A stretch of DNA of 64,000 nucleotides from Bilabrum cf. latius. Lineage: Eukaryota. Shown here piece after piece: positions 1-64,000 of this stretch. The stretch's first letter is position 1, and each line of letters starts with the position of its first letter. The translations under genes were made by a program, and so were the position numbers. The stretch is from positions 868,001 to 932,000 of the forward strand of contig OZ237753.1 of the NCBI GenBank assembly GCA_965178125.1, in the 5' to 3' direction. Below the pieces are notes generated by a model that was not told the origin of the DNA, searched no databases, and saw only the letters and a list, made by a program, of their open reading frames with translations.

Positions 1-1229
1 CTGTGCTTCCGAGACGAGCTGCGGTTCGGCCGTGTAGAACGACCCTGTCTGGGAGAATCCACACCGCTCAAGTCGCCATTGCCAACCTCTGCATCCATCT
101 GCCCCTACACTGCCGCAACAAACCGATGGGATGAAGCGGGTGCAGAAATATCTGCCCCACCATTGGCAGCTTCACCTAGAGCCGGAACAACGCCGCTTCT
201 TTCGTCATCCGCCGGCGTGCGATGGCTCATGCCGAGCTCGTTGGGCATCGGATGGGCACGTAACACCGACTGCAGCTGGGCAGCGAGCGCAGCCTGCAGC
301 TCTGCAGGATTCTGTACATGGTCCGGCTGTAGCTCTGGACGAGTGTGAGAACCAGAACCAGCTAGTCGGGGGTCCTGCTGCTCTCGCACTCGTGGTGCAT
401 CTACTGGCAGCTGCACCGCTCCACCCCCACCACCCCCTCCACTGCCACCACGAGATGTGATCGAAGCGCGGTCCCCGAGCTACACAATCCCACCGCCGGT
501 TTCCTGCAGCAATTCAACCTCCTTGTCACCGTTGGTATCGGACGCAGGCGTGTCCCATGGGCCATCACTGGCCCCGGCAGGTGACCGGTGCTCACTATAG
601 CCTGTGGGCAAGTGGCGAGACCGCTGCTGGAGGCTGTCTCCTGCTTGTTTGCTCGCTTCCGAGGCATCTAATCGGATATGGAGCCTACTGGTCTGTCTCT
701 AAGGGCTGTTTAAATCGGTATTCGTGAGACTTTCTATTGGCATGGTGCGACTGCCAGGCTCTCGACGGTCCGTCGCACGGCCGCTCCTGACGGATGACGG
801 GCTGAATGGGATCGAATCGCGATACCCAGCTGTGGTTTGTACATCTGCTGGTGATGCAGGGTCGTTGGCTCTCGAACGATTCGAGAAGGCAGAGCGTCGC
901 TGTGGAACGTCTTGCTATCCCTCAGGGAGCCTCGGCAAAACATCTCCTTGATGCCTGCGTTCGATAGGCTCTGCAATACCATGGCCGCCATTCTGTACCT
1001 GGCCGTGCGATTTAGATATCAGCATTGACAAATCGACTTGTGCAGCAATACAAGACGCTTTTTCGCTGCGTCCAGGAGAAACTCCACCGGTGGGTCGCTT
1101 GCTGGATTCACCTCTCGAGCCTCTCCAGTTCAGGTCAGCCGATCTGTGACGATCTCGGGCTCGATGTTTTTCAGAGGCAAGTCTCTAAATCTGTGCTTGG
1201 ACTTCGTCGAGAAGCGTGTGCCCAGACAT
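1..1229 (-). CDS. Hypothetical low-complexity protein (3' end beyond window), >409 codons if TAG=Gln
   Basis: Frame open from ATG 1229 to the window edge with TAG at 1185, 915, 699, 480 and 105 but no TAA/TGA; includes ORF-track 105..416; no recognisable domain. Confidence 0.5.
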
Positions 1230-1490
1230 GCTAGTCGTTGCGGTTTGGGGTCAGCCGTTCTTCTCGCAGCCTAGGCAAAATAGGCCGGTGCAACGCTCGC
1301 TGAGCTACTACTACTTGAATGATATATCTTGATCCCCACAATAAAATGTAATGGATCAGTGCATCATGCCACAGTTGTACGGAAGTTGTGGGAGCAGTTC
1401 TGAATTACGTCGGTATTAAACAGTGCAGTTTATGATGCAGTGCTCGCTTCTGGCGCGATCCAGACTCAACACCAATCCTAGACTTGGGCA

Positions 1491-3522
1491 ATGGCTGCTG
1501 TTGCTGGGGCTGTCCCAGACGATATCGTAGAGCAGGCGAAGAAAGTTGGAATCGCCGAGAAGGCTGCTTCTAGTCTATACAAGGCGTTCAAATCCTTTGA
1601 TGCAGATAACAGCGGCGCTGTTGATCGGTCAGAGCTTTGCAAAGCATTGGAGCTCTCGGGGGTCCGGGACGCACCACACCAAGTTGGACTGTTCTTCAAA
1701 TCAACAAAGACTGAAGCAGATGGCCGTGCAAATTTCTCGGAGTTCTGCCAGGTATGAGCAAGCGAAATATGCAAAGCTCTCGTCTCTCGTTGACATTCGT
1801 CTCACAAGTTCCTCTGTCAGGAGCCCGAAGTCCCCACGCCGCCCTCCATCGCAGATAATCGCCAAATTTAAATCATCCTCCGGCATCGGTGCCGTGGTAC
1901 TCAAAGCATCTGGCCTGAAGACCTTGGAGGGAGTGACCGGAAAGCATTCTTACAGCGACGACGAGCGCATCGCTTTCGCCGAGCACCTCAACAACGTCTT
2001 CTCCGATGATGCATACCTCTCTGGTAGCAAGTACTTCCCCGTCGACACCGAGACCAGCGAGCTTTTCGAGGCCATCTCAGACGGAATCGCACTCTGCAAG
2101 CTCGTGAACCTGGCCAGCCCCGAGACCATCGACGAGCGCACCATCAACTTCCCAAAGAAAGGAAAGAGCCTAAACCGGTGGGAGATGCAGGAGAACCAGA
2201 AGCTGGCCATCAACTCTGCCAAGGCCGTGGGGTGCAAGGTGGTGAACCTGCATGCCGACGACCTGATCGACTGCGTGGCCACGAGCAAGGAGTACATCGT
2301 GCTGGGCATCGTGTGGCAGCTGGTGCGCATGCAGCTGCTGCGGAGCATCAACGTGAAGGAGAAGCCGGAGATGATCCTGCTGCTGAAGGAGGGCGAGGAG
2401 CTGAAGGACCTGCTGAAGCTGGCCCCTGAGAAGATCCTGCTGCGGTGGTTCAACTACCACCTGGACAAGGGTGGGTACGGGAAGAAGATCAAGAACCTGG
2501 GATCTGACCTGAAGGACAGCCAGGCCTTCTTGGTGCTGCTGGGGCAGATCGACGCGTCTTGCGTGAAGGAGGGGGCGTCGGCCATCGCAGACTCGAAGGA
2601 GCGGGCCGCCGCCGTCATCGACGCGGCCCGCGCCATCGGGGCCAAGAGCTTCATCAAGCCGGTTGATATTATTGTAGGCAACAGGCGCCTGATTCTGGCG
2701 CTGGTGGCTCAGATCTTCAACACCAACAGCGGACTGGAGATCAAGAAGGAGGAGGTGGAGGCGGCTTTCGAGGCGGCCGGCTTGGGCGAGGACGACGACT
2801 CGTCCGCCAACCGCGAGGTGCGCACGTACAAGCAGTGGGCGTCCTCGTTCGACCTGTCCTCAACGTCCATCGGCGGCGACTCCACCACGCTGACGGACAT
2901 GCGGGAGAACATCCGGGACGGGGTTGCGCTGCTGCAGCTGATCGAATGCATGCAGCCCGGGCTCGTGGACAAGAAGAAGTGCACGCTGAAGCGGTCCAAG
3001 CTGAACAAGTTCAAGGAGGTGGAGAACTGCAACTACGCTGTGGAGCTGCTGACCAAGGAGCTCAAGGTCAACCTGCCGGGCATCGGCGGTGTGGATGTGA
3101 ACACGGCAAAGCCGAACGTGATGGAGGCGATCATGTGGCAGCTGATGCGGCTGTCTGTCATCAAGCTGCTCAAGAAGCTGGGAGGGGGCAAGGAACCCAA
3201 GGACTCAGAGATCGTGTCTTGGGCCAACAAGACCGTGGCTGCCAGCGGGAGCGAGCGCAAGATTTCGTCTTTCCGCGACAAGTCGATCGCAAACGGTCGG
3301 TTCCTGCTAGACCTGCTTGCGGCGATCGAGCCTCGCGCGATCAACGAGGAGCTGGTGACGGATGGAAGCACCGACGAGGAGGTCAAGCAGAACTGCAGAT
3401 ACGTTCTGTCTGTGGCGCGCAAGATTGGCGCCAGTGTGTACATCACCTGGGAGGACATCGCGGAGGTGAAGCCCAAGATGGTGATGCAGCTCATCGCAGG
3501 TATCAAGGGTAAATCTGGGTAA
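1491..3522 (+). CDS. Fimbrin/plastin copy 1 (EF-hand headpiece + 4 calponin-homology domains), ~642 aa; exons 1491-1751, 1855-3522
   Basis: EF-hand DADNSGAVDRSE; HSYSDDERIAF, DGIALCKLVN, PETIDERTIN, EKILLRWFNYHL, SVARKIGA, EVKPKMV are fimbrin motifs; phase-0 intron GTATGA...CGCAG; ends TAA. Confidence 0.93.
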
Positions 3523-6117
3523 TTTTGGCCTCTGGTCAATCTTCCCAGTGTTGTAGAACTGCTTAACTTCCAACTATTCTTGTCAGTCCCTCTTTTTGTT
3601 AAGTGCACGGTACAGAAAAATGGCGAATGCAATCCGGGCCCTTGCGGGTGTGTAGGTCTTCCCAAAGTCACTGTTTTTGCTGTCATTAGTTCGTATACGT
3701 TATGAATTTCTAACTGGTCCCGCACAGGAGTTCCAAAGAAGTCTCTAAAGCTTACGTTAGATAAATACTGTGGTTGCGACCAGATGTGCGACCGTGAAAA
3801 TCCGGTTTTATTCGACCCAAGCTTCTCTTGCCTGATCCGTTCAGTCTCGTCCTCGCTGTTAGAGCCATGGCAGCTGTTGGTGGTGCAGTACCAGCTGACA
3901 TGTCTGAAGTTGCAAATAAGGCAGGGCTCCCTGAAGATCAGCATGCCCACATTTATGAAGCATTCACGGCCTTTGACACAGACAAGAGCGGGAAGATTGA
4001 TGAATCAGAGCTCGGTGGTGCGCTCGAAGCTGCCGGAGCCAAGGCAAAGAAGGTGAAAGTGCGGGCAATTCTAGCTGAGATGGACAAGGATGGTGACAAG
4101 CAGATCGATTTTGGCGAGTTTTGCGAAGTGAGATCCACCGCAAAGCTGTCCCACGTGGCGGAGCAGCTTATGTCGAAGTGATGCGCAGTGGAGGTCCAGT
4201 ATTAAACATCGATACTATTGTAACTACACCTTCGTTGGTTGAGATTCGGCCTGGTCACGGTGCAAAGCATGACTGGTTGACTTCAGATGCCTCGAATCGA
4301 TTCGCCGCTTGATGGCATTGCTGACCAGATCAGCAGTTGAGATCCGTATAGTTGCGCGTTGTGTTCACGTTAAATGTTTTAGGTGCAGCATTCGTTCCTT
4401 GCCTGATTCGCTGTGGTCAAGCCACCTGCTTTCCCGCTGTGTGCATCTTCTTCGGCTTGCAGGCAGTCATGAAGGTCACGGAGTCTTCCAGCCTTGGAAA
4501 GGCCGTGCTCAAATCTTCGGGTTTGAAAACTTTGAAGGGAGTGACCGGAAAGCATTCTTACAGCGACGACGAGCGCATCGCTTTCGCCGAGCACCTCAAC
4601 AACGTCTTCTCCGATGATGCATACCTCTCTGGTAGCAAGTACTTCCCCGTCGACACCGAGACCAGCGAGCTTTTCGAGGCCATCTCAGACGGAATCGCAC
4701 TCTGCAAGCTCGTGAACCTGGCCAGCCCCGAGACCATCGACGAGCGCACCATCAACTTCCCAAAGAAGTCTGGCAAGAAGTCCAAGCTGAACCGGTGGGA
4801 GATGCAGGAGAACCAGAAGCTGGCCATCAACTCTGCCAAGGCCGTGGGGTGCAAGGTGGTGAACCTGCATGCCGACGACCTGATCGACTGCGTGGCCACG
4901 AGCAAGGAGTACATCGTGCTGGGCATCGTGTGGCAGCTGGTGCGCATGCAGCTGCTGCGGAGCATCAACGTGAAGGAGAAGCCGGAGATGATCCTGCTGC
5001 TGAAGGAGGGCGAGGAGCTGAAGGACCTGCTGAAGCTGGCCCCTGAGAAGATCCTGCTGCGGTGGTTCAACTACCACCTGGACAAGGGTGGGTACGGGAA
5101 GAAGATCAAGAACCTGGGATCTGACCTGAAGGACAGCCAGGCCTTCTTGGTGCTGCTGGGGCAGATCGACGCGTCTTGCGTGAAGGAGGGGGCGTCGGCC
5201 ATCGCAGACTCGAAGGAGCGGGCCGCCGCCGTCATCGACGCGGCCCGCGCCATCGGGGCCAAGAGCTTCATCAAGCCGGCGGACATCGTGTCGGGCAACA
5301 AGCGCCTGATTCTGGCACTGGTGGCTCAGATCTTCAACACCAACAGCGGACTGGAGATCAAGAAGGAGGAGGTGGAGGCGGCTTTCGAGGCGGCCGGCTT
5401 GGGCGACGAGGACGACGACTCGTCCGCCAACCGCGAGGTGCGCACGTACAAGCAGTGGGCGTCCTCGTTCGACCTGTCCTCAACGTCCATCGGCGGCGAC
5501 TCCACCACGCTGACGGACATGCGGGAGAACATCCGGGACGGGGTTGCGCTGCTGCAGCTGATCGAATGCATGCAGCCCGGGCTCGTGGACAAGAAGAAGT
5601 GCACGCTGAAGCGGTCCAAGCTGAACAAGTTCAAGGAGGTGGAGAACTGCAACTACGCTGTGGAGCTGCTGACCAAGGAGCTCAAGGTCAACCTGCCGGG
5701 CATCGGCGGTGTGGACATCAACGGCGCTCGCGCGAACGTGATGGAGGCGATCATGTGGCAGCTGATGCGGCTGTCTGTCATTAAGCTGCTCAAGGAGCTG
5801 GGAGGGGGCAAGGAACCCAAGGACTCAGAGATCGTGTCTTGGGCCAACAAGACCGTGGCTGCCAGCGGGAGCGAGCGCAAGATTTCGTCTTTCCGCGACA
5901 AGTCGATCGCAAACGGTCGGTTCCTGCTAGACCTGCTTGCGGCGATCGAGCCCCGCGCGATCAACGAGGAGCTGGTGACGGATGGAAGCACCGACGAGGA
6001 GATCAAGCAGAACAACAGGTACGTCATCTCGGTGGCGCGCAAGATTGGCGCCGGCGTGTTTCTCACCTGGGAGGACATCGCGGAGGTGAAGCCCAAGATG
6101 GTGATGCAGCTCATCGC
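1931..6117 (+). repeat. Direct duplication of the fimbrin actin-binding region (~1931-3497 vs ~4539-6117), near-identical at nucleotide level
   Basis: Long identical nucleotide blocks separated by a few short divergent patches. Confidence 0.9.
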
Positions 6118-6157
6118 TGCTATCATGCACGTGGCCAAGATCAAGGCGGCCAAGTGA
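3867..6157 (+). CDS. Fimbrin/plastin copy 2, ~651 aa; exons 3867-4127, 4463-6157
   Basis: Two canonical EF-hands (DTDKSGKIDESE, DKDGDKQIDFGE); same CH-domain motifs as copy 1; intron GTGAGA...TGCAG at the same position; ends TGA. Confidence 0.93.
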
Positions 6158-6852
6158 TTCGGCTCTGTCTTCGGGGGGACCCAGTACATGCCTCGCCTGC
6201 CGGATCCTGTCGCATCATCCGTTTGAGCCGATAAGATGGTAGGTCTGGCTTGTACTAGTAGCATGTTTGGCATGCTCTTTCGAAGACATGGGCTCTTTGA
6301 TAAGCGTGTGCAGCGTGCAGCGTCACCCACACGTCACCGCACTCGTCATTCATTGCAATTCGAAGATGAAGATCCAACCCGACAACACACGACGTATTCC
6401 GCTGATCACATTTGGGCTCTTGTTAAAAGCCAGGCACTTCGATTCGAGGCACCACAGCATCTAAGTAAGTTGTGTACTGTGATGTATACCTTGCGAGTCT
6501 GTCATATTCTGTATTGGAGTCTATACGTGCGATATCGTTGTTTGCGTCAGCACAACAGTAGTTGGGTGCGGCGCACCCTCGTAAACGTTGCATTTATACC
6601 CATGTTCACGAGCAAATACGTTTTCAATATGTTAGTTGTGACACTAGTGCGCCATGACATTTGATTTGGGGCATTGTAGTAGCTAGTAGGTGCTCACTTG
6701 ACATATTCCGCAACCGGGTTAGGTGGACAGGAGATCCATGATGGCTCAATTTGCTGCCAATGAGAAAGAGTCGACGCGTAATCATCAGGTATTCCGAAGA
6801 TGCTAATATATTAATTCACTGTCTCCTCATTGCAGCAAGAGACTATACTAAA

Positions 6853-9800
6853 ATGCGGACGTGCATAGGCGTTCTCGCTGCCATTGCGAGCGTTGTGGTC
6901 TCGATTGAGCTTCCCGCTACGACGAGCTTTTCCCTGAGTTCGTCGCGAGGATCCATTCTCATTGGTACAGTTCGTGACTCCTCTAGTTCTGATGCGTCCT
7001 ATTCCATCCAGTCTGGTGGCTCGTTCGGGTGAGTATTTGCAGCAACAGCCTGCGAGGTCGCACGCGGTCGCACCGTTCGATCGGTTCGGCACAACTATGT
7101 CCACTAATCAGACATTCTTGTAATTGTTTTGTGCGTACGTTCGTGTTCGCAGATCCGACAGGAGCTTCGCCATAGACGAGATCTCAGGCCGCGTGATCCT
7201 GACGGGCGGAACTTTCGAGGCTGCCAGCCACACTCTCGTGGTCCGGGGCACTGAGCCCGACGGAGCCTTCGGTGAGACAGACGTAACCATCAGCTTCTCA
7301 GATCTGGGCCAATCGTGTCCCATCGATCACGTGAGCATCGGCACGAGCGGGGCCTCGTGCGCAACTTCCGCAAATGGCCAATTTTGGTGCTGGGGAAGCT
7401 GCCACCCCGACACGTGCGGGTACTCCGGCGCAGCCGAGACCACAGCTGCGTCCCTCCGAGATGCAGACAACCGGATCGGCCTGGCTGCCGCCCTGCAGCC
7501 GATGCCCTTCGCCCCCACCGCTGCCGAGGGAAGGGTCGTGGAGGTGCTGGGGCTCGCGGGAGAAAGCACCGCCCAGCAGACCCAGTGCCTCAGGACCGAG
7601 CTGGGGAACATCAGGTGCTGGGGAAACGCAGACTATACACCGTACAACAACATCAACAACAACATCATCGCTAACCCCGGGGACGCCCCTGTGCAGCGGG
7701 GCCTGGGCCCCGTGTCTGTGGGGCTCGCCAACGTGCCTGCCCAGCGGACCGCCGTGGCCCTGTACGCGGGCGTGAACCACTTCTGTGCCGTGCTAGACCA
7801 GGTGATCGCCGGTCGATCCAACCTGGAGTGCTGGGGCAGTCGTACGCTGTTCGAGTCCGACTCGGCCATCGACAGCACCGCGGGTGCGTCTCCCTTCTCT
7901 CTCGGGGGTGAGATCGTGGACCTCGGGGGAAGGACCGTCAAGTCCACACCACACGCGGTGGGACTGTCTCGCCACACTGGTTGCGCGCTGACGACCGATG
8001 ATGAGGTGTATTGCTTCGGCCGCGACATCCTGGACTCGACTCGGGTGATTAGCTAGGTTGAGATCGGGATATCCATGGCGAGCTCCTTTGTGCCTGGAAT
8101 GATCGGAGCCAACACCCGGGCGGTGTGCGTGCTTCTAGTCGACTCAAGCGACAACCCCATCTCAGCCTGCTTCGGAACGATCGTGCATCACGGCACTGCC
8201 TTCGGGTCGAGTGCAGCATCTCCCCCATATCAAACAACATAGCGTAGTCTGGGGAAAATCACAAGCTGGTCAACTCTTAGCACTGTGGCAATATCGAATA
8301 TTCAGGGCGCACCAGTATCCTATGCTGTTGTGCAAGGTGGAGTCTGCATCGCGTTCAAGGACAGTCCTCGCCGAAACGGGCCAAGGATCCAGTGCGCCCG
8401 TCATGGGCTGGAGGGCGACTCCTTCGGGGATCCGGCTGATCGGCGGACCTTCCACGTGTTTCCAAAGCTCCGCAACGGATGGAGAGAGATATATACCGAA
8501 AAGTAGGCCGGAGTTTAGGTGACAACCTCTACTACACAGACCGTGCGGTCCATCTACGGCAAAGGGTGCGCGGTGTGCGCCATCGTCGACGGGCTTACCC
8601 CCGGCAGCACTGGCGACGTGCGGTGCTTCGGTTGCGACGGTGAGGGCTACACACTCTTCGGCAACAGCGCACGGGGCACGCTTGGGTATGGCACGGATCT
8701 GACAGGGCCCGTGGGCTCGTCTGACTTCAGCGGCAACGTAGTCGCTGGGTACGCTGCGACAGCTCGGACTCACTCTTTCGCTGGGTCTCGGTGTAGCACG
8801 AACACCGCAAGCATGCTCGAGTTCACGAGTCCGACGGTACGTCAAGAGATCTCTATCGAAGAAGGTCCCGCTGGCAGGACAGTGGTGCAGGCAGCTGCCA
8901 CTCCCAGTGCTCCGGGTGCCACTGTGTACTACTGGCTGGATGCTGCCTTCTCCGACTCGAGCAAGTTTACGTGCGACCCGATGACCGGCGAGGTCACCAT
9001 CAACGACGAGACTGACCTTGAGTCTCTTTCCGAGGATGAGCGCACGTCCTAGCTGGGTCTGCTTGCGTTCTAGTCTGGCCTCGATGAGCAGTTCATGGGG
9101 TTCGTCCGGTTCTCGGTCCAGATTACTGACGCAGTCGAACCCATCGAGTTCTCCACTCCGAGCCAGGCAGTTGCCCAGGCCCTTGCTTACGACGGCGTGT
9201 TTGAGTACACGATCGAGGACCCGCTCGCTGTGCTGCCCAACCCAAGCGGCTCTGGCATCCGAGTGACCTCTGGGGTCCAGGCATCCGCTAGTGGCAGTGG
9301 TATTGACTCTCTGGGAGTGCAGACCGTGGTAAGGTCCGCGATCAAGCCCGGCGCCACCTTGCTCGATGCCTCTGATGTAACTGTTTCGATCGGCACCTCC
9401 AGCTCAGAAGGCATCGTGCTCGTGGTCGACCGCGAAGACCTTTCACCTGGCGAGTACGGCATCCACGTGCAGCTGGTGGGACTCGACGACGCGGGCTAGG
9501 TGGTCCCAGGGTCCGAGCAGCCGATCGTGGTGTTCATCGTGTTCAGCGTGTCTTGCGGCACGGGCGAGCGACTGACCCAGACCGGCACATGCGCCGTGTG
9601 CGCCCCCGGCACGTTTTCTGCTGCAGGTGCCACCGAATGCACCCCGTGCCCCGCGACTGGCTTTCAGGACGAGGAGGGACAGGGCGAGTGCAAGGTGTGC
9701 GCAGAGGAGCTGCCTGCCCAGCGATGGCTCAAGCACAGCAGTCCCGGCCAATCTACTCCGTGCCCAGTGTGCGACGAGACCGCCGTGGCAGAGGGCACTG

Positions 9801-12800
9801 ACGCCCGGTCGACGTGCGTGTGTCCATCCGATTCGTACGAGAAGAACCCGGCGGCTGGCAGGACAGGCACGGAGTTGCAGTGCGCCGAGATCCCCGTGAT
9901 TGCAGCCGTCGGAGACAGCACGGAGAACCTGGTGGAGCACTCGCTGGGTGCACCGCAGGGCCAGTCCCGCGGTCTGCCGTCCGACGCCAGTCCCATGACG
10001 TTCACCGCCGCTCGTCTGGATGCAGCTGCGACCTCGCCCCGGTTCCGTCTGGTTGCTCTGGACACGCCAGCGACGTCGATCGGATTCGGGCTCGCGTCAG
10101 CGGCCGGCGAGTCGGGCAGCAGCAGTCAGGATGCTTCTTCTAGCACGGCGCTGGTGGACGTGTTCGAGTCGACCAACAAGGCGCTCGCATTCTGGGACTA
10201 CGAGGCCTTCGTGGCCGCCACTGGCGGGCCTGCCGCAGCCACAGTGCGCGTGGTGCTCGATGACGGAATCAGCGGGTCCCCGTGCGCTGCTGGGCAGGAG
10301 CTGAGCTCTGCATGTGCCGCAAGTCCCGCAAGCTCTGACCTGACCGTTTCCATCACGGACATCCTCGACCAGCCCCACATCAAGCTCGCGGGCAGTGTGC
10401 TCGTCATCACCGAGAACCAGCTGGGTATCACCGCAGCAGGCGATGCCAGCCAGTGGCCAGAGGCACCCCGCACTAACGCTGTGGGTGAGCTCGGATCTGC
10501 TCTGGTGGCAGCAGGCGTGCAGGACCCCAAGAACGGTGAGACTGTGTCTGTAGTGTGCACCGACAGCGAGGACTCAGTCATCGCTGCGTTTGTGTCCACT
10601 GACCTGAAGGCCACTAGTGCCGTGAACTTCGAGTCCATGGCGGGCAAGAGCGGAGCCACCAGAGAGGGATCCAGCGTGTTCTTCGACGGGCAGTGCATCG
10701 CTGAAAGGAAGAGCGGCGAGTGCCCGCCCGGAATGCCTGTGTTCATCTGCCAGTCGATTATCGTGGACATCGACAGCGACGTGGTGCCGTTCAGGTTCCA
10801 GATCAGGGACGCACCCGATGCACCTGTGGAGGTGGGCTCTGGATTCGACGAGATGACCGTCCGGGAGCATGCACCTGCTGGCACTGGAGTCGGAGGTGCT
10901 TCATTCAGCGTGTTTGACGAGGATGAAGGGGCCAAGCTCAAATGCAGCGTGGAGGGTGCAGCTGCTTCGCTGTTCAAGGTATCGCCGGTTTTGGCCACCG
11001 CGGACGCAGACGGCTTCGTGGACAAGCAGAACATCCAGTCCGGGTCCAGTATCTCCAGCGCAATGTGGATGCTCAAGTCGACTGCAGAGCTCGACCACGA
11101 GAGCGAGGCGCTGGACGAGGACGGGCGCATCACCGTGCAGGTCGTGTGCGAGGACGAGACGGGCCTCAGCGTGTAGATGGAGGCGAGGACCGTGTGGGTG
11201 CAGGACGTCAACGAGAGACCCGTCGCTCTGGGCTTCATGGGAGATGGTGGAACGAGCGTTTCAGTGGACGAAAACGCTCCGGCAGGGACCGAGGTGGGCG
11301 TGTTCGAGGCAATGGACCCTGATGACGGCGAAGCAGGAACTCTGACCATGCGGCTAGAGGGTGCAGATGCGTCGAGCTTCAAGATCGAGATGCAGGACGG
11401 AGGCAGTGCGTCCAACGAGGGCGAGCTGGTGACCGGGGATAATTATTACATAGGAATGACCGTCATGGTACGGGAGGGGAATTCATTCATAACATTACGA
11501 AACAACGCGGCAGAAGGATCGGTCTGGATTGTGAGAGAGTTTTACGAGAATAGGCTAGGGAAGTATCTTCGGCTGCAAGATGCATTTGGACGCGAAACAT
11601 ATGGGCTGATCGGATATACATGGCATGGCGAGTTTCTGTACGACCTTGTCATCCCAGCAATGGGCCAGCAGCTGGGCCCCGGCACCACCCGCCGGGCCAG
11701 CATCAAAGTAGCAGACGGAGCCTAGTTGGACCACGAGGCCAAGAGCACGTACACGTTCGAGATCGTGGTGGACGATGAAACCGAAGAGGGACTCACCGGT
11801 GGCCGCAGGCTCACTGCCGATGGCAAGCCCAGGCGCCTCCTCGACACGCGTACCCAGGTGACCATCAGTGTGAACGACATCAACGAGGCGCCAGTGTTCT
11901 CCACCTCGCCGAGCACCAGCTATGAAGTCAACGAGAACACAGCTCCAGGCACTGAGCTGGCAGGAGACTCCCAGGTGGCCATTGACCAGGACGAGGGCGA
12001 CTCTGTGACCTACAGCCTCGTGAACAGCGCTGCAGCCTCCTTCTTCGCCATCCATCCCACGACGGGGCAGCTGCGACTGGCTGCCGGGGATGCACTCGAT
12101 TTCGAGGACAGCAGCACACCGAACGTGTTCGACTTCACCATCAGGGCAACGGACTCCGCCGGACTGATTGACACCCGTGACGTGCAGGTCAGCCTGCTCG
12201 ATGTCCAGGAGAGACCCTCCATCCAGGCCACTGGTGGGGCGCCATTCGAGGAGAACACCGCCCCTGTGACTCTGGCCGCCATCAGCTTCAGCGACCCCGA
12301 TGCCGCCGATGCCGGACTCTCTCGTTCCGACCTGACCATCGACTGCTCCGCGAGTGGCACGGCTGTCAGCGTGTCGCTTGCTGCTGGCGCCCTGCAGCTG
12401 CAGCTGGACGAGCCCTTGGACTTCGAGACGTTCGTGGATGCAACCTGCACCGTGACCATTACCGACACGGCTGGAAATATCGCTTCCACCGAAGTAGAAC
12501 TGACCGTGCAGGATGCACCCGAGGCCCCGGTGCTGTCCGAGGAGGTGTACAGCTACTCGGTGGATGAGAATGCAGACCTCGGCGATCCGATCCTGGCCAG
12601 TGGAACTGTGATCGCGGCCACGGATGAGGACGCGGGCCAGTAGGTACAACTGCGGTTCTCCATCACTGGTAGGAACACCTGGAAGGTGTACGTGAACCCC
12701 TCGACCGGCGCACTGATCTACTGTGGGCGCGGCGAGAACTACGAGTCCTTCCCTGTGGGCCAGGAGTACCTCGAGTACACCCTGCACGTCACCGACACGA

Positions 12801-15800
12801 GCGGGCTGACGGACACCGCAGTGCTGAGGATCCACATCAACGACCTCCCTGAGGCACCGAAGCTGGTGAGTGCCTCCACCCTGTCGCAGGTCCACCGGCA
12901 TATAGCCAAGGACGCCGCCCCTCAGTCGAAGGTCACCGGCCCCGCGCTGGTGGTCAGGGACGAGGATCGCGCCGACGACACGTTCTACTTTGAGGTGACT
13001 GGGTGCACGGGCGAGGGCTGCGAGGCGTTTGGGTTCTCCCCCGAGACCGACCCGAAGCTTCGCCTGATCGACCCCTCCCTGCTGGATGCAACCGTGGGGG
13101 CCTACGAGGTGACGGTCACGGTGCGTGCCAGAGACCACCCCAACGCCGCCGAGGGACTCTTCACAGAGGAGGGCCTGCTGCGAGTCATCGTCACGTGCGC
13201 CGAGGTCGCATGCCCCGGTGGCCAGGCAGCCATCGGGACCTGCGGGCCCAACAGCTCGCCGCAATGCGTCGATCTGGACCAGACGGGCCCTGCCGTCAGC
13301 GGTGACGAGGAGAACAACTTTGAGGTCAGCTTCCGAGGGAGCGCCGGCAGCACCAGCGCGAGTGCGAATCTGGAGGTGGTGCCTCAGGCGGCGGGCCTGG
13401 GCGAGAGCGAGGACACTCAGACCAGCAGGGACGACGCATGCGGGGCACAAGTGAGCCTCACGTGGGCCGTGGAGGCAACGGGAGCGCAGGTCACCAGCCC
13501 CGCTGCTCAGCTTGATGCAATCCGGTTCTTCCGTGTGACAGGCAGCGCCTCGTCCTTTGCAGATGAGGAGCCCGCGAGGGCCGTGGTAGGGTTGAACGGG
13601 GCCAATGGTGGTGAGACCGTCATCATCAGCACGCCAAATCTGGCCCTCGGCGAGGCCGGCACTGTAACAGTGGATGAGATCCTCGTGTCGCCCGGCTGCA
13701 TCGACTCGCAGGCCAACCCGAGCGGGCTGCTGTCCCTGCCCGAGACGTGCTTTGTGCCCGTGCGCCCGCTGTCCACCGGCGAGGAGCTGGCCATCGAGGC
13801 AGTCTCTGTGCCCACTCGCTGCCATTGCAACATCTGTGGCGTGAGCGAGGGCCAGCAGGCCAGCACCTACCGGAACCCGGTGTGCGAAGTGGACTCGCTG
13901 GCTGCTTACTCTCTCGCGACCTCGTCTTGGTGCCCCTCCTGCACCGTGTGCTCCGGGGAGCAGTTTGAGACCAGGGACTGCCGGGCTCAGGATGCAGCGG
14001 ACGAGGCACACGGCACGGTCGCGGCTCAGTTCATGGACCGGGAGTGCGCCAACTGCGTACAGTGCGAGTACGATGAGTACGAGTACTCGTCATGCGGCAA
14101 TGACGATGGTAGAACGGACCGCGTGTGCTCGAACAAGATTGTGGACGGCTCGAACAAGAGACGCAAGGACGGCAGCACTGGCTCTAGGGGCCGGCTGTAC
14201 AACGCGCACAGCGATGGTCTCCGCAACGAGCGGTGCGAGTCGGAGATGGTGTTCCGGCTGTCGGACAGGGGCCAGGACGAGGGCGCAGTGGGGTGGTTCA
14301 AGATCGACGAGGTTCGCAGGGGTGACGTGCGGGAGGTGTACGCGTTCCAGGCAGCCAACCACAACGAGTTCACAATCATCATGGGGCGGTTTAAGAACGC
14401 CGACCTGCGATGGAGGCTCAGCTACCTGGGGATCGACCGCCGCCGTGAGAGCATGCCCTCCGAGCGCCCGTCCAACGATGACCCAAGGTGGAGGCAGACC
14501 AACATGATTGAGCAGCGCAGCGCGTGCGTGGAGACTTTCGCGCCGGCCACCATCCTGGAGGGCCCCCGCCGGTCCGTGAGGGGCACTGGATCCAGGGGCC
14601 GCATCGAGAATGCGTTCGACCTGGAGCAGAGGAGCGAAGAGTGCCACGTCATTGCTGACGTCCGGTACGTGTGCTCCGATCGTGGGGCCGGGTCCGAATG
14701 CGCCGAGGAGCAGACCTTCCTGATTCGGGAGACCCGCCGCGGCGACGTGCGCCTGGCCCAGACGGTCACTCTGCCCAAGGACACCGAGGCGAGGCTGGAC
14801 TTTGGAGTGCAGAAGAACGCCGACCTGCGACTGACGCTCTTCCATAGTGACGGCAGCGGTGGCTGGCGCCGCACCAACGATATCGACGTGCGCAACAGGT
14901 GCGCCCGCACCTTCGAAGAGGCCGTGGTGGAAGAGAGGCAGGACTCGGACAGGCGCACGTGGCGCAGAGGCAGGCTGTTCGGAGCATTCGGCGAGAAACG
15001 CGCTGCCAACGGAGACGTGATCGTGCATGTGGACTACTTCGACCTGGATGGACCCGCTACGGAGCGGTTCGTGATCGAGGAGACCCGCCGAGGCGATGTG
15101 CAGTTCGCGAGGCAGGTCACCATCCAGAACGGCGAGCGTGTGACTCTCAACCTGGGCCAGTTCAAGAACGCCGACATTCGGTTCGGGCTGTTCTACGAGA
15201 ACAGGCAGGACCGCGGTGACTGGCGCAAGGGCCACGAGATCGACATCCGCACGGAGAAGGTGGAGACCTTCGAGGCAGCGGTGGCGCTGGGCCCCTCGAG
15301 CAACACCACGAGGCGCACGGGTCCTCGGGGCCGCATCGAGGGGCTCTTCGGAGAGATGCGCGCCCCGGGGTGCAACGTGCACGTCAACGTACGCTACTGG
15401 GACGAGCACAGGTGTGACGAGGACCAGGTGGAGACCTTCCTGATTCGCGAGACTCGCCGCGGCGATGTGCGGTTTGCCAAGACCGTGACTATCCGCAACG
15501 GATAGACCGTGGACCTGGACCTGGGCTCATTCAAGAACGCCGACCTTCGTTTCACTCTGTACCATGAGCGTGAGCCCGGACACTGGACCGAATCCAACGA
15601 GATCGACATCCGCACGCACTGCGTGGATCTGTACAACGACGCAGACGGCAGCGATGACGCCGACACGATCCTGGGCAGGGGCGGCCGCTATGACCAGTAC
15701 ACCGGCTCGCGGGGCCGCATCATGACCGTGTGGGACTCCAAGAGGGCCGGGTCACAGTCTGGCCTCGTCACCGTGGACGCAGTGACCGGGGCCCAGACCC

Positions 15801-17704
15801 CCGTGCAGGAGGGTGACGTCATCGTACGTGTGGCGTACCGCCACCACCACGGTGCCGACCCGAAGCGGTTCCTGATCCGGGAGGTGCGCCGGGGCGACGT
15901 GACGATCAACAAGGGGGTAACCCTGCAGGACGGAGAGGAGAAATGGGTGAACCTGGGGCAGTTCAAGAACGCCGATGTGCGCTTCGGGCTGTTCTACTTC
16001 GACCGGGTGCACGGGTGGCGCATGGGCCGCACGGTGGACATCCGCACGGATACGGTAGAGGACTTCAGCCCACTGCAGGAGGCAGGTGGGTATGCCATCG
16101 AGAACCATCGTCACACTGGCAGTAGGGCTCGTCTGGAGACCATCACTGGGCAGAACCGGCTGTGCGACGGGAGCGTGGCATTCCGCGTGCTCTACTGCGA
16201 GGACGAGCGGTATGCCCCCGAGAGCCGGACCTTCGTGCTGAGGGAGACCCGTCGCAGGTCCTTTGCTGCCTCGATCGAGCTGAACAACTGCGAGGAGACC
16301 GTGGTGGTGATCCCCCAGTCGGACTTCTCCACGCACGACAGCCACTGGCAGATGTTCGACTGGAACGGCCGCGGGTCATGGGATGCATATGGCTCTCGGT
16401 TCACCGTGCGCAGCTCCTCCAACCGCGAGGAGGACGTGTGCCCGTCCCACCTTGACATCCCCGACGAGGAACAGTCCGCAACTACCCGCCGCTCTCTCCG
16501 CAGCGCCTCGGGTGCGCGCAAGGTGCAGTCCCTGCGCAACTCGCTCGCCAGCGGAGGCGTGGGCACTAGCACCCGCGTGCTGCTGCCCTCCGCCGCCAGT
16601 CTGCAGGCCAGCATCGACCCCCTCGCCCTCGGGTCTGCTGCCGCTCGTGCCGCGGAGGAAGCCGAGGATGCAGGTGCGGGTGGCGCCCAGTTCATGGCGG
16701 TGGCCTCCGCAGCCTAGTCCTCCATGCGCTCTGCGCTGGCTCGCGCTGATCCTAGTCTAGCGTCCCAGGTGGCGCTGTTCGTAAACGCAGACCCAGAGGA
16801 CGGCGAGCTGGGCGTGTCTGTGTTCCCTGCCGCGCTTGAGCAGGACGTGACCCTGGCCATCGGGGCGTTCGCCAGCAGCGGCGGGCTGGCTGCGGACCTG
16901 GGTCTGGATGCGACCAGCGGACAGGAGGGCCCCACGGAGGGCCCCCTGCAGCTGGTGAGCGAGGCGGAGCTGACCATCGACCGGACTGGAGCGGCGGCGG
17001 GGGCGGCAGATGCCGGCGCCGGCCCCGGGGACTCCACGACCGACGGCTCTGCACAGCCTGAGGACGGGGGTAGCTCCGACGCCGCAGCACCAGGCCCGCT
17101 GGATGCAGTCGTGTCCTCGCCGGTGGTACTGGGCGTCGTGGGCGGGGCTCTACTGGTGGCCATCGCGGCTGTGGCCGTGGCTGTGGTCACCGCTCTGCGG
17201 AACCGTGGGGCGCCGCGCGTGGTGCCCTCCATCGAGGAAGCGACGCTCCAGTCGCAGCAAGGCAGTGCTTCCACCGAGCTGGGGGGCAGCCTCAGTGCTT
17301 CCACCGAGCTGGGGGGCAGCCTCAGTGCTTCCACCGAGCTGGGGGGCAGCCTCAGTGCTTCCACCGAGCTGGGGGGCAGCCTCAGTGCTTCCACCGAGCT
17401 GGGGGGCAGCCTCAGTGCTTCCACCGAGCTGGGGGGCAGCCTCAGTGCTTCCACCGAGCTGGGGGGCAGCCTCAGTGCTTCCACCGAGCTGGGGGGCAGC
17501 CTCAGTGCTTCCACCGAGCTGGGGGGCAGCCTCAGTGCTTCCACCGAGCTGGGGGGCAGCCTCAGTGCTTCCACCGAGCTGGGGGGCAGCCTCCGCGTGA
17601 TGACGAGCCGGCGCGCGTCTGTCGGCAGTGGAGACGTGGCTCTGGCAGCTGCAGACAGCAGCGACAGCGAGGGAGACATGCCAGTGTCACCGCTGAGTGC
17701 TTGA
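6853..17704 (+). CDS. Giant single-pass surface protein (~3,575 aa): signal peptide, RCC1-like repeats, cadherin repeats, Cys-rich (GCC2/3- and TNFR-like) modules, six unrecognised repeats, TM helix, repetitive tail; exons 6853-7028, 7153-17704
   Basis: Signal peptide MRTCIGVLAAIASVVVS; CWG/CFG RCC1-like motifs; cadherin motifs LDHE, LDFE, DVNERP, DINEAPVF, AxDxDxG; CAVCAPGTFS; TM VVLGVVGGALLVAIAAVAVAVVTAL. One frame 7154-17704 with 12 TAG (8054, 8240, 8504, 8516, 9050, 9071, 9497, 11174, 11723, 12641, 15503, 16715), no TAA/TGA until terminal TGA. Confidence 0.88.
14177..16420 (+). repeat. Six tandem protein-level repeats (~110-125 aa), consensus TGSRGR...F.I.ETRRGDV...LG.FKNAD.RF.L...W...IDIRT
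   Basis: Motifs recur six times in the translation (sixth degenerate). Confidence 0.85.
17263..17592 (+). repeat. Coding minisatellite, 11 perfect copies of CAGTGCTTCCACCGAGCTGGGGGGCAGCCT (SASTELGGSL)
   Basis: Direct count of 30-bp units. Confidence 0.97.
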
Positions 17705-18605
17705 GGTGGGGAGTAGGAGAACGGTGGGGGTGAAGAAGAGGAGGAGGAGGAGGAATCCGCGGAGGAAGGATGATGGTGGGCGCGTGCTTCGTGTGGGTTT
17801 GTCTGGCTCTCTCGGGACGCGTGATTGCTTACATCGGTGCTGTCGGGATGGAGCTGCTGGTTGGCCTGTCTCGGTGGAGCGTGGGCGCTGTCGGGACGAG
17901 ATGGATCAATCGGCCGCCCCGGGACCCCACTGCTGGGGTCCCCTCTTTGCGCGCGCAGAACTGCTTCCGTGGAAGACTAGCTGTCGGCCTCTGCTGTTCG
18001 TGTTCTCGCGTCCAGTCACTATGGGAGGTGGCTGGGCCCGAGGGCTCGGGCGGTAGTGGTTCGGGACCTCTCGTCTTCTCGGTGGCTTCTGCGCGCGAGC
18101 AGGCGGGCTAGCCCGGGGCTCTCTCGTCCCACGGGCTGGCCCCCTGCAGGTTCATTCGTGTGTTTGCTATCGTTTGTGGTGCGGTGGTGTGGGGCGCAGC
18201 ACGGGCATCTTTTTGCCTGCATCGGGGACGTGGGGCGTGAGTTGGCCAGTTAGGTCCTGCGGTAGGTTTTGTCGTTATGGCATGCCGCTCGCAGGTTCTG
18301 CACGGTCGAGCACGCCCTCTTGTCCTTGAGCGCTTTGGTCGTCTCTGCAGGGGCGGCTGCCCGGGCCTGTCGCATTACCGCGGCGCGGCCTGGGCGGAGC
18401 CTCCAGCAGACTTGAATCGTACATACCTATGTATCCGAGTGCCCGTTTCGGGTGTGGTCCACAATCATGCACTGGCCTCTCGTGAGGCCCTGGCCAACGG
18501 TCCATCCATGCCAACAATCATGGCGGGGCCTTTCAGCAGGTGCAGCGGACTGTACTGCTCAACGGGTGGATTGGCGACCTCACAACGCCGCACCGACCCA
18601 CCCGG

Positions 18606-19673
18606 ATGCCAGGGAAGAAAAAGAAAGGAAAGAAGAAGAAGAAGGCTTCAGGACCACCACCACCTCCTCCAAGACCTCTAGTGATGGTCGATAGCTCCCA
18701 TGACCCGCTGTATACGTTAGTCGAACTCCAGCTCGTTGGCCGGGCATTCTCTCGCCTCAAGGTCGAGTTGGTGCTACCACTCACCACAAAAATTTGGGCA
18801 TTAAAGCGGAAATTAGTTGATAGGCATGGCCGAATGCAGGCGATGCGGCTGTACCTTGGAGGCGAGTCGGATGAGCACAGCATCACAAACGATGCACTTT
18901 CATTAGAGGATCTAAAGATTAAGGGCGCTTAGGCAACTGTTGGCAAATCCAAGCTGCCAAAGACAATTATTTACTACGATTTCACACCTTTTGATGCGTC
19001 AGAGCCCACATTATTGAGCGGTGAGTCTCTTGGGAAGGGACCGGCAGGGCTTACCTGCTGGTGTTTATAGGCACCGCCGTCATCGTACAGTTCAGCCCCT
19101 CTTATTTGTATCGCAGAGCACTAGCGGTCTGATTTTGAAATGGGTGATGACGCAGCAGCCGCGTCCCGCCGCGGGTTCGCAGCCGCGTCTGGCCGGCCGA
19201 CGTCGACCGCCGGTCGTGGCTCCGCTCGCGGCGGGGCGGGCGCCGCCGGCGACGATGACGAGGACGCCAAGGGTCTGACCTACACTGGGCACACGATGCT
19301 GCCCCCTCCCCGGATCCCCCGCCCCGCAGGAGCCACCGTGGAGGCTGCCTTCAGGTTCGCAGAGGCCACTCGGGCCGCTCTCGAGGCCCAGGCGAAGGTG
19401 GAGCAGGAGGCGGCTGCTGCCGCTGCAGGGGCCCCCGAGGTGGACCCCAAGGAGGAGAAGATGATGAAGGCGATCGCGGTGGCGGAGGAGGCCGCCCGTC
19501 GGCGGGAGGCGGAGCAGCAGGCCAGGCTGGGTCGGCTGGCGGGAAGGGGGCGGGGTTCGGCTGCGGGGGAGGCCGAGGAGGGCGGGACAAGTGCAGCCAA
19601 GGGAGGGAGGGCTCTGTCCGCTGTCCATGCCATCGATCCAGATAGGGTGGCGACGGCATCCTACCGGTTTTGA
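18606..19673 (+). CDS. Hypothetical protein with Lys-rich N-terminus and probable ubiquitin-like domain; probable intron 19021-19116
   Basis: MPGKKKKGKKKKK...TKIWALKRKLVDRHG...LSLEDLKIKGA*...IIYYDFTP; TAG at 18930 and 19122 read through; GTGAGT...TCGCAG intron; ends TGA. Confidence 0.6.
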
Positions 19674-19834
19674 GCTCCTCGCGGAAATGAGAATGAGAAG
19701 CAAGCGCAGCCAGTAGCTTCCACTTGTCTGCAAACACAGGCCGACGGGATGACAAATCAATCCATATAAAGTTTGAATCTGGTCTGGTTGGGGCCAATAC
19801 TACAAGACTTGGCAGGGCTTGCTACAGCCGTTGA

Positions 19835-21052
19835 ATGTTGAAAGCCAAAGGCGGACTTCCGCCTCGAGAGGCATGCAGATTGGATCCAAATATGTATTCG
19901 TACTGTTATTGCGAAGAGAACTCGGCTCAACTTGCTATCCAAGCCACGAAACTGCCCGGTATTCGAGAGGATGATGTTTACTTGGTGTTTATTTCAAACG
20001 ATGCGAGGAGCGTAGCGATGTGGCACCAAGGCGCAGAAAAGCTGCCATTTCGAGATGCAGTTCGATTGGACAGTGATGCTGTCATATGGGATTTTCACGT
20101 TATCGTGCTTCTGCGGCGTCCGCGCGGCTGCTCTGTGTATGATCTCGACAGCCGCCTGTCGTCGTCTGAGTGGCCGATCGCAGCGCACAGATACTTTGGT
20201 ATCACTTTCAGAAGCTGGATGAAAGGGAAAATCAAAAGCACGCTGCAGCCGTAAGTCATGGCACCGCCCTTCTGAACCGGGCATGTTTCTGTGGTGTTTA
20301 TGGACACGATTCCATGCGAAAGCCCAACGCCAACCTATCCTGCCCCCGCGCACCGCAGGAGCTTCCGGGTCGTCCCTTTGCGCCGAGCCAAGCTGGAATT
20401 TCGTAGCGATCGCAGACACATGCGAGCAGCGTCAGGCGGCTGGCAGCAGCCCCCACCGCCCGGCCCGTTTCCGTTCGAAGACGCCGCCCCCCGCGAGGAC
20501 TCTCCCCCTCAGGCTGCCGGTGCCAGTGGCACCAGCACCAGCACTGACGGCGATAGCGGATCTGCTGGCTGCAGCCCAAAAGCTGCAGCCGACAGCGGCA
20601 GTGGTGCTAGAAACAAAAACGATGGTGCGGGCTTCCTCTTCGACCCCTCTCGGCACGGGGCGGCGCACCTGGGGTTTGAGCCAGGGGTGCACACGCTGCC
20701 GCTCTTCCTGGACATGTCCGGGGATATTCCGGGAGCTGTCCGCGTGGGCGATGCCGCATCAGGGGTCAGAATCCCTCCGCAAACAGCTGGGGCTGAGGCC
20801 AAGGACTCGGAGTCAGCACTTGGAGGTGAGGCCAAGGCCTCGGCTGCGAGTGCTGCCGGTGCTGGCCGAGCAGCGGATTCAGGGACTTCTTGTAGTAGTA
20901 GTGCCGGAAGCGGGGCCGTGTCTGAGGCAGGTGAGGGCGTGGAGCGTGAAGCTGCAGACTTGGGTGCTTCTGGTGATGGTCCTTGTGCCGGGTGGGGGGG
21001 ATTCGGCAAAGTCATGGACCTGGAACAGATGCTGGCCTGGGTGAAGGCATGA
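19835..21052 (+). CDS. NTAQ1: Protein N-terminal glutamine amidohydrolase; exons 19835-20250, 20359-21052
   Basis: YCYCEEN, VFISN, VIWDFHVI, VYDLDSRL (Cys-His-Asp triad motifs), FRVV...FRSDRRHM; intron GTAAGT...CGCAG restores frame; ends TGA. Confidence 0.9.
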
Positions 21053-21260
21053 GCTGTCTCTAGGCTACTAGTAGGCCTAGGGCCTACCCAGGTAGGTTGG
21101 GCACCCGCACAAAACCGCGCGTTACTACGTACAAAAGTGACTTTCAAAAGTCGAGCCTTCTTCATCCTGAACGCACGACCATGTCATCAAACAAACAATC
21201 AAATGGCATCAGGGCTTGATGTAAAGGTCACCGGCTGTCGCTGCGGAGTTTACGAAGCGA

Positions 21261-21842
21261 ATGTGCTCTGAGCCCGAGACTTTGCGTCGACGCACAGTGC
21301 ACGGGAACTTTCGCCGAGACGAGGGTATTACCAGTCAGCAATAGATGTACAGGGATGTTTACATCTATAAATGTGGCGTACCTGAGCAGTTAGTGCCGTT
21401 CGGGTACACTCTTCGCGTTATACACGGCGAGAGATTAATGAAGGATGTGATTCGGGGCCATGTTGCTCTTGTTACGCTTCATGTTCACTGGGTTCGGGGG
21501 GGAGATGGAGAGAAGCCATACATTCTCAATATTCGGCTAGATTGGATCGATGAAGACGAAGCCAGAGAGCGAATTCGATCCAAAATTCCCTTGTACAAGT
21601 ACGCAAGCTTCCAAGAGTTCAGCGAGGCGTTCATGTCTGCCAACCCCTCTGCATCTAAGTTCTCAGCTTCTATATGTTGGTACGGAAGACATACGGGATC
21701 AGATAGTGCACTTGATCGGACTGAAGCAGAAATAGAACGAAACGGATTCGGCGAAGGCAAGGAACCCGCAGAGCCAGGATTTGCGTTTGGCACGACCTGG
21801 AAGCCGGTTGTTCTGTCAAATACGAAGTTGAAGACAGCCTAA
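21261..21842 (+). CDS. Hypothetical protein (start 21261 if TAG 21342 is read through, otherwise 21345)
   Basis: 165-193 codon ORF with globular composition; ends TAA. Confidence 0.5.
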
Positions 21843-22168
21843 GAGCTCTATTTAGCGGCATCTGCATGGTGTGCTGGTCTGTATTCGCCTGCAGAGAGCA
21901 ATACGTTGCTGAAGCAACTAGGAAGACGCACAGGCCAATGCAAAGTCTTCGCTTGGTTACCCTTGGATGACTCGGAACCGCCAAGCCTTGCATGCACCTT
22001 TTGCACAACGTCTGTTGGGTGCTAGACTCGTAATCGCGTGTGCGACCTCGTCGTTGCAGTTCTTTGGGTATGTGATGACTATGCGACCACCGGAGATGAG
22101 CATGCTCGCCTAGAGCATGCTCGCCCAACTGGCCTCATAGTTGCAACTTGGACAAGGACCCCGTGCTT

Positions 22169-22742
22169 AATGGACTACCGGGCATTTGTGTCTGATTTCA
22201 GCCTTCTTGCTGCTATACTTCTTCTCTCTGGCCTGATCGTGGCTGCCGTCCTTGGGGTGCTACCGCAGGTACTCGTGTCGATAAAGCTCTTCATTGTTGC
22301 ATTGATTGCGATATTTGCAGCCAACGTCAAGGACCCTTCCATCGATCCAAGGAATCCTATACGAGCATTTGGACTCTGCGTCCTGACTGCCGCCCTTTTT
22401 TGTGCATTTGCTACACCTGAGCGGCATCAGGTACTCTCCATCGTTGTTTCGAGGATTGTCGCAGTTGGAGTGATGCCGGTTGGGTGTTTAGGACTGATTA
22501 AAACGCTCATTCGTAGAATTAAGCAACACGATGACTTCTTCAGGTTGACGAAGATCCGAGATGCATGGCAAGCTGTGTCGTACGTGGTGGTTGTGACATG
22601 CGCAGCCTATTCCCGCCGCGCTTTGGATTGTTTGTGTTGCCGTGCACGAACAGTGTCGACTCGAGTCGTACCGGTACAAGGTGGTACTGCCCAAGGTGGA
22701 GATGTGCCTGAAACTGCTGCCGATGTCGGCAGGATGGGCTGA
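22169..22742 (+). CDS. Hypothetical multi-pass membrane protein
   Basis: Several hydrophobic segments in ORF 22038..22742; first clear ATG at 22169; ends TGA. Confidence 0.5.
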
Positions 22743-23220
22743 TGGCCGGTAGAAGTCCAGACTACCCCTAAGACTATCACGATAAGTGTACCTCTGCTAG
22801 CCGACTGTATGGGTGCGCGGGAGCTCTTCAGATCGTGCACTTGTGACTGAAGTGCGATTCACAAGAGGCAGTTTGGAGCAGCAGTTCGTATCAGGCTGGG
22901 CAATGGAAGATGGCCATGGTAGCAAGCTGGGCACTCGGTACGGAGCGAGCGCAGATCAGCCATCGTTAAGACTTTGAGAATCAATTCAGTTCGAAAATCC
23001 TTTTAGTGCTACTCTTTATCTTTTTAATGTCTATTCGCCTACGTGCTGCAAGTCCAATAGCGAGCCATAGTTCCGTGCGGTCCGCTTCAACGCGCCTCTT
23101 TCGTGGATTGGCCCAAGCAAAAACAGCCATCTTCCCTGGCCTGACTGTTCGCAAAACCCAAAACAGCTATACGCTCGGCGCAGAAGCTCGATCCGATCAT
23201 CCGGAGTCCGGATATATCCC

Positions 23221-26200
23221 ATGCGGCTCCCCGACCACTTTGCTTGCTGTGTCTGCGAGAAGATGTCAGGCTCAGCCGTCGCCCCTCTCCTGATACACAT
23301 AAACAACAATCTTAAGCCAGATTTCGGTGCCTATAAGCGGACTATTGAGCAAATGGAGGCAGTCCTGAGATTGGCAATGCAAGCGGCTGCGACGTCAGCC
23401 CCAATTCCATCTCTGGCTCCAGAGCCCACGGCTGTCGATGTTCTTCCTGGAATTAGTAGCAATGAAAGAGATAATCCGGTTTCAGAACCGGCTGCGAGCA
23501 ATTTAACGGACGTGCCACCCGTAGCCACGCCTTTGCCACGGGGCCCTTCCAACGTTCCTGAACACAACGACGACGACAGCTCAGCCCTGTACGTAATGAT
23601 TGCCGCAGCGAGCCTCGTGGCTATAGCTGTGGCTATTATTTTTATGATGAGGACGTCTAGTGTACAGCCAGAGGTTTCCAGCGGGAAATTGAGAGCAGAT
23701 CGAATCGCTGCCGAGGCTACTGCGGTGAATGTCTCAGTTCGAACGTTTGTGGATGCAGCAAGAGATGTTCACGCTGAAGGTCTTCAAGAGATTAATCGCG
23801 GAATGCACCGCGCGGTTCGTCGGCTGCTCTTAGCGGCAGAATTAGGTGCCCCTAAGGTCGACGACGAGCTGCCAGCGGTCGACGCAATGTATAGGCTCAA
23901 GATGGCTGTGGCCGCTGCGCCGCCTGGTGCTGCCTGGGCCAAAGATGTGAGTGCATCTTCTCGTATCTTACTTGATGCGATGTCATCTTGTCGATCGGCA
24001 ATTTTGCAGATTCCAGCTGGCACTCAGTTGGCGGAGGGGTCGCATTTGAGCGAGGAGCAGCAAGCAAGGGAAGCCGACCGCATCTCGCGGTTTGCAGAGG
24101 GCTTCTTATTCGCCTGTCGGCTTGGAATGGTTGCATGGCCGAGCGATTAGCCCGTGCAGCTGCCACCCACGACTGCCGGACCAGGTGGAGCTGCGGCGAG
24201 CGCATCTAGCAGCCCGCGCGTCACGGCCGCCCATGTGCCGGACCCCTGGATGCCCGCGGTGTTCTCCGGTGTCCGATCCAGGACCAAGGGCAGCAAGAAA
24301 AATCTCTCTGCGGGCGACACGTGGTTCTTGCCTCCTGCGGGCGGCACACCGGCCGAGTGGACGCACGCTTGCAACCTCATGGCGGTGCTGTGCAGGGGCG
24401 CTTCGGAGATGGCACGCCTGCAGGGGGCGGAGCAGGGCGCGAGGAGGGCCCGAGAGGAAGTGGAGCAGGGCTGTGTGGCGGTGGAGGTAGCCATGCAGGA
24501 CGTGCAGCGGGCAGTCGAGCAGGGGCTCGGACTGGGAGCCGGTCCAGGGGAGGGGCAGGAGCCCATGCTGCTGGAGGCTGGGGAGCAGGAGGGGCAGGGG
24601 CAGGGAGGTGGGGGAGGGGAGGAGCCAGTGGTGGTGATGCATCTGGATGATGACGAGGAGGGCGACTGGGGCGATGGGGTGGTGGCCGGGGCGGCGGCAG
24701 AGGGCTTGACCAATGCTGCAGCCGACCCCGCTGGCGGCGAGTGGGACCCTGCCGGAGCCGATGCAAGGGGAAAGGGACAGGAAGACGAGTAGAGCGGCCC
24801 GGTGATCCAATGTCTCGATGAAGACCTGACGAGTGGAGCCAGTGGGGAAGCATCTGCTCCTATTCAGGGTCACGTGCTGCTGCACGAAGATGGAGAGGAC
24901 GAGGACGAGGACGCTCGGGGCGGAGGGGGCGGATGGCAAGGCACTGCTGCCGATGCTGGCAATGCCGATGTGCAGGTGCTGCCCGGAGACGGGAGCGCCC
25001 CTCCTCTGACCCGGCTCAACGCCGCTGTTGCCAACCTGAGGGAGGCACTGGACAGGCACGAGCAGGCCGCCACGGGGCTGCACAAGGCCATCATGGGCCA
25101 CAAGCGGCTGGCAGCCATGACGCCCGCGAGCTGTGCGGCGCTGGAGGGGGCCGAGGAGGAGCAGCGGGCGGGGCACGCATGCAGGGAGCGCACCGTGGGC
25201 ACTTTGAGGAGGGCCTACGTGCTGGTGGGGAGGGCAGAGGCGCCGGGGGCACGACCCCGTCAGGTGACCATGATTGAGGATGGGAGCCAGTACAGCGAAG
25301 GGTCTGCCGAGGGGAGCCGGAGCGGGAGTGTGGATGGAGATGGAGACGGTGGTAGAGGCAAGGGGACAGGAGTAGCCGGGGCTGCTCCTGGTGTCGGCAG
25401 CTAGCTCCGGCCTCAGCGCGAGTCCAGCTTCCGCTCGGACAGGGGCGGAGGCAAGCCACCGCTTCTGCCGCCCAAGCTCGGGCACCACCGCAGCGTCAGT
25501 TCCAGCAGCAGCGCAATCGTAGCGCGACACGTGTCCAACGGTAGCGGCAGTGCCCTGGTGGATCTGGGCCAGGGTGGTGGCGCGGGTCACCATGGAGCCT
25601 TCATCTCCGAGGCCATCGCGCTGCAGACCATGTACCAGGAGCTGGCTGCCAAGGCGAGGCACGCGGACAACAAGCGCCACAAGGAGATTCTATAGGTAGA
25701 GAGGGAGACGAAGGACCAGTGGAGGCACGAGCAGACCATGGCACAGCAGCGGGCGCAGAGCAGGAAGGTCACCGACGAGCTGCAGGCCATGCAGCGGCAG
25801 GGCGTCACCGCCAGGGTGCGGGCGCAGGCGGACAAGCTGGCCGAGATGGCCGCTCAGGAGGCGAGCGAGGACAGAGATGCTGCCATGCGGCTGATGCTGC
25901 TGTCCGCCGCGGCCGCGCTAGGGTGCGCGACTCTCCTGCTGCTCGCTCGGCTGAGTCTGTCGGAGCTGGTGCCCGACTGCGCGGCCTTTTTGGCCGGTGC
26001 ATCGGGGGGACGAAGCGGCTCTGGTGGGGCGGGCCTCGGCCTGGGCATGAGCATGGCCATGGACTGGGCCCTCCGGTCGATCGACATGGTGCGCGTGGTG
26101 GGGTATTCGCAGTGCTACCTCTGGTTCGCCGTGCAGGTGGTGCTATTCGCTCTGGGGGCCTACGTGGCGGGCATGTTCAGCAGGCCGCTGCAGACCGGGG

Positions 26201-26940
26201 TGCTCGCTGCGGGTGTGCTGTACGCTGGTAGGAGCACCCTTGCAGTTGTGGCTGGGCGGTGGCACTGGGCGTTGCTGCTGCCTGCGGTGCATGTGCTGCT
26301 GTACGGCGCATCGCGACTCACCGGTGTGTGGGTCATCACTGGCGAGGAGGAGAAGCAGCTGGTGAGCATGGCGGCGAAGGGATCGGCGGGTGGAAATGAA
26401 GACCATCACGATCACGACGATGAAGAGGAAGAGGAGGAACACGAGGACGAGGATGAAGTGGAGGAGGAAGAAGAAGGGGGAGGTGGGAAGGGGCATTCGG
26501 CCAATCCAGGAGCCAAGCGGGGTGGCGCGGCGAGCGCAGGTGTCGAGAGCGGCCGGGCATCGAGGGCGGGGCGGAGCTGGGGAGCACTCCTGGTCAGCAG
26601 GCCGTCCCTGGACGCTCCACCCGCGGATCGCAGGGGCCGACTGCTCGGTGGCGTGTCGAGGGCTGCGTGGCTGTGGCTGTTGTGGCCGCTACTCGCCGTG
26701 GTGATCGGCGCCGCGGTGGGTTCGCTGCTGGCGTGCAGCGGGTTGGAGGAGTTCTGGAGCGCGGTGGATGGGCTGCAGGGCGTGGTGCTGTCCTTCGTGG
26801 GAGGCATGGGAGCTGGCTCGAGTGGTGGCGGGGCCGGAGCCGGCGAGGCTGGGCCAGGCACGGATGCAGTGGACCACGACCGGCTGGGCATGGCGAGGCT
26901 CAAGCAGGCATTCGAGGAGCAGTACGGGGACCTAGACTGA
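23221..26940 (+). CDS. Hypothetical ~1,240-aa membrane protein (N-terminal TM, coiled-coil/low-complexity middle, multi-TM C-terminus)
   Basis: Four ORF-track segments in one frame joined by TAG at 24148, 24790, 25402, 25693; ends TGA. Confidence 0.65.
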
Positions 26941-27116
26941 GAGGATGTGGTGAGCCTACCGCCGTGATGGGATCATCAAACGGGATGTTTCTCGGATTGA
27001 ATTGCTGTCTGTTTTCTCTTCTCCAATTATTCACTTCGAGAGAGGCTACGGCCGAGAGATCGCGACAAGAAAAACCACGACAAGGTTTTCACGGTCAATT
27101 GCATCACGGGGATGAA

Positions 27117-30100
27117 TTATTCGTGGCTACCCGTGGCGGCCTCGTTTGCCACTGCAGAGCGCAGCAAGCTCCTGAGGCGGCCCAGCACCCCCACGAGCGC
27201 CGGCATGTGTAGGGCAGCTTGCTGGTCGCTCTCGTCCTCCGCCTCTTCCTGATCCAGCTGCAGGGCGGCTTGGTCGTCGATCACCTGCGCGATCTGGGGC
27301 AGCATCGATGCGCATTCCTCCGCATTGACAGTGACAGCAACAGAGCCAGCTGGACCCCTCTTTCCCTTGCCCAAGCTGTCGTCGCTGTCATCTAACGAAC
27401 CGCCCCCGCCCGATGCACCGGCAGACACGAAGTTGCACAGAGCCTGGCACGCCAGCACAGATACCTCCCCGTATCTTCCCGAGGCATCCCAGTAGGCCGT
27501 GTCGGCGCACCTCCACAGCAGCATAGGTGCAGCCGACGGCATGGCGCACAGCATAGGGACGAACAGCTCGGGCCCAGGTGCATCCTCACCGCTTGCCGCC
27601 CTCTCCGCCATGGCATCCCCCAGCAGCCCCGTGCACGTCTGCCGCAGCACGGCCTGGTCAAGGATGGCCCCGCGCACAGCCACCCTGCCCCCGAGGTCCC
27701 CGCAGAGGTTCACCAGAAGACCCACACAGGCCCGCAGCACGGCCATGCCCGCGTGCGCTTGCGCCGACAGCACGTCGGAAGCAGCGGTCCGCAGGCCCGC
27801 TTGGTCGCCCTCCGCCTCCACAGCCTCGGCTGCCTCCTGCGCGGACTGCAGCAGCATGAGCCTCACCGCGAGGGCCTCCAGGACCGCGGTGACCAGCAGG
27901 TCCAGCATCCCAGAGGTGCGAAGGGCTTCCCTGGCCCGAGGCACGCGGGTCGAGTTGGCAAGGGCCTGGGCCGCGGCCATCTGTGCGCGCGGTGCCGAGT
28001 GCGCGAGCAGGAGGGCGCACAGGCGGGGAGCCGCCCCCACCGCGATGGAAGCCATGCTGTCCGCCGCGCGATCCATGCTCAGCTCGGAGTCAGGGTTCTG
28101 GACACCCCCAGACTGAGGCGGAGCCCCCTTGGCTGGCGCTGCGTGGAATGCGAGGTTGGTTAGGCACACCACGGCGTGCTCCACCAGCGAGGGGTGCGAG
28201 CCAAGGCGGGTGCAGGCAAGCAGCCTACCCAAGGCAGCGGCTCCCCGGTGGGCCAGCACCTGCCGCCCCGTGCCAACGTCGAGGCCCAGGTTTGCCAGCA
28301 GACGCAGGGCGATTGCTGCGGTCTCGGACCAGGGCGCTGCCTGGGCCTCCTGCTTGTCTCTCTCTCTCTCCCTGCCCCTGTTGCTGCCCTAGCTGGCCCC
28401 GCTTCTCGCCGACTCGCTGCTCGGGGGCCTCCCAGTGGACGCGGGGGAAAAGGGACGGGAGGACGCGCCCTCCCGTGCCCCCGCACCCGTGCCCGCCGCA
28501 GGAACTGCACCTGTGCCTGCGCCCGCACCGCCGCGGCTGCTGCTCCTTGAGTGCGACGACCGCTGTGCCCCGAAGGAGGAAGGCGGCCTCTGCGCCTCCG
28601 CTCCGCTCCCGCCGCTCTCCGGTGCCCCAGCCAGCAGTGCGGGGGAGGCGGCACCAGCCGAGGGCGTGCCGGGCACATCTGCGGGCGTGAGTCGCGTGAC
28701 CGACGCTCGCGGCCGGGCGGACAGTCCGCTCGGGGCTCGGATCCGAGGGGCTCGCGCGGAGCTCTGCGAGCTGCGGGGCCTGGAACCAAGCGGGTCACCA
28801 TGTCCTGGGTCACCATCCTAGGCCTCGATCGAGTCGGCAGCGTTCGCGACAACCGCCCAGAGGGCATCCACGGCGGTGGGCGCGCTGGGCAAGCCAGCAG
28901 CGGCGGCATCAGGGAGCAATTTCCCCTCGGTTGCCCGCCTGCCATCTGCTCGGTCCTCGCTGCTCGAGGCGCTCCCCGCTGCTGCCACTGCGGCCCTCAC
29001 TTTGCTGGACTTGGCCGCCGCCTCGCACAGGGAGAAGGCCGCTCTGGCCAGCACAGGCAGGCTGCGAGAGGGCGAGTCCCAGCCTCCCCCGGCGGGGATT
29101 CCAGCAGCAGAGGCAGGGCTGGGTGCTGGGCCAGTTGTCCGGCTGACAACAGAAGATCCCACGCCTGTGCTGGGCCCAGGCCTGGCCCCTTCTTCTTCTT
29201 CTGCTTCTTCCTCTTCTTCTTCTTCTTCTCCCCCGGCGCTGTCTACACCCCGCCCCCCGTGTCGTTGACCGCGCACTGGAGGACACATGTGCCCGACCAC
29301 CGATGCCAACAGCCCCGCTAGCCGAGGGGACCGGTCCATGCGCCGCACCACCACGGGGTCGTCCGCCACTTTGGCCAGGGCACGGACCGCATTTCCGCAC
29401 ACCTCCTTGTACCTCCGCAGCCCGGCAGCAGCACTGACGAGTGCGTCCACGACCCCGTGGGTCACGAACGCCGCCGCGGCGCCCCTGCACAGGGCTATGT
29501 TCCGCAGGCACCCCGTCACCTGCACCGCCAGCTGCCCCGCCCGGCGTGCTGACGGCAACCCGTCCAGACTCTCCCTGCTGCCGCTGCCGCCCCCGCTGTT
29601 CTCCAGACCCAGCGCGGCATTCCTCCGGAGCCTAAATGTGTCGATGGACGCCGCCAGTGCTGCGGCCAGGGCGGGCGCGGCTGCCTGCTGGTGAGCCTGC
29701 CTCGCGTTGGGACGGCTGTTCGTGGCGTTCTTGAGCGCGCCAGCCAGGTACACGGCACCCTCGGCGTCCACGCAGGCCCGGTCAAACCGGAACTGGATGG
29801 ACGGGAGCTGAGCGGCGGGTCCTGCGCACCAGACCAGAGCATCCGACACCGGGTCCGAGCCACCGTCTGATGCGGAGGAGTCGATGCTCGACCCTGCTTC
29901 TTTCGCACCCGCTTCCCCACTTCCACTGCTCCTGCCGCCTCCTGCTTCTCGGCCCGCTCGCTCTCCCGCTGCCCTTAGCGTGGCAACAATGCTGCCGGGC
30001 ACACCTGCCTTGCCGGCCTCGGCGTCCAGCGCAGACTCCTTGGACAGCAGGAACAGCACGCGGGCGGCGTGCTGCCCCGCCTGGCGCAGGGGCTCAGCGG

Positions 30101-31586
30101 CGGCCTCCTCGCCCGGCAGCTGCCCCAGCACCTGTGCCATAGGACCGCCATTGGCCTTGGCCAGCCCAGGACCCTCCTCTTCCTCCTACACTATGCCTCC
30201 CTCTGACCTGGCTGGGGCTGGGGCATGCATGTCTCGCAGCCGTAGCAGCTCTCGCCTGTCCACGGCGGAAGAGCGCACGAGACGCAGGACCAGCCTCGCG
30301 ATCTGGAAGCGGTCCGGTGGTGAGGCACTGTCTGCCGTTCGGAGCAGCTTCCTGGCGATGCGTCTGCGTTCTCGCCAGCCCACGCGCATGGCAGCACGGG
30401 CAGCTTCAGCCACAGTCTCGGCCACCCTCCCACCCCCACTCCCACCCGCCTGCCCACGACCTCCGGCCTAACCGGCACCTGCCCCACCATCGTGCCCCCC
30501 TACCCCATCGCCCCCCAGCCCCAGCCCCGCCTCCCTCGCCAGCTCCCTCAGCATCTACCCCTCGTCCTCGTCTTCGTCTGCCCCCGATCCATCTCCTGCC
30601 GCCCTACCGCTGTCCCCGACCCCGGCACCATACGAGCCCTCGCCATCAACCCCACCACTCCCCAGCGCGCCGTACATTGCCTCGATGGACCCTGCCAGGC
30701 CGTCGATCGAATTCCAGCACTCGACCAGCTCATTACCTGCCCCCTTCCCTGTAGCCCCGCCTCCCGGCCCGGGCACCCCATCCCCATCTCCATCTCCGTC
30801 TCCATCTCCGCTTCCAGCGCCGGCCCCTCTCGGCCCCTGCAGAAGTCGGGCCAGCGCGATACTGGCCGCGCCTGCCCGCTGCACGAGCTCCGCAGACCGC
30901 TGCAAGAGAAGCTGTTCTAGTGGGGTGCGGTGGGGCGAGGGGATCGATTCCTTCGATTGCTGCGCGGCGCTGGCCGCTGTACCTGTCGTCGGAGATGCTG
31001 CCGCGGCGGTTTCAGCGCCTTCGTTCGCTTCCCCGAGCACCAGAACTTCGGCGCCATCCTCTACTCTGGTAGGTTCAGGCAGATCTACAGCAGACGCTTT
31101 GAAACCGCCGTCGGCTCCGGCGTGCAGCGCCGGGGTGGCAAGTCGAGCTGCGATAGGGGCTGCGCTGGACGCTCTCGCCTGCGCCGTTCCTGGCCGTGAT
31201 GCTCCGGCGGAAGCCCTTGGGTCGCCTACTGCAGACCACGGACGAGACTAGCTGGTAGGGCGCTCAAGATGTGTCTGCCTATCGAATCGTTCGCGTGATC
31301 GGCGTCTCCGCTCCGCAGTGCCCGATACGAGGTGCCGAGAATCATGTTGCAGCGAGCCATGAGGTGTCTGAGGCCGCAGCAAACCAGATGGTGCACCCGC
31401 AAACATTTCAATTGACTGATCCTACTGCTCTTGTGAGCTCTGCGAGCCTCTGCTGCTGGCCGATCGAGCTCGTTCTGGCTGAATGGGAGGCGGAAGCTGC
31501 GTTGGACGGTGCCCAATGGCCGGAGCATCCCGAGCTTCCGTCCGAGCTTGCGCAATTAATGCAGCGATTGATCCTTGTCGTTCCAT
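27117..31586 (-). CDS. ARMC2: Armadillo-repeat protein, ARMC2-like (~1,490 aa)
   Basis: ARVLFLLSKE, VYLAGALKN, VQVTGCLRNIA, NAVRALAKV, RLLANL, CLTNLAF, CVGLLVNL, LACQALCNF; one frame with TAG at 31422, 31248, 30555, 30468, 30186, 28818, 28389; ends TAA. Confidence 0.75.
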
Positions 31587-31703
31587 TGACACTAGGGGCT
31601 GTTTGGTTGTTGATATAGTCGCCAAACCCAACGGCCGCGAGCATTTCATTGTACCGTGTGGTTGCTGTATTTTATACTCAGCAGCAGTTGCACCTGCACT
31701 AAT

Positions 31704-32510
31704 ATGATCGCTAGACGAGTTTGCGCGAGTTTCAGGGTTTTTTTGCGACGCTCTTATGCTTTGAGATTGTGTCATAATGATGTGAATGCGTTTGGAAGCC
31801 CACTTCCAGGCGCCTTGAAACAAGACGGGGACGGCCAAGATTGGGAGGGAGCCTGGGTAAAGAATGTCACCCCCTGGGACACAGCGACGCCAGCCCCGGC
31901 TATTGCATTTATGTGCCAGAGACACTCAAATATATTGGCCGGAGCGCAAAGAGTTCTTGTTCCAGGATGTGGATCTGGTCATGATGCGAGAGAGATCGCC
32001 CGACGCCTCCAGCTCCAAGAGAATCTGAGTGCAGCGACTGTCACCGGCTTAGATTTGTCTTCTACTGCCTCCAAGACTGCCGATTCACTGCATAGAGGCG
32101 ATCCTGACGGCGCAGCGCTGCTCGAAGCCGGCGCACTTCGCTTCGAGTCTGGCGATTTCTTCACTCACAGCCAAAGCATGAGCCCCAAGAGTGGGTATGA
32201 CCTTGTGTGGGACTACACCTTCTACTGCGCCCTCCCGCCATCAATGCGCCCCGACTGGGCAAAGGCCATGGGCGGCCTGGTCAGGCGCGGCGGGGGGCGG
32301 CTTGCGACTCTGCTCTTCCCAGTGGACGAGCACGAGGGCGGGCCCCCCTTCGCCGTGGACGTGGGGCAGGCCAGGCGGGAGCTGGAGGAGTTCGGCGGGT
32401 TCGAGTGCGTGGATCTGGTGCAGGTGCCAGACGAGCACAGCCTCAAACCAAGGCGAGGGCGGGAGTGGCTCGGGATCTGGAAGCTGGGCGACGATGCTGG
32501 GTCTGATTGA
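31704..32510 (+). CDS. SAM-dependent thiol/halide methyltransferase (TPMT/HOL family), possible N-terminal organellar presequence
   Basis: TPWD, VLVPGCGSGHD, GDFF, WDYTFYCALPP..R..W, GGPPFAV; Arg-rich, acid-free N-terminus; ends TGA. Confidence 0.85.
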   Translation: MIARRVCASFRVFLRRSYALRLCHNDVNAFGSPLPGALKQDGDGQDWEGAWVKNVTPWDTATPAPAIAFMCQRHSNILAGAQRVLVPGCGSGHDAREIARRLQLQENLSAATVTGLDLSSTASKTADSLHRGDPDGAALLEAGALRFESGDFFTHSQSMSPKSGYDLVWDYTFYCALPPSMRPDWAKAMGGLVRRGGGRLATLLFPVDEHEGGPPFAVDVGQARRELEEFGGFECVDLVQVPDEHSLKPRRGREWLGIWKLGDDAGSD

Positions 32511-32553
32511 TTTGGGGAGTGGCTCGGGATTCGTGGGCGACGATTCCTGCCCG

Positions 32554-32642
32554 GGGGCTGAGTGAGCGACTGGTCTTAATGGGGCTGAGTGAGCGACTGG
32601 TCTTAATGGGGCTGAGTGAGTGACTGGTCTTAATGGGGCTGA
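32554..32642. repeat. 27-bp tandem repeat, ~3.3 copies (GGGGCTGAGTGAGCGACTGGTCTTAAT) between convergent genes
   Basis: Direct inspection. Confidence 0.9.
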
Positions 32643-32777
32643 ATCTGGGTCGAACCTACATTCAATTCTTGGTTGTGCTCGCAGACCCAGCATCACTCAC
32701 GGACGGCCGGCTGGCCTATGACTGGGGGGAACATGCACAAGCCTCGATCTTGAGGCGAGGTGAGCACCAGCATCGGG

Positions 32778-35306
32778 TCATTCGGCCCAGGCGCCGCCCG
32801 TGTAGGTGGCAATGAAGGCGTACATCTCCGCGGCCTCCTGGATGACCATGCTCGTGGGCTTGCCCGACCCGTGCCCCGCATCGATCTCGATCCTGCCGAT
32901 GAGCGGGTTGGTCTGCTTGCCCAGCTTGCAGGCTGTGTGCTGCAGCTCGGCCAGCATCTTGAGGCTGTGGCAGGGGACCACACGGTCGTCATGGTCCGCA
33001 GTCATGATGAGCGTGGGGGGCAGCTGCCTGCCCTCGTCCTCCGTGGGCTTCACGTTGTGCAGTGGAAAGTACCGCAGCATGTACTCGAGGTCTTCTTCCT
33101 TGTCCGGGTCACCGAAATCGGAGCACCACGCGCTGCCGATGGTGTGCTTGTGGAAGGTCACCATGGTGACCGGCACCTGAGACACCACGCAGCCGAAGAG
33201 CTGGGGCTGCTGCAGCATGGTGGCCAGGGTCAGCAGCCCCCCGTTGCTGCCGCCCAGCGAAGCGATCTGCTCGTGGGTGGAGATGCCCCTCCGGACGAGG
33301 TCCCTGTTGACCAGGAAAAAGTCGTCGTAGGACCTCTGCTTGTTCCTCAAGGAGCCCGCCTTGTGCCACTCCACGCCGAACTCGCCCCCTCCCCGGATGT
33401 TGGCCACCACGAAGACACCCCCCACCTTCTGCAAGAAGGCCAGCCGGAAGGGGCTGAAGTAAGGGTTGATGCTGATGTTGAATCCGCCGTACCCGTACAG
33501 AATCGTGGGCGCAGGCTTGCCACTCTCCGCCACCTTCTTGGACCTAGTCACAAAGTAGGGCACCTTGACCCCATCCTCCGCCTCGGCCCACAGCTGCTCG
33601 CTCACAAAGTCGTCCGCGTCGAACCCCGGCACCTCGGCGTCGTACACTCGCTGCAGCAGACAGCTCAAGTCCCCGCTCGCGCCGATCTCGCTCTTGACCC
33701 CGTCCGCTGGCCGGATCGACTGCTCACCCCCTGGCTCGCCCCCCGCCACGGTCAGCTGGGAGAGATCCATGCGCCGGATGGCAGCGGGAGTCACAAAGCT
33801 GGTCAGCTGGAAGAAGATCTCGACGTCCTCCGGCTCCGAGGTGCTGAAGGAGTAGACCGACACGGCGTCGGGCAGGGGGACCTCGAACCGCGCCGCCGCC
33901 GGGTGCTCCAGCGACTGCACGTAGCACTTGTGCTTGCAGTCCTCCGCGTACTTGAGCAGCAGCCAGCCCCGGGGCCCGCCACCCAGGCTCGCGCTCTCCA
34001 GCACGACAGGGCCCTCTGCCTGGGGAACAACCTCCTCTGCGGCTGCCACTGCCTTGTCCAGCTGCTCCCTAGTGGGCTCCGTGGGCGCCCCGCCCTTCCA
34101 CGCGGGAGGCAGGGTGATCCGGACGATCTTGTTCCTCGGCGCGTCCTTGTTGCAGTAGAATAGGTGCGACCCGCTGCCCTTTGGGTAGGTGCCGAGGTAC
34201 TGGTAGAGCGCATCAAAGTTGTCCACTGCCTTGACCAGCCCGAGCAGGGGCGGCTCCGTGCCCGCCTCTTTGGCCGCGCGCACCTCTTCGAGCCACGCGG
34301 GGAACTGTTCCTTCAGGTCGGCGTAGAAGAGCCTGTTGACTGGGTCGCATCCGTCGTCCATCGACACGAGCAGGGTGTCGCTCTCGTCCGAAACGGTGGC
34401 CGAGAAGCGCCAGAGCGGGTGCTCAGGCGTGCGGAACACCACCACGTCTTCGGACTGAGGCGTGTGCAGCCGATGGAAGCACAAGAACTGATTCTCGTTG
34501 GCGTCAGTCTCCGTGCCCTGCTCCAGCACCTCCTCCGCCTCAGCTGCTGCATCATCATCGCCCTCTCCGCCGGCCGCGCCCTCTCCCGCTCCTCCAGCGG
34601 CGGCTCCCGATCCATCTGCATCCTCCCCACCGCTGAGCACCTCTGCTCCAGAGCCCTTGAGCCTTTCCTCCGCACCCTTGATCTTATCCGACGCGGGGTA
34701 CCTTGAGTAGAAGAACCCGCTCCCATCCTTGAGCCACTCGATCTGAGAGAACTTTGCGTGCTCGATCACGTCTTCGGGCAGGTCCTCGCCGTCCGCCGAG
34801 CGCACTTTGATCGTGGTCCAGTCGCTGCCGGCGTGCGAGAGGGCGTACGCGAAAAACTTGCCATCGCGATCCCAAGCAGTGGCTCGAATCGCCGTGGTTC
34901 CCTTCGGATACTCCTTATTCAAATCCATGAATACTTCAGGCTCTGCCATTGATTCAGGGGTGGCTTCTGTGCACCGGTAATGGATGTACTAGTTCAACAG
35001 CCCGGGATTCCGGTAGAAGTAATAGTGGTCTCCATGCTTCGCTGGCGATCCTTGCTTCGCGTAGCTATATTGGCTTTTCATCTGTTCAGCAAATTTGCCC
35101 GCGAGCTCCGCTCCACCCGTTCGTTCTAGATGCTCCTTGTACACCTTATCCTATGCCAACACGTACTCCTTCGTCTATTTCGACGCTGGCTGTTCCAGCC
35201 ACGCATACGGATTCTGTACGCGAATATCACCGGCGACATGGTCATTTTTCCGGCTGTCTTCATCTCTGCTTGCAGGTGGATACTCAATTTTAGTCACAGC
35301 CTTCAT
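32778..35306 (-). CDS. PREP: Prolyl oligopeptidase (S9A), ~842 aa
   Basis: NPYAWLE, GSDW, LYGYGGFNIS, NIRGGGEFG.EWH, GGSNGGL (Ser), DHDDRVVP (Asp), AGHG (His); TAG at 35175, 35151, 34989 in the conserved N-terminal domain; ends TGA. Confidence 0.93.
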
Positions 35307-35463
35307 TCTTGGACGAAAAAGTACGGTCTCGACACGTTGGGTGGACGTCACCACCGTGCCATGCACTTTCTACGGTGCGGAACACATGTGGTGAATTGAT
35401 CAAATATCGTGCAGGATAGCACGGCCCACGCCCGCATTCGCACACAATTGGATGCACCTTTCT

Positions 35464-37092
35464 TTACCAAGTCGCCCCTGCAGCCATCTTGGGCCCGGGC
35501 CCCCCACTAGCCCCCTTCGCCTGCTGCACCTGTTCCCCAACATTGGGTCTCCACCATCCCGCCCGATCCCTGTCCTTGCTCACCTCCTTCTCCATCCGTT
35601 TCAGCCGGTGCACCATGCCCAGCGCCTCCGCCCCGGGACCCACGCGCGATAGGTCCGGCGCCCACGCAAGCACGCGCTGCCCCCCCTTTGCCATTGCCCC
35701 ACCGGCATTTCCACCCGCACCCGCACCCGCCTCTACCTCGACACCCGCCCCCTGCCCACTCCCCGCTAGCGGCACCCGCAGAGCACCAGCACCCTCTTCC
35801 AAAGCCACCCCAGCCCCAGCTCCAGCCTCGGTATCCCCTCCTCCTCCTCTCCCTCCTCGCCCCCCACCTCGCGCCATAGACTCTGCCGCGACCGGATCAG
35901 CGGTCAGCTCGGGGTACAGCTCCCTCCTGACTCGGTCGCAGTAGGCCACCACGGAAGGACACCTCCCCAGCGCGTGTTCCTTGGCTGCCCCCACCATGGC
36001 CACACGGAACACCTGCTCCAGCTGCGCGAAGATGGCCGCGTCCTCCTCCGAGAGTTGCTCCCCCGTGATGAACCGCCGCCCGTCCTGCAGCACAGCCTCG
36101 GCCACGTCCAGGCACTCGGCCGCCATGGCAGCTGCGTCAGCCGCCCCGTGCCGCCCGGAGCCGTGCGCGAAGCACGCGTCCCTGACCTTTGCCCTGACGA
36201 TGGGCACCACGATGGCGCGCATGATCGAGGAGAGGACGGGCTCCAAAAATGCCGCGCTCATGAGCTGCATGTTGCCCTCGTCGCTGACCCAGTTGTCGTA
36301 GATGCCGAACTGGTAGAGAACATTTTCCAGGCTAAGCCGCAGGGAGGCTGCCTGCGCCCAGGCGAGGGGTGCCGGGTACTGCGGCGCCTCTTCTACATGC
36401 TCGCCTGACGATGTCTGAGCAGCAGCAGCGGGCGCTTGGGATCCGCTGCCAGCCGCAGCTGCCGCTGCGCACGGCAGGCCCACCAGCGCCTTCCCCTGGG
36501 ACCTCGCTCGGAGGACTCGCCTTGGCGCGACTAGCATGCGCCCGATGCGACGCGGCTGCGGTGTGCAGAATAACTTATCATGAAACTAAATAGATGGGCA
36601 GTTTGGCATCGAGACATTGGCTGCATCGCAGCCCGTTCTAGTGGTGGTGTGCCTCACGCCTGCTTCTGAAGTCGCGGCTCCGAACGTGTTCACCAGGTAC
36701 CTGACAATCATGGCACTGTCGGTCACAACAACATCTTTACTCGCATCCACAGCGTCGGCGTGGGTGTGTCGCAAGTACGGAATTTTGCCGCGCGGTGCCT
36801 TGCTAGGACTCGTGGGTCCGACCTTGTGTTGAATGTCAAACCCGCGAAGGATCGCGGCTATTTTGTTCACAAACGGCGATCCAGAGCATGGGAGCCCGAG
36901 CTGAGCAAGACTTCCGTACAGTCGCACCTGCGAATTGGCTCTATGCACCCCGAATAGAGGCTGGTCTACACTGGTGGATCGGGGTATCGAGGAGCACTGC
37001 ATCGTCCGGATGCACTGCCAGATTGCAAGGATCAAAGCACCAAAGATAGCGGAAGCTACAATGGCTAGAGCCCAACCATACGTTGGAACCAT
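35464..37092 (-). CDS. GST-fold protein of the failed-axon-connections/metaxin type with N-terminal TM; possible intron 36556-36657
   Basis: SPFVNKI, APRGKIPYL, DSAMIVRYL, FITGEQLSEEDAAIFAQL; ORFs 36586..37200 and 35464..36537 share a frame separated by one TAG; start uncertain (37092/37170/37200); ends TAA. Confidence 0.7.
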
Positions 37093-37214
37093 ACTGAGGC
37101 CGCTGCGAAAGGATAGGGAGCCACAAGGTCGTTGCAGGCTGTGGGAACGTCGCGCGGCAGTGCCCTTCATTTTGGTCAACTCAGAAGTCTGTTCTTGCAT
37201 AGCCGCCGCTGGAA

Positions 37215-39341
37215 ATGCAAGATTCGTTCGAGGTACTCTCTTTCAATCTTCTAGCTGAGTAGCTGACGAACAGCCGCTACTTTCCAGCCTCGCATTCTGC
37301 CCTGTTGAAATGGAAGTCCAGGCACAGGCATTTACTGGCGTCGCTTGAGCCCAACTTACGAGCTTCGATTTCATGCTTGAGCGAAGTTGATTTTCTTATC
37401 ACAGGCACCCCGAGCAGAGCCAAGCAAGCCACACTGGTGGCGAGAGATGCGGCAAAGGCCGGCAGCGCTCCGCCTTTGACACCTGCAAAGTCCGATCTGC
37501 TGAAATTGCTGACAAAGACGGCAGGCCACGGTTTCATTCATTCGCTGCGCAGCGGCGGAAAACCAGGCGGTCTCGTGGTTTCGTGGAGCTTAAACGAGTG
37601 GGAGGCCATTGCGGCTGGAACGATTGCCTTGAACGATGTGGGTGAAGCCATCGCCATGGGTGCAAAGGACGGAGCCGAAGCCGTCATTGAGGAAGCTGAG
37701 CGTCACAACTTTGCAATCTTTGTGGCCCTGCGGCCTCTCCGCGATTTCGAGCGGATGGGGCGCCGCGGCGTGGTGGTGAGCTGCAACCACCTCTTCTGGG
37801 ACGAGTCCAAGGCGTGGCTCAAGGCGGCACAGGCGCAGACCGTCAGGCGCGCGGCCGCCGAATTCCGGGAGGTCGTACGGCAGACTTGCAGCTCTGTCGA
37901 CAATATGGCGGGTTGGAGCTGGCCGGTGGTACTGGCCGGGGACTGGAACTCGATGCCTGGCTCGGCCGCCCTGGCCACTTGCGACGACGTGCCTCTGCCG
38001 GTACTACCCAGCGACGGCCTGCCAGGTATCAGCAGAGATGCATCGCACGCCGGAGATCGTAAGTAGCAAGAGTCGGGCATCGCGCTTGCGACCAGTATCC
38101 GGGCGCACGTGGATGCTCTGGGGTGGGACGCAGGGCTGGCGCTGTGGGGGCCCACTGGCGGTGGCACCGGCAGCAGCAGCGGCAGTAGCGAAAAGGTAGG
38201 TCCGGGACCGGGGCCAGCTGGCGTGGGAGAGGGTGCGAGCGAAGCAGAGGGCAGCAAAGAAGGCGGTAGGGGAGAAGAAGAGGCAGGCGCAGAGGAAAAG
38301 CAGGCTGCCGTGCTGGACGCGGGCTGCCGCGTGTCTCCAGCCATGGCTCTGGCGGCGAGGAGGTTTGGCGTACGGCTGTGCTCGGAAGACATGCTAAAGG
38401 ATGGTGCTGCTGGTGCTGCTGGCAGGAAGGAGCAGAGGAAGGCGTGGCTGGGGCGGCTGCTGCGGGAGCTGGCTCTGGTCCCTGGGGTGGTGGAGAAGTA
38501 TCCTCATGTGGTGGCGGTTGAGGGCGAGGGCGAGGGCGAGGGCGAGGGCGAGAAAGAGGACAAGGTGGGCGGGGATGGACCGAAAGAGGACAGCGGGGCT
38601 GCCTCTGGTGGGTCTTGTGGGGGCGGTGGCCTGGTGAACGTGCAGCTGCGCTGCATTGCAGCGGGGAAGACCGACCCCCCGCTTCTCTCATCGGCTAGCC
38701 CCGGGGCGATCCTAAACCAGCAGCAATTAGTGGATGCGTTCAACGCGGTTGTCACCGACCACCTGGACCGACAGGAGAAGAAGGCACCCGCCCCGGGGAG
38801 GAGCCATGCAGCCGCTCCTTCGCCGGGGAGCGATGCAGCCAGGGAGAAGGGCGGTGCAGCTGCCAGTGGCGAGGCAGCTGACGGTGATGCTGCCGCGGGG
38901 CCGGTGCTCACCATCTCGTCGAGCGCGAAACGAACGTTCGTCAAGACGAGCCGCCTGCCCGTTCTGGCGACTCCCCCCACCATGGTGCAGCGCGGGCCCA
39001 GGGACGGCGGAGAGGGGCCGTGCAGGGACGGCGGGTGGTCCGGCAGCCGGCGGGACAAGCGCGCTCTGTTTACGACGTGGGTGAAGCACTTCCACGGGCA
39101 CATCGACCACGTATTTGCAGAGGGGGGCGAGCAGGGGCTGGAGCCAGTGGCCGCCTCGGAGCTGCCCTCGCAGGAGTGGGCCTGCGCCGGGACCGAGGGG
39201 ATGCCTTCCTTGGTGCAGCCGTCGGACCACTTGCCAATTCAGGTGCGGCTGCGATTTCCTACAGCTGCGGTGGGTCTCGGTGCGGGAAGCGGCAGCAGCT
39301 CTGGCGCCGCTGCCGGCGGTGCGGCCGGACAAGTGCCGTGA
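37215..39341 (+). CDS. Exo/endonuclease/phosphatase of the CCR4/Angel/nocturnin group, ~708 aa
   Basis: VLSFNLLAE*L, CLSEVD, CNHLFWD, LAGDWNSMP, GHIDHVF, PSDHLP; TAG at 37260 and 38064; ends TGA. Confidence 0.82.
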
Positions 39342-39373
39342 ACCGAATCTTAAGCAAATCAATCGATTCTGTT

Positions 39374-39838
39374 TCAAATCCATACGCACAAAACTCCGAA
39401 TATAATCGCGGCGAGCGCGTATGCGCGTGTTGCAGCCGGGCGCGCTGCAGAGCTGCTCGAAGGCTGCATCCTGAACTCAACGTCGTAGTCCACCAGTCCT
39501 CCCGGTTCTGCTCGAAGCACGTGGACCGCCGCCGTATACCTCCCAATTGCGAGCTTGGGACTGGTCTGCTTTGTGATGAACGCGCTCTGCCAGCCGTTAC
39601 CTTGCACAGCCACAGGGGACGCAACGGCATAGGTAGGGTCTATGGCGCACTCGCTGCCCTGGTTCACCACGATCTTGACCGAACCCCGTCCGCCAGACAC
39701 ACGAACTCGGGCTTGAAGAATGCCCCATACAGGCGGTCGCACCTCTGTCGTGTAGCATTGCACGGCTCGACCTGGAAACTGCGACGAAACCGGCGAGGCA
39801 GCTGCCACAAGCAGCAGGATCAACGTAAACACGTGCAT
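39374..39838 (-). CDS. Small secreted/surface protein (signal peptide, beta-rich domain, C-terminal hydrophobic anchor)
   Basis: MHVFTLILLLVAAASPVSS...AYALAAIIFGVLCVWI; ends TGA. Confidence 0.6.
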   Translation of the reverse strand: MHVFTLILLLVAAASPVSSQFPGRAVQCYTTEVRPPVWGILQARVRVSGGRGSVKIVVNQGSECAIDPTYAVASPVAVQGNGWQSAFITKQTSPKLAIGRYTAAVHVLRAEPGGLVDYDVEFRMQPSSSSAARPAATRAYALAAIIFGVLCVWI

Positions 39839-39994
39839 CGTTCCAGTCGCACTGGGCAGAATCAATCAAATAGTATCAACAGTAATATCCATATTAATCC
39901 CTTGGAGGCTTTGTCGGCAGATATCGTGCTCGCATCGAGCATATAACTGGTGGTTGCAACCGCCGGCGCGACACTCCTCCGCCGGCGCTCACCC

Positions 39995-40843
39995 TCAGTC
40001 TCTGTCCACCCGTCGCTTCTTCCTGGAGCCTGAAGACTCACCACTCGCACCAGTTGCGGCATTGCTACCCCCTGCCTCGTCCTCTTTCTTCTCACCGCCC
40101 GGTTGAGTAGCACCTAGATCTGCCAGCCCTGCCCTGCGCATGAGCTCCTGCCTCCTCCCTCGTGCCCACTCCGCCTCTTCCCCACGGATGCGATCGCGCT
40201 CCTCTCTAGCCAGCCTGACGTCCTCTTCGGACCTGAGACCGTAGGTCACTTCGGCAACGGGCGCGTCCGACGGCAGCCGGACACGAGCAAGAGCGCCTTC
40301 GCACCCGAGCGCTTCTGCCGCTGGCAACAGGCGCACTTGCTCGGCTAGCTCCTTCCCCGTCGCGGATGGCGGCTTAAGCAGGCATTGCGGTGGTGTAAAT
40401 GGACCTAGAGCTTTGGCCCATCTCGCGCAAGTGCTGGCGAACCGTTTGCGGGAAGGGTCTTCGAGAGGGTGCACCGGCTGAGGGACGCGGTGCGGAGGCA
40501 GCTCGCCGCTGCGAAAGAGGGCAGAATTGGACTCGTGTCGATGTTTTTGCAAGCCACAACTACTCGAAAGGCAATGCAGACCGTGACCTTCCAACCGTTG
40601 CTATCTACCTCACGATGCTAGAGCTGCTCGCGAGGCGTCAAAGGCGATTCTGTTCCGAATTGCCTGGATGTGGGCCCTACGTTTCTCGACTCGAAGGGCA
40701 GATTCACCTTCTAGCAAGTCGTGGTGTGAGGTATCTGGCGCTAGCACAGCCTCTTGTCCGGAATGAAAGAGGGCTAGTGCCTACTCGAACGACAGGTCGT
40801 GCACCGCATTCAAATCTCGAGGCACGAATGGGGTCCCGCTCAT
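39995..40843 (-). CDS. Hypothetical protein with C-terminal NLS-like RKKRR; exons 40843-40614, 40508-39995
   Basis: GTGAGG...TCGCAG intron joins frames; TAG at 40781; ends TGA. Confidence 0.5.
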
Positions 40844-40890
40844 CCTAGACACCTGACTATATGATAGACTATGCTGATATGAAGGTTTCT

Positions 40891-42119
40891 ATGGTGCTCA
40901 GTAATGTAAGTTGTGTTGTGCTGGCCCCACAAACTCCAATCGTCAGCAAGTGCAACCGATGGACGAACCAAGCGCACTAGCACTTCGCACGCCATGTTTC
41001 GTGTCATAGCCTTAATCGCTTTGTACAATTATGCATGTGCATCGCAGAGACCGTACTCTTGCGCAGTATTTAGAACGTGCGAGAACTCATACGCAGTGCA
41101 GAACTTGCACGCTTCGGAATAACCACGAACAGCTCGTTCACCATCGCTGGGTACGCGCTTCGGTCGGATCGAGACATTTCAATTCAAGAATTCATTGATA
41201 CCACGGAGGAACAAGTAGAGTCAACGCTGAGAGACTACGTCCAGAGTGGATCGGGCAGCGCAATCCACAGCGGGTTTGCCACGCGGGACCGTCTTATTCT
41301 CGACATGGAGTCACCAGTCAATCTCAGGGACCTCTACAAGCTCAACGCATCGCTGTTTGAGCCGATTGTGAATGGGTACGCCCTCAGAGCCCGAGTCGCG
41401 AGGAAGACGTTTCCTACGGCGCGGCTCGGGACCTACGGTGTGGTTGTAAACGATTGCCTCGGTGATTGGACCAACCAGACCTGCCGGGACCAGGAGGTAA
41501 ACGCGTACTAGAGAGCGGCATCGTTAGGCCTGTTCGATGAGCTCGATTTTGTGGCCCCTGTCCTGTGTGAGTGTTCACGTGCAGTGGTACCTGCCAGGCG
41601 AGCAGCTGTCCGGTCGATCGGCCGGTCCCATGCAGCGCTCCATCTGTCCATGACGCATGCCAAACATGCCTATGTTTTGCGTCCTGTATGCAGCGATGCG
41701 ACCGTCCTATTGATTACTTTGACCACTACATTGCAGATACAAATACGCACCTGGGAAACGATACCGAGATCGGGCAGCAGGCCTGCGCCACCATGCAGAT
41801 GAGCGCACGGCTGGCAGACAGCAAGGGCCAGCCCCTGGACCTGGAGCCGTTCTTCTTCTATGACCAGGTGGGCAAAGGGACGGGCCCGCTGCCTCCCACC
41901 TACGGCCATGCGCAGGCCATGGCCGTCTCGATGGGGACAGGGTGCCCGCCTCCCCCCGCGCCGCGGGGGCAGGCCTCACGGGGGGGCCAGCCTTAGCCTT
42001 GGGCGGACAGGCTCACGGGGTAGCACTGGTGGTCTGGGGGGCAGAACATCACCTTCGATCGGGAGTGGTTTGGCGCCGCGCAAGTGGTTCCGCAAGAGTG
42101 CCTTGAGACCGGCTTGTGA
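40891..42119 (+). CDS. Hypothetical protein, possibly glycoside-hydrolase-like TIM barrel; intron 41567-41736; 5' structure uncertain
   Basis: LILDMESP, ARKTFPTARLGTYG, LFDELDFVAPVLY; TAG at 41071, 41509, 41994, 42021; ends TGA. Confidence 0.45.
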
Positions 42120-42628
42120 TGAACTGCGAGGCTTGCCGCCTGCCGCGGTGCTGCTTGTGATGAGCTGCGCCCAGGTTTAGAGCACTTGTTTGGGAGACAT
42201 TTCTGCTATTGAATGTAAAGAAATCAGCCTTTATTCGCACACGAGGCCGCACCGACAACGCCACCACCTTCACCACAGCTAAGGGCGCGCGACCCACCCC
42301 ACCGCCCCAGCAGCTGTGCAGGGCTAGCCCACCCGCCGTCGAGGTCCGCGCTCCACCGCACTTGCGATGCATCGCCTGTGCCGTCAGCCCGCGCGCGCCT
42401 CCTAGAAGAGCAAGCGCGCGGAGAAAGTGGCGACAGGTGGCAGCGGGGCGCGCCTCAGCGACCGGACCACACCGGGCCGGCAGTCAGATGAGAAGAGAAG
42501 AGAGCGGAGGAGATTGAAGTGGTGCGATGCCGTGCGAAGAGGCACGCATCACGCCGCAAACAGATGGCCCTCGTGCAGCACGTTGCAATGAATTGCACGG
42601 GCCAACGGCACCCGATTCCTAGCCTCCA

Positions 42629-43873
42629 TCACGCCCACACGTGCAGAGTGGTGTCCCAGCTGGCGGTGCACACAGACTTGCCATCCGGAGACACCCCCAC
42701 CCCCGACATGCGCTTCTTGTCCGACTCGCCCTCGGTGCCGGTGTGCTCGATCTTGTGATACATGCGCTCCTTGCTGATAGTCTCCCAGGCCACCGCCTTA
42801 CCATCCTCGTACGCTGCGAAGAGCACCCTTCCGCTCTTGCTGAAATCCAGGCCGTACACGCCCCCGTTGATGGATAGCCCAGAGGCGGCCGAGGACCTAG
42901 GGGCGGCGTACTTGGCCACCTGACCCTTGGACCGGGTGTCGAAGAGCAGGCACGAGTAGTCGTCCGACCCTGTCGCGAAGGAGTACCCGTTGCCCATGAA
43001 GGCCACCGCGTTGATGTCCGACTCGTGCCCGATGTACGAGAGCTGCGGCTTGCTGCCGGCGCGCATGTCCCAGATCAGGGCAGTGCTGTCCACCGAGCCC
43101 GACACGAACTCGTTGGGTCTCTAGGGATTGAGCGCCACGCTGCGGGGGGAACAAGAGAGAGGGGGGGGGGGGGGGTGGGGGGTAGCACGGGGGAATGCGG
43201 CGATGTGGTGCAGCGCAGGGGGCGCATGCCATCCCGTGCCTAGCATCCGATGGTTCGTGCAATATACTCACAACATGACATCTGCGGTGTGCCCCCTGAA
43301 GTCCTGCTTGTTCTTCGCCTTCTCCACGTCCCAGAGAGTGCACGTCCAGTCGCCGCTGCTCGTCAGAATCGTGTTGGTGCCGTCCACGAAGCGGCAGCAA
43401 GACAGGTAGCCTTCGTGGCCTGTCAGTTCGAGCATAGGCTCCTTAACCAATCGTCCGGGCATGTCAAGCTTGTATAGCGAGCAAGTGTTGTCAAGCCCAC
43501 CGGACGCAACCGTTCGCCCTTCCGCAGTTTGGTCGAACGCGCAGGTCATCACCCAGGCGCTCACCAGGTTGACTCCGTACTTCCGAATCTATTCCATTGC
43601 ATCCCATACAATTAGCTTGCCATCCTAACTCGCAGACACGAGGTGCTGACTATCAGCAGCCCAATGCATCGCGTACACTTTGCCGTAGTGGCCAGCAAGC
43701 ACCCTTCTGGCTTCGAACATGAACTCTCCCTCGCCCTTGCTTTTCATGCAGCCAGCAAGCGTATCATGCGCTTTCTCTCGTTTCAACGCCTTCACCCGAT
43801 CCTTCAGGGCCTGCACTTCCTATCTAGCTGCTCGCCGCCTCTCGTACAAATCACTCGATCCAGCAGCTGCCAT
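42629..43873 (-). CDS. GNB: Heterotrimeric G-protein beta subunit, 370 aa; exons 43873-43272, 43139-42629
   Basis: RRVLAGHYGKVYAMHW, LVSAS*DGKLIVWD, AWVMTCAF, GGLDN, GHEGYLSCCRF, TSSGD, GHESDINAV, FATGSDD, FSKSGR, TASWD..L.VWA; TAG at 43820, 43625, 43589, 43121; ends TGA. Confidence 0.96.
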
Positions 43874-44269
43874 AGTACCACTTGTCGACAAGCGGAGCAG
43901 TTCGGCAATTTAAACTATAACAGATCAACGGCACACTACTGCTGCGAATTGTAGTGACTGGATTGGTTGAACCAGCAGAACTGAGATTCTTTTGACCCGA
44001 CCGTGGCTGCCCGGGCACGGGAAGCCTAGAGTCTTGGCTGGTTGGAAAGCTGGGAATCCGGAGCAAAGAGACAGCTGCCTCAATACAAGATCGCACCAAA
44101 GACTCGCAGAAGCGCTCTCGACAGATGGAACAGTATTGCAGACTTTGGCACTTCGTCGTCGCAACAACAAACCAGAGTTTCTTCTAAACAACACGTCACT
44201 TTAGTTCGAAGACAATTCTAGATTTAGTGCTCAACTACAAGAACTTTGCGTTTTTTTTGACATAGTCAG

Positions 44270-45522
44270 ATGGACATTGGAAGCGGACTGTTTGCTGCAG
44301 CTCTTGCGGGAATTGGATACGTTGTATCACGCAGGGGTACGTCTGGGGTGAGCTCGCTAGCTTCAACTGAATATTTTCCTATCAATGTCACTGCAAAGAC
44401 AGGGTATGGTGCAGTATCATGCTCGTATACTTGTGCAGAGGAAGGATGGCTTCATTGTCAGAGATGTGCACGTGTTTGAAGCGAAACGAAGAGCCATCGT
44501 GGCAGGAGGATTCGATAAGCTTCAGTTTGTGGCAGACTTTGACAGGACAATCACGCGAGCATTCACCAAAAGTAAGATAAAATATCATCCGTTGGGACAC
44601 AAATGAATCTTGCTTCCTCCTCTTACGCACCTAACGCGTGGTCGAGCCCATCTTTGACGCAGGCGGCGCCCCGAACTGCAGCTGCCATGGCATGCTTGAG
44701 CATTGCCCGACGCTCACCGAAAAGTACAGACGCCTAACGCAGGCACTGGCTAGGAAGTATTACCCCATTGAGACAGACCCTCGGCTCACCACGGATCAGA
44801 AGCTGCCCAAGATGACGGAGTGGTACTCGAAGGCCCATGAGGCGCTCAAGGACGAAGGTATCAGCAGGGCAGATATCGTGCAAGCCGTCAAGCACGCGAA
44901 CACCGAGCTGCGAGACGGGGCGCGAGAACTCTTGGATACCTTGGGCGCGCGCGGGGTGCCCACCCTGTTGTTCTCCGCGGGCATCGAGGACCTTATCCTC
45001 GAGTACATGCAGACCAAGGGGGGAGGGGCGCTCCCTCCGTCCATGCACGTGGTGTCCAACCGCATCCGGTGGGACGCCTCGGGCAAGATCGCCGGTTTCT
45101 TCGATCCTCTGATCCACATGTTCAACAAGGATGACCGGCACACGGCGGGGCTCCCCTGGTTCGAGGCAGCGAGGGACAGGCCCAACGTGGTGCTCATCGG
45201 GGACTCGCTGGGCGACGTGACCATGGCAAACAGGTCCATCAAAAAGGGAAGCAAGGGCAAGGGGAAAGACAAGAGCAAGGGCGGCGATTCAGGGAGCGAC
45301 GTGGTGCTGAAGATCGGGTTCTTGAACGCGAAGGGAGACGACAAGATCGACGCGGCCCTACCAAAGTACTTGCGAGCGTACGATGCGGTCATCTTGCATG
45401 ACGGCGACATGGGGCCGGTGCTGAGCATACTGAAGGACATGCTGAAAGGAGGAGCGGGTGGAGGTGATGCAAAAGAAGAGGCTAAGGGGGCAGCTGAAGG
45501 CGGGGCGGCGGGGGCCGTGTGA
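44270..45522 (+). CDS. NT5C3: Cytosolic/pyrimidine 5'-nucleotidase 3 (HAD); exons 44270-44347, 44439-44571, 44663-45522
   Basis: LQFVADFDRTIT, SCHG, YYPIE.DP, KLPKMTEWY, LFSAGI, HVVSN, IHMFNK, NVVLIGDSLGDVTM, LKIGFLN; two 91-nt GT-AG introns; ends TGA. Confidence 0.92.
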
Positions 45523-45737
45523 TGGTTGCGCTAATGAGCTAGATACAACGTGCAGGCTGTAGTGTATCTAGTCGCCGATGGCTTCCGACAAACTGAGGGT
45601 TGTTGGTTGTGGGGACTGCTATGAATAGTCTAAGGAACGCAGCTGCAGGTGGTACCACGATTGCTATGAGACGAGCATGCACACAGCGCTGTGATTTGCA
45701 ATTGGCTGCAAGCAAAGGCCTTCTTGGCGTGCCTGTG

Positions 45738-46520
45738 TCATCTGCCGCCAGCAACACTTGATGCACTACCGCCTCCCTTCCCTTTCCCTTTCCCCTTTCC
45801 TTTCCCCTTCCCACCCCCTGCGCCATCCTTCCTGCGGTACACTGGGTCGGGATCCAGCTCCCTATCGAATCCCTTCTTCCTGAACATGTACTGCCTGTAT
45901 CTCCTCCGCTTCGCCACGCGGGCCATGCCTCGCGCCGCACCAGCCTGGTTGTCCTCCACCAACTGACCCTCTGTGCTGCCGAATCCCTAAAACCCGAGCG
46001 CAACCCGCATCTGATCTTCGACAGAAAGACCTTCCGGGAGCACGAGCTGCTTTGCCCCGACTCCCATGGCCTCCTTCGCGGCCGCTTCTTGCTTCTCTTT
46101 CATGCGCCGAAACGCTTCCACTCCCGTCTCTGGGGATCCCGCGGCCTTGTCTGGGGCCGATGATGCTGCCAACGCTGCCTTCGAACCGCTGTCTTCCTCG
46201 TCGCTATCGTCGTCCAAAAAACGGGGGTCTAGTGCTGGTGCAGGTGGCGCTGCCGGAGCCGATGGTAGGCTTGGAGCTACTCGGTTCCCCGTACCCCCTC
46301 TTGACTGGCTAGTGGAAGCCGCCTATGATTGTTCAAGTCTAAACTAGGCTGTTCTATGCTAGCTTTGTGCTTGAGACGGCATATCGTGACGACCTTCCAC
46401 TCTAGCACGTTTTCCGTTTCGTCCATTGCCGTCATCATCGGCAGGACGGGGTCGTTTCCCGGCTATTGCTTGTCCTGACCATCGATCTAATTTGCTACCG
46501 GGTTGCTAGCTCGAGCTCAT
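45738..46520 (-). CDS. SNRNP27: U4/U6.U5 tri-snRNP 27K-like protein, ~260 aa
   Basis: MRVALGF*GFGSTEG..VEDN...RRRYRQYMFRKKGFDRELD matches the family C-terminus; TAG at 46506, 46359, 46344, 46323, 45987; ends TGA. Confidence 0.82.
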
Positions 46521-46639
46521 TGCTCCGGGAGCAAAATGTGGGAGTGATTTGCAATTTTGGCAATAAAGAACCTGAAAGGAACGTTCGGTGGCATGAAGAC
46601 GCCAGTGCACCGTTGATCCAGCTACGAAGAGCACAACAA

Positions 46640-47629
46640 TCACCTTCCAGATCCAGTTCCTGACGCCGCAGTGGTGCCGCCCCCCTCGGGCTTGAGCTCC
46701 TTCATCCGGTCGTGCATCAGCACGTACTCTCTCGACGACAGCCCAAACCTTAGCGTATCCCTGGCTCGAAGGCTCACGTAACGCGCCGACACAATCTTCT
46801 CCCCGTTCAAAAAGGTGCCGTGAGTGCTTTCCAGGTCGAGGATGTACGGCCGCACCGACTGCAGCTGCGTGCCATCCGGCCGAAACTTGCCAGGCAGGTC
46901 GACCAGTCGGAATTGGAGCACGGCGTGCTGGCTGGAACAGGACGGGTGCAGCGCGTGCACATCCGCAACCCGGGTGTCCCTGCCGATCAGGTAGGCGCTC
47001 TGCTTGCACACGTACAGCGGCCCGTCTCCGACGGGCTCGCTGCCCTTGAACACGTGCAACTGCCAGCGCAGCGACGGAACCCTGGCCTCAGGCGGCTCTG
47101 AAAACCGCATTTGTATGCCTTTATACACGTTGCCATGCTATACATCCTTCTACAGTGCCCCACTGAGTCCAAAGTTTGGTTTGGGCTGCTGCTTCTCAGC
47201 AGCAACAGCAGGTGCTTCTTGTCCGTCGGTACCCCCACTCTCCCCAGCACTAGAGGATGATGCCGCGGCGGCCCCAGACAGTGTTTGATGCTTATTTAAT
47301 GCGGAAGAGTGCGCGGCAGATCCTTTCGCACTGCTAGCGGTATCAAAAGCCGCAGCAGACTAGGATGCAACTGGGGCAGGAAGGCTTGGTCCCTGCGCCA
47401 AAGCCTCCTTACTTGCTAGTTTGGCCTGAACGGTTGCAATAGTAGAAGCAATCACATTTTGCTTTTCCTCTCCGTCGAGCCGTATTCGTTTGGCTGCATC
47501 CATTGGCTGTGAATCCTCGGAGGCCTCCGGCCCCCACCTACGCCGCCGTTTTGTACGTGGCTTTAGGGAGGTGGGATCTCGTGGCGCAGCTGGCTGTAAA
47601 TCGGTACTGCTTGCTGCAGAGGAGGCCAT
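46640..47629 (-). CDS. SNIP1: SNIP1/DAWDLE/Pml1-like FHA-domain splicing factor, ~329 aa
   Basis: KPNFGLSGAL, FSEPPEARVP...W.LHVFKG, QSAYLIGRD, HPSCSSQHAVLQFR, PYILDLESTHGTFLNG, FGLSSREYVL; TAG at 47360, 47150, 47138; ends TGA. Confidence 0.9.
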
Positions 47630-47752
47630 GCTGTAGCAGAACGAGCAGCTAGATCTATTTGTAGATCCTCGAGGCGGTCGGCTCTGGTAGACCGGAATTT
47701 CAAAAGTTGCACAACGTGCACAATCATCAGCGCGCCGGCCGGGCGACCGTAT

Positions 47753-50047
47753 TCACTGCGCCAGCAATGCCCCCGCTTGGACCATTTGCTCCCAGCCTGG
47801 CACTGCTCCGTTGAGTTGGCTAATATTTGAGAGTGGGAACTGATGCGATCCTGCCATCAGCTCTGCCACCACCGCCGCAGCGCGCCCCCGTGCCGCAGCC
47901 GTAGCAGCAGATGCGTGGTGCTTCAGCTGCTGCTGCCATTCCTGCTGCTTGCATAGTGGCGCGGCAGACCGACCGAGCTCCACCATGGCGCCGCCCTCGT
48001 TTAACCCCCCTTGCACCCCACCTCCCCCACCCTCTCGCCCCTCATGGCCCTCCCCTCCCTACACCTGCACCATCGCCGCCCCCTGCCTCCGCCTCAGCCG
48101 CTCCGCCTCCAGGGCCAAGCCGAGGAGGCCGCCATACCCGCCGCCGGAACCCTGCGTCCTCCTCCTCGTCATGGTGAAGGGCGCCTCTTCCGCGACGTCG
48201 ACGCCCATTGCGGAACCTATCCTCCTCAGGTGCGCGGCGCCGTCCAACACCGTGTAGGCCAGCCGGTGCTGCGCCCGTGCCCTCTGTGCCTCCTTCAAGG
48301 GGATGACGACTTCGTCCCGGGCCGTCCCAGACCCTCCCACTCTAGTAAGACCTCCACTTTCATCCGTTGCACCGCCGCTCGCCCCGTAGTGAGCTATGCT
48401 CCCTTCACCAGCGGCTCCTCCCCCTCCCCTCTCCCCTCCATCTGCAGCCCTCCGCAGGGCCTGTGCCTCCGCGCTCCTCCTCTTCACGAGGAACTCAGCC
48501 ACCGTGCCACCGGACCCTCCTTGCCGCCGCTTTCGACCTCCTTTCTTTTTCTTCTTCTTCTTCGATTCTCGCGTGTTCCTTGGCTCGCCCTTGCCGTGCT
48601 GTCCCTTCATGGCCTTTGCCCTCGGTCGCCGATAGCTGCTGGCAGCCCTGGTTCTGGCGGACCCCTTCGCAACAGCCCTGGATCTGGTGGGCCCCTTCGC
48701 AGCGACTAGTCGAGAGGATCCGCTGGTATTGGTACGGTGCTCTGTATCGCGTGCTGCTCTCAAGCCCTACTGTCCCTGTGAATCTGCCAGTGGTTCGGAG
48801 CCATGCACTCGATCCTGAAGTTCCGCTGCGCGGCGCCGCAGCAACCCGCGCCTGCCCGCAGGGGACGTTGCGACGAACTCGGTGCCTGCACCGTCCAGCA
48901 CCGGCCCATCGCACTCGTCACACGGGTTTGCAGGCCGCAGCCCCAGTTGCACCGCGCCCCCTTCTCCCGGCACCCACTGCGAGGATACCCCGCCCCCCAG
49001 GACCCCTCCCTCGTTTCCGAGCAAGCACTCGCTGGCATCGCCTCTGGACTCGCCCTCGCCCTCGCCCTCGCCCTCGCCCTCGGCAGGCCCTTGTGTGTTC
49101 TGCGCCCAGCGGACCGTGTGCCTACTAGTACGCTCTGGGGTGACAACGGCATCCACGCCAGGGGTGCGAATCCCGTACGGGCGACTGGGGGTCAGCTCAG
49201 CTGCATGTTCCTTGCTTTTGCTCGATCGCCGCACGGTGCTCGATCTGGACTTGGACCAGGCCTGCTGGCGCTTGCCCGATGTGGTCGTCCGAGTCGCGGA
49301 GGAGCGGGCATTGGCCTTTGGATTCGCGCTCTTTGGACGACCGCTGGGGGGTGCAACCGCAGTGGCCGTCCCCCGAAGGCATGCCTGCCAGCAAGTTTCT
49401 GCCGCCGATGCGCCGGGCCGCAGGGCAGCTGCTCCAGGTGCCAGAGGCACGGGCCTCAGTGCCGCCTGCAGGTCAGCGAGGGAGGGATCGCGCCTTCCAG
49501 TAGGGAGATCGCCCGTCGAGAGGTATCCCCTAGCTTTGATTGGAGCGTCCTAGGATAGACCGTTGGATGCTTCTCCGGGACGGCCACGCTTTGTCTTTGA
49601 TCTTGATCTTGACCTGGATCTGGATCTCGCGCGCATTCGCCAGCCTGGTAGGCGGTCCATGCGAGAGCGCCGGGCTGAAGCTGACCTGCCTTTGTCGCTG
49701 GTACCTTTGACCTAATCTTCATTGGATATGCTTGCAGTATTCACCCCCTTTACTGCTTCAGATGGAAGTGGTACGCGAATCGAAGACACTTCATGCGAGA
49801 GCTGAGTGGCCCGGCGGATCATCTCTTGGGCCATCGCGCCTACATCTGACGTGCTGCCCTGCCGAAGCGTATGGACATTGAGATGGTCCTCCATTGGAGG
49901 ACGAGGTATCATCTTTCTGTCAAGTGAGGTACTCTGGGGCCCGGGAGGTGTCCTACCTTTCGCAGAGTGCGGTTGCAGCAAAGAGCCACCAGTGGTGCCG
50001 CTAGTCGATCTGAGCCGGGCCAGTTCATCAAGATATAGAGTATTCAT
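47753..50047 (-). CDS. Hypothetical low-complexity protein (~764 aa; frame stays open further upstream, so the 5' end is uncertain)
   Basis: ORF-track segments in one frame joined by TAG at 49712, 49550, 48767, 48059 (also 50078, 50084 upstream); ends TGA. Confidence 0.55.
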
Positions 50048-50361
50048 AGTTTGCAAATATCTATTAGCTTTCAACTTCTAGTCCTAGTGCTGTGCAAAAC
50101 GGTTTTTGAGGCTTCCACGAGCAGTTGCACTTGGCGCGCTGTCGCATGCTATTTCCGGTTTTGCACCGATGGCCGGCTCGGGAAGCTTTGGTCGCGACAC
50201 ATGCTTCTTGTTGGCTTCTCCGATGTTATTCCATTGATCAGGCAGCGTTCGGTGGCATGGTCCTGGTGAAGACTGGAAATTTCGAGCCTCACCCGGCACC
50301 GCGACACTTGTCGCGCCAGCACGATGGGCAATCGGCAGCAGTTGCGTAGCGAGGCAGGTGC

Positions 50362-51268
50362 TCACTGCTCGCCCTAACTCAAGGTCAAGGCAGCAAGAAG
50401 CGCCATCGCAGCCAGCACCGCCCCTGCAGCCGCCCCGGTAGCCGCTGGGGGCGCCCCGGTCTCTGTCGACCCCGGTGTGAGCACGATCACGCTGTGGTAG
50501 GCCCGGTAATCGAACCCAGAGGGAAGGTTCTGCGGGTCGTGCGTGGTGTCGTGCGAGTCGCTCATATCCCCGGTTGCAACCGCACTATCATGGGGCCGCC
50601 TCACGAAGACGTCGCAGTGGTACTCGCCGCCCGCCTGCAGCCCCTCGATGCGGACTGTCAGGGAGGTGCTCCACTCGTCATTCACGCGAGTGACGTGGTG
50701 CGCCGTGTGGTCCATCAGCGCGCGGCGCAGAGCATGGTGCGGCATCGAGCCTCCGTCGTCTCCCGCGACCACGTCATCGTCCTCGCCGTCATCGTCGGTG
50801 TTGCCCGAGGCCAGCCCGGGCGCCGGCTTGCCCAGGTACTCGAGCCCGCAGGCAGATCCCATGATGTAGCCCGGCTTCATGCGGCCCGTGCCCATGTGTC
50901 CTTTGTGAAAGAACACGTTGTACGTGGCGTTTGTCTCCTGAGAGGCGGTCCAGGACAGCCGGAAGGAGGTCTTGCTCAGCTCCGAGACGACAGGGTCCTC
51001 GTCGGGGGGCAGGAAGGCGGAGTCGCCTGCGCCCAACACCTCGAGGTCGAAGGCGCTGACCACGGGCTAGTTGGCCTCTTCGTGTGCTGCAGTGGATGGC
51101 ATGATGTTCTCCACTGCGATCCAGAGCCAGCCGTCCTGCCCAGCGGAGCTCGTGCTGATTGTGGTCGCCTCCCAGATGTGCTTGCCGTGGTGCTGGTCTA
51201 GGTTTGATGGCCATTCGAACACACCGCCATTCTCTGCAGAGCTTGGCACCCCATTCACCCGGTAGTAG
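50362..51268 (-). CDS. Fibronectin-type-III-like surface protein with C-terminal hydrophobic segment (3' exon; 5' exons unresolved)
   Basis: TSFRLSWTAS..NATYNVF, IEGLQAGGEYHCDVFV; AAGAVLAAMALLAALTL; acceptor CCACGCAG ending at 51269; TAG at 51067 and 50374; TGA at 50362. Confidence 0.55.
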
Positions 51269-51995
51269 CTGCGTGGTTAAAACAAACCCAATGCATTTCC
51301 AAATGATATTGCCAGTGGTAGTCCTGCTGTTTCTCAGAATTAAGTGACAACAAGAGCAGCTGATCGCATTGCAGTTGCATGGATCGCGCCCAAGAGCCTA
51401 GTTCAAGCCAATGCGTCGATGCTCACGTGTTCATATTTCCCCAGCAAGGCCATGAGATAGCTGTAAATGATGACATGCCCATCGTTTTGGTCTTGAAGTA
51501 GACGGTAGTGTTCTCACCAACCTACAGACCCTGTGTATACCTGCATAGCGCAGCAACATGTAATCGGCCAACGAACGTCTACCAGTGACAATCATACACA
51601 TACATTGTTTGTGGAGGTGTGAAGTCCTTGGGCTCACCCATGCGATAGGATGTATGGATCTGATGCGGATCCCGTGCCGTTCGTTGGGGGATCATTGATC
51701 GCTTCTTGGTGCATGTGAGCCGCTGCAATGGGAAGCCCAACGCTAATAAAGCCTACCAAGCCGGATAGCGCAGCCAGCATCAGGCCAGTATGATTTGGTG
51801 CGGCGATGTGATGCTGATCGGAAACCGATCGAAATTGATTTTCGAAACCGCACCACTGGCTGTGCGGAACCGGAGATGGCCAGCGAGCATCGAGAGCACA
51901 TCGCCTTCAGCCGACGCCGCTATGTTGCTGTAGCGTGCAGAGGCATCGGCTACCAAAAGGAAAAATATCAAAAAGTGGTCGTCCCGCTGCAACGA

Positions 51996-54900
51996 TTAAA
52001 ACCTAAACCCTCCCGACTTGGCCTCCGGCTTGTGGAACTTGGACGCCTTGCTCGCGTTCTCGCGCATAAAGTCCCGCCGCTGCCTCTGCTTGGCCCGCTG
52101 CCGCCTTACCGCCAGCGCCCGCCCAGGCGCGGCCGTGTCCACCGTGGCCCGCACGGGCACTGGCCTCTCGTACTCGGGCTGCGAGCCCACCACGTCAAAG
52201 ACCCACCGCGAGGAGGGCGAGTCCACCACCAGACGGCCCCTGCACGACTTGCCGTACTCGCGGGGGGCGAACGTCACGATCACCTGCGCGGGCTCCGTGC
52301 CCACCTCTCCCCCGCCCTCGGGAGGCGCAGGGGGCAGAGTGCCCCTCCCGGGATCCACCCTGAGCTCGGCTGCAGCGTCCAGAGTGAAGTACGCCCGGAA
52401 AGGCTCGGGCTCGCTGCCCTCCCCGAATATGTCGATCGCCACGCGCTCCACCGCGCCCACATCTGCCTGAATCTCAAGCACGTCGTCCGGCGCGGGGTCC
52501 GTGGCTCGCACGGAGAAATTGAACCGCCACTGGCCCCCAGTGGACTTGGTGATCACCAGCTCGGCGGGGACATGCATGGGCTTGCGGGGGCGGAAATCCA
52601 TGACGAGCCGGATCGGGTCGTCCGAATCCCTGAGCTTGCCTCCCCTGTTAGCCACCACCACGTCCAGCTGCCTCGCCAGCGCGAGCGTGGCCTCCTCCGG
52701 CATGTCGGCGGGGGGCTCCACTTGCACGTCGAAGGTGCACCGCAGCACCTCGCTCTGCGTGAGACCCGGCAGCGGCAGCGCCACCTCCTCCACCTTGCGG
52801 GACCGAGCCTTGCACGCCAGTTTGACCACCCGCTTGGAGGGGGGTGCCTCGGGGCTGCCCACCAGGTCGTACCTCCACTCCATCCCGCGGGAGGGCAGGC
52901 GCACCACCATGCGCCCGCTGTACTGCCGGATCCGCTGCGGGCTGAAGCCAACCGGCAGCTGCACCTGCGCCCCCGGCCCCAGGCGGATCGTAGAGGGACG
53001 CAGGAGCTGGAACACGGTGCTGGGCCCGTCTAGCGAGCTGCCAGGAACACCTCCTCTGCCCCTTTGGCCAGCCCCCGCCCCTGCTCTTCCGATGCTGGGC
53101 AGTGTTCCACCTCCCGTCGCCTGCTCGTCCCCACTGACCTCCACCGCCACTTCGATCCGCACGGGCTCGTCGAACGGGTTCTAAAAGGGGACCGAGGTGC
53201 TCGAGCTCAGCCCGGCAACCGCACGCAGCTGCACCGTCCGCACCTCAGTCTCGGGCGCCTCCCCCTCCCCCTGCAGCCGGAACTCCCACTTGCCAAGCCG
53301 GTCCGAGTTGAACACCAGCAGGCCGTTCTCCGCCCGCCCCACGCTTGAGGGGTTGTAGGTCACGCGCACGTCCTGTGACGAGAGGGGAGCCAGCTCCACG
53401 CCCGCCGGATCCACCGTGAAGTTGCGCTCGTTGTCCAGCGAGGCAGCCGCGAGGGCGGCATACCGCGTGGGGTTGTCCAGAGTCACCAGACAGGACGCGG
53501 AGCTACCCACCGGGGCGCGGAGCACAGGCACCTCGACTGGTGGAGCGGGCGCCGCCTCCATCTCGAGCTTGTACCACAGCTGCCCCGCCCGCTCGCCGGT
53601 GAACGTGACGGCCCCCTGCTCCTTGCCGGCCTCCAAGGGGCAGTACAGCAGCTCGTACACCTTGTCTTGTTCCCTGGGAGCGAGCGCCAGCACGGGATCA
53701 CCCACGAGCCCCTCGCCCTCCAGCGCCACCTGGAACTCCGCCGGCTCGTCCAGCGGGTTGTCGATCTGCAGGCGCACCCTAGCAGCCTTGCGCACGGTGG
53801 CCCGCAGCTGAAGGGTGTCCTCGGGCGCTGGGGGCTTCACCTCGGCCTCCACGGCCCACCAGCGGAACCGGCCCGAGCGGTCGTCCACGAACCGAACGGT
53901 CCCGCGGTACAGACCTCCGGCCAGGGGCGCAAAGGTGAGCTCGTATCCGCCCTCCGCGGGCGTGCTCTTGCCCGTCCTGGGGTCGGTGTCCCCCGCCCTT
54001 AGGGCCAGAGAGGGGTCCCCGCTGGCGCCGATGAGGTCCGATTCCACCCTCAGGGTGGCAGGGGCCGCACTGAAGCCAGTCACCGGGAGCTCCTTGACGA
54101 CAGTCTCCCGCGCGCTGCACTCGATCTTGAGCGTGCCCTCGGCCGCGGGGGCCTCCCCTACCCCAGTCAGCACGTACTCGATGTGCGGCATCTTGGGGCG
54201 CGTCTGGTTCCGCACGATGAGGCGCGCCCTCTCGACCGTGGTCCAGTCCGGCTTGAACTTGAGCGGGATGCTTGCCGTCTCACCCGCGTTGACGAGGAAG
54301 GTGGACGGCACCTCGAAGTGGTGCCCCCGCGGCGACAGCTGCCTGCCTTCCCTCGGACTCTTGGCGTCGCTGCCGAAGAGCTGGCTGGCCTCCTCGCCCA
54401 TGCTCTCCTCCCTCACCTCCAGCACCCGCAGCTCGCACCGCATCAGCCACTGTTCCCTGGACTGGTTCACCACAGGCAGGGGCTGCTCTACACTGGCTCC
54501 CGCGGGACACCTCAGGGTCAGCTCCCTCTTGAGCGGGGGCGCTCGCAGGGCGACATCCAGGTCGTACACCCGCGTCTCGCGGCGGGATGCCAGCACCAGC
54601 CGAGCGGGGTACTTGCCGGGGGCTTTCGGCAGGATGGACACGCGCGCCACGCCCTCCCAGGCGGCCGCCTCTCCGCCCCGCTGCGCCGCGGCCGCCGCAT
54701 CATCGTCCTCGTCCTCCGCCGCCAACACGGCCCCCGTTTCGGTGGCGCCTAGGCGCTCCGCTCTGTCCTCTGCATCCCGCTGCTCCTTGCGCGTGGCCAT
54801 CCGAGAGACAACGGCGAAGTCCTGCCATCCGGGTGAGATGGCCCCGTCCGCGCGGTAGAAGGGCGAATCGATAGAGATCTGGTAGGTCCACGGCCGCAGC

Positions 54901-57900
54901 AGGTACCGCGCCACCCGCCTCACCTTGGCTCCCGCCCGGGTGAGCGCCTCGCTGGGACGGCCCCCTCCCGTGCTGCCCAGCTGCATCGAGCTCAGGGAAC
55001 CCACCGTGAGCACGCTCCCACCCTGCAGCAGCTGAGACGGGCGCTCCCTCAGCCCGGCCCCGGGACCCCCCGCCTCGTCCCCCTGAAGCTCCCCCCCCAC
55101 GGAGGGGTCAAGCAGGGAGGGGTCGATCTGCCGGAGCCTACCCACCAGCGCGTCCAGCCGCTGCCTCTCCTTTACCAGCCTCTTCTCTTGTTCCCTGGCC
55201 TGCTCCTCTCTCTCTTCCTTGGGCAGCCGACGCCCGGCCTCCTGCAGGGCTTCCTTCAGCTGCTGGCTGGCCCCCACCACGCGGAGGGACAGGTGCTTCG
55301 CCAGCTCCTCCTCGTCCACGGCAGCACTGGAGCTCGAGTCGTCCGTCAGCACAGCCTTGAGGGTGCCCGAGGAATCGGGCAGGCCCGCCGTCGCGCGGAC
55401 CTCGTACACCACCTCGCCCAGCGTCTCGTCAACGAGTTCCACCGCGCAGGCGTGCGGGCCCGCCACGAATGGGAGGAACTGCACGCCTAGGACCCTGGAT
55501 CGACCCTTGCCCAGGTGCAGGACCTGCGAAGGGGTCCTCAGGTGGAAGGGCGCGGGCCAGTACCCGTCCGCGGTCAGGGGCCCTGCCTCGTTCCTGTGTC
55601 TCGCCCACTCGCCCACCCGGAACATCCGACCCTCCTCCCTTCGCAGCTCGGCCTGCGCCTGCGCCGCCCGTGCAGAGGAACCGGGCCTGCTGCGCCTCTG
55701 GATGCCGGCCACGCGCGCAGGCGAAGTGGCTCGCCCCACGCTGCCGCTGCCGTGTGACAGCTCGGATCCCGGACGGGTGCTACCGGGCCCAGCACCGGCC
55801 GCCCCTGCGCCGGAAGCGGCAGCACGCCTAGCCTTGGGATCCACACCTGCCCCTGCTTCTGCCCCTGTTCCCTGCTCGTCCTCGTCGTAGGTGGGGACGT
55901 TCCTTCCCTCGGGTGCCGAAGGCGGAATGGGGATGAGCCTGACGCGGAACTTGCCCTCCCTGTCGAAGGGATTGGTCACCTGCAGCTCGTGCTCCACGGG
56001 CTTGTACATGGGCGTCTGCAGGCGCACCACAGCGGCCGGCGGCCGCTCCAGCACCCTAGTCTGCAGCGCGAACACGAGTGTCATGGCCTGCACCGGCCCG
56101 TTGCGCTGCGAGCGGAGCGTGAGACGTGCTCGCGCGGGCCGGGACAGCCTGGCAGTCGCCACCACCTGGATGCTGCGCTTCTGCCCAGGGGGAAGCGTGA
56201 CTCGGTTGGTGGTGGCCTCGAAGACGCCCTCGTCTCCCGGCTCTGCCGCCACTGTGACCTCGTAAATGACTGCCTTGTTGGAGGGGTTGCTCAGCTCAAT
56301 GCTGCGCATGGCCTTCTCCCCCATGCGAGCGTCGAAACGGATGGTTTGCCTGGGGACCAGCTGCGGGATCGTGCGGTAGAGGTGCAGGAGAGCCAGCAGG
56401 CACAGTCTCGTGTGCCCCTCGCCCATCCTAGCCCGATCCCCTAGCGAATGGGCCAGCACGCCCCCCGTGTCGAAGATGGCAGTCTCCAAAGGAGCCGCCT
56501 CCGGGGGCAGCACCCCATCCAGATCCAGGCCGGTCGGCGCTCCATTCGCCACCCCGCCGCCATCCACCACACCCCCCCGTTCCCCGGTCTTGCCCTCGCC
56601 CGCCCCATCCGCCCCACTCGCCGCCCTCGACCCCCCGCCGCGACTGCCGTGCTCCACCGACATCGCATCGTCCGCTCCGCCCCCGAACTCGGCCGCCGCC
56701 GCCGCCGCCGCCGCCGCCCTGATCATGGCCGCCTCCTGCTCCTTCCTCTCCTCCCTCGCCCTCTCCCTCGCATCTTGCACCCGCCGGAGCCCCACCCACT
56801 CGCCCTCGACCCCCTCGGGGGCGGGGCCCAGGAAGAGCTCCCGCAGAGGCACGGGGGGTCTCACGTCTAGCAGCTCCAGCGCGTCATAGATCGCGCCCCA
56901 TGCCAGCTCCAAGTCCTCTGGACCCTCAGGACAGGCCTTGAAGCCCACCAGGGGCTGCCCCTCCTCACCCAGGAAGGGGCAGTGGCTCCGCAGGATGCCA
57001 GCCACCACCGTACCATCCCTCAGGTCACGGTGCGGGTCCACCACCCGCCGGGGCATGTGCGTGAACACCTGGTTGTGGTGGTACTGCGCCCACCGCAGCA
57101 GAACGAGCTCGGACACCGCCATGACGTTCGAAGGGGCGAGCAGCCTGTCCGGTGCGAAGGCCCGCCGGGTGGTCCGCGCCACTAGCTGCTGCACCTCGGT
57201 GGATGCCTCTTTCAAGGGATCCCCCTCCTGCTCCTCCTGGGCCCCCGCCCCGCCCCGCCTCTTCCTCCTCTCGTCCACGATCCGGGCGCGCTCCTCGTCC
57301 TGCACCCGCCGCGCGTCCTCGATGGCAGCCATAGCCCGCTGGCACGCCGCATCTGGCTGCATGCCGGGCACCTGGGCGAGGCTCTGCAGCGTGACCCTCT
57401 GCAGCACGAACACGCGCACGATCTGCATGCAGGTCCACGCCCACGCGCTCGTGCTCACCTCGGGGTACTCTTGCCGCAGGGACTTCCTCTTCCTCGCCTC
57501 TGCTGTGAGAGACCTGTACTCCAGCATGGGGGCGCCCAGGCCCCGCCCGTCGATGCCCCCGGGGGCCATGCGAGCCCTCACGAAGTCGTCTCGCGGGAGC
57601 AGGTCCTCGGGCCGGATGTGGTGCAGGAGCGCGCCGTGGGCCTTGAGGAAGGTCAGCGCCTTCAGGGACTGCTGGTACAGCACCAGCGTGCGGGCCTTGC
57701 CCCCGCGGGGCAGCTGATCCGGCGCACTAACCCCGCCGCCTGCGCCGCCCCGGCCCGCCCCAGTGGACCCGCTGGACCGAGCCCTTCCGCGACTGCGGCT
57801 GCGGTTCCGGCGGCCGGGGCTCCCCGGGCCGCTGCTGGCCACGGACCCGCCTCCAGCCACGTCTGCCCCCCCCTCCCCCCGCCTGCCCCTCCCAGGCAGC

Positions 57901-60900
57901 TTGCTCCCGGACAGAGCCTCCACCAAGTCCCAGATGGGTGCCCCGGCCGTCTCGGTGATGCTGCGGGGGAAGTACTCCAGCGGTGACTTGAGCAGCACGG
58001 CATTGAGCCACAGCCGGAGCAGCTCCGTCTCCTCCTGGTCCACGTGCCCCGGCATGCCCATGTCTGGAGGCAGCAGCTGGCCGTCCGGTCCGCTGGGCAA
58101 GGAACCCACGTAGCTCTTGCTGCCCCCCTTCTTGGAGGGGTCCTCACCGGAGGCTCTCCTACCCTTGGAGCCGCCTCCGCGGGCACCGGCCCCGCCAGAG
58201 GAGCCCGCGCTTCCACGTCCCGACCGACCCGCGCCACCGCCATTTCCACCAGCTGCTCGGCCCTTGGCTGGCCGCAGCAGGGGCCGCAGGAACGTGAGCG
58301 CCTGCTTGCGGTCCGTCCCTTGCGGAACCGCGCACGGCGCCGCACCAGGTGCCGCCATGAGCTCCAGCTCCCCCGCCTTGGCCTTGAGGTAGGGCACCGT
58401 GCTGAGGAGGCTCGAGTCCGTCACGCCAGAGACCGGCATGGGGTACCTGTTGCCCCTGTCGTCGTAGAAATCGATCGTGGCCGTGAAGGCCATGGGCTTC
58501 CTTGACTTGAAGGTGACCATGACCGGCAGAGCGGGCCGGCTGAGGCTGATGGTGGTGCCCTCGGGGAAGTAGATCTGCAGGGGGATCTTGGTCGGGTGCC
58601 TGTCCGTGGGCACCTTCCAACGGAGCTGGAGGTTGTCGAACCCGTGTCCCTCGATCAAAAAGGAGGACCAGGACATGCAGCCCAGAGGCACGGGCGGCAA
58701 CGTGGTCTCTGCCCTATCAAAGGCCAGCTGTGGCGCGACCCCCTGCCCCTCCATCTCCAGCACCACCACGCTCTCCCCGGACGGGACGGGCGGCGCGAAC
58801 CCGTCCATCAGCGCGTCCACCACCTGCCTCGCGTAGGACTCCCCCCCGAGATCCGCTGGCACGGGGGGCAGCTCGACCTCCTCGTCATCCGCGGCCCCGC
58901 TCTCCACGTGTGCCAGCAGCAGCCTCAGCGCGCCCTCTGCCTCGTCCCTCCTGCGCCTGGCCTCTGGCACGCTGTCGGCCAGGAACAGAGGCACTGCGGC
59001 CACGTACTGCTGAAAGCCCTGGGGCGCGAACAGCACGCCCAAGTCGCACGACTCGCTCGGCACCAGGTCGCCCTCCCCTGCCTCCACGCGGAAGGCCCGC
59101 CCCCCGGGGTCGCCCGCCTGGGCCGCCGCCTCTAGCCAAAACTGGCCCGCCGCGAACGCAACGGTGCCCGTCTCCTGCCGCGACTCGACCGTGACGTGCT
59201 GGCGGTAGGGCGCGCGCCGGGTCGGGTCCGGGTGGACGACCTTGAGCTAAAAGTTGCAGAGGGTCGGCTTGAGCACCAGCCTCGGGGGCACCGCCACTCC
59301 GGTGACCGTCCGGGCCAGCATCACCTTCGCCTTGGAGGGAAGCATGCCGAGGGCGCGCAGCGGCAGCATGAACTGCAGCCGCTGCGCCTCGTACGGCCTG
59401 TACTCGAGCTGCAGCCGCAGCACCTTGCCCGGTGCCATGCGGATCCTGAACTTGCGGGGACCCATGTCCGCCTTGGATGCTCGCTCACGCTCGAGGCCGT
59501 CCCCGGCGCCACGCTCGCCACCCTCCTCCCCTACCTCATCGCCGCCGTCCTCCCCATCCCCATCTTCGTCTGCCTTGATCGCGCTCGCATCCACCCCCGA
59601 TTCGACGACTTCCTCGTCAACCATGGAGGCGCCCTCTGCCACGAACACGCTGCCTTCCTCCTGCAGCCCAGCGCCCAGGCTCTCCTGGCTGCCCTCCTCG
59701 CCCACGCCGCCCCTCCCCGGCCGGGAGCTCCTCGGCAGCCTCGGCGGCAGCACGGCCATCTGGTCGAAGCTCCTCAGATTCACCACCACCTCCGCGGGGA
59801 TGCGCCCCGAGTTCTCCAGGGTCAGCGGCAGCCTCGCCCTGGAGCCCACGGACACCCGCCCGAAATCGAAGCTCGGCTCCAGGACCCGCACCTCGGGCGA
59901 CACCGCCTCTGCCTCCACCCCGATGGTCAGGTCGGCTCCCGCCCGAACCCGGATGCACACCTTGTCCTCGGCTGCTCGGAACGTCTTCTCTTTGCTGGAC
60001 ACGAGCCGCACCATGACCTGCATCTCGTCTCCAGGCCCGATCCGGCCCGAGGACGGGACCAGAGAGACGCCCTCCGGCGCCTCGTCCAGCTTCCACACCG
60101 CCGCGGTGGCCCCCTGGTTGGCCAGCATCACGGCAGTCTCGCGCTGCACGCCCACGGACACGGCCCCGAACTCCACCCTGTCCGCAGACGCGATCACGTC
60201 GGGCTCCTCGAGGTCCGCCTGCAGCTGCACCCGCACGGGCGGCTCCGAAGTGGACCCGCCCCTTACCAGCAGCGACGCGTGGGCCTGCACGGGCAGACCG
60301 ACCTACGGGCGAAACTTGACCCTCGCGATCGCGGTCTGCCCTGGCTGGATGCTGCCCGAGGGCGGGTCGATGACAAAGGCCGTCTCCTTCGGCTTGGGCC
60401 TCCACACGTACTCGGCCACGGCGTTGCCAGGGTTGTGAAGCTCGATGTCCTCGTGCAGGCCAAAGTCGGTGCTGCCCTCCGGAAAGCGAAAGACGATGTG
60501 ACGCTTGGAGGGCACCACCTCTACCGGCTTGACCACGGCGGTGCACATGAACCGGAACACGTGCTTCCCGTTGATCGTGTACAAAATCTCCCGCTTCATC
60601 TCAACCGCCTCGCGCTGGGGCACAAACACCAGGTCGAAGCCTGCCTTGCGGCCGGTGGGCACCACCTGAGAGGCCGGGAATGACTCTGCAAACTCCTCCG
60701 CGCCCTTGGGCATCACCAGAGACGCCAGCACCACCTGGGCCAGGTCGTTCGCCACCGCGAAGCACTTGGCCGTCCTGCTCCTCACGTTGACCTCGCCAAA
60801 GTCCACCACCCGAGGCCCCGCCTAGATCCCGGCCAGCAGCTCGGGGCCCAGCTTGAGACCGCAGTCGGTGGCCTCCGCCTGCGTGGTGGGCTGCGGCTTG

Positions 60901-63599
60901 AACTTGGCCACGATCAGCTTGTTCTGGTCGAACGTGTGCCGCACCGCACCCGGGCGCACGATGGGCTTCCCGTCCGTCCCGATCGGCCGCTGCATCCAGA
61001 GGTCGTCCTCGGCGGTGGGCACGTCCAGCCGCGGGCCCTCCATGTCGTCCTTCCCGTCCTCCATGCCCAGAGAGGTCATGTCGTCCCAGCGAGCCAGACG
61101 ACGGGCCTTGTGCGCGGCGCGCGTCTCCCGGGCCGTGGACCGCTTGCGGATGATCGAGTTGTACTTGTCCTTGTGCCCATGCTTGGCAGCGAGGTCGCCC
61201 AGCGTGTACGTGTAGGCCTGGTCCGTGGTCACCGACCCGGCGTGCACCGTGTCATCTTCCTCGGCCAGGCGCTCCCACGGCAAGGGCTTGACTCGCTTGC
61301 TGCCACCGAGGCCCGCCGTGGTCCCGGCCTGGCCACCGGCCGCCGTTCCTCCCCCAGCCAGCCCCCCACCGGCCCCCATGCGCGCCATGGTGGCCGCACC
61401 CATGGCAGCAGCCGTGGCAGCCGTCACGTCCTCGTCCTGGATCGAGGTCTCGGTCGGCAGCACCGTGCCCTTGTACCCTGGGATCGCCTTGAGCGCCCTC
61501 TGCGCGCTCTCCCTGTCCCCGGGCACCACCTGCAGCTGAGGCTTGTGGTCGGACAGCGGCAGACCGGGGCCCCTGGATCGTCTGAGCAGCCCGTCCGGCC
61601 CCGGCGGCGGCTGCTTGACCGCGTGACCCTCCAGCCTCATCTCCACGTCGACGAGGCCCTGGGCCCCCACTATGTGCATCCTGCGGCGGTGCACGCCAAG
61701 GCTGTGCGGGAGGAATGTCACGAGCACCTTCTGCGACCCCAGCGGCTGCACGCTGCCCTTCCGCGGCTTGATCCCGTAGTGCGCGGGGGCCTCTGCCCTC
61801 CACGGCATGGGCACTGACTCGCTGGGGTTCCTCAGGCGCACCCACACGTCCCTCCTCGCACCCACAGCGCAGGGCCCGAAAAACACGTCTCGGTGGCTGA
61901 CCTCCAGCGAGGGCCGTACCAGCATGCCGCGCACAGGCAGGACAACCCTCTGCTTGGTGGCCGCGCTCAGCAGGAGGATCTCCTGGGTCACGGCCTCCTG
62001 CAGCGGAGGGGGCACGAACCGCGCCAGCTCGTCTGGGAGTGCATCTGATCCGCTCGACGCGCCTGGGGCCAGCCCTCCCACCGGCACAGCTGCCCCCATG
62101 TCCTCGCCAGGACCCCCTTCCCCGCCCTTGCCTTCCTGCTCCCCGGCAGTCGCCGCCCCCGTCGCGCCTTTGCCTCCTCCTCCTCCTCCTCCGCCCCCGG
62201 ACACGAGCGTTCTTCCCATCGAGGCCGCCCGCTGGCTGAGGCCCAGCACCTTCCGCGCCTGCGCCTTGAACGGGACCGGCTTCTTCCGCTCCACCGGCCG
62301 GAAGGTGACTAGCAGCTCCTGCTGGCCCAGCGAGGGAACAGTGGCCTCATCCGGTGTGACGATCACGTCCCTCTAGCCAGGACCCAGAGACACCGCGCCA
62401 CCGGAGCCGGACCCACCCGCGCCAGCACCCGCACCCGCGCCTGCGCCTGCCCCGCCGTCGCCCCCCTGCACCAGCCCCTCTGCGGGGTCAAACACCTCTG
62501 CCTCCCCCGGCTTTCTCCTCCTAAACTGCTTGTCCACGGCAACTCGGAAAGAGGCCTCCTCGGGTCCGTTGTTCACCACGAGCAGCTTGAGCGTCCGCTC
62601 CCTACCCACCATGACCGGCTCGAAGGCGACCTCGTCCACCTGCCCCTTGCCCTCGGGCCACACCACTTCTAGAGAGTGCGCCAGGACACTGGCGCTCACA
62701 TCCACTGCGATGGGAGGCGCCCTGGATCCCTCCACCTCCAGCGTGGCAAGCGCCCTGAACACGTCCACTCGGTCTGCGTCCAAAGTGACCACCACCTCGT
62801 CCGTCGGCGCGCTGCTCCTAACCCTCCGCTGCTGCGCGGGAGTCACTGCCTCGTTGAGGTTCAGGCCCGCCGCCACGGGGTTGGCGGGGAGCTCCCCCTC
62901 GCTGGGGGAGAAGCTCAGGGGCAGCTCGCTGTCCCACCGGAGCCGCCAGCGAGACCCCGCCTGGCCGAGGCTGGCGATGCGCAGCCTGCGCTGCACCTTT
63001 CTGCCCACAGTCACATGCCCGAAATCCACCGTCGGGGATACCGGCTCGATCCGGGGGCAGGGCGCCAGGCCCAGCACAGGCACTCGAACCTCAAGGTCGC
63101 CGGACACGACCCGCACCTCGTCGCGGACGTCACGGCCATCCTTGTCCACCTCGATGAGCACCTCTACTGTCTGTTCTAGCCCAGGGGCGATGCCAGCGGT
63201 CGGCTTGTAGTTGGCCCGGATGTTAGGGTGTGTCGGGGGCACCACAGCGATGCGTCGCCGTCGGCTTCCAGAATTTTGAAGGCGAATCTCGGAGCGAAAT
63301 GACAGGCCCGGACGAATGCCGTGAAACACAATAGCTGCCGGAAATACGTGCAGCGGCCCAGCTTTGGCGGTTTCCCGTGTGGCGGCAGTCAGCACGTCAA
63401 TGTCGCCGATAGAGGGTGCGCCGTCCTGCAGTACCTATCTTGGAAGCAGCCGTGACCTCCGCACCTAACTGCTGTCATCTCCAGTGACACTTGACTGACT
63501 ATGAGCCTTCCCGCGCCCTGCCGAACTTTGGACGCTCCCTGAACTATTCGGATAGCGAGATCCGGCACCTGAGCCCGAGCTTGCCCTGGATTGGGACAT
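51996..63599 (-). CDS. CFAP47: Cilia- and flagella-associated protein 47 (multiple ASH/Ig-like domains + calponin-homology domain), apparently intronless, ~3,867 aa
   Basis: Repeated xDFGxV...NxG ASH motifs; CH domain ELVLLRWAQYH...DLRDGTV; LHLYRTIPQLVPRQTIRF...IELSNPS; C-terminal FAPREYGK; TAG at 63465, 63435, 62373, 60822, 60303, 59247, 53181; ends TAA. Confidence 0.88.
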
Positions 63600-64000
63600 C
63601 ACTATAATGCAGTGAAACGATTGGAAGTGTAATTAATATGAAATTATTGCTGGAAAGTAGATTGCTTTCCCGATACGCCTCAGCCGTGCCGGTCCGCGGC
63701 CAGATAGCGGTGCCAACGGACACGCCAAAAAAATGGAGCCTAACAACGAACCTTCGATTCACTGCACGGGGTTCGGCGGCGTCCAAGTCACTCAAACGGC
63801 ACAATATAGATGGCAAGTTCCTGATTATGTGAGCCTGAGTCCATAAAGATGAAATAATTCAGCGATCGTGTTGGTGAATTGACCCGCAAATGACCCTGGA
63901 GCGCGAATTTGACTCGAGAATACGCATAAAACCGCCGCCTTTGGGTTGATATTGCCGCTCTGTTAGAAGAGAAAATAGCGAACGGTGCATTTCATCATTT

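What the first reader, a model, noticed from the sequence alone, without database searches (positions are those of the whole stretch)
6853..63599. Non-standard nuclear genetic code: UAG is a sense codon (Gln) across the whole window
Seen in sequence: about 60-65 in-frame TAGs lie in some 17 genes on both strands, and the same frame and protein family continue straight after each one. The cadherin-like gene has 12 over 10.5 kb, CFAP47 has 7 over 11.6 kb, ARMC2 has 7, SNRNP27 has 5, G-beta has 4, and PREP and SNIP1 have 3 each. None of these frames contains an internal TAA/TGA or a frameshift. Established: these are conserved housekeeping or flagellar genes, so simultaneous pseudogenisation is implausible. 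Inference: UAG has been reassigned, and conserved positions point to Gln. The organism is a GC-rich flagellate unlike typical AT-rich ciliates, so this may be an unreported independent reassignment.
Basis: partly seen in the sequence, partly recalled or inferred. Interest (0 to 1): 0.97.

Follow-up and report, generated by a model that had tools for sequence, protein, structure and literature searches.

The report
UAG read as glutamine, nuclear code
In this GC-rich, intron-poor eukaryote the stop codon UAG is used inside ordinary genes as a glutamine codon while UAA and UGA still end genes, a rare kind of genetic-code change already known from a few other protists.

Summary
Reading TAG as sense merges ORFs into frames of 3,879, 3,527, 1,603 and 1,321 codons; reading TAA as sense adds nothing. 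Across 14 well-supported coding stretches (14,292 codons) there are 47 in-frame TAG, 0 TAA and 0 TGA, against 138, 52 and 443 in the two other frames.

At the three TAG sites in strongly conserved columns, homologues have Gln: 86 of 86 (G-beta), 59 of 62 and 53 of 62 (prolyl oligopeptidase).

A metagenome relative (L001, 94% aa, 80% nt) pairs TAG with CAG or CAA at 5 of 6 sites, in both directions, and ends its G-beta with TAA.

Contigs from three runs in two studies lack GT..AG introns yet match the window exactly across at least 12 TAGs. So the TAGs are not spliced out, edited or assembly errors.

All 13 credible genes end in TGA (9) or TAA (4).

Best reading: UAG→Gln with UAA and UGA as stops (NCBI table 15 type). 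The kind is known from Iotanema and three ciliates. The lineage could not be placed, no matching report was found, and the tRNA and eRF1 could not be examined.

The parts
7124..17704 (+). Cadherin-like giant surface protein gene. The ORF is 3,526 codons and ends in TGA. It has 12 in-frame TAG, at 8054, 8240, 8504, 8516, 9050, 9071, 9497, 11174, 11723, 12641, 15503 and 16715.
   Evidence: Searches give the ORF and the TAG positions. Pfam finds Cadherin (1.8e-26) and Ephrin_rec_like. There is no in-frame TAA or TGA.
51996..63632 (-). CFAP47-like flagellar protein gene. The ORF is 3,878 codons and ends in TAA. It has 7 in-frame TAG; the first base of each codon on the minus strand is at 63467, 63437, 62375, 60824, 60305, 59249 and 53183.
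   Evidence: Searches give the ORF and positions. Pfam finds CFAP47 (8.2e-27), ASH, HYDIN/CFA65 Ig and Ig_CFAP65_4th. A search with residues 900-1500 found 1,385 homologues at E<=0.001, and the three TAG columns in that stretch are variable.
32778..35306 (-). Prolyl oligopeptidase gene, 842 codons, ending in TGA. It has 3 in-frame TAG, at 35177, 35153 and 34991.
   Evidence: Pfam finds Peptidase_S9_N and Peptidase_S9. The best PDB match has E=1.8e-152. Among 62 homologues the TAG columns read E46/D8 and others, Q53/E7, and Q59/H2. Contigs of runs X5, X6 and X7 cover 32711-35304 with 0 differences.
42629..43873 (-). G-protein beta subunit gene. Exon 1 is 43873-43272, the intron is 43271-43140 (132 nt, GT..AG), and exon 2 is 43139-42629, ending in TGA. 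It has 4 in-frame TAG, at 43822, 43627, 43591 and 43123.
   Evidence: PDB alignments are. The TAG at 43627 sits in the SASQDG column, which is Q in 86 of 86 homologues. The intron is removed in contigs of X5, X6 and X7 and present in X1, and the TAGs are unchanged.
45738..46520 (-). SNRNP27-like gene, 260 codons, ending in TGA. It has 5 in-frame TAG, at 46508, 46361, 46346, 46325 and 45989.
   Evidence: Pfam finds SNRNP27 (2.3e-17). Only one TAG aligns to human SNRNP27, where the human residue is Ala at a variable site.
46640..47629 (-). SNIP1-like FHA-domain gene, 329 codons, ending in TGA. It has 3 in-frame TAG, at 47362, 47152 and 47140.
   Evidence: PDB gives SNIP1 at 1.8e-46, and Pfam finds FHA. 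An X5 contig covers 46685-47619 with 0 differences. The TAG columns are variable or unaligned.
27117..31775 (-). It is 1,552 codons from the first ATG and ends in TAA. It has 7 in-frame TAG, at 31424, 31250, 30557, 30470, 30188, 28820 and 28391.
   Evidence: Searches give the ORF and counts. Pfam finds no family, so the identity is unverified.
23221..26940 (+). ORF of 1,239 codons with no family match, ending in TGA. It has 4 in-frame TAG, at 24148, 24790, 25402 and 25693.
37215..39341 (+). ORF of 708 codons with no family match, ending in TGA. It has 2 in-frame TAG, at 37260 and 38064.
   Evidence: An X5 contig covers 37209-38506 with 0 differences.
1491..6157 (+). Two tandem fimbrin/plastin genes that serve as TAG-free controls. 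The first has its EF-hand exon at 1491-1754, its CH domains run to 3522, and it ends in TAA. The second is 4469-6157 and ends in TGA.
   Evidence: Pfam finds four CH domains in each and EF-hand domains in the first exon. There are 0 TAG in 1,078 codons.
44239..45522 (+). Pyrimidine 5'-nucleotidase (UMPH-1) gene with two 91-nt GT..AG introns (44347-44437 and 44572-44662). It ends in TGA and has no TAG in its last exon.
   Evidence: Pfam finds UMPH-1 (1.4e-60). The spliced joints appear in X5, X6 and X7.
35464..37242 (-). GST-like gene ending in TAA. Its only TAG (36588) lies inside a 102-nt intron (36556-36657).
   Evidence: Pfam hits to GST_N and GST_C are weak. The joint 36555->36658 is seen in X5.

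Best explanation
The organism uses a nuclear genetic code in which UAG is a glutamine codon, while UAA and UGA remain the termination codons. This is the NCBI table 15 type.

Shown here:
- TAG sits in frame in ordinary conserved genes at about 3.3 per 1,000 codons, which is about 8.5% of all Gln codons.
- TAG is kept in the spliced message.
- TAG aligns with Gln wherever the column is conserved.
- TAG interchanges with CAG and CAA between this genome and a diverged relative that also uses in-frame TAG.

Inferred, not shown: decoding is by a tRNA-Gln with anticodon CUA. That tRNA would be one base change away from tRNA-Gln(CUG), and it pairs with UAG but not UAA. It would be accompanied by a change in eRF1 that weakens recognition of the G in UAG. 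Both were proposed for Iotanema spirale (PMC5304391, passages read).
For: ORFs. The longest frames are 2,022, 954 and 845 codons under the standard code. With TAG as sense they are 3,879, 3,527, 1,603 and 1,321. With TAA as sense they are unchanged.

Codon counts. In 14 coding stretches (14,292 codons) there are 47 in-frame TAG, 0 TAA and 0 TGA. The other two frames hold 138, 52 and 443. Gln codons are CAG 441, CAA 62 and TAG 47.

Amino acid. I examined 13 of the 47 TAG sites against homologues. Three lie in columns where one residue reaches 85% or more, and all three are Gln:
- G-beta SASQDG: 86 of 86.
- PREP position 106: 59 of 62.
- PREP position 52: 53 of 62.

Relative. L001 is 94% identical in amino acids and 80% (481 of 600) in nucleotides over G-beta exon 1. 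At the 6 codons where either sequence has TAG, the window/L001 pairs are TAG/CAG once, TAG/CAA three times, CAG/TAG twice and TAG/CTA once. L001 has an intron at the same place and ends its gene with TAA where the window has TGA. A relative's CFAP47 ORF fragment (P0358) stops exactly before a window CAG codon.

Message. Contigs of X5, X6 and X7 come from 2 studies. They lack the introns 43140-43271, 44347-44437 and 44572-44662, and X5 also lacks 36556-36657. The DNA run X1 keeps all of these. The table of differing letters is empty. The listed pieces cover 12 TAGs (PREP 3, G-beta 4, SNIP1-like 3, ORF 37215-39341 2) with 0 differences.

Stops. The 13 credible genes end in TGA (9) or TAA (4). 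PREP and G-beta end where their PDB homologues end.
Against: - No tRNA with anticodon CUA was seen, and no eRF1. The window holds neither and no whole genome is held, so the mechanism rests on analogy.
- Ten of the 13 examined TAG sites lie in variable or unaligned columns and say nothing. At PREP position 44 homologues mostly have Glu (46 of 62).
- At two sites a relative has Leu where the window has TAG (L001 codon 18, CTA; P0358 at CFAP47 residue 1110). Gln and Leu codons are one base apart, so this is compatible with Gln but is not support for it.
- The runs are contigs, not reads. Contigs drop rare variants, so partial editing cannot be excluded.
- The run table lists no run on record as RNA, and it labels X5 'probably DNA'. 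That these contigs come from RNA is my inference from the three or four GT..AG joints.
- X1-X4 are probably the source of the window and are not independent.
- Whether UAG also terminates some genes cannot be told from 13 genes.
Confidence: 0.88

Rival explanations
1. UAG has a dual, context-dependent meaning. It is Gln inside genes but still terminates some genes near their 3' ends, as reported for Condylostoma, karyorelicts and UAA in Blastocrithidia.
For: Nothing in the window excludes it. Only 13 gene ends could be judged. In ORF 50362-51276 a TAG lies 3 codons before the TGA.
Against: All 13 credible genes end in TGA or TAA. The 7 with homology-defined C-termini end where their homologues do, or close to it. 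At 3.3 per 1,000 codons, in-frame TAG is not far below its off-frame rate of 4.8 per 1,000.
Confidence: 0.07
2. Both UAG and UAA are Gln codons (table 6, as in many ciliates, Hexamita and ulvophytes, and as reported for Amoeboaphelidium). UAA would simply be rare because the genome is GC-rich.
For: UAA and UAG usually change meaning together (PMC11687900 introduction). In this genome A-ending codons are rare: CAA is 62 against 441 CAG.
Against: There are 0 in-frame TAA in 14,292 codons. If TAA:TAG followed CAA:CAG (0.14), about 6.6 would be expected (my inference). Four of 13 genes end in TAA, and L001 ends its G-beta with TAA exactly at the conserved C-terminus. Reading TAA as sense does not lengthen ORFs.
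Confidence: 0.03
3. UAG codes for an amino acid other than Gln, such as Glu, Leu, Lys, Ser or pyrrolysine.
For: PREP position 44 is mostly Glu in homologues (46 of 62). G-beta position 20 is Lys or Arg (67 of 86). Two sites are Leu in relatives.
Against: All three strongly conserved columns are Gln (86 of 86, 59 of 62, 53 of 62). Five of 6 TAG codon pairs with L001 are CAG or CAA.
Confidence: 0.015
4. There is no code change. The TAGs would be assembly errors, lie in unrecognised introns, be edited in the RNA, or mark pseudogenes.
For: None was found. In principle contigs can hide minority variants.
Against: Four run assemblies from 3 studies carry the same letters. Spliced contigs run straight through 12 TAGs with 0 differences and 0 gaps. 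A diverged relative has in-frame TAG at other positions of the same gene. Pseudogenes would also accumulate TGA and TAA, and none is seen in 14,292 codons.
Confidence: 0.005

Closest known systems
Iotanema spirale (Fornicata): UAG→Gln with UAA kept as stop (Pánek et al. 2017, PMC5304391; passages read; also PMC9161772)
   Same: Only UAG is reassigned, it is reassigned to Gln, the organism is a non-ciliate flagellate, and UAA still terminates.
   Different: In Iotanema, UAA is described as the dominant stop. Here TGA ends 9 of 13 genes and the DNA is 55-70% G+C. Iotanema was known from a transcriptome only. The best named EukProt or MMETSP hits to this window's proteins are only 41-52% identical, so this is not that organism or a near relative held in those sets.
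Ciliates Hartmannula sinica, Trochilia petrani and Protocruzia tuzeti: UAG→Gln only (McGowan et al. 2024, PMC11687900; abstract, introduction and two discussion passages read)
   Same: The codon table is the same (NCBI table 15 type), and UAG is widely used as sense.
   Different: Those authors find UAA to be the firmly preferred stop. Here the genome is GC-rich, TGA is preferred, the contig is at least 64 kb with many genes, and introns are 91-132 nt GT..AG. From my own recall, not tested here, such features are unlike ciliate macronuclear genomes.
UAR→Gln codes (NCBI table 6): Tetrahymena, Oxytricha, Hexamita, Streblomastix, ulvophytes, and as reported for Amoeboaphelidium protococcarum (PMC11687900; PMC6299283)
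   Same: A stop is reassigned to Gln, presumably through a mutated tRNA-Gln.
   Different: Here UAA is not sense (0 of 14,292 codons; it ends 4 of 13 genes). The Amoeboaphelidium genomes are about 40% G+C (PMC10608142 table) against about 62% here.
UAG-only reassignment to other residues: rhizarian exLh and phyllopharyngean MAGs (Leu), Scotinosphaera (Ser) (PMC5304391; PMC11687900)
   Same: UAG is uncoupled from UAA.
   Different: The amino acid differs. Here the conserved columns are Gln.
Code 15 in crAss-like and other phages (PMC9523058, PMC11210395; search listings and abstract starts only)
   Same: TAG is read as Gln.
   Different: Those are bacteriophages using bacterial translation with RF1 and RF2. 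This is a eukaryotic nuclear genome with spliceosomal introns.

Membership tests
Nuclear code with UAG→Gln and UAA/UGA as stops (NCBI table 15 type) | In-frame UAG in conserved protein-coding genes, present in the mature message | tested here: met
   There are 47 in-frame TAG in 9 genes. Spliced contigs of X5, X6 and X7 carry 12 of them unchanged.
Nuclear code with UAG→Gln and UAA/UGA as stops (NCBI table 15 type) | UAG corresponds to Gln at conserved positions | tested here: met
   Gln in 86 of 86, 59 of 62 and 53 of 62 homologues. Five of 6 TAG codon pairs with relative L001 are CAG or CAA.
Nuclear code with UAG→Gln and UAA/UGA as stops (NCBI table 15 type) | UAA is not used as sense and is used as a terminator | tested here: met
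   0 in-frame TAA in 14,292 codons, and 4 of 13 genes end in TAA. L001's G-beta ends in TAA. This is window scale only.
Nuclear code with UAG→Gln and UAA/UGA as stops (NCBI table 15 type) | UGA is retained as a terminator | tested here: met
   0 in-frame TGA against 443 off-frame, and 9 of 13 genes end in TGA.
Nuclear code with UAG→Gln and UAA/UGA as stops (NCBI table 15 type) | UAG is no longer used to terminate genes | tested here: inconclusive
   0 of 13 gene ends need TAG, but 13 genes are too few.
Nuclear code with UAG→Gln and UAA/UGA as stops (NCBI table 15 type) | A cognate tRNA-Gln with anticodon CUA | not testable with these tools
   There is no such tRNA in the window, and no whole genome is held.
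Nuclear code with UAG→Gln and UAA/UGA as stops (NCBI table 15 type) | eRF1 N-domain changes (GTS, NIKS, YxCxxxF region) that lower UAG recognition | not testable with these tools
   eRF1 is not in the window. The motifs are taken from PMC5304391.
UAR→Gln code (NCBI table 6) | Both UAA and UAG are sense codons | tested here: not met
   TAA is never in frame, and it ends 4 genes.
Ambiguous stop/sense codes (Condylostoma, karyorelict or Blastocrithidia type) | The reassigned codon also terminates, depending on its position near the 3' end | tested here: inconclusive
   No gene end at TAG was seen among 13. This needs genome-wide data.

The most novel reading that the evidence does not exclude
This is an independent and so far unreported origin of the UAG→Gln, UAA/UGA-stop code. 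It occurs in a very divergent, GC-rich flagellate lineage with no close named relative in the databases searched. At least two members about 20% apart in nucleotides share the code. UGA rather than UAA is the main terminator.

If so, it would be a UAG reassignment that arose without the AT-rich, UAA-dominated background seen in the other known UAG-only cases. It would therefore argue against simple loss of UAG under AT pressure as a necessary route.
Probability: 0.45. Interest if true: 0.8.

Novelty: new member of a known kind. Interest (0 to 1): 0.7.

Why it matters
Nuclear codes in which UAG and UAA have different meanings are rare. The papers I read name Iotanema, three ciliates, a rhizarian, a clade of ciliate MAGs and Scotinosphaera. 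Each new case tests how a ribosome and a single release factor can tell UAG from UAA.

This case comes with genomic DNA and apparently transcript data, so the tRNA(CUA) and eRF1 predictions made for Iotanema become directly checkable. Its GC-rich, TGA-preferring background differs from the UAA-dominated backgrounds described for the other cases.

It also has a practical consequence. Standard gene callers truncate this organism's proteins. The database copies of its PREP and of a relative's CFAP47 are fragments cut at or near TAG. Any annotation made with the standard code will therefore be wrong for a large share of genes.

Tried and rejected
- **Whole genome.** None is held, so no genome-wide code inference, tRNA scan or eRF1 search was possible.
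- **tRNA and RNA families in the window.** ARAGORN found only a tRNA-Ser(GGA)-like hit at 7786-7868 inside the cadherin ORF, probably false. Rfam found nothing.
- **Run table.** No RNA holder is listed. That X5-X7 derive from RNA is inferred from spliced joints only.
- **'ARMC2' label.** The label stays unverified.
- **Variable TAG columns.** SNRNP27, the SNIP1-like gene, G-beta exon 2 and CFAP47 have their TAGs in variable or unaligned columns and are uninformative about the amino acid.
- **Placing the organism.**
  - The best named hits are 41% (PREP), about 52% (G-beta, a mix of fungi and stramenopiles) and 45% (fimbrin; Triparma, Balamuthia, Symbiodinium, dictyostelids).
  - A quick G-beta tree of 87 rows (exon 1 columns only) put the query on an end branch of 2.04, against a median of 0.15, with no supported neighbour.
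- **Aphelid hypothesis.** I considered that this is the aphelid Amoeboaphelidium, an algal parasite with a reported TAG and TAA→Gln code. I rejected it because those genomes are about 40% G+C (PMC10608142), TAA is a stop here, and no named aphelid proteins appeared among the hits.
- **Iotanema or a ciliate.** Unlikely for the reasons given under Closest known systems.
- **Literature.** Nine searches found no report of UAG→Gln in a GC-rich non-ciliate flagellate. The accession prefix of the best EukProt hit was found in no paper. The library omits most subscription journals, and supplements were closed, so a report may exist that I could not see.

Full report
**What is in the window.** The 64-kb window is GC-rich, at 0.55-0.70 per 4-kb bin. 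It is gene-dense on both strands.

Under the standard code the longest stop-to-stop frames are 2,022, 954 and 845 codons. With TAG read as sense they become 3,879, 3,527, 1,603 and 1,321. With TAA read as sense nothing changes. With both read as sense the gain over TAG alone is small, at 3,993 and 3,589.

The two giant frames are:
- a cadherin-like protein (7124-17704, +, 12 TAG);
- a CFAP47-like flagellar protein (51996-63632, -, 7 TAG).

The other identified genes are:
- two tandem fimbrins;
- prolyl oligopeptidase (PREP);
- a GST-like gene;
- a G-protein beta subunit;
- pyrimidine 5'-nucleotidase (UMPH-1);
- SNRNP27;
- a SNIP1-like FHA protein.

**Is it more than chance?** I defined 14 coding stretches, each running from a plausible start or an exon boundary to the stop. 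They total 14,292 codons. They hold 47 in-frame TAG, 0 TAA and 0 TGA. The two other frames of the same DNA hold 138 TAG, 52 TAA and 443 TGA. So TGA and TAA are excluded from the coding frame, as stops should be. TAG occurs at 3.3 per 1,000 codons, not far below its off-frame rate.

The 47 TAGs lie in 9 genes. Three TAGs are not coding. Two lie upstream of the fimbrin coding parts. The third (36588) is in an intron that a transcript-derived contig lacks.

**Which amino acid?** I read TAG as X, so that the query could not bias the result, and compared 13 of the 47 sites with homologues.

Three sites lie in columns where one residue reaches 85% or more, and all three are Gln:
- the SASQDG motif of G-beta, Q in 86 of 86 homologues;
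- PREP position 106, Q in 59 of 62;
- PREP position 52, Q in 53 of 62.

The same sites are Q in the best PDB chains. The other ten sites are in variable or unaligned columns:
- PREP 44: E in 46 of 62.
- G-beta 20: K or R in 67 of 86.
- G-beta 97: T or N in 77 of 86.
- The TAG in G-beta exon 2 and the examined SNRNP27, SNIP1-like and CFAP47 sites.

**A diverged relative.** A scan of metagenome contigs with G-beta exon 1 returned L001, a 2,145-bp contig. It is 94% identical in protein and 481 of 600 identical in nucleotides, with 88 synonymous codon differences. It carries an intron at the same place, 176 nt by my script's coordinates against 132 nt in the window.

At the six codons where either sequence has TAG, the window/L001 pairs are:
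- TAG/CAG, at SASQDG;
- TAG/CAA, three times;
- CAG/TAG, twice;
- TAG/CTA, once, at a variable site.

So TAG behaves as a synonym of CAG and CAA in both directions, and the relative uses in-frame TAG too. L001 ends its G-beta with TAA where the window has TGA.

In the protein libraries, close relatives appear as fragments:
- A 97%-identical PREP starts after the last TAG.
- A relative's CFAP47 is split into two ORFs, and the first stops exactly before a window CAG codon.

**Consensus error, splicing or editing?** Four run assemblies were laid on 32000-50600. X1 holds all the sampled words and is probably the source.

X5, X6 and X7 come from two other studies. Their contigs skip 43140-43271 (132 nt, GT..AG on the minus strand), 44347-44437 and 44572-44662 (91 nt each, GT..AG). 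In X5 they also skip 36556-36657. X1 has none of these joints.

The run table lists no run on record as RNA and calls X5 'probably DNA'. I take these contigs as transcript-derived because several canonical introns are missing at once and depth changes gene by gene.

The table of differing letters is empty. The listed pieces run through 12 TAGs (PREP 3, G-beta 4, SNIP1-like 3, ORF 37215-39341 2) with 0 differences and no gaps. Contigs cannot exclude a minority of edited molecules.

**Stops.** The 13 credible genes end in TGA (9) or TAA (4). PREP and G-beta end where their solved homologues end.

If TAA were a rare Gln codon in the CAA:CAG proportion (62:441), about 6.6 in-frame TAA would be expected, and none is seen. 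This is my inference. The code is therefore UAG→Gln with UAA and UGA as stops. Whether UAG also terminates a few genes cannot be judged from 13 gene ends.

**Mechanism.** Nothing here shows it. The window has no relevant tRNA or RNA family, eRF1 is not in it, and no genome is held.

By analogy with the argument made for Iotanema (PMC5304391, passages read), UAA remains a stop, so the decoder should be a tRNA-Gln with anticodon CUA. That is one change from CUG. eRF1 is expected to carry a change that weakens recognition of the third-position G.

**Comparison with what is known.** UAG-only→Gln is reported for Iotanema spirale, Protocruzia tuzeti, Hartmannula sinica and Trochilia petrani. UAG-only→Leu or Ser is reported for a rhizarian, a clade of ciliate MAGs and Scotinosphaera (PMC11687900; PMC5304391; PMC9161772). 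In those accounts UAA is the dominant or preferred stop. Here TGA is, and the DNA is GC-rich.

The organism could not be placed:
- The best named hits are 41-52% identical and come from several supergroups.
- Its G-beta sits on a very long branch with no supported neighbour.

I rejected Amoeboaphelidium because its genomes are about 40% G+C and TAA is reported as sense there.

Nine literature searches found no matching report. The library lacks most subscription journals, and supplements were closed.

**Verdict.** This is a real non-standard nuclear code of a known kind, in a lineage for which I found no report. The claim of an unreported independent origin is plausible but not shown.

Noticed in passing
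window 1491-3522 and 4469-6157 (+): Two tandem fimbrin/plastin genes with nearly identical CH-domain regions. The first has an EF-hand first exon and an intron. The second starts directly before the CH domains. One ends in TAA and the other in TGA.
   Followed up: partly
window 1972-3522, 4469-6157, 44665-45522: The genes with the highest third-position G+C (fimbrins 0.81-0.86) and the UMPH-1 gene have 0 TAG in 1,363 codons, where about 4.5 would be expected at the window's rate. TAG may be avoided in strongly codon-biased or highly expressed genes.
   Followed up: partly
window 17263-17593 (+): A perfect 30-nt tandem repeat, 11.0 copies at 100% identity, encodes a decapeptide repeat in the cytoplasmic tail of the cadherin-like protein.
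   Followed up: yes
window about 14800-17000 (+): The C-terminal third of the cadherin-like protein holds six or seven copies of a module of about 130-150 residues. The module matches no Pfam family, and most copies contain an RRGDV motif (seen in the translation).
   Followed up: no
window 7786-7868 (+): ARAGORN calls a tRNA-Ser(GGA) inside the cadherin-like ORF. Rfam does not confirm it, so it is probably a false positive.
   Followed up: partly
window 36556-36657 (-): The only TAG of the GST-like gene lies in a 102-nt intron that is removed in an X5 contig. It is not a sense TAG.
   Followed up: yes
window 32554: An X5 contig lacks 27 nt here, downstream of the PREP stop codon. This is an indel difference between the sources in the 3' untranslated region.
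   Followed up: no
L001 1-225 (+): The relative's contig begins with the end of another ORF that holds two in-frame TAG and ends in TGA. The neighbour of G-beta differs from that in the window, so gene order is not conserved. L001 is 54% G+C.
   Followed up: partly
window 42629-43873 (-): The G-beta protein is very divergent. It has an end branch of 2.04 changes per column, against a median of 0.15, in a tree of 87 sequences. The lineage is either fast-evolving or deeply isolated.
   Followed up: partly

Follow-up and report, generated by a model that had tools for sequence, protein, structure and literature searches.

The three in-frame TAG codons of the prolyl oligopeptidase (POP) gene are most likely ordinary Gln codons of an intact and selectively constrained gene, whose expression is suggested by transcript-like contigs. 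They are read in this way because the eukaryote that carries the gene, as well as a distant relative, appears to use TAG as a sense codon and TAA and TGA as stops. For the window, i.e. the whole 64-kb stretch of DNA that was analysed, we put at about 0.9 the probability that UAG means Gln in cytoplasmic translation and that UAA and UGA are the stops, a UAG-only variant with the pattern of NCBI table 15.

The POP gene and its three TAG codons

The POP gene was located at 32778..35306 on the minus strand, as a single exon of 842 codons plus the stop, delimited by translation, Pfam and PDB matches, and colinear contigs. The frame runs from the ATG at 35306 to the TGA at 32778-32780 and encodes an 842-aa protein. 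Peptidase_S9_N (PF02897; 8.9e-76, scoring 255.7 bits where the cut-off is 24) marked the N-terminal β-propeller domain, and Peptidase_S9 (PF00326; 8e-51, profile positions 2-211 of 213) the C-terminal α/β-hydrolase catalytic domain. The PDB search returned PREP matches with a best E-value of 1.8e-152, and the stretches GGSNGG, DHDDRV(VP) and AGHG(SGKP) matched the solved PREP chains residue for residue. We take GGSNGG, DHDDRVVP and AGHGSGKP to bear the Ser-Asp-His catalytic triad of PREP. By its domains and triad stretches, the product is classified as a prolyl oligopeptidase of MEROPS family S9A, with predicted cleavage after proline. It shares the two-domain S9A architecture and the Ser/Asp/His stretches with mammalian PREP (PDB 1h2w, 3ddu and 9q5g; E-values ~1e-146), but differs from it by a low-complexity insert of ~55 residues, rich in Gly, Ala and Glu, after residue 207. 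The insert is retained in the transcript-like contigs, and a shorter version occurs in the metagenomic relative described below (L001). Sequence identity reached 50% with the best library representative and was lower with all others; the best named matches came from land plants (43-45%), a mucoromycete (42%) and an amoebozoan (41%).

The minus-strand translation around the TAG codons reads NPYAWLEQPASK*TKEYVLA*DKVY...YYFYRNPGLLN*YIHY. All three codons appear as CTA on the plus strand. The first (35175..35177, minus strand) corresponds to residue 44 and is replaced by GAA in L001; the second (35151..35153, minus strand) corresponds to residue 52 and is TAG in L001 as well; the third (34989..34991, minus strand) corresponds to residue 106 and is CAA in L001. 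A further TAG of the long open reading frame (35370-35372) precedes the ATG and falls beyond the transcript-like contigs.

Columns were read after the protein had been aligned by MAFFT to the 150 top-ranking 50%-identity representatives, and the counts refer to non-gap rows. Gln occupied 124/139 rows at residue 52 (Glu 8/139) and 127/143 rows at residue 106 (His 14, Glu 0/143). At residue 44, by contrast, the 137 rows held Glu 80, Asp 14, Ala 13, Arg 10, Lys 5 and Gln 3, and the best-scoring PDB chain (6jci) has Glu there. The TAG at residue 44 by itself would favour Glu, with Gln limited to mammals among the sampled sequences. The earlier note, whose sequence and coordinates for the three codons were exact on re-translation, had proposed that all of them fall on family Gln positions. 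This holds for residues 52 and 106 and fails for residue 44. Its narrower statement, that all three align with Gln of mammalian PREP, was borne out by the human and pig enzymes (u171356 and u42927), and the catalytic motifs that it described as intact downstream are those matched above to the solved structures. One POP TAG thus sits on a non-Gln column, and no intron spans any of the three.

Contigs from four runs of three studies were identical to the window over the POP TAG sites, three of these runs having transcript-like depth. The run X5 contig covered 32672-35304 at a depth of 55, against 0-2 in the flanks, the X7 contig 32711-35304, and the X6 contig 31738-35307; none of them had a differing letter or a joint within POP, and outside POP the X6 contig showed one intron removed by splicing and a poly(A) end. 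That X5-X7 represent RNA is an automatic guess, in line with a depth profile shaped like the gene, a single splice joint and a single poly(A) end; X6 was flagged as "probably DNA" and none of the sequencing runs is recorded as RNA. Since the three contigs cover POP colinearly with TAG kept, they argue against both an intron and editing at the TAG sites. All three end at 35304-35307, at the POP ATG, as would be seen with a very short 5′ UTR or with trans-splicing.

The relative was represented by a metagenomic sequence (L001 = L002). Its POP shares 71% amino acid identity with that of the window over 808 aligned codons, and synonymous sites are saturated. In the N-terminal 116 aligned codons, which include the TAGs, pN was 0.29 and pS 0.85, indicating purifying selection. 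The relative's POP, of 822 codons, carries six TAGs of its own, at codons 53, 82, 312, 541, 670 and 788.

Meaning of TAG and the remaining stop codons

A second informative gene encodes a G-protein β subunit (42629..43873, minus strand; Pfam WD40_Gbeta), with two exons, a TGA stop and four in-frame TAGs. Frame reading and splice sites placed its one GT-AG intron at about 43139-43273. It matched G-beta-1 in the PDB at 1e-53, and its homologues, at 44-52% identity, were mostly fungal, with a few animals and one chrysophyte. The TAG at residue 83 (43625..43627, minus strand) lies in the motif LVSAS-x-DGKLIVWD, where Gln was found in 120/120 homologues and also in the PDB G-beta-1 alignments.

Summed over the seven TAG sites of POP and G-beta, the log10 odds were +4.72 for Gln, the sole residue with a positive value, followed by -4.48 for His; Glu scored -5.54. 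In these two genes, 3/7 TAG sites fell on columns with a Gln majority, compared with 5/33 CAG/CAA codons and 3/986 codons for other residues (Fisher p=4e-6). The other four well-aligned TAG sites lie on variable columns in which Gln is in the minority.

Two gene pairs from the window and the relative were aligned, and at 13 positions at least one of the two species had TAG: TAG was paired with TAG at two, with CAG/CAA at six and with another codon at five. A Gln codon was therefore the partner at 6/11 non-shared sites, and a non-Gln codon at 5/11. The corresponding rate was 40/75 for canonical Gln codons and 35/2829 for other residues (p=3e-9). Between these orthologs, TAG is thus swapped for CAG/CAA at a rate like that of ordinary Gln codons. 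The neighbour of POP (37215..39341, plus strand), a gene without Pfam family, has a TAG at residue 16 (37260..37262, plus strand; motif NxLAE-x-LTNSRYF) that is also TAG in the relative's ortholog.

In-frame TAGs numbered 45 over nine gene models and made up ~7% of the Gln codons in the window. Freeing TAG increased the total length of open reading frames of at least 300 codons from 53.8 kb to 112.8 kb, whereas freeing TAA raised it only to 61.9 kb. Two frames of 3867 and 3400 codons held 7 and 12 TAGs, respectively, with no TAA or TGA. The longer one is a CFAP47/hydin-like gene ending in TAA at 51996..51998 (minus strand); for its region 880-1500 the homologue search gave just two matches (25% and 31% identity), too few for a column test. 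The base following TAG did not differ from that following CAG (p=0.31), and therefore no special read-through context was apparent. Taken together, the conserved columns, the log-odds, the ortholog codon pairs and the TAGs kept in transcript-like contigs agree with the earlier note in favouring Gln over Leu, Glu, Tyr or Trp.

The 13 gene models of the window end in TGA (10) or TAA (3) and never in TAG; for four of them (POP, G-beta and the two fimbrins) the end is backed by homology. Fimbrin paralog 1 ends in TAA (3520..3522, plus strand), five residues past the last residue aligned to paralog 2, and paralog 2 ends in TGA ten residues past the last aligned residue. Neither TAA nor TGA occurred in frame within the nine gene models (about 13,000 codons). 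Given TAA and TGA as the stops at the 13 gene ends, the code belongs to the UAG-only type known from Iotanema and some ciliates, and not to NCBI code 6. From what is known of such codes, UAG would be decoded by a tRNA-Gln of its own, whose anticodon CUA does not pair with UAA, and eRF1 would no longer recognise UAG efficiently. The only tRNA within the 64-kb window was Ser-GGA, so no tRNA(CUA) is present there, and L001 and L002 contained no tRNA gene; eRF1 is not encoded within the window, and an Rfam search of the window gave no matches.

Among the alternatives, decoding of UAG as Glu, Leu, Tyr, Trp, Ser or Lys has next to no probability. It could draw on the Glu column at POP residue 44, with GAA in the relative, and on G-beta residue 18, where the TAG stands on an Arg/Lys column; the log10 odds are nevertheless about -4.5 or lower for every residue but Gln, and Glu is rare or absent at the three conserved columns (8/139, 0/143 and 0/120). 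We find it hardly tenable that the TAGs do not act as sense codons but stem from unspliced introns, U-to-C editing to CAG, a pseudogene or assembly errors. Introns do occur in the window: the GST-like gene contains a 102-nt GT..AG intron (36556..36657, minus strand), evidenced by a joint from 36555 to 36658 in the X6 contig (CT..AC on the plus strand), and the sole apparent in-frame TAG of that gene (36586-36588) falls inside it. Moreover, a TAG edited to CAG would give Gln too. Against this, the three POP TAGs and that at G-beta residue 83 are flanked by conserved sequence without gaps, the contigs of the four runs match the window across the sites with no joint, the relative shares one POP TAG and carries others, and the TAG-bearing segment of POP is under purifying selection. 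Reassignment of both UAA and UAG to Gln (code 6), with TAA merely scarce in a GC-rich genome, is very unlikely. The CAA:CAG ratio of 24:286 in four confident genes does lead to an expectation of only ~4 internal TAAs, compared with the 45 TAGs. Yet every TAA in the long TGA-to-TGA frames lies either at the end of protein-like sequence or upstream of the start, that of fimbrin-1 falls where its 96%-identical paralog has its C-terminus, and the gain in long frames from freed TAA is small.

An ambiguous UAG, read mostly as Gln and still acting as a terminator in some contexts, e.g. near the mRNA 3′ end, appears improbable, although less so than the readings above. Context-dependent stops are known in ciliates and trypanosomatids. 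In the nine gene models, the mean relative CDS position was 0.33 for the 45 TAGs and 0.51 for 468 CAG/CAA codons (Mann-Whitney p=5e-5); the first 30% of the CDS held 27/45 TAGs versus 133/468 CAG/CAA, and the last 30% held 6/45 versus 150/468. Such a 5′ bias is not what a straightforward, complete reassignment would lead one to expect. On the other hand, TAG terminates 0/13 genes (a small sample, with four ends confirmed by homology), some TAGs lie late in their genes, at relative positions of 0.87-0.99, and the six TAGs of the relative's POP are scattered along the gene. The 5′ TAGs of weak models could also reside in hidden in-frame introns or before the true start, and the apparent TAG of the GST-like gene did turn out to be intronic. 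The 5′ bias of the in-gene TAGs leaves room for context-dependent termination beside the favoured reading of UAG as Gln.

Known UAG-only codes and the source of the window

NCBI code 6, in which UAR means Gln, is used by hexamitid diplomonads, ulvophycean algae, Amoeboaphelidium protococcarum and many ciliates. These organisms share UAG = Gln with the window, but UAA is a sense codon there, whereas TAA is a stop in the window. Code changes that affect UAG but leave UAA a stop have long been considered constrained.

In the parts of the literature available to us, the UAG-only Gln cases are Iotanema, Protocruzia and two phyllopharyngean ciliate lineages (PMC5304391, PMC11687900). As reported by Panek et al. 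(2017, PMC5304391), the nuclear code of Iotanema spirale (Fornicata), an anaerobic gut flagellate studied by its transcriptome, has UAG for Gln and UAA and UGA as stops. The authors found 23% of TAG sites on Gln-dominated columns, compared with 19.5% of canonical Gln codons, at a 50% threshold, and 104 UAA versus 15 UGA stops. The eRF1 of Iotanema is reported to carry the change T32G. The two systems are alike in that UAG alone is reassigned, to Gln; UAG never ends a gene in Iotanema and ends none of the 13 gene models counted in the window. They also agree in that TAG falls on Gln-dominated columns at a rate resembling that of canonical Gln codons (3/7 vs 5/33 in the window). The window differs in being GC-rich and dominated by TGA (10 TGA, 3 TAA), while UAA is the main stop of Iotanema. 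For ciliates, McGowan et al. (2024, PMC11687900) describe UAG-only Gln in Protocruzia tuzeti as well as in two lineages of phyllopharyngeans. These prefer UAA as their stop, and UAG was not found to be depleted toward gene ends. They have the same code table as the window, and a tRNA(CUA) unable to read UAA is the mechanism expected in both. In contrast to them, the window shows 5′-biased TAGs and consists of multi-gene 64-kb DNA with a GC content of 62%, which includes a G-beta gene and giant genes free of introns. Our literature search yielded no report of a GC-rich non-ciliate with UAG-only Gln, and the supplementary tables of PMC5304391 and PMC11687900 may list more lineages.

We interpret the window as nuclear DNA from a flagellum-bearing eukaryote with a high GC content (about 62%) and few introns. 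Judged without a tree, the named best matches of POP and G-beta gave no decisive affinity, and the protein-cluster lookup with fimbrin-2 returned generic eukaryote clusters only. An aphelid or labyrinthulomycete affinity, also considered, found no support in any comparison made here. As a tentative and rather doubtful joint reading, the organism might belong to an undescribed clade, neither ciliate nor fornicate, of GC-rich flagellated eukaryotes with at least two species separated by saturated synonymous sites. In this clade only UAG would have been reassigned to Gln, UGA would be the main stop, and sense UAG would be kept away from 3′ parts of genes, hinting at residual position-dependent termination.

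The organism would add to the UAG-only cases one with a GC-rich genome and with UGA, not UAA, as the main stop. Since genomic DNA is available, its tRNA(CUA), glutaminyl-tRNA synthetase and eRF1 can be examined directly. Annotation of the genome needs table 15, as standard gene callers cut its proteins short: for a 95%-identical POP, the database entry begins only at the first Met past the third TAG. If the 5′ bias of TAG holds genome-wide, it would bear on the completeness of such reassignments.

TAG codons of the prolyl oligopeptidase gene and the residues facing them

The minus strand from 32778 to 35387 formed a single open frame once TAG was read through; under the standard code, it contained four TAGs and a TGA at its end. 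The protein matching homologues (prolyl oligopeptidase, POP) comprised 842 residues, with its ATG at 35306..35304. Three TAGs lay within the translation on the minus strand, at aa 44 (35175-35177), aa 52 (35151-35153) and aa 106 (34989-34991); their sequence and coordinates in the earlier note agreed exactly with the translation. The fourth (35370-35372, same strand) was upstream of the ATG. Pfam domains Peptidase_S9_N (8.9e-76) and Peptidase_S9 (8e-51) were detected, and matches to solved prolyl endopeptidases reached 1.8e-152. The catalytic motifs downstream were indeed intact, as GGSNGG, DHDDRV and AGHG, which we take to carry the Ser-Asp-His triad, aligned with the solved enzymes. Relative to solved structures of PREP, the mammalian homologue, residues ~208-262 (34520..34690, minus strand) formed a low-complexity insert rich in Gly, Ala, Glu and Asp, which was kept in the transcript-like contigs and shorter in the POP of a relative. 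One database entry, a protein of 725 aa sharing 95% identity with the window's POP, began at the first Met past the third TAG, as would be expected of a standard-code gene caller.

Gln was opposite all three TAGs in the human and pig PREP alignments, in agreement with the earlier note, and Glu was opposite the first (aa 44) in the best-scoring chain, 6jci. A search of a representative library of 1.84 billion proteins gave 16,492 matches (the best at 50% identity). Among the 150 of these that were listed and aligned with the query, in which X stood for each TAG, Gln occupied 124 of 139 non-gap rows at aa 52 and 127 of 143 at aa 106 (His in 14), and the aa 44 column (n = 137) held E 80, D 14, A 13, R 10, K 5 and Q 3. 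The claim that all three TAGs fall on family Gln positions therefore holds for aa 52 and aa 106 and fails for aa 44, a variable, Glu-dominated position.

The G-protein beta subunit gene (G-beta, 42629..43873, minus strand), which has a GT-AG intron, provided further sites. Its exon 1, searched with X at each TAG, gave 982 matches; among the 120 listed, the aa 83 column, in the motif LVSAS-x-DGKLIVWD, was Gln in 120/120, the aa 18 column held R 38, K 37 and Q 18, and the aa 95 column T 78, N 25 and Q 2. The exon-2 TAG column was variable (Q 4/62). When all seven TAGs in these two genes (POP and G-beta) were combined, the summed log10 odds against background were +4.72 for Gln, -4.48 for His, -4.99 for Asn and -5.54 for Glu. 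Gln-majority columns faced 3/7 TAGs, 5/33 CAG/CAA codons and 3/986 remaining residues (Fisher p=4e-6); the share did not differ between TAG and canonical Gln codons (p=0.13).

Introns, editing and a TAG-bearing relative

Each of seven sequencing runs from three studies contained at least 0.97 of the sampled words of POP, and none was recorded as RNA. Four (X1, X5, X6 and X7) were compared with 22000-41999. Depth was flat in X1 (~13), whereas X5 reached 55 across POP vs 0-2 in the flanks, with 4/30 bins uncovered, and X7 was alike. We infer that X5, X6 and X7 contain RNA; read-typing flagged X6 as probably DNA. The contigs of X5 (32672-35304), X7 (32711-35304) and X6 (31738-35307) differed from the window in 0 letters, and no joint within POP was seen in the four runs, so intron removal and RNA editing at its TAGs were rejected; the codons are not intronic. 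A joint in X6 skipped 36556-36657 in a GST-like gene (102 nt, in frame, GT..AG, minus strand), and the sole apparent in-frame TAG of that gene (36586-36588) lay inside this intron; some TAGs of unsupported, less conserved gene models may likewise be intronic. A loose AAAAAAAA end was present in X6 behind 23014. Transcript-like contigs of three runs ended at or 1-3 nt from the POP start codon (35304..35307), with AG at 35309-35308; the POP mRNA has either an extremely short 5' UTR or is trans-spliced.

Scanning JGI metagenome contigs yielded 34 loci, two of which (L001 and L002) were identical across the match and encoded a POP 71% identical to ours over 808 aligned codons. The L001 gene contained six in-frame TAGs, 0 TAA and 0 TGA. 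Both genes had TAG at aa 52; the window's TAG at aa 106 faced CAA, its CAG at aa 334, 552, 680 and 798 faced TAG, its TAG at aa 44 faced GAA, and its AGC at aa 81 faced TAG. L001 also carried an ortholog of window gene 37215..39341 (47% identity). Both members of this pair had TAG at one site, within a motif conserved near the N-terminus; there were also one CAA/TAG pair and three TAG/other pairs. Pooling both gene pairs, the partner of TAG was a Gln codon at 6/11 sites, compared with 40/75 for canonical Gln and 35/2829 for other residues (p=3e-9). Synonymous sites of the POP pair were saturated (pS 0.71) and non-synonymous change was low, indicating a code common to deeply diverged species; over the 116 aligned codons of the TAG-bearing N-terminal part, pN was 0.29 vs pS 0.85, so this segment is translated. 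The two L001 genes, at 529..2787 (minus strand) and 2971..5436 (plus strand), were divergent direct neighbours, unlike in the window, where the GST-like gene sits between them.

Conserved columns, odds over seven sites and ortholog codon pairs all support the earlier assignment of UAG to Gln rather than to Leu, Glu, Tyr or Trp, and we put the probability of this reading at about 90%. Decoding would involve a tRNA-Gln(CUA) and an altered eRF1.

Stop codons and the distribution of TAG

The genes of the window (GC 53-71%) were eukaryotic and, besides those above, comprised a CFAP47/hydin-like gene of 3867 codons, a giant cadherin-domain ORF (6992..17704), tandem fimbrin paralogs (1432..3522 and 4469..6157, plus strand; 96% protein identity), and pyrimidine 5'-nucleotidase and TPMT-like methyltransferase genes. 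A tRNA-Ser(GGA) at 7786..7868 (plus strand) fell within the cadherin-domain frame; thus, either the true gene start is downstream or the tRNA is intronic. The DNA span in ORFs of at least 300 codons was 53.8 kb with all three stops, 112.8 kb with TAG freed and 61.9 kb with TAA freed. TAA within long TGA-to-TGA frames was always at the end of protein-like sequence or upstream of a start; that of fimbrin-1 lay 5 residues past the last residue aligned to its paralog, whose TGA lay 10 residues past the same point. Neither fimbrin had a TAG in its conserved part. The 13 gene models ended in TGA (10), TAA (3) and TAG (0), from which TAG is sense and TAA and TGA are stops. Code 6, in which UAA is also Gln, was rejected, as TAA is a stop here.

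Across nine models (POP, G-beta, CFAP47-like, cadherin-like, 23221, 26979, 37215, 47756 and fn3-like), 45 TAGs had a mean relative CDS position of 0.33 vs 0.51 for 468 CAG/CAA (p=5e-5), with 27/45 in the first 30%. This 5' bias, absent in the POP of L001, may stem from termination that still depends on position, from undetected introns near the 5' end or from misassigned starts. The preceding base was G for 12/45 TAG vs 236/409 CAG in the gene models (chi-square p=5e-4), and the following base did not differ (p=0.31).

Relation to known codes

Codes in which UAG alone has been reassigned to Gln are described in PMC5304391, where the organism is Iotanema spirale, and in PMC11687900, which covers Protocruzia as well as two lineages of phyllopharyngean ciliates. 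According to Panek et al. (PMC5304391), TAG and canonical Gln codons of Iotanema fall on Gln columns at 23% vs 19.5% (50% threshold), the same pattern as our 3/7 vs 5/33, but its main stop is UAA and not TGA; base composition also differs. The named best matches of POP and G-beta gave no clear lineage affinity, and no published account of such an organism was found in the open-access main texts searched. UAG-only Gln is an already known code variant, to which the window's organism adds a case; the finding would be weightier if the lineage is new, or if the 5' TAG bias holds genome-wide.

What the first reader, a model, noticed from the sequence alone, without database searches (positions are those of the whole stretch)
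43121..43822. G-beta identifies the amino acid: TAG sits at the conserved Gln of LVSASQDGKL
Seen: the minus strand reads GTG TCT GCG AGT TAG GAT GGC AAG CTA ATT GTA TGG GAT = V-S-A-S-*-D-G-K-L-I-V-W-D (TAG at 43625). The coiled coil reads A-R-*-E-V-Q-A-L-K (43820). Established: G-beta subunits have LVSASQDGKLI(V/I)WD and, in animals, LRQEAEQLK. Both positions give Gln. Two more TAGs (43589, 43121) are at variable positions.
Basis: partly seen in the sequence, partly recalled or inferred. Interest (0 to 1): 0.85.

Follow-up and report, generated by a model that had tools for sequence, protein, structure and literature searches.

The report
UAG read as glutamine, nuclear code
This eukaryote's nuclear genes, including a well-conserved and expressed G-protein beta subunit, use the stop codon TAG to encode glutamine while TAA and TGA still end genes, a rare but already described kind of genetic-code change.

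Summary
The minus strand carries a two-exon G-beta gene: ATG at 43873, a GT..AG intron at 43271-43140, and a TGA stop at 42631-42629. The TAG at 43625-43627 sits in a column that is Gln in 33 of 33 G-beta representatives.

Three lines of evidence go beyond the finding:
- **Relative:** a metagenome contig (L001) holds the orthologue at 93% amino-acid and 79% nucleotide identity, dN/dS about 0.02. Three of the window's four TAGs face CAG or CAA there, and both of its own TAGs face CAG here. Its stop is TAA where the window has TGA.
- **Transcripts:** transcript-sized contigs from three runs skip exactly the 132-nt intron and keep every TAG unchanged.
- **Other genes:** 55 in-frame TAGs lie in 16,199 codons of other ORFs, two of them 3,500-3,900 codons long. 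In-frame TAA occurs only at ORF ends.

A prolyl oligopeptidase gene adds two more Gln-conserved columns under TAG (66 of 77 and 76 of 78).

The code is UAG=Gln with UAA and UGA as stops. This is known from Iotanema and a few ciliates. This genome looks like neither, so it may be a new lineage. The tRNA and eRF1 basis could not be tested because no genome is held.

The parts
43272..43873 (-). G-beta exon 1: ATG at 43873-43871, 200 codons plus 2 bases. Holds the N-terminal helix and WD repeats 1-3, with three in-frame TAGs.
   Evidence: Translation. GNB1 match E about 1e-53 over residues 15-200. Pfam WD40_Gbeta positions 8-188 of 340.
43140..43271 (-). Intron of 132 nt, GT..AG, with a poly-C tract and an in-frame TGA just inside the donor.
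   Evidence: Contigs of runs X5, X6 and X7 skip exactly 43140-43271. The orthologue L001 has an intron at the same codon position, 173 nt long, GT..AG.
42629..43139 (-). G-beta exon 2: 169 codons after the split Phe codon, with one in-frame TAG, plus the TGA stop at 42631-42629.
   Evidence: Translation. Matches GNB1 residues 197-339 of 340, so the TGA lies at the orthologous C-terminus. Pfam positions 197-339 of 340.
43625..43627 (-). TAG, residue 83, at the Gln of the SASQDGKL motif.
   Evidence: Column is Gln in 33 of 33. CAG in the L001 orthologue.
43820..43822 (-). TAG, residue 18, in the N-terminal helix.
   Evidence: Faces Q in GNB1. Q in 7 of 21 representatives with a residue there. 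CTA (Leu) in L001.
43589..43591 (-). TAG, residue 95.
   Evidence: Column is Thr in 27 of 33 and Gln in 1 of 33, but CAA (Gln) in the close orthologue L001.
43121..43123 (-). TAG, residue 207 (residue 6 of exon 2), in a variable loop.
   Evidence: Column is Thr in 12 of 22 and Gln in 0. CAA (Gln) in L001.
32781..35306 (-). Prolyl oligopeptidase gene, 842 codons, ends in TGA. Three in-frame TAGs at residues 44, 52 and 106.
   Evidence: Pfam Peptidase_S9_N and Peptidase_S9. PDB alignments. Columns: residue 52 is Q in 66 of 77, residue 106 is Q in 76 of 78, residue 44 is E in 58 of 77 with Q in 0.
51999..63632 (-). FAP47/CFAP47-like flagellar gene: one open frame of 3,878 codons with 7 TAGs, ending in TAA.
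   Evidence: Matches Chlamydomonas FAP47 at E 1.4e-216 and human CFAP47 at 8.2e-111.
7124..17701 (+). Giant cadherin-domain gene: an open frame of 3,526 codons with 12 TAGs, ending in TGA.
45741..47752 (-). SNRNP27-like gene (45741-46187, 1 TAG) and SNIP1-like FHA gene (46643-47752, 3 TAGs).
   Evidence: Pfam. PDB alignments put these TAGs at non-conserved positions: Ala and Glu in human.

Best explanation
The window is nuclear DNA of a GC-rich, intron-poor, flagellated eukaryote whose genetic code reads UAG as glutamine. UAA and UGA remain the stop codons. The G-beta gene at 42629-43873 (minus strand) is an ordinary, expressed and strongly constrained gene in which 4 of 11 glutamine codons happen to be TAG.

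Shown here:
- TAG is a sense codon in many genes.
- TAG stands for Gln.
- TAG survives unedited in spliced transcripts.
- TAG behaves as a synonymous partner of CAG.

Inferred from what is established for other UAG-reassigned eukaryotes (PMC5304391, section 9 read):
- UAG is decoded by a tRNA-Gln with anticodon CUA. This anticodon cannot pair with UAA. It probably arose from a duplicated tRNA-Gln(CUG) gene.
- The release factor eRF1 has lost efficient recognition of UAG.
For: 1. **Conserved columns.** TAG lies under Gln columns in G-beta (residue 83, 33 of 33) and in the oligopeptidase (residue 52, 66 of 77; residue 106, 76 of 78; Q in 3 of 3 solved structures for both). Of 549 columns scored, 4 are at least 80% Gln, and 3 of these are under TAG. 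Over the 7 TAG columns the log-likelihood is -17.1 for Q, -26.2 for E and -26.2 for T.

2. **Close relative.** L001 is 93% identical in protein and 79% in DNA. 193 of 371 codons differ, 167 of them synonymous if TAG=Q, and dN/dS is 0.024. The codon pairs, window then L001, are:
- residue 83: TAG / CAG
- residue 95: TAG / CAA
- residue 207: TAG / CAA
- residue 76: CAG / TAG
- residue 233: CAG / TAG
- residue 18: TAG / CTA

3. **Transcripts.** One contig in each of runs X5, X6 and X7 (two studies) skips exactly the 132-nt GT..AG intron. None differs by a single letter from the window, so the TAGs are in the spliced RNA. The contig of DNA run X1 keeps the intron.

4. **Many genes.** There are 32 in-frame TAGs in 11,283 homology-supported codons and 23 in 4,916 further long-ORF codons. 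This includes frames of 3,526 and 3,878 codons with 12 and 7 TAGs.

5. **TAA and TGA are stops.**
- In ORFs delimited by TGA alone, every in-frame TAA lies within the first 90 or last 72 codons.
- GC3 falls from 0.78-0.88 to 0.42-0.65 right after the TAA in 4 of 4 such ORFs, with no such drop after TAGs.
- The G-beta stop is TGA here and TAA at the same codon in L001.
- G-beta ends at the GNB1 C-terminus.

6. **Synonymy.** TAG/(TAG+CAG) follows TTG/(TTG+CTG), the other first-position T/C synonymous pair, across local GC3 bins: 0.27/0.36, 0.155/0.153, 0.037/0.079 and 0.042/0.053.
Against: - Not every TAG sits in a Gln column. G-beta residue 95 faces Thr in 27 of 33 and residue 207 faces Thr in 12 of 22. 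Oligopeptidase residue 44 faces Glu in 58 of 77 with no Gln. FAP47-like residue 937 faces Val or Ile, SNRNP27 faces Ala and SNIP1 faces Glu. The close relative has Leu at G-beta residue 18. These are what any codon shows at non-invariant sites, but they mean the amino-acid call rests on three strongly conserved columns plus the relative.
- The runs called RNA are only guessed to be RNA. One is flagged 'probably DNA'.
- The TAA counts are partly circular, because ORFs were cut at TAA.
- No tRNA, eRF1 or peptide evidence could be obtained. No genome is held. The one tRNA call in the window is unrelated and doubtful.
- Whether some genes end in UAG cannot be told from this window.
Confidence: 0.92

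Rival explanations
1. Both UAA and UAG encode glutamine (the common 'UAR=Gln' code, NCBI table 6 type). TAA is simply too rare to appear in a GC-rich genome.
For: CAA makes up only 11% of CAA+CAG in the homology-supported set, so sense TAA would be rare. The ORFs were delimited at TAA, which makes the zero count partly circular.
Against: - If TAA:TAG equalled CAA:CAG, about 3.9 plus 6.2 in-frame TAAs would be expected, and none is seen.
- All in-frame TAAs in TGA-delimited ORFs lie at the ORF ends.
- Composition changes right after them in 4 of 4 cases.
- Fimbrin 1 ends in TAA within a few codons of where its tandem paralogue ends in TGA.
- The relative's G-beta stops with TAA where the window stops with TGA.
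Confidence: 0.04
2. UAG is ambiguous. It is read as Gln inside genes but still terminates translation in some contexts, for example near the 3' end of the mRNA, as in Condylostoma or Blastocrithidia-type codes.
For: - TAGs are strongly biased to the 5' end: 21, 14, 6 and 3 per ORF quarter in nine genes.
- In those nine genes, the eight that carry a TAG have their last TAG at least 163 codons before the stop; the ninth, fimbrin 2, has none.
Against: - The bias is matched by the TTG/CTG ratio by quarter (0.198, 0.100, 0.068, 0.065 against 0.193, 0.121, 0.048, 0.029 for TAG/CAG) and by a 5'-to-3' rise in GC3. Composition alone explains it.
- Outside those nine genes, SNRNP27 has a TAG 82 codons before its stop, and ORF 50365-51276 has one 3 codons before TGA.
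- No gene in the window needs a TAG stop.
Confidence: 0.08
3. The TAGs are not decoded. The gene is a pseudogene, the TAGs are assembly errors, or the RNA is edited U-to-C before translation.
For: Under the standard code the gene is interrupted four times. A gene caller using the standard code truncated the oligopeptidase of a near-identical relative (P0153 starts just after the last TAG).
Against: - dN/dS of 0.024 against an orthologue with saturated synonymous sites.
- TAGs sit at different codons in the two orthologues.
- Four runs give identical letters, and the spliced contigs keep TAG. That leaves no sign of editing or assembly error.
- The same pattern holds in more than 10 genes.
Confidence: 0.01
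4. UAG is a sense codon for an amino acid other than glutamine, for example Glu, Leu, Ser or Thr. UAG as Leu and as Ser are reported in other lineages.
For: Some TAG columns are dominated by Glu (58 of 77) or Thr (27 of 33). One TAG faces Leu (CTA) in the relative.
Against: - Glu, Thr and Leu are absent from the invariant G-beta column (0 of 33) and from oligopeptidase residue 106 (0 of 78).
- The likelihood favours Q over the next candidates by about 9 natural-log units on 7 columns.
- 5 of 6 orthologous codon pairs are TAG/CAR.
Confidence: 0.02

Closest known systems
Nuclear code of the fornicate flagellate Iotanema spirale (UAG=Gln, UAA and UGA stops). PMC5304391: abstract passages, background passages and section 9 read.
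   Same: UAG alone is reassigned to glutamine, UAA is kept as a terminator, and it is not a ciliate. The share of UAG among Gln codons is similar: about 8% reported there and 7.5% in the homology-supported set here.
   Different: UAA is the primary stop in I. spirale. Here TGA ends 11 and TAA ends 4 of 15 ORFs. This genome is 55-70% GC. I could not place the organism, and no fornicate appeared among the named best hits. That case rested on a transcriptome. Here there is genomic DNA, spliced transcript contigs and an environmental relative.
UAG=Gln-only codes in ciliates: Protocruzia tuzeti and two phyllopharyngean lineages. PMC11687900: discussion passages read.
   Same: The same reassignment, with UAA not reassigned to Gln.
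   Different: The window is a contiguous 64-kb stretch, and one run's contig reaches 212 kb, with 11-kb single-exon genes and high GC. It does not resemble gene-sized ciliate chromosomes (that description is recalled, not tested). It has a heterotrimeric G-beta and cadherin-domain genes.
NCBI translation table 15 (TAG=Gln). The table's content is recalled, not taken from a call. PMC9523058's abstract in the listing calls TAG-to-Gln 'genetic code 15'.
   Same: Its codon table is the one that translates this window correctly.
   Different: The table was defined for another organism group, and it is also used for some phages.
UAR=Gln codes: hexamitid diplomonads, oxymonads, ulvophycean green algae, many ciliates and Amoeboaphelidium protococcarum. 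Passages in PMC5304391, PMC11687900 and PMC6299283.
   Same: A stop codon reassigned to glutamine, presumably through a mutated tRNA-Gln.
   Different: In those codes UAA is also Gln. Here TAA behaves as a stop.
Other UAG-only reassignments: the rhizarian exLh (UAG=Leu) and Scotinosphaera (UAG=Ser). Passages in PMC5304391 and PMC11687900.
   Same: UAG is uncoupled from UAA.
   Different: A different amino acid. Leu and Ser are excluded here by the conserved columns.
Heterotrimeric G-protein beta subunit (GNB1, transducin beta).
   Same: An N-terminal helix plus a WD40 propeller aligned end to end with GNB1 (residues 11-193 and 197-339 of 340). The motif SAS-Q-DGKLI-WD is conserved.
   Different: About 40-50% identity to the nearest representatives. 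It has a 17-residue insertion in the last third. Four of its Gln codons are TAG.

Membership tests
Nuclear genetic code with UAG=Gln and UAA/UGA as stops (table 15 pattern) | In-frame TAG inside conserved, functional protein-coding genes | tested here: met
   55 TAGs in 16,199 codons of 16 coding stretches. G-beta dN/dS is 0.024 against its orthologue.
Nuclear genetic code with UAG=Gln and UAA/UGA as stops (table 15 pattern) | TAG positions correspond to glutamine in homologues | tested here: met
   Gln in 33 of 33, 66 of 77 and 76 of 78 at three conserved columns. 5 of 6 TAG-containing codon pairs with the 93% orthologue are TAG/CAG or TAG/CAA. Q is favoured by about 9 log units. Four of the 7 columns are not Gln-dominated.
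Nuclear genetic code with UAG=Gln and UAA/UGA as stops (table 15 pattern) | TAA still terminates | tested here: met
   No internal TAA. TAA occurs only at ORF ends. GC3 drops after TAA in 4 of 4 ORFs. TGA here is TAA in L001 at the G-beta stop. This is indirect, as no protein or ribosome data exist.
Nuclear genetic code with UAG=Gln and UAA/UGA as stops (table 15 pattern) | TGA still terminates | tested here: met
   TGA lies one residue after the aligned GNB1 C-terminus and at the end of the oligopeptidase alignment. There are 0 in-frame TGAs against 384 off-frame in 11,283 codons.
Nuclear genetic code with UAG=Gln and UAA/UGA as stops (table 15 pattern) | TAG present in the mature mRNA (not edited or spliced out) | tested here: met
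   Spliced contigs of X5, X6 and X7 carry the four TAGs with 0 differing letters.
Nuclear genetic code with UAG=Gln and UAA/UGA as stops (table 15 pattern) | Cognate tRNA-Gln with anticodon CUA | not testable with these tools
   No genome is held. The window has only one doubtful ARAGORN call, Ser(GGA), with no Rfam tRNA match.
Nuclear genetic code with UAG=Gln and UAA/UGA as stops (table 15 pattern) | eRF1 altered in its stop-codon recognition motifs | not testable with these tools
   eRF1 is not in the window and no genome is held.
UAR=Gln code (table 6 pattern) | TAA also used as a Gln codon | tested here: not met
   0 internal TAA where about 10 would be expected at the CAA:CAG ratio. TAA marks ORF ends.
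Heterotrimeric G-protein beta subunit | Full-length match to the G-beta-specific profile (N-terminal helix plus seven-blade WD40 propeller) | tested here: met
   PF25391 WD40_Gbeta positions 8-188 (177.7 bits, cut-off 150) and 197-339 (113.2 bits) in the two exons. GNB1 alignments.
Heterotrimeric G-protein beta subunit | Forms a dimer with a G-gamma subunit and binds G-alpha | not tested
   No G-gamma or G-alpha gene was found or sought. No genome is held.

The most novel reading that the evidence does not exclude
This is an independent origin of the UAG=Gln / UAA=stop code in a free-living, GC-rich, intron-poor flagellate lineage that is neither a ciliate nor a fornicate. At least one environmental relative, diverged to synonymous saturation, shares the code, so the code is old and fixed in a clade. 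Here TAG has become a freely drifting synonym of CAG, and its usage follows a steep 5'-to-3' GC gradient within genes. This makes the lineage a tractable genome-plus-transcriptome system for asking how UAG is uncoupled from UAA.
Probability: 0.45. Interest if true: 0.72.

Novelty: new member of a known kind. Interest (0 to 1): 0.62.

Why it matters
Departures from the standard nuclear code are rare. Cases in which UAG and UAA have different meanings are rarer still (PMC5304391 and PMC11687900, passages read).

Practical consequences:
- Any annotation of this genome with the standard table truncates or splits a large share of its genes. A near-identical relative's oligopeptidase in a public protein set begins just after the last TAG.
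- The 3,500-3,900-codon genes here would be broken into 8 to 13 pieces.

Scientific interest:
- A non-ciliate with genomic DNA, transcript data and a diverged relative sharing the code would allow direct tests of the tRNA-Gln(CUA) and eRF1 predictions.

Tried and rejected
- **Whole genome:** not held. tRNA-Gln(CUA), eRF1 and paralogue searches were therefore impossible.
- **Counting long ORFs under alternative codes**: uninformative. In GC-rich DNA, making TGA a sense codon lengthens ORFs most.
- **Rfam scan of the window**: found nothing. The ARAGORN tRNA-Ser(GGA) at 7786-7868 has no Rfam tRNA match even at E up to 1, and I treat it as a false positive.
- **Placing the organism:**
  - The ESM Atlas search with fimbrin gave only broad eukaryotic clusters.
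  - The best named fimbrin hits are 42-45% identical (Triparma, Balamuthia, Symbiodinium, dictyostelids).
  - The best oligopeptidase hits are 36-40% identical (an unnamed EukProt transcript, then plants). A text search for that transcript's accession prefix found no paper.
  - The lineage stays undetermined.
- **Sequencing runs:** no listed holder is on record as RNA. The RNA status of X5-X7 is inferred from the splice joint.
- **Literature searches** for a described GC-rich non-ciliate with UAG=Gln only returned only Iotanema, Protocruzia, phyllopharyngeans and the UAR=Gln lineages. This does not show that the organism's code is unpublished. The library lacks many journals, and supplements were closed, including the eRF1 alignment of PMC5304391.
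- **A 3'-proximal avoidance of TAG** as a sign of residual termination: the TTG/CTG control shows the same gradient, so I do not claim it.
Full report
**What is at the coordinates**

The minus strand of 42629-43873 holds a G-protein beta-subunit gene. Its layout is:
- ATG at 43873-43871.
- Exon 1 down to 43272: 200 codons plus two bases.
- An intron at 43271-43140: 132 nt, GT..AG, with a TGA just inside the donor.
- Exon 2 at 43139-42632.
- A TGA stop at 42631-42629.

The two exons match the G-beta-specific Pfam profile WD40_Gbeta at positions 8-188 and 197-339 of 340. The scores are 177.7 and 113.2 bits against a cut-off of 150. They also match bovine/human GNB1 at residues 11-193 and 197-339 of 340, so the TGA falls at the orthologous C-terminus.

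My first two translations were one base out of frame and were redone.

**Reading the columns in G-beta**

I searched exon 1, with X at each TAG, against 1.84 billion representative proteins. Of the 150 best hits, 117 are long multi-repeat WD40 proteins and were left out. I kept the 32 hits shorter than 520 residues, plus the first 400 residues of P0045 because it aligns from the N-terminus. I aligned these 33 with each exon.

| TAG site | Column content |
|---|---|
| Residue 83 (SAS-X-DGKL) | Gln in 33 of 33 |
| Residue 18 | Gln in 7 of 21 that have a residue there; Gln is the commonest, the rest scattered |
| Residue 95 | Thr in 27 of 33, Gln in 1 |
| Residue 6 of exon 2 | Thr in 12 of 22, Gln in 0 |

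**A second gene**

The prolyl oligopeptidase gene at 32781-35306 (minus strand; Pfam) has three TAGs in its conserved N-terminal domain.
- Against solved structures, residues 52 and 106 face Gln in 3 of 3 shown. Residue 44 faces Glu in one and Gln in two.
- I aligned 82 homologues: the best 82 of the 110 found, with the 28 weakest left out, using the first 330 residues of each. Residue 52 is Gln in 66 of 77 and Glu in 11. Residue 106 is Gln in 76 of 78. Residue 44 is Glu in 58 of 77 with no Gln.
- Over the seven columns from both genes, a simple column likelihood gives Q -17.1, E -26.2 and T -26.2.
- Of all 549 columns scored in these alignments, only four are at least 80% Gln. Three of those lie under TAG and one under TTG.

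TAGs in less conserved places face other residues, as any codon would:
- Ala in human SNRNP27.
- Glu in human SNIP1.
- Val or Ile, and Asp or Gly, in Chlamydomonas and human FAP47/CFAP47.

**The close relative**

A scan of metagenome contigs with exon 1 returned one near relative, L001, a contig of 2,145 nt.
- Its gene has the same two-exon structure, with an intron of 173 nt at the same codon.
- It is 93% identical in protein but only 79% in DNA.
- 193 of 371 codons differ, and 167 of those are synonymous if TAG is Gln. pS is 0.72, pN is 0.056 and dN/dS is about 0.024.

Both copies are therefore under strong purifying selection. The six codon pairs that involve TAG are listed in the For line, point 2. 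In summary:
- Residues 83, 95 and 207: TAG here faces CAG or CAA in L001.
- Residues 76 and 233: CAG here faces TAG in L001.
- Residue 18: TAG here faces CTA (Leu) in L001.

So 5 of 6 pairs are exchanges between TAG and a standard Gln codon, in both directions. This includes the site whose deep column is Thr. The relative ends its gene with TAA at the codon where the window has TGA.

**Expression**

I laid four public runs that hold the stretch.
- The likely source DNA run X1 covers the stretch in one contig with the intron present.
- Runs X5, X6 and X7, from two studies, each have one contig of 1,647-1,795 nt.
- Each of those contigs begins at 44119-44133, runs 57-208 nt past 42400, and skips exactly 43140-43271. 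None shows any other letter or indel.
- The neighbouring divergent gene shows a splice donor at 44347 in the same runs.

These runs are not on record as RNA. The tool guesses RNA for two and 'probably DNA' for one. The exact GT..AG skip and the transcript-sized contigs are what make me read them as cDNA. On that reading the gene is transcribed and spliced, and the TAGs are neither edited nor removed.

**The rest of the window**

I delimited ORFs by TGA alone and found very long frames. Pfam and PDB searches identify most of them.

| Gene | Coordinates | Codons | TAGs |
|---|---|---|---|
| Cadherin-domain giant | 7124-17701 | 3,526 | 12 |
| FAP47/CFAP47 orthologue | 51999-63632 | 3,878 | 7 |
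| Fimbrin 1 (tandem pair) | 1420-3519 | 700 | 1 |
| Fimbrin 2 (tandem pair) | 4469-6154 | 562 | 0 |
| Prolyl oligopeptidase | 32781-35306 | 842 | 3 |
| GST/metaxin-like | 35467-37242 | 592 | 1 |
| Pyrimidine 5'-nucleotidase | 44635-45519 | 295 | 0 |
| SNRNP27-like | 45741-46187 | 149 | 1 |
| SNIP1-like | 46643-47752 | 370 | 3 |

Codon counts:
- The homology-supported set of 11,283 codons has 32 TAG, 351 CAG and 43 CAA. TAG is 7.5% of the putative Gln codons.
- The same set has no in-frame TAA or TGA, against 40 and 384 off-frame.
- A further 4,916 codons of long ORFs without family matches add 23 TAGs.

**TAA and TGA as stops**

- In the TGA-delimited ORFs, every in-frame TAA lies within the first 90 or last 72 codons. 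TAGs are spread through the interiors.
- In the four ORFs where a TAA precedes the TGA at the 3' end, GC3 falls from 0.78-0.88 in the 60 codons before it to 0.42-0.65 after it. No such step follows the 19 TAGs of the two giant genes.
- With the TGA/TAA exchange at the G-beta stop in L001, I take TAA as a terminator.
- The zero count of internal TAA is partly circular, because I cut the frames at TAA. About 10 would be expected at the CAA:CAG ratio.
- By the same construction, 11 of 15 ORFs end in TGA and 4 in TAA.

**TAG as a synonym of CAG**

TAG and CAG differ at the first codon position, as do TTG and CTG. Across bins of local GC3 the two ratios move together.

| Local GC3 bin | TAG/(TAG+CAG) | TTG/(TTG+CTG) |
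|---|---|---|
| Below 0.6 | 0.27 | 0.36 |
| 0.6-0.75 | 0.155 | 0.153 |
| 0.75-0.9 | 0.037 | 0.079 |
| 0.9 and above | 0.042 | 0.053 |

Genes here show a rise in GC3 from 5' to 3', and TAGs follow it: 21, 14, 6 and 3 per quarter in nine genes. The TTG/CTG control shows the same gradient. I therefore attribute the 5' bias to composition, not to residual termination. The lowest-GC3 bin may include some untranslated leader where start codons are not defined.

**Mechanism**

- **Shown:** TAG is a sense codon, it means Gln, it is present in the spliced transcript, and TAA and TGA end genes.
- **Inferred:** decoding is by a tRNA-Gln with anticodon CUA, the only anticodon that reads UAG but not UAA. 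It would derive from tRNA-Gln(CUG) by one anticodon change. It would come with an eRF1 that no longer recognises UAG efficiently, and perhaps an adapted glutaminyl-tRNA synthetase. These are the predictions made for Iotanema (PMC5304391, section 9 read).
- **Not testable here:** no genome is held, and the window has no credible tRNA.

**Comparison with what is known**

- UAG=Gln with UAA kept as a stop is described for Iotanema spirale (PMC5304391, abstract and passages). It is also described for Protocruzia tuzeti and two phyllopharyngean ciliate lineages (PMC11687900, discussion passages).
- UAG alone goes to Leu in a rhizarian and to Ser in Scotinosphaera (same papers).
- UAR=Gln is more common, for example in Amoeboaphelidium (PMC6299283, passage).

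The window's features do not suggest a ciliate or a fornicate, but I could not place the organism. Those features are:
- 55-71% GC.
- 11-kb single-exon genes.
- G-beta, cadherin-domain and FAP47 genes.
- TGA as the commonest stop.

Its proteins are only 36-52% identical to anything named. The exceptions are unnamed environmental or run-derived relatives at 86-97% identity (P0263, P0153, L001). Five literature searches found no description that fits. The library is incomplete and supplements were closed.

**Verdict**

The kind of code is already known, so I file this as a new member of a known kind. If the lineage proves to be a new one, this would be a further independent origin of the rare UAG/UAA uncoupling, with unusually good material for testing its mechanism.

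Noticed in passing
window 1420-3519 (+) and 4469-6154 (+): Two tandem fimbrin/plastin paralogues with four CH domains each and no EF-hands in the frames read. They are nearly identical over most of their length. One ends in TAA and the other in TGA, a few codons apart.
   Followed up: partly
window, nine genes: 42632-43873, 32781-35306, 4469-6154, 51999-63599, 7124-17701, 27120-31925, 22978-26937, 37098-39338, 46643-47629: GC3 rises from the 5' to the 3' end within genes. G-beta goes 0.58, 0.75, 0.92, 0.85 by quarter, and the oligopeptidase goes 0.65, 0.80, 0.88, 0.92. TAG and TTG usage fall in parallel. The cause of the gradient is unexplained.
   Followed up: partly
window 7786-7868 (+): ARAGORN calls a tRNA-Ser(GGA) inside the giant cadherin-domain reading frame. 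Rfam finds no tRNA there at the gathering score or at E up to 1. It is probably a false positive.
   Followed up: yes
window about 17300-17650 (+), approximate, read from the translation: The cadherin-domain giant protein ends with about eleven tandem copies of a 10-residue unit (GGSLSASTEL) after a predicted membrane-spanning stretch. Further upstream it has about six repeats of a roughly 110-residue unit carrying an 'ETRRGDV' motif that matches no Pfam family.
   Followed up: no
window 44239-44347 (+) and downstream: The pyrimidine 5'-nucleotidase (UMPH-1) gene is transcribed divergently from G-beta. The inferred transcript starts are about 110-150 nt apart. Transcript contigs show a splice donor at 44347, and the HAD motif exon lies in another frame at about 44352-44606. 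The gene therefore has at least two introns, and the two in-frame TAAs at its 5' end are intronic.
   Followed up: partly
protein P0153, relative of window 32781-35306: A 97%-identical oligopeptidase in a public protein set is 725 residues long and begins at the first Met after the last TAG of the window's gene. This is how a gene caller using the standard code would truncate it.
   Followed up: partly
window 43150-43200 (-), inside the G-beta intron: A C-rich tract of about 25 nt (a poly-C run, then CTCTCTCTT) precedes the acceptor. The orthologous intron in L001 is 173 nt rather than 132.
   Followed up: no
window 22978-26937 (+), 27120-31925 (-), 37098-39338 (+), 47756-50584 (-): Four long open frames of 747-1,602 codons with 3-7 TAGs each and coding-like GC3 match no Pfam family. 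They are rich in low-complexity Ala/Gly/Glu runs.
   Followed up: no
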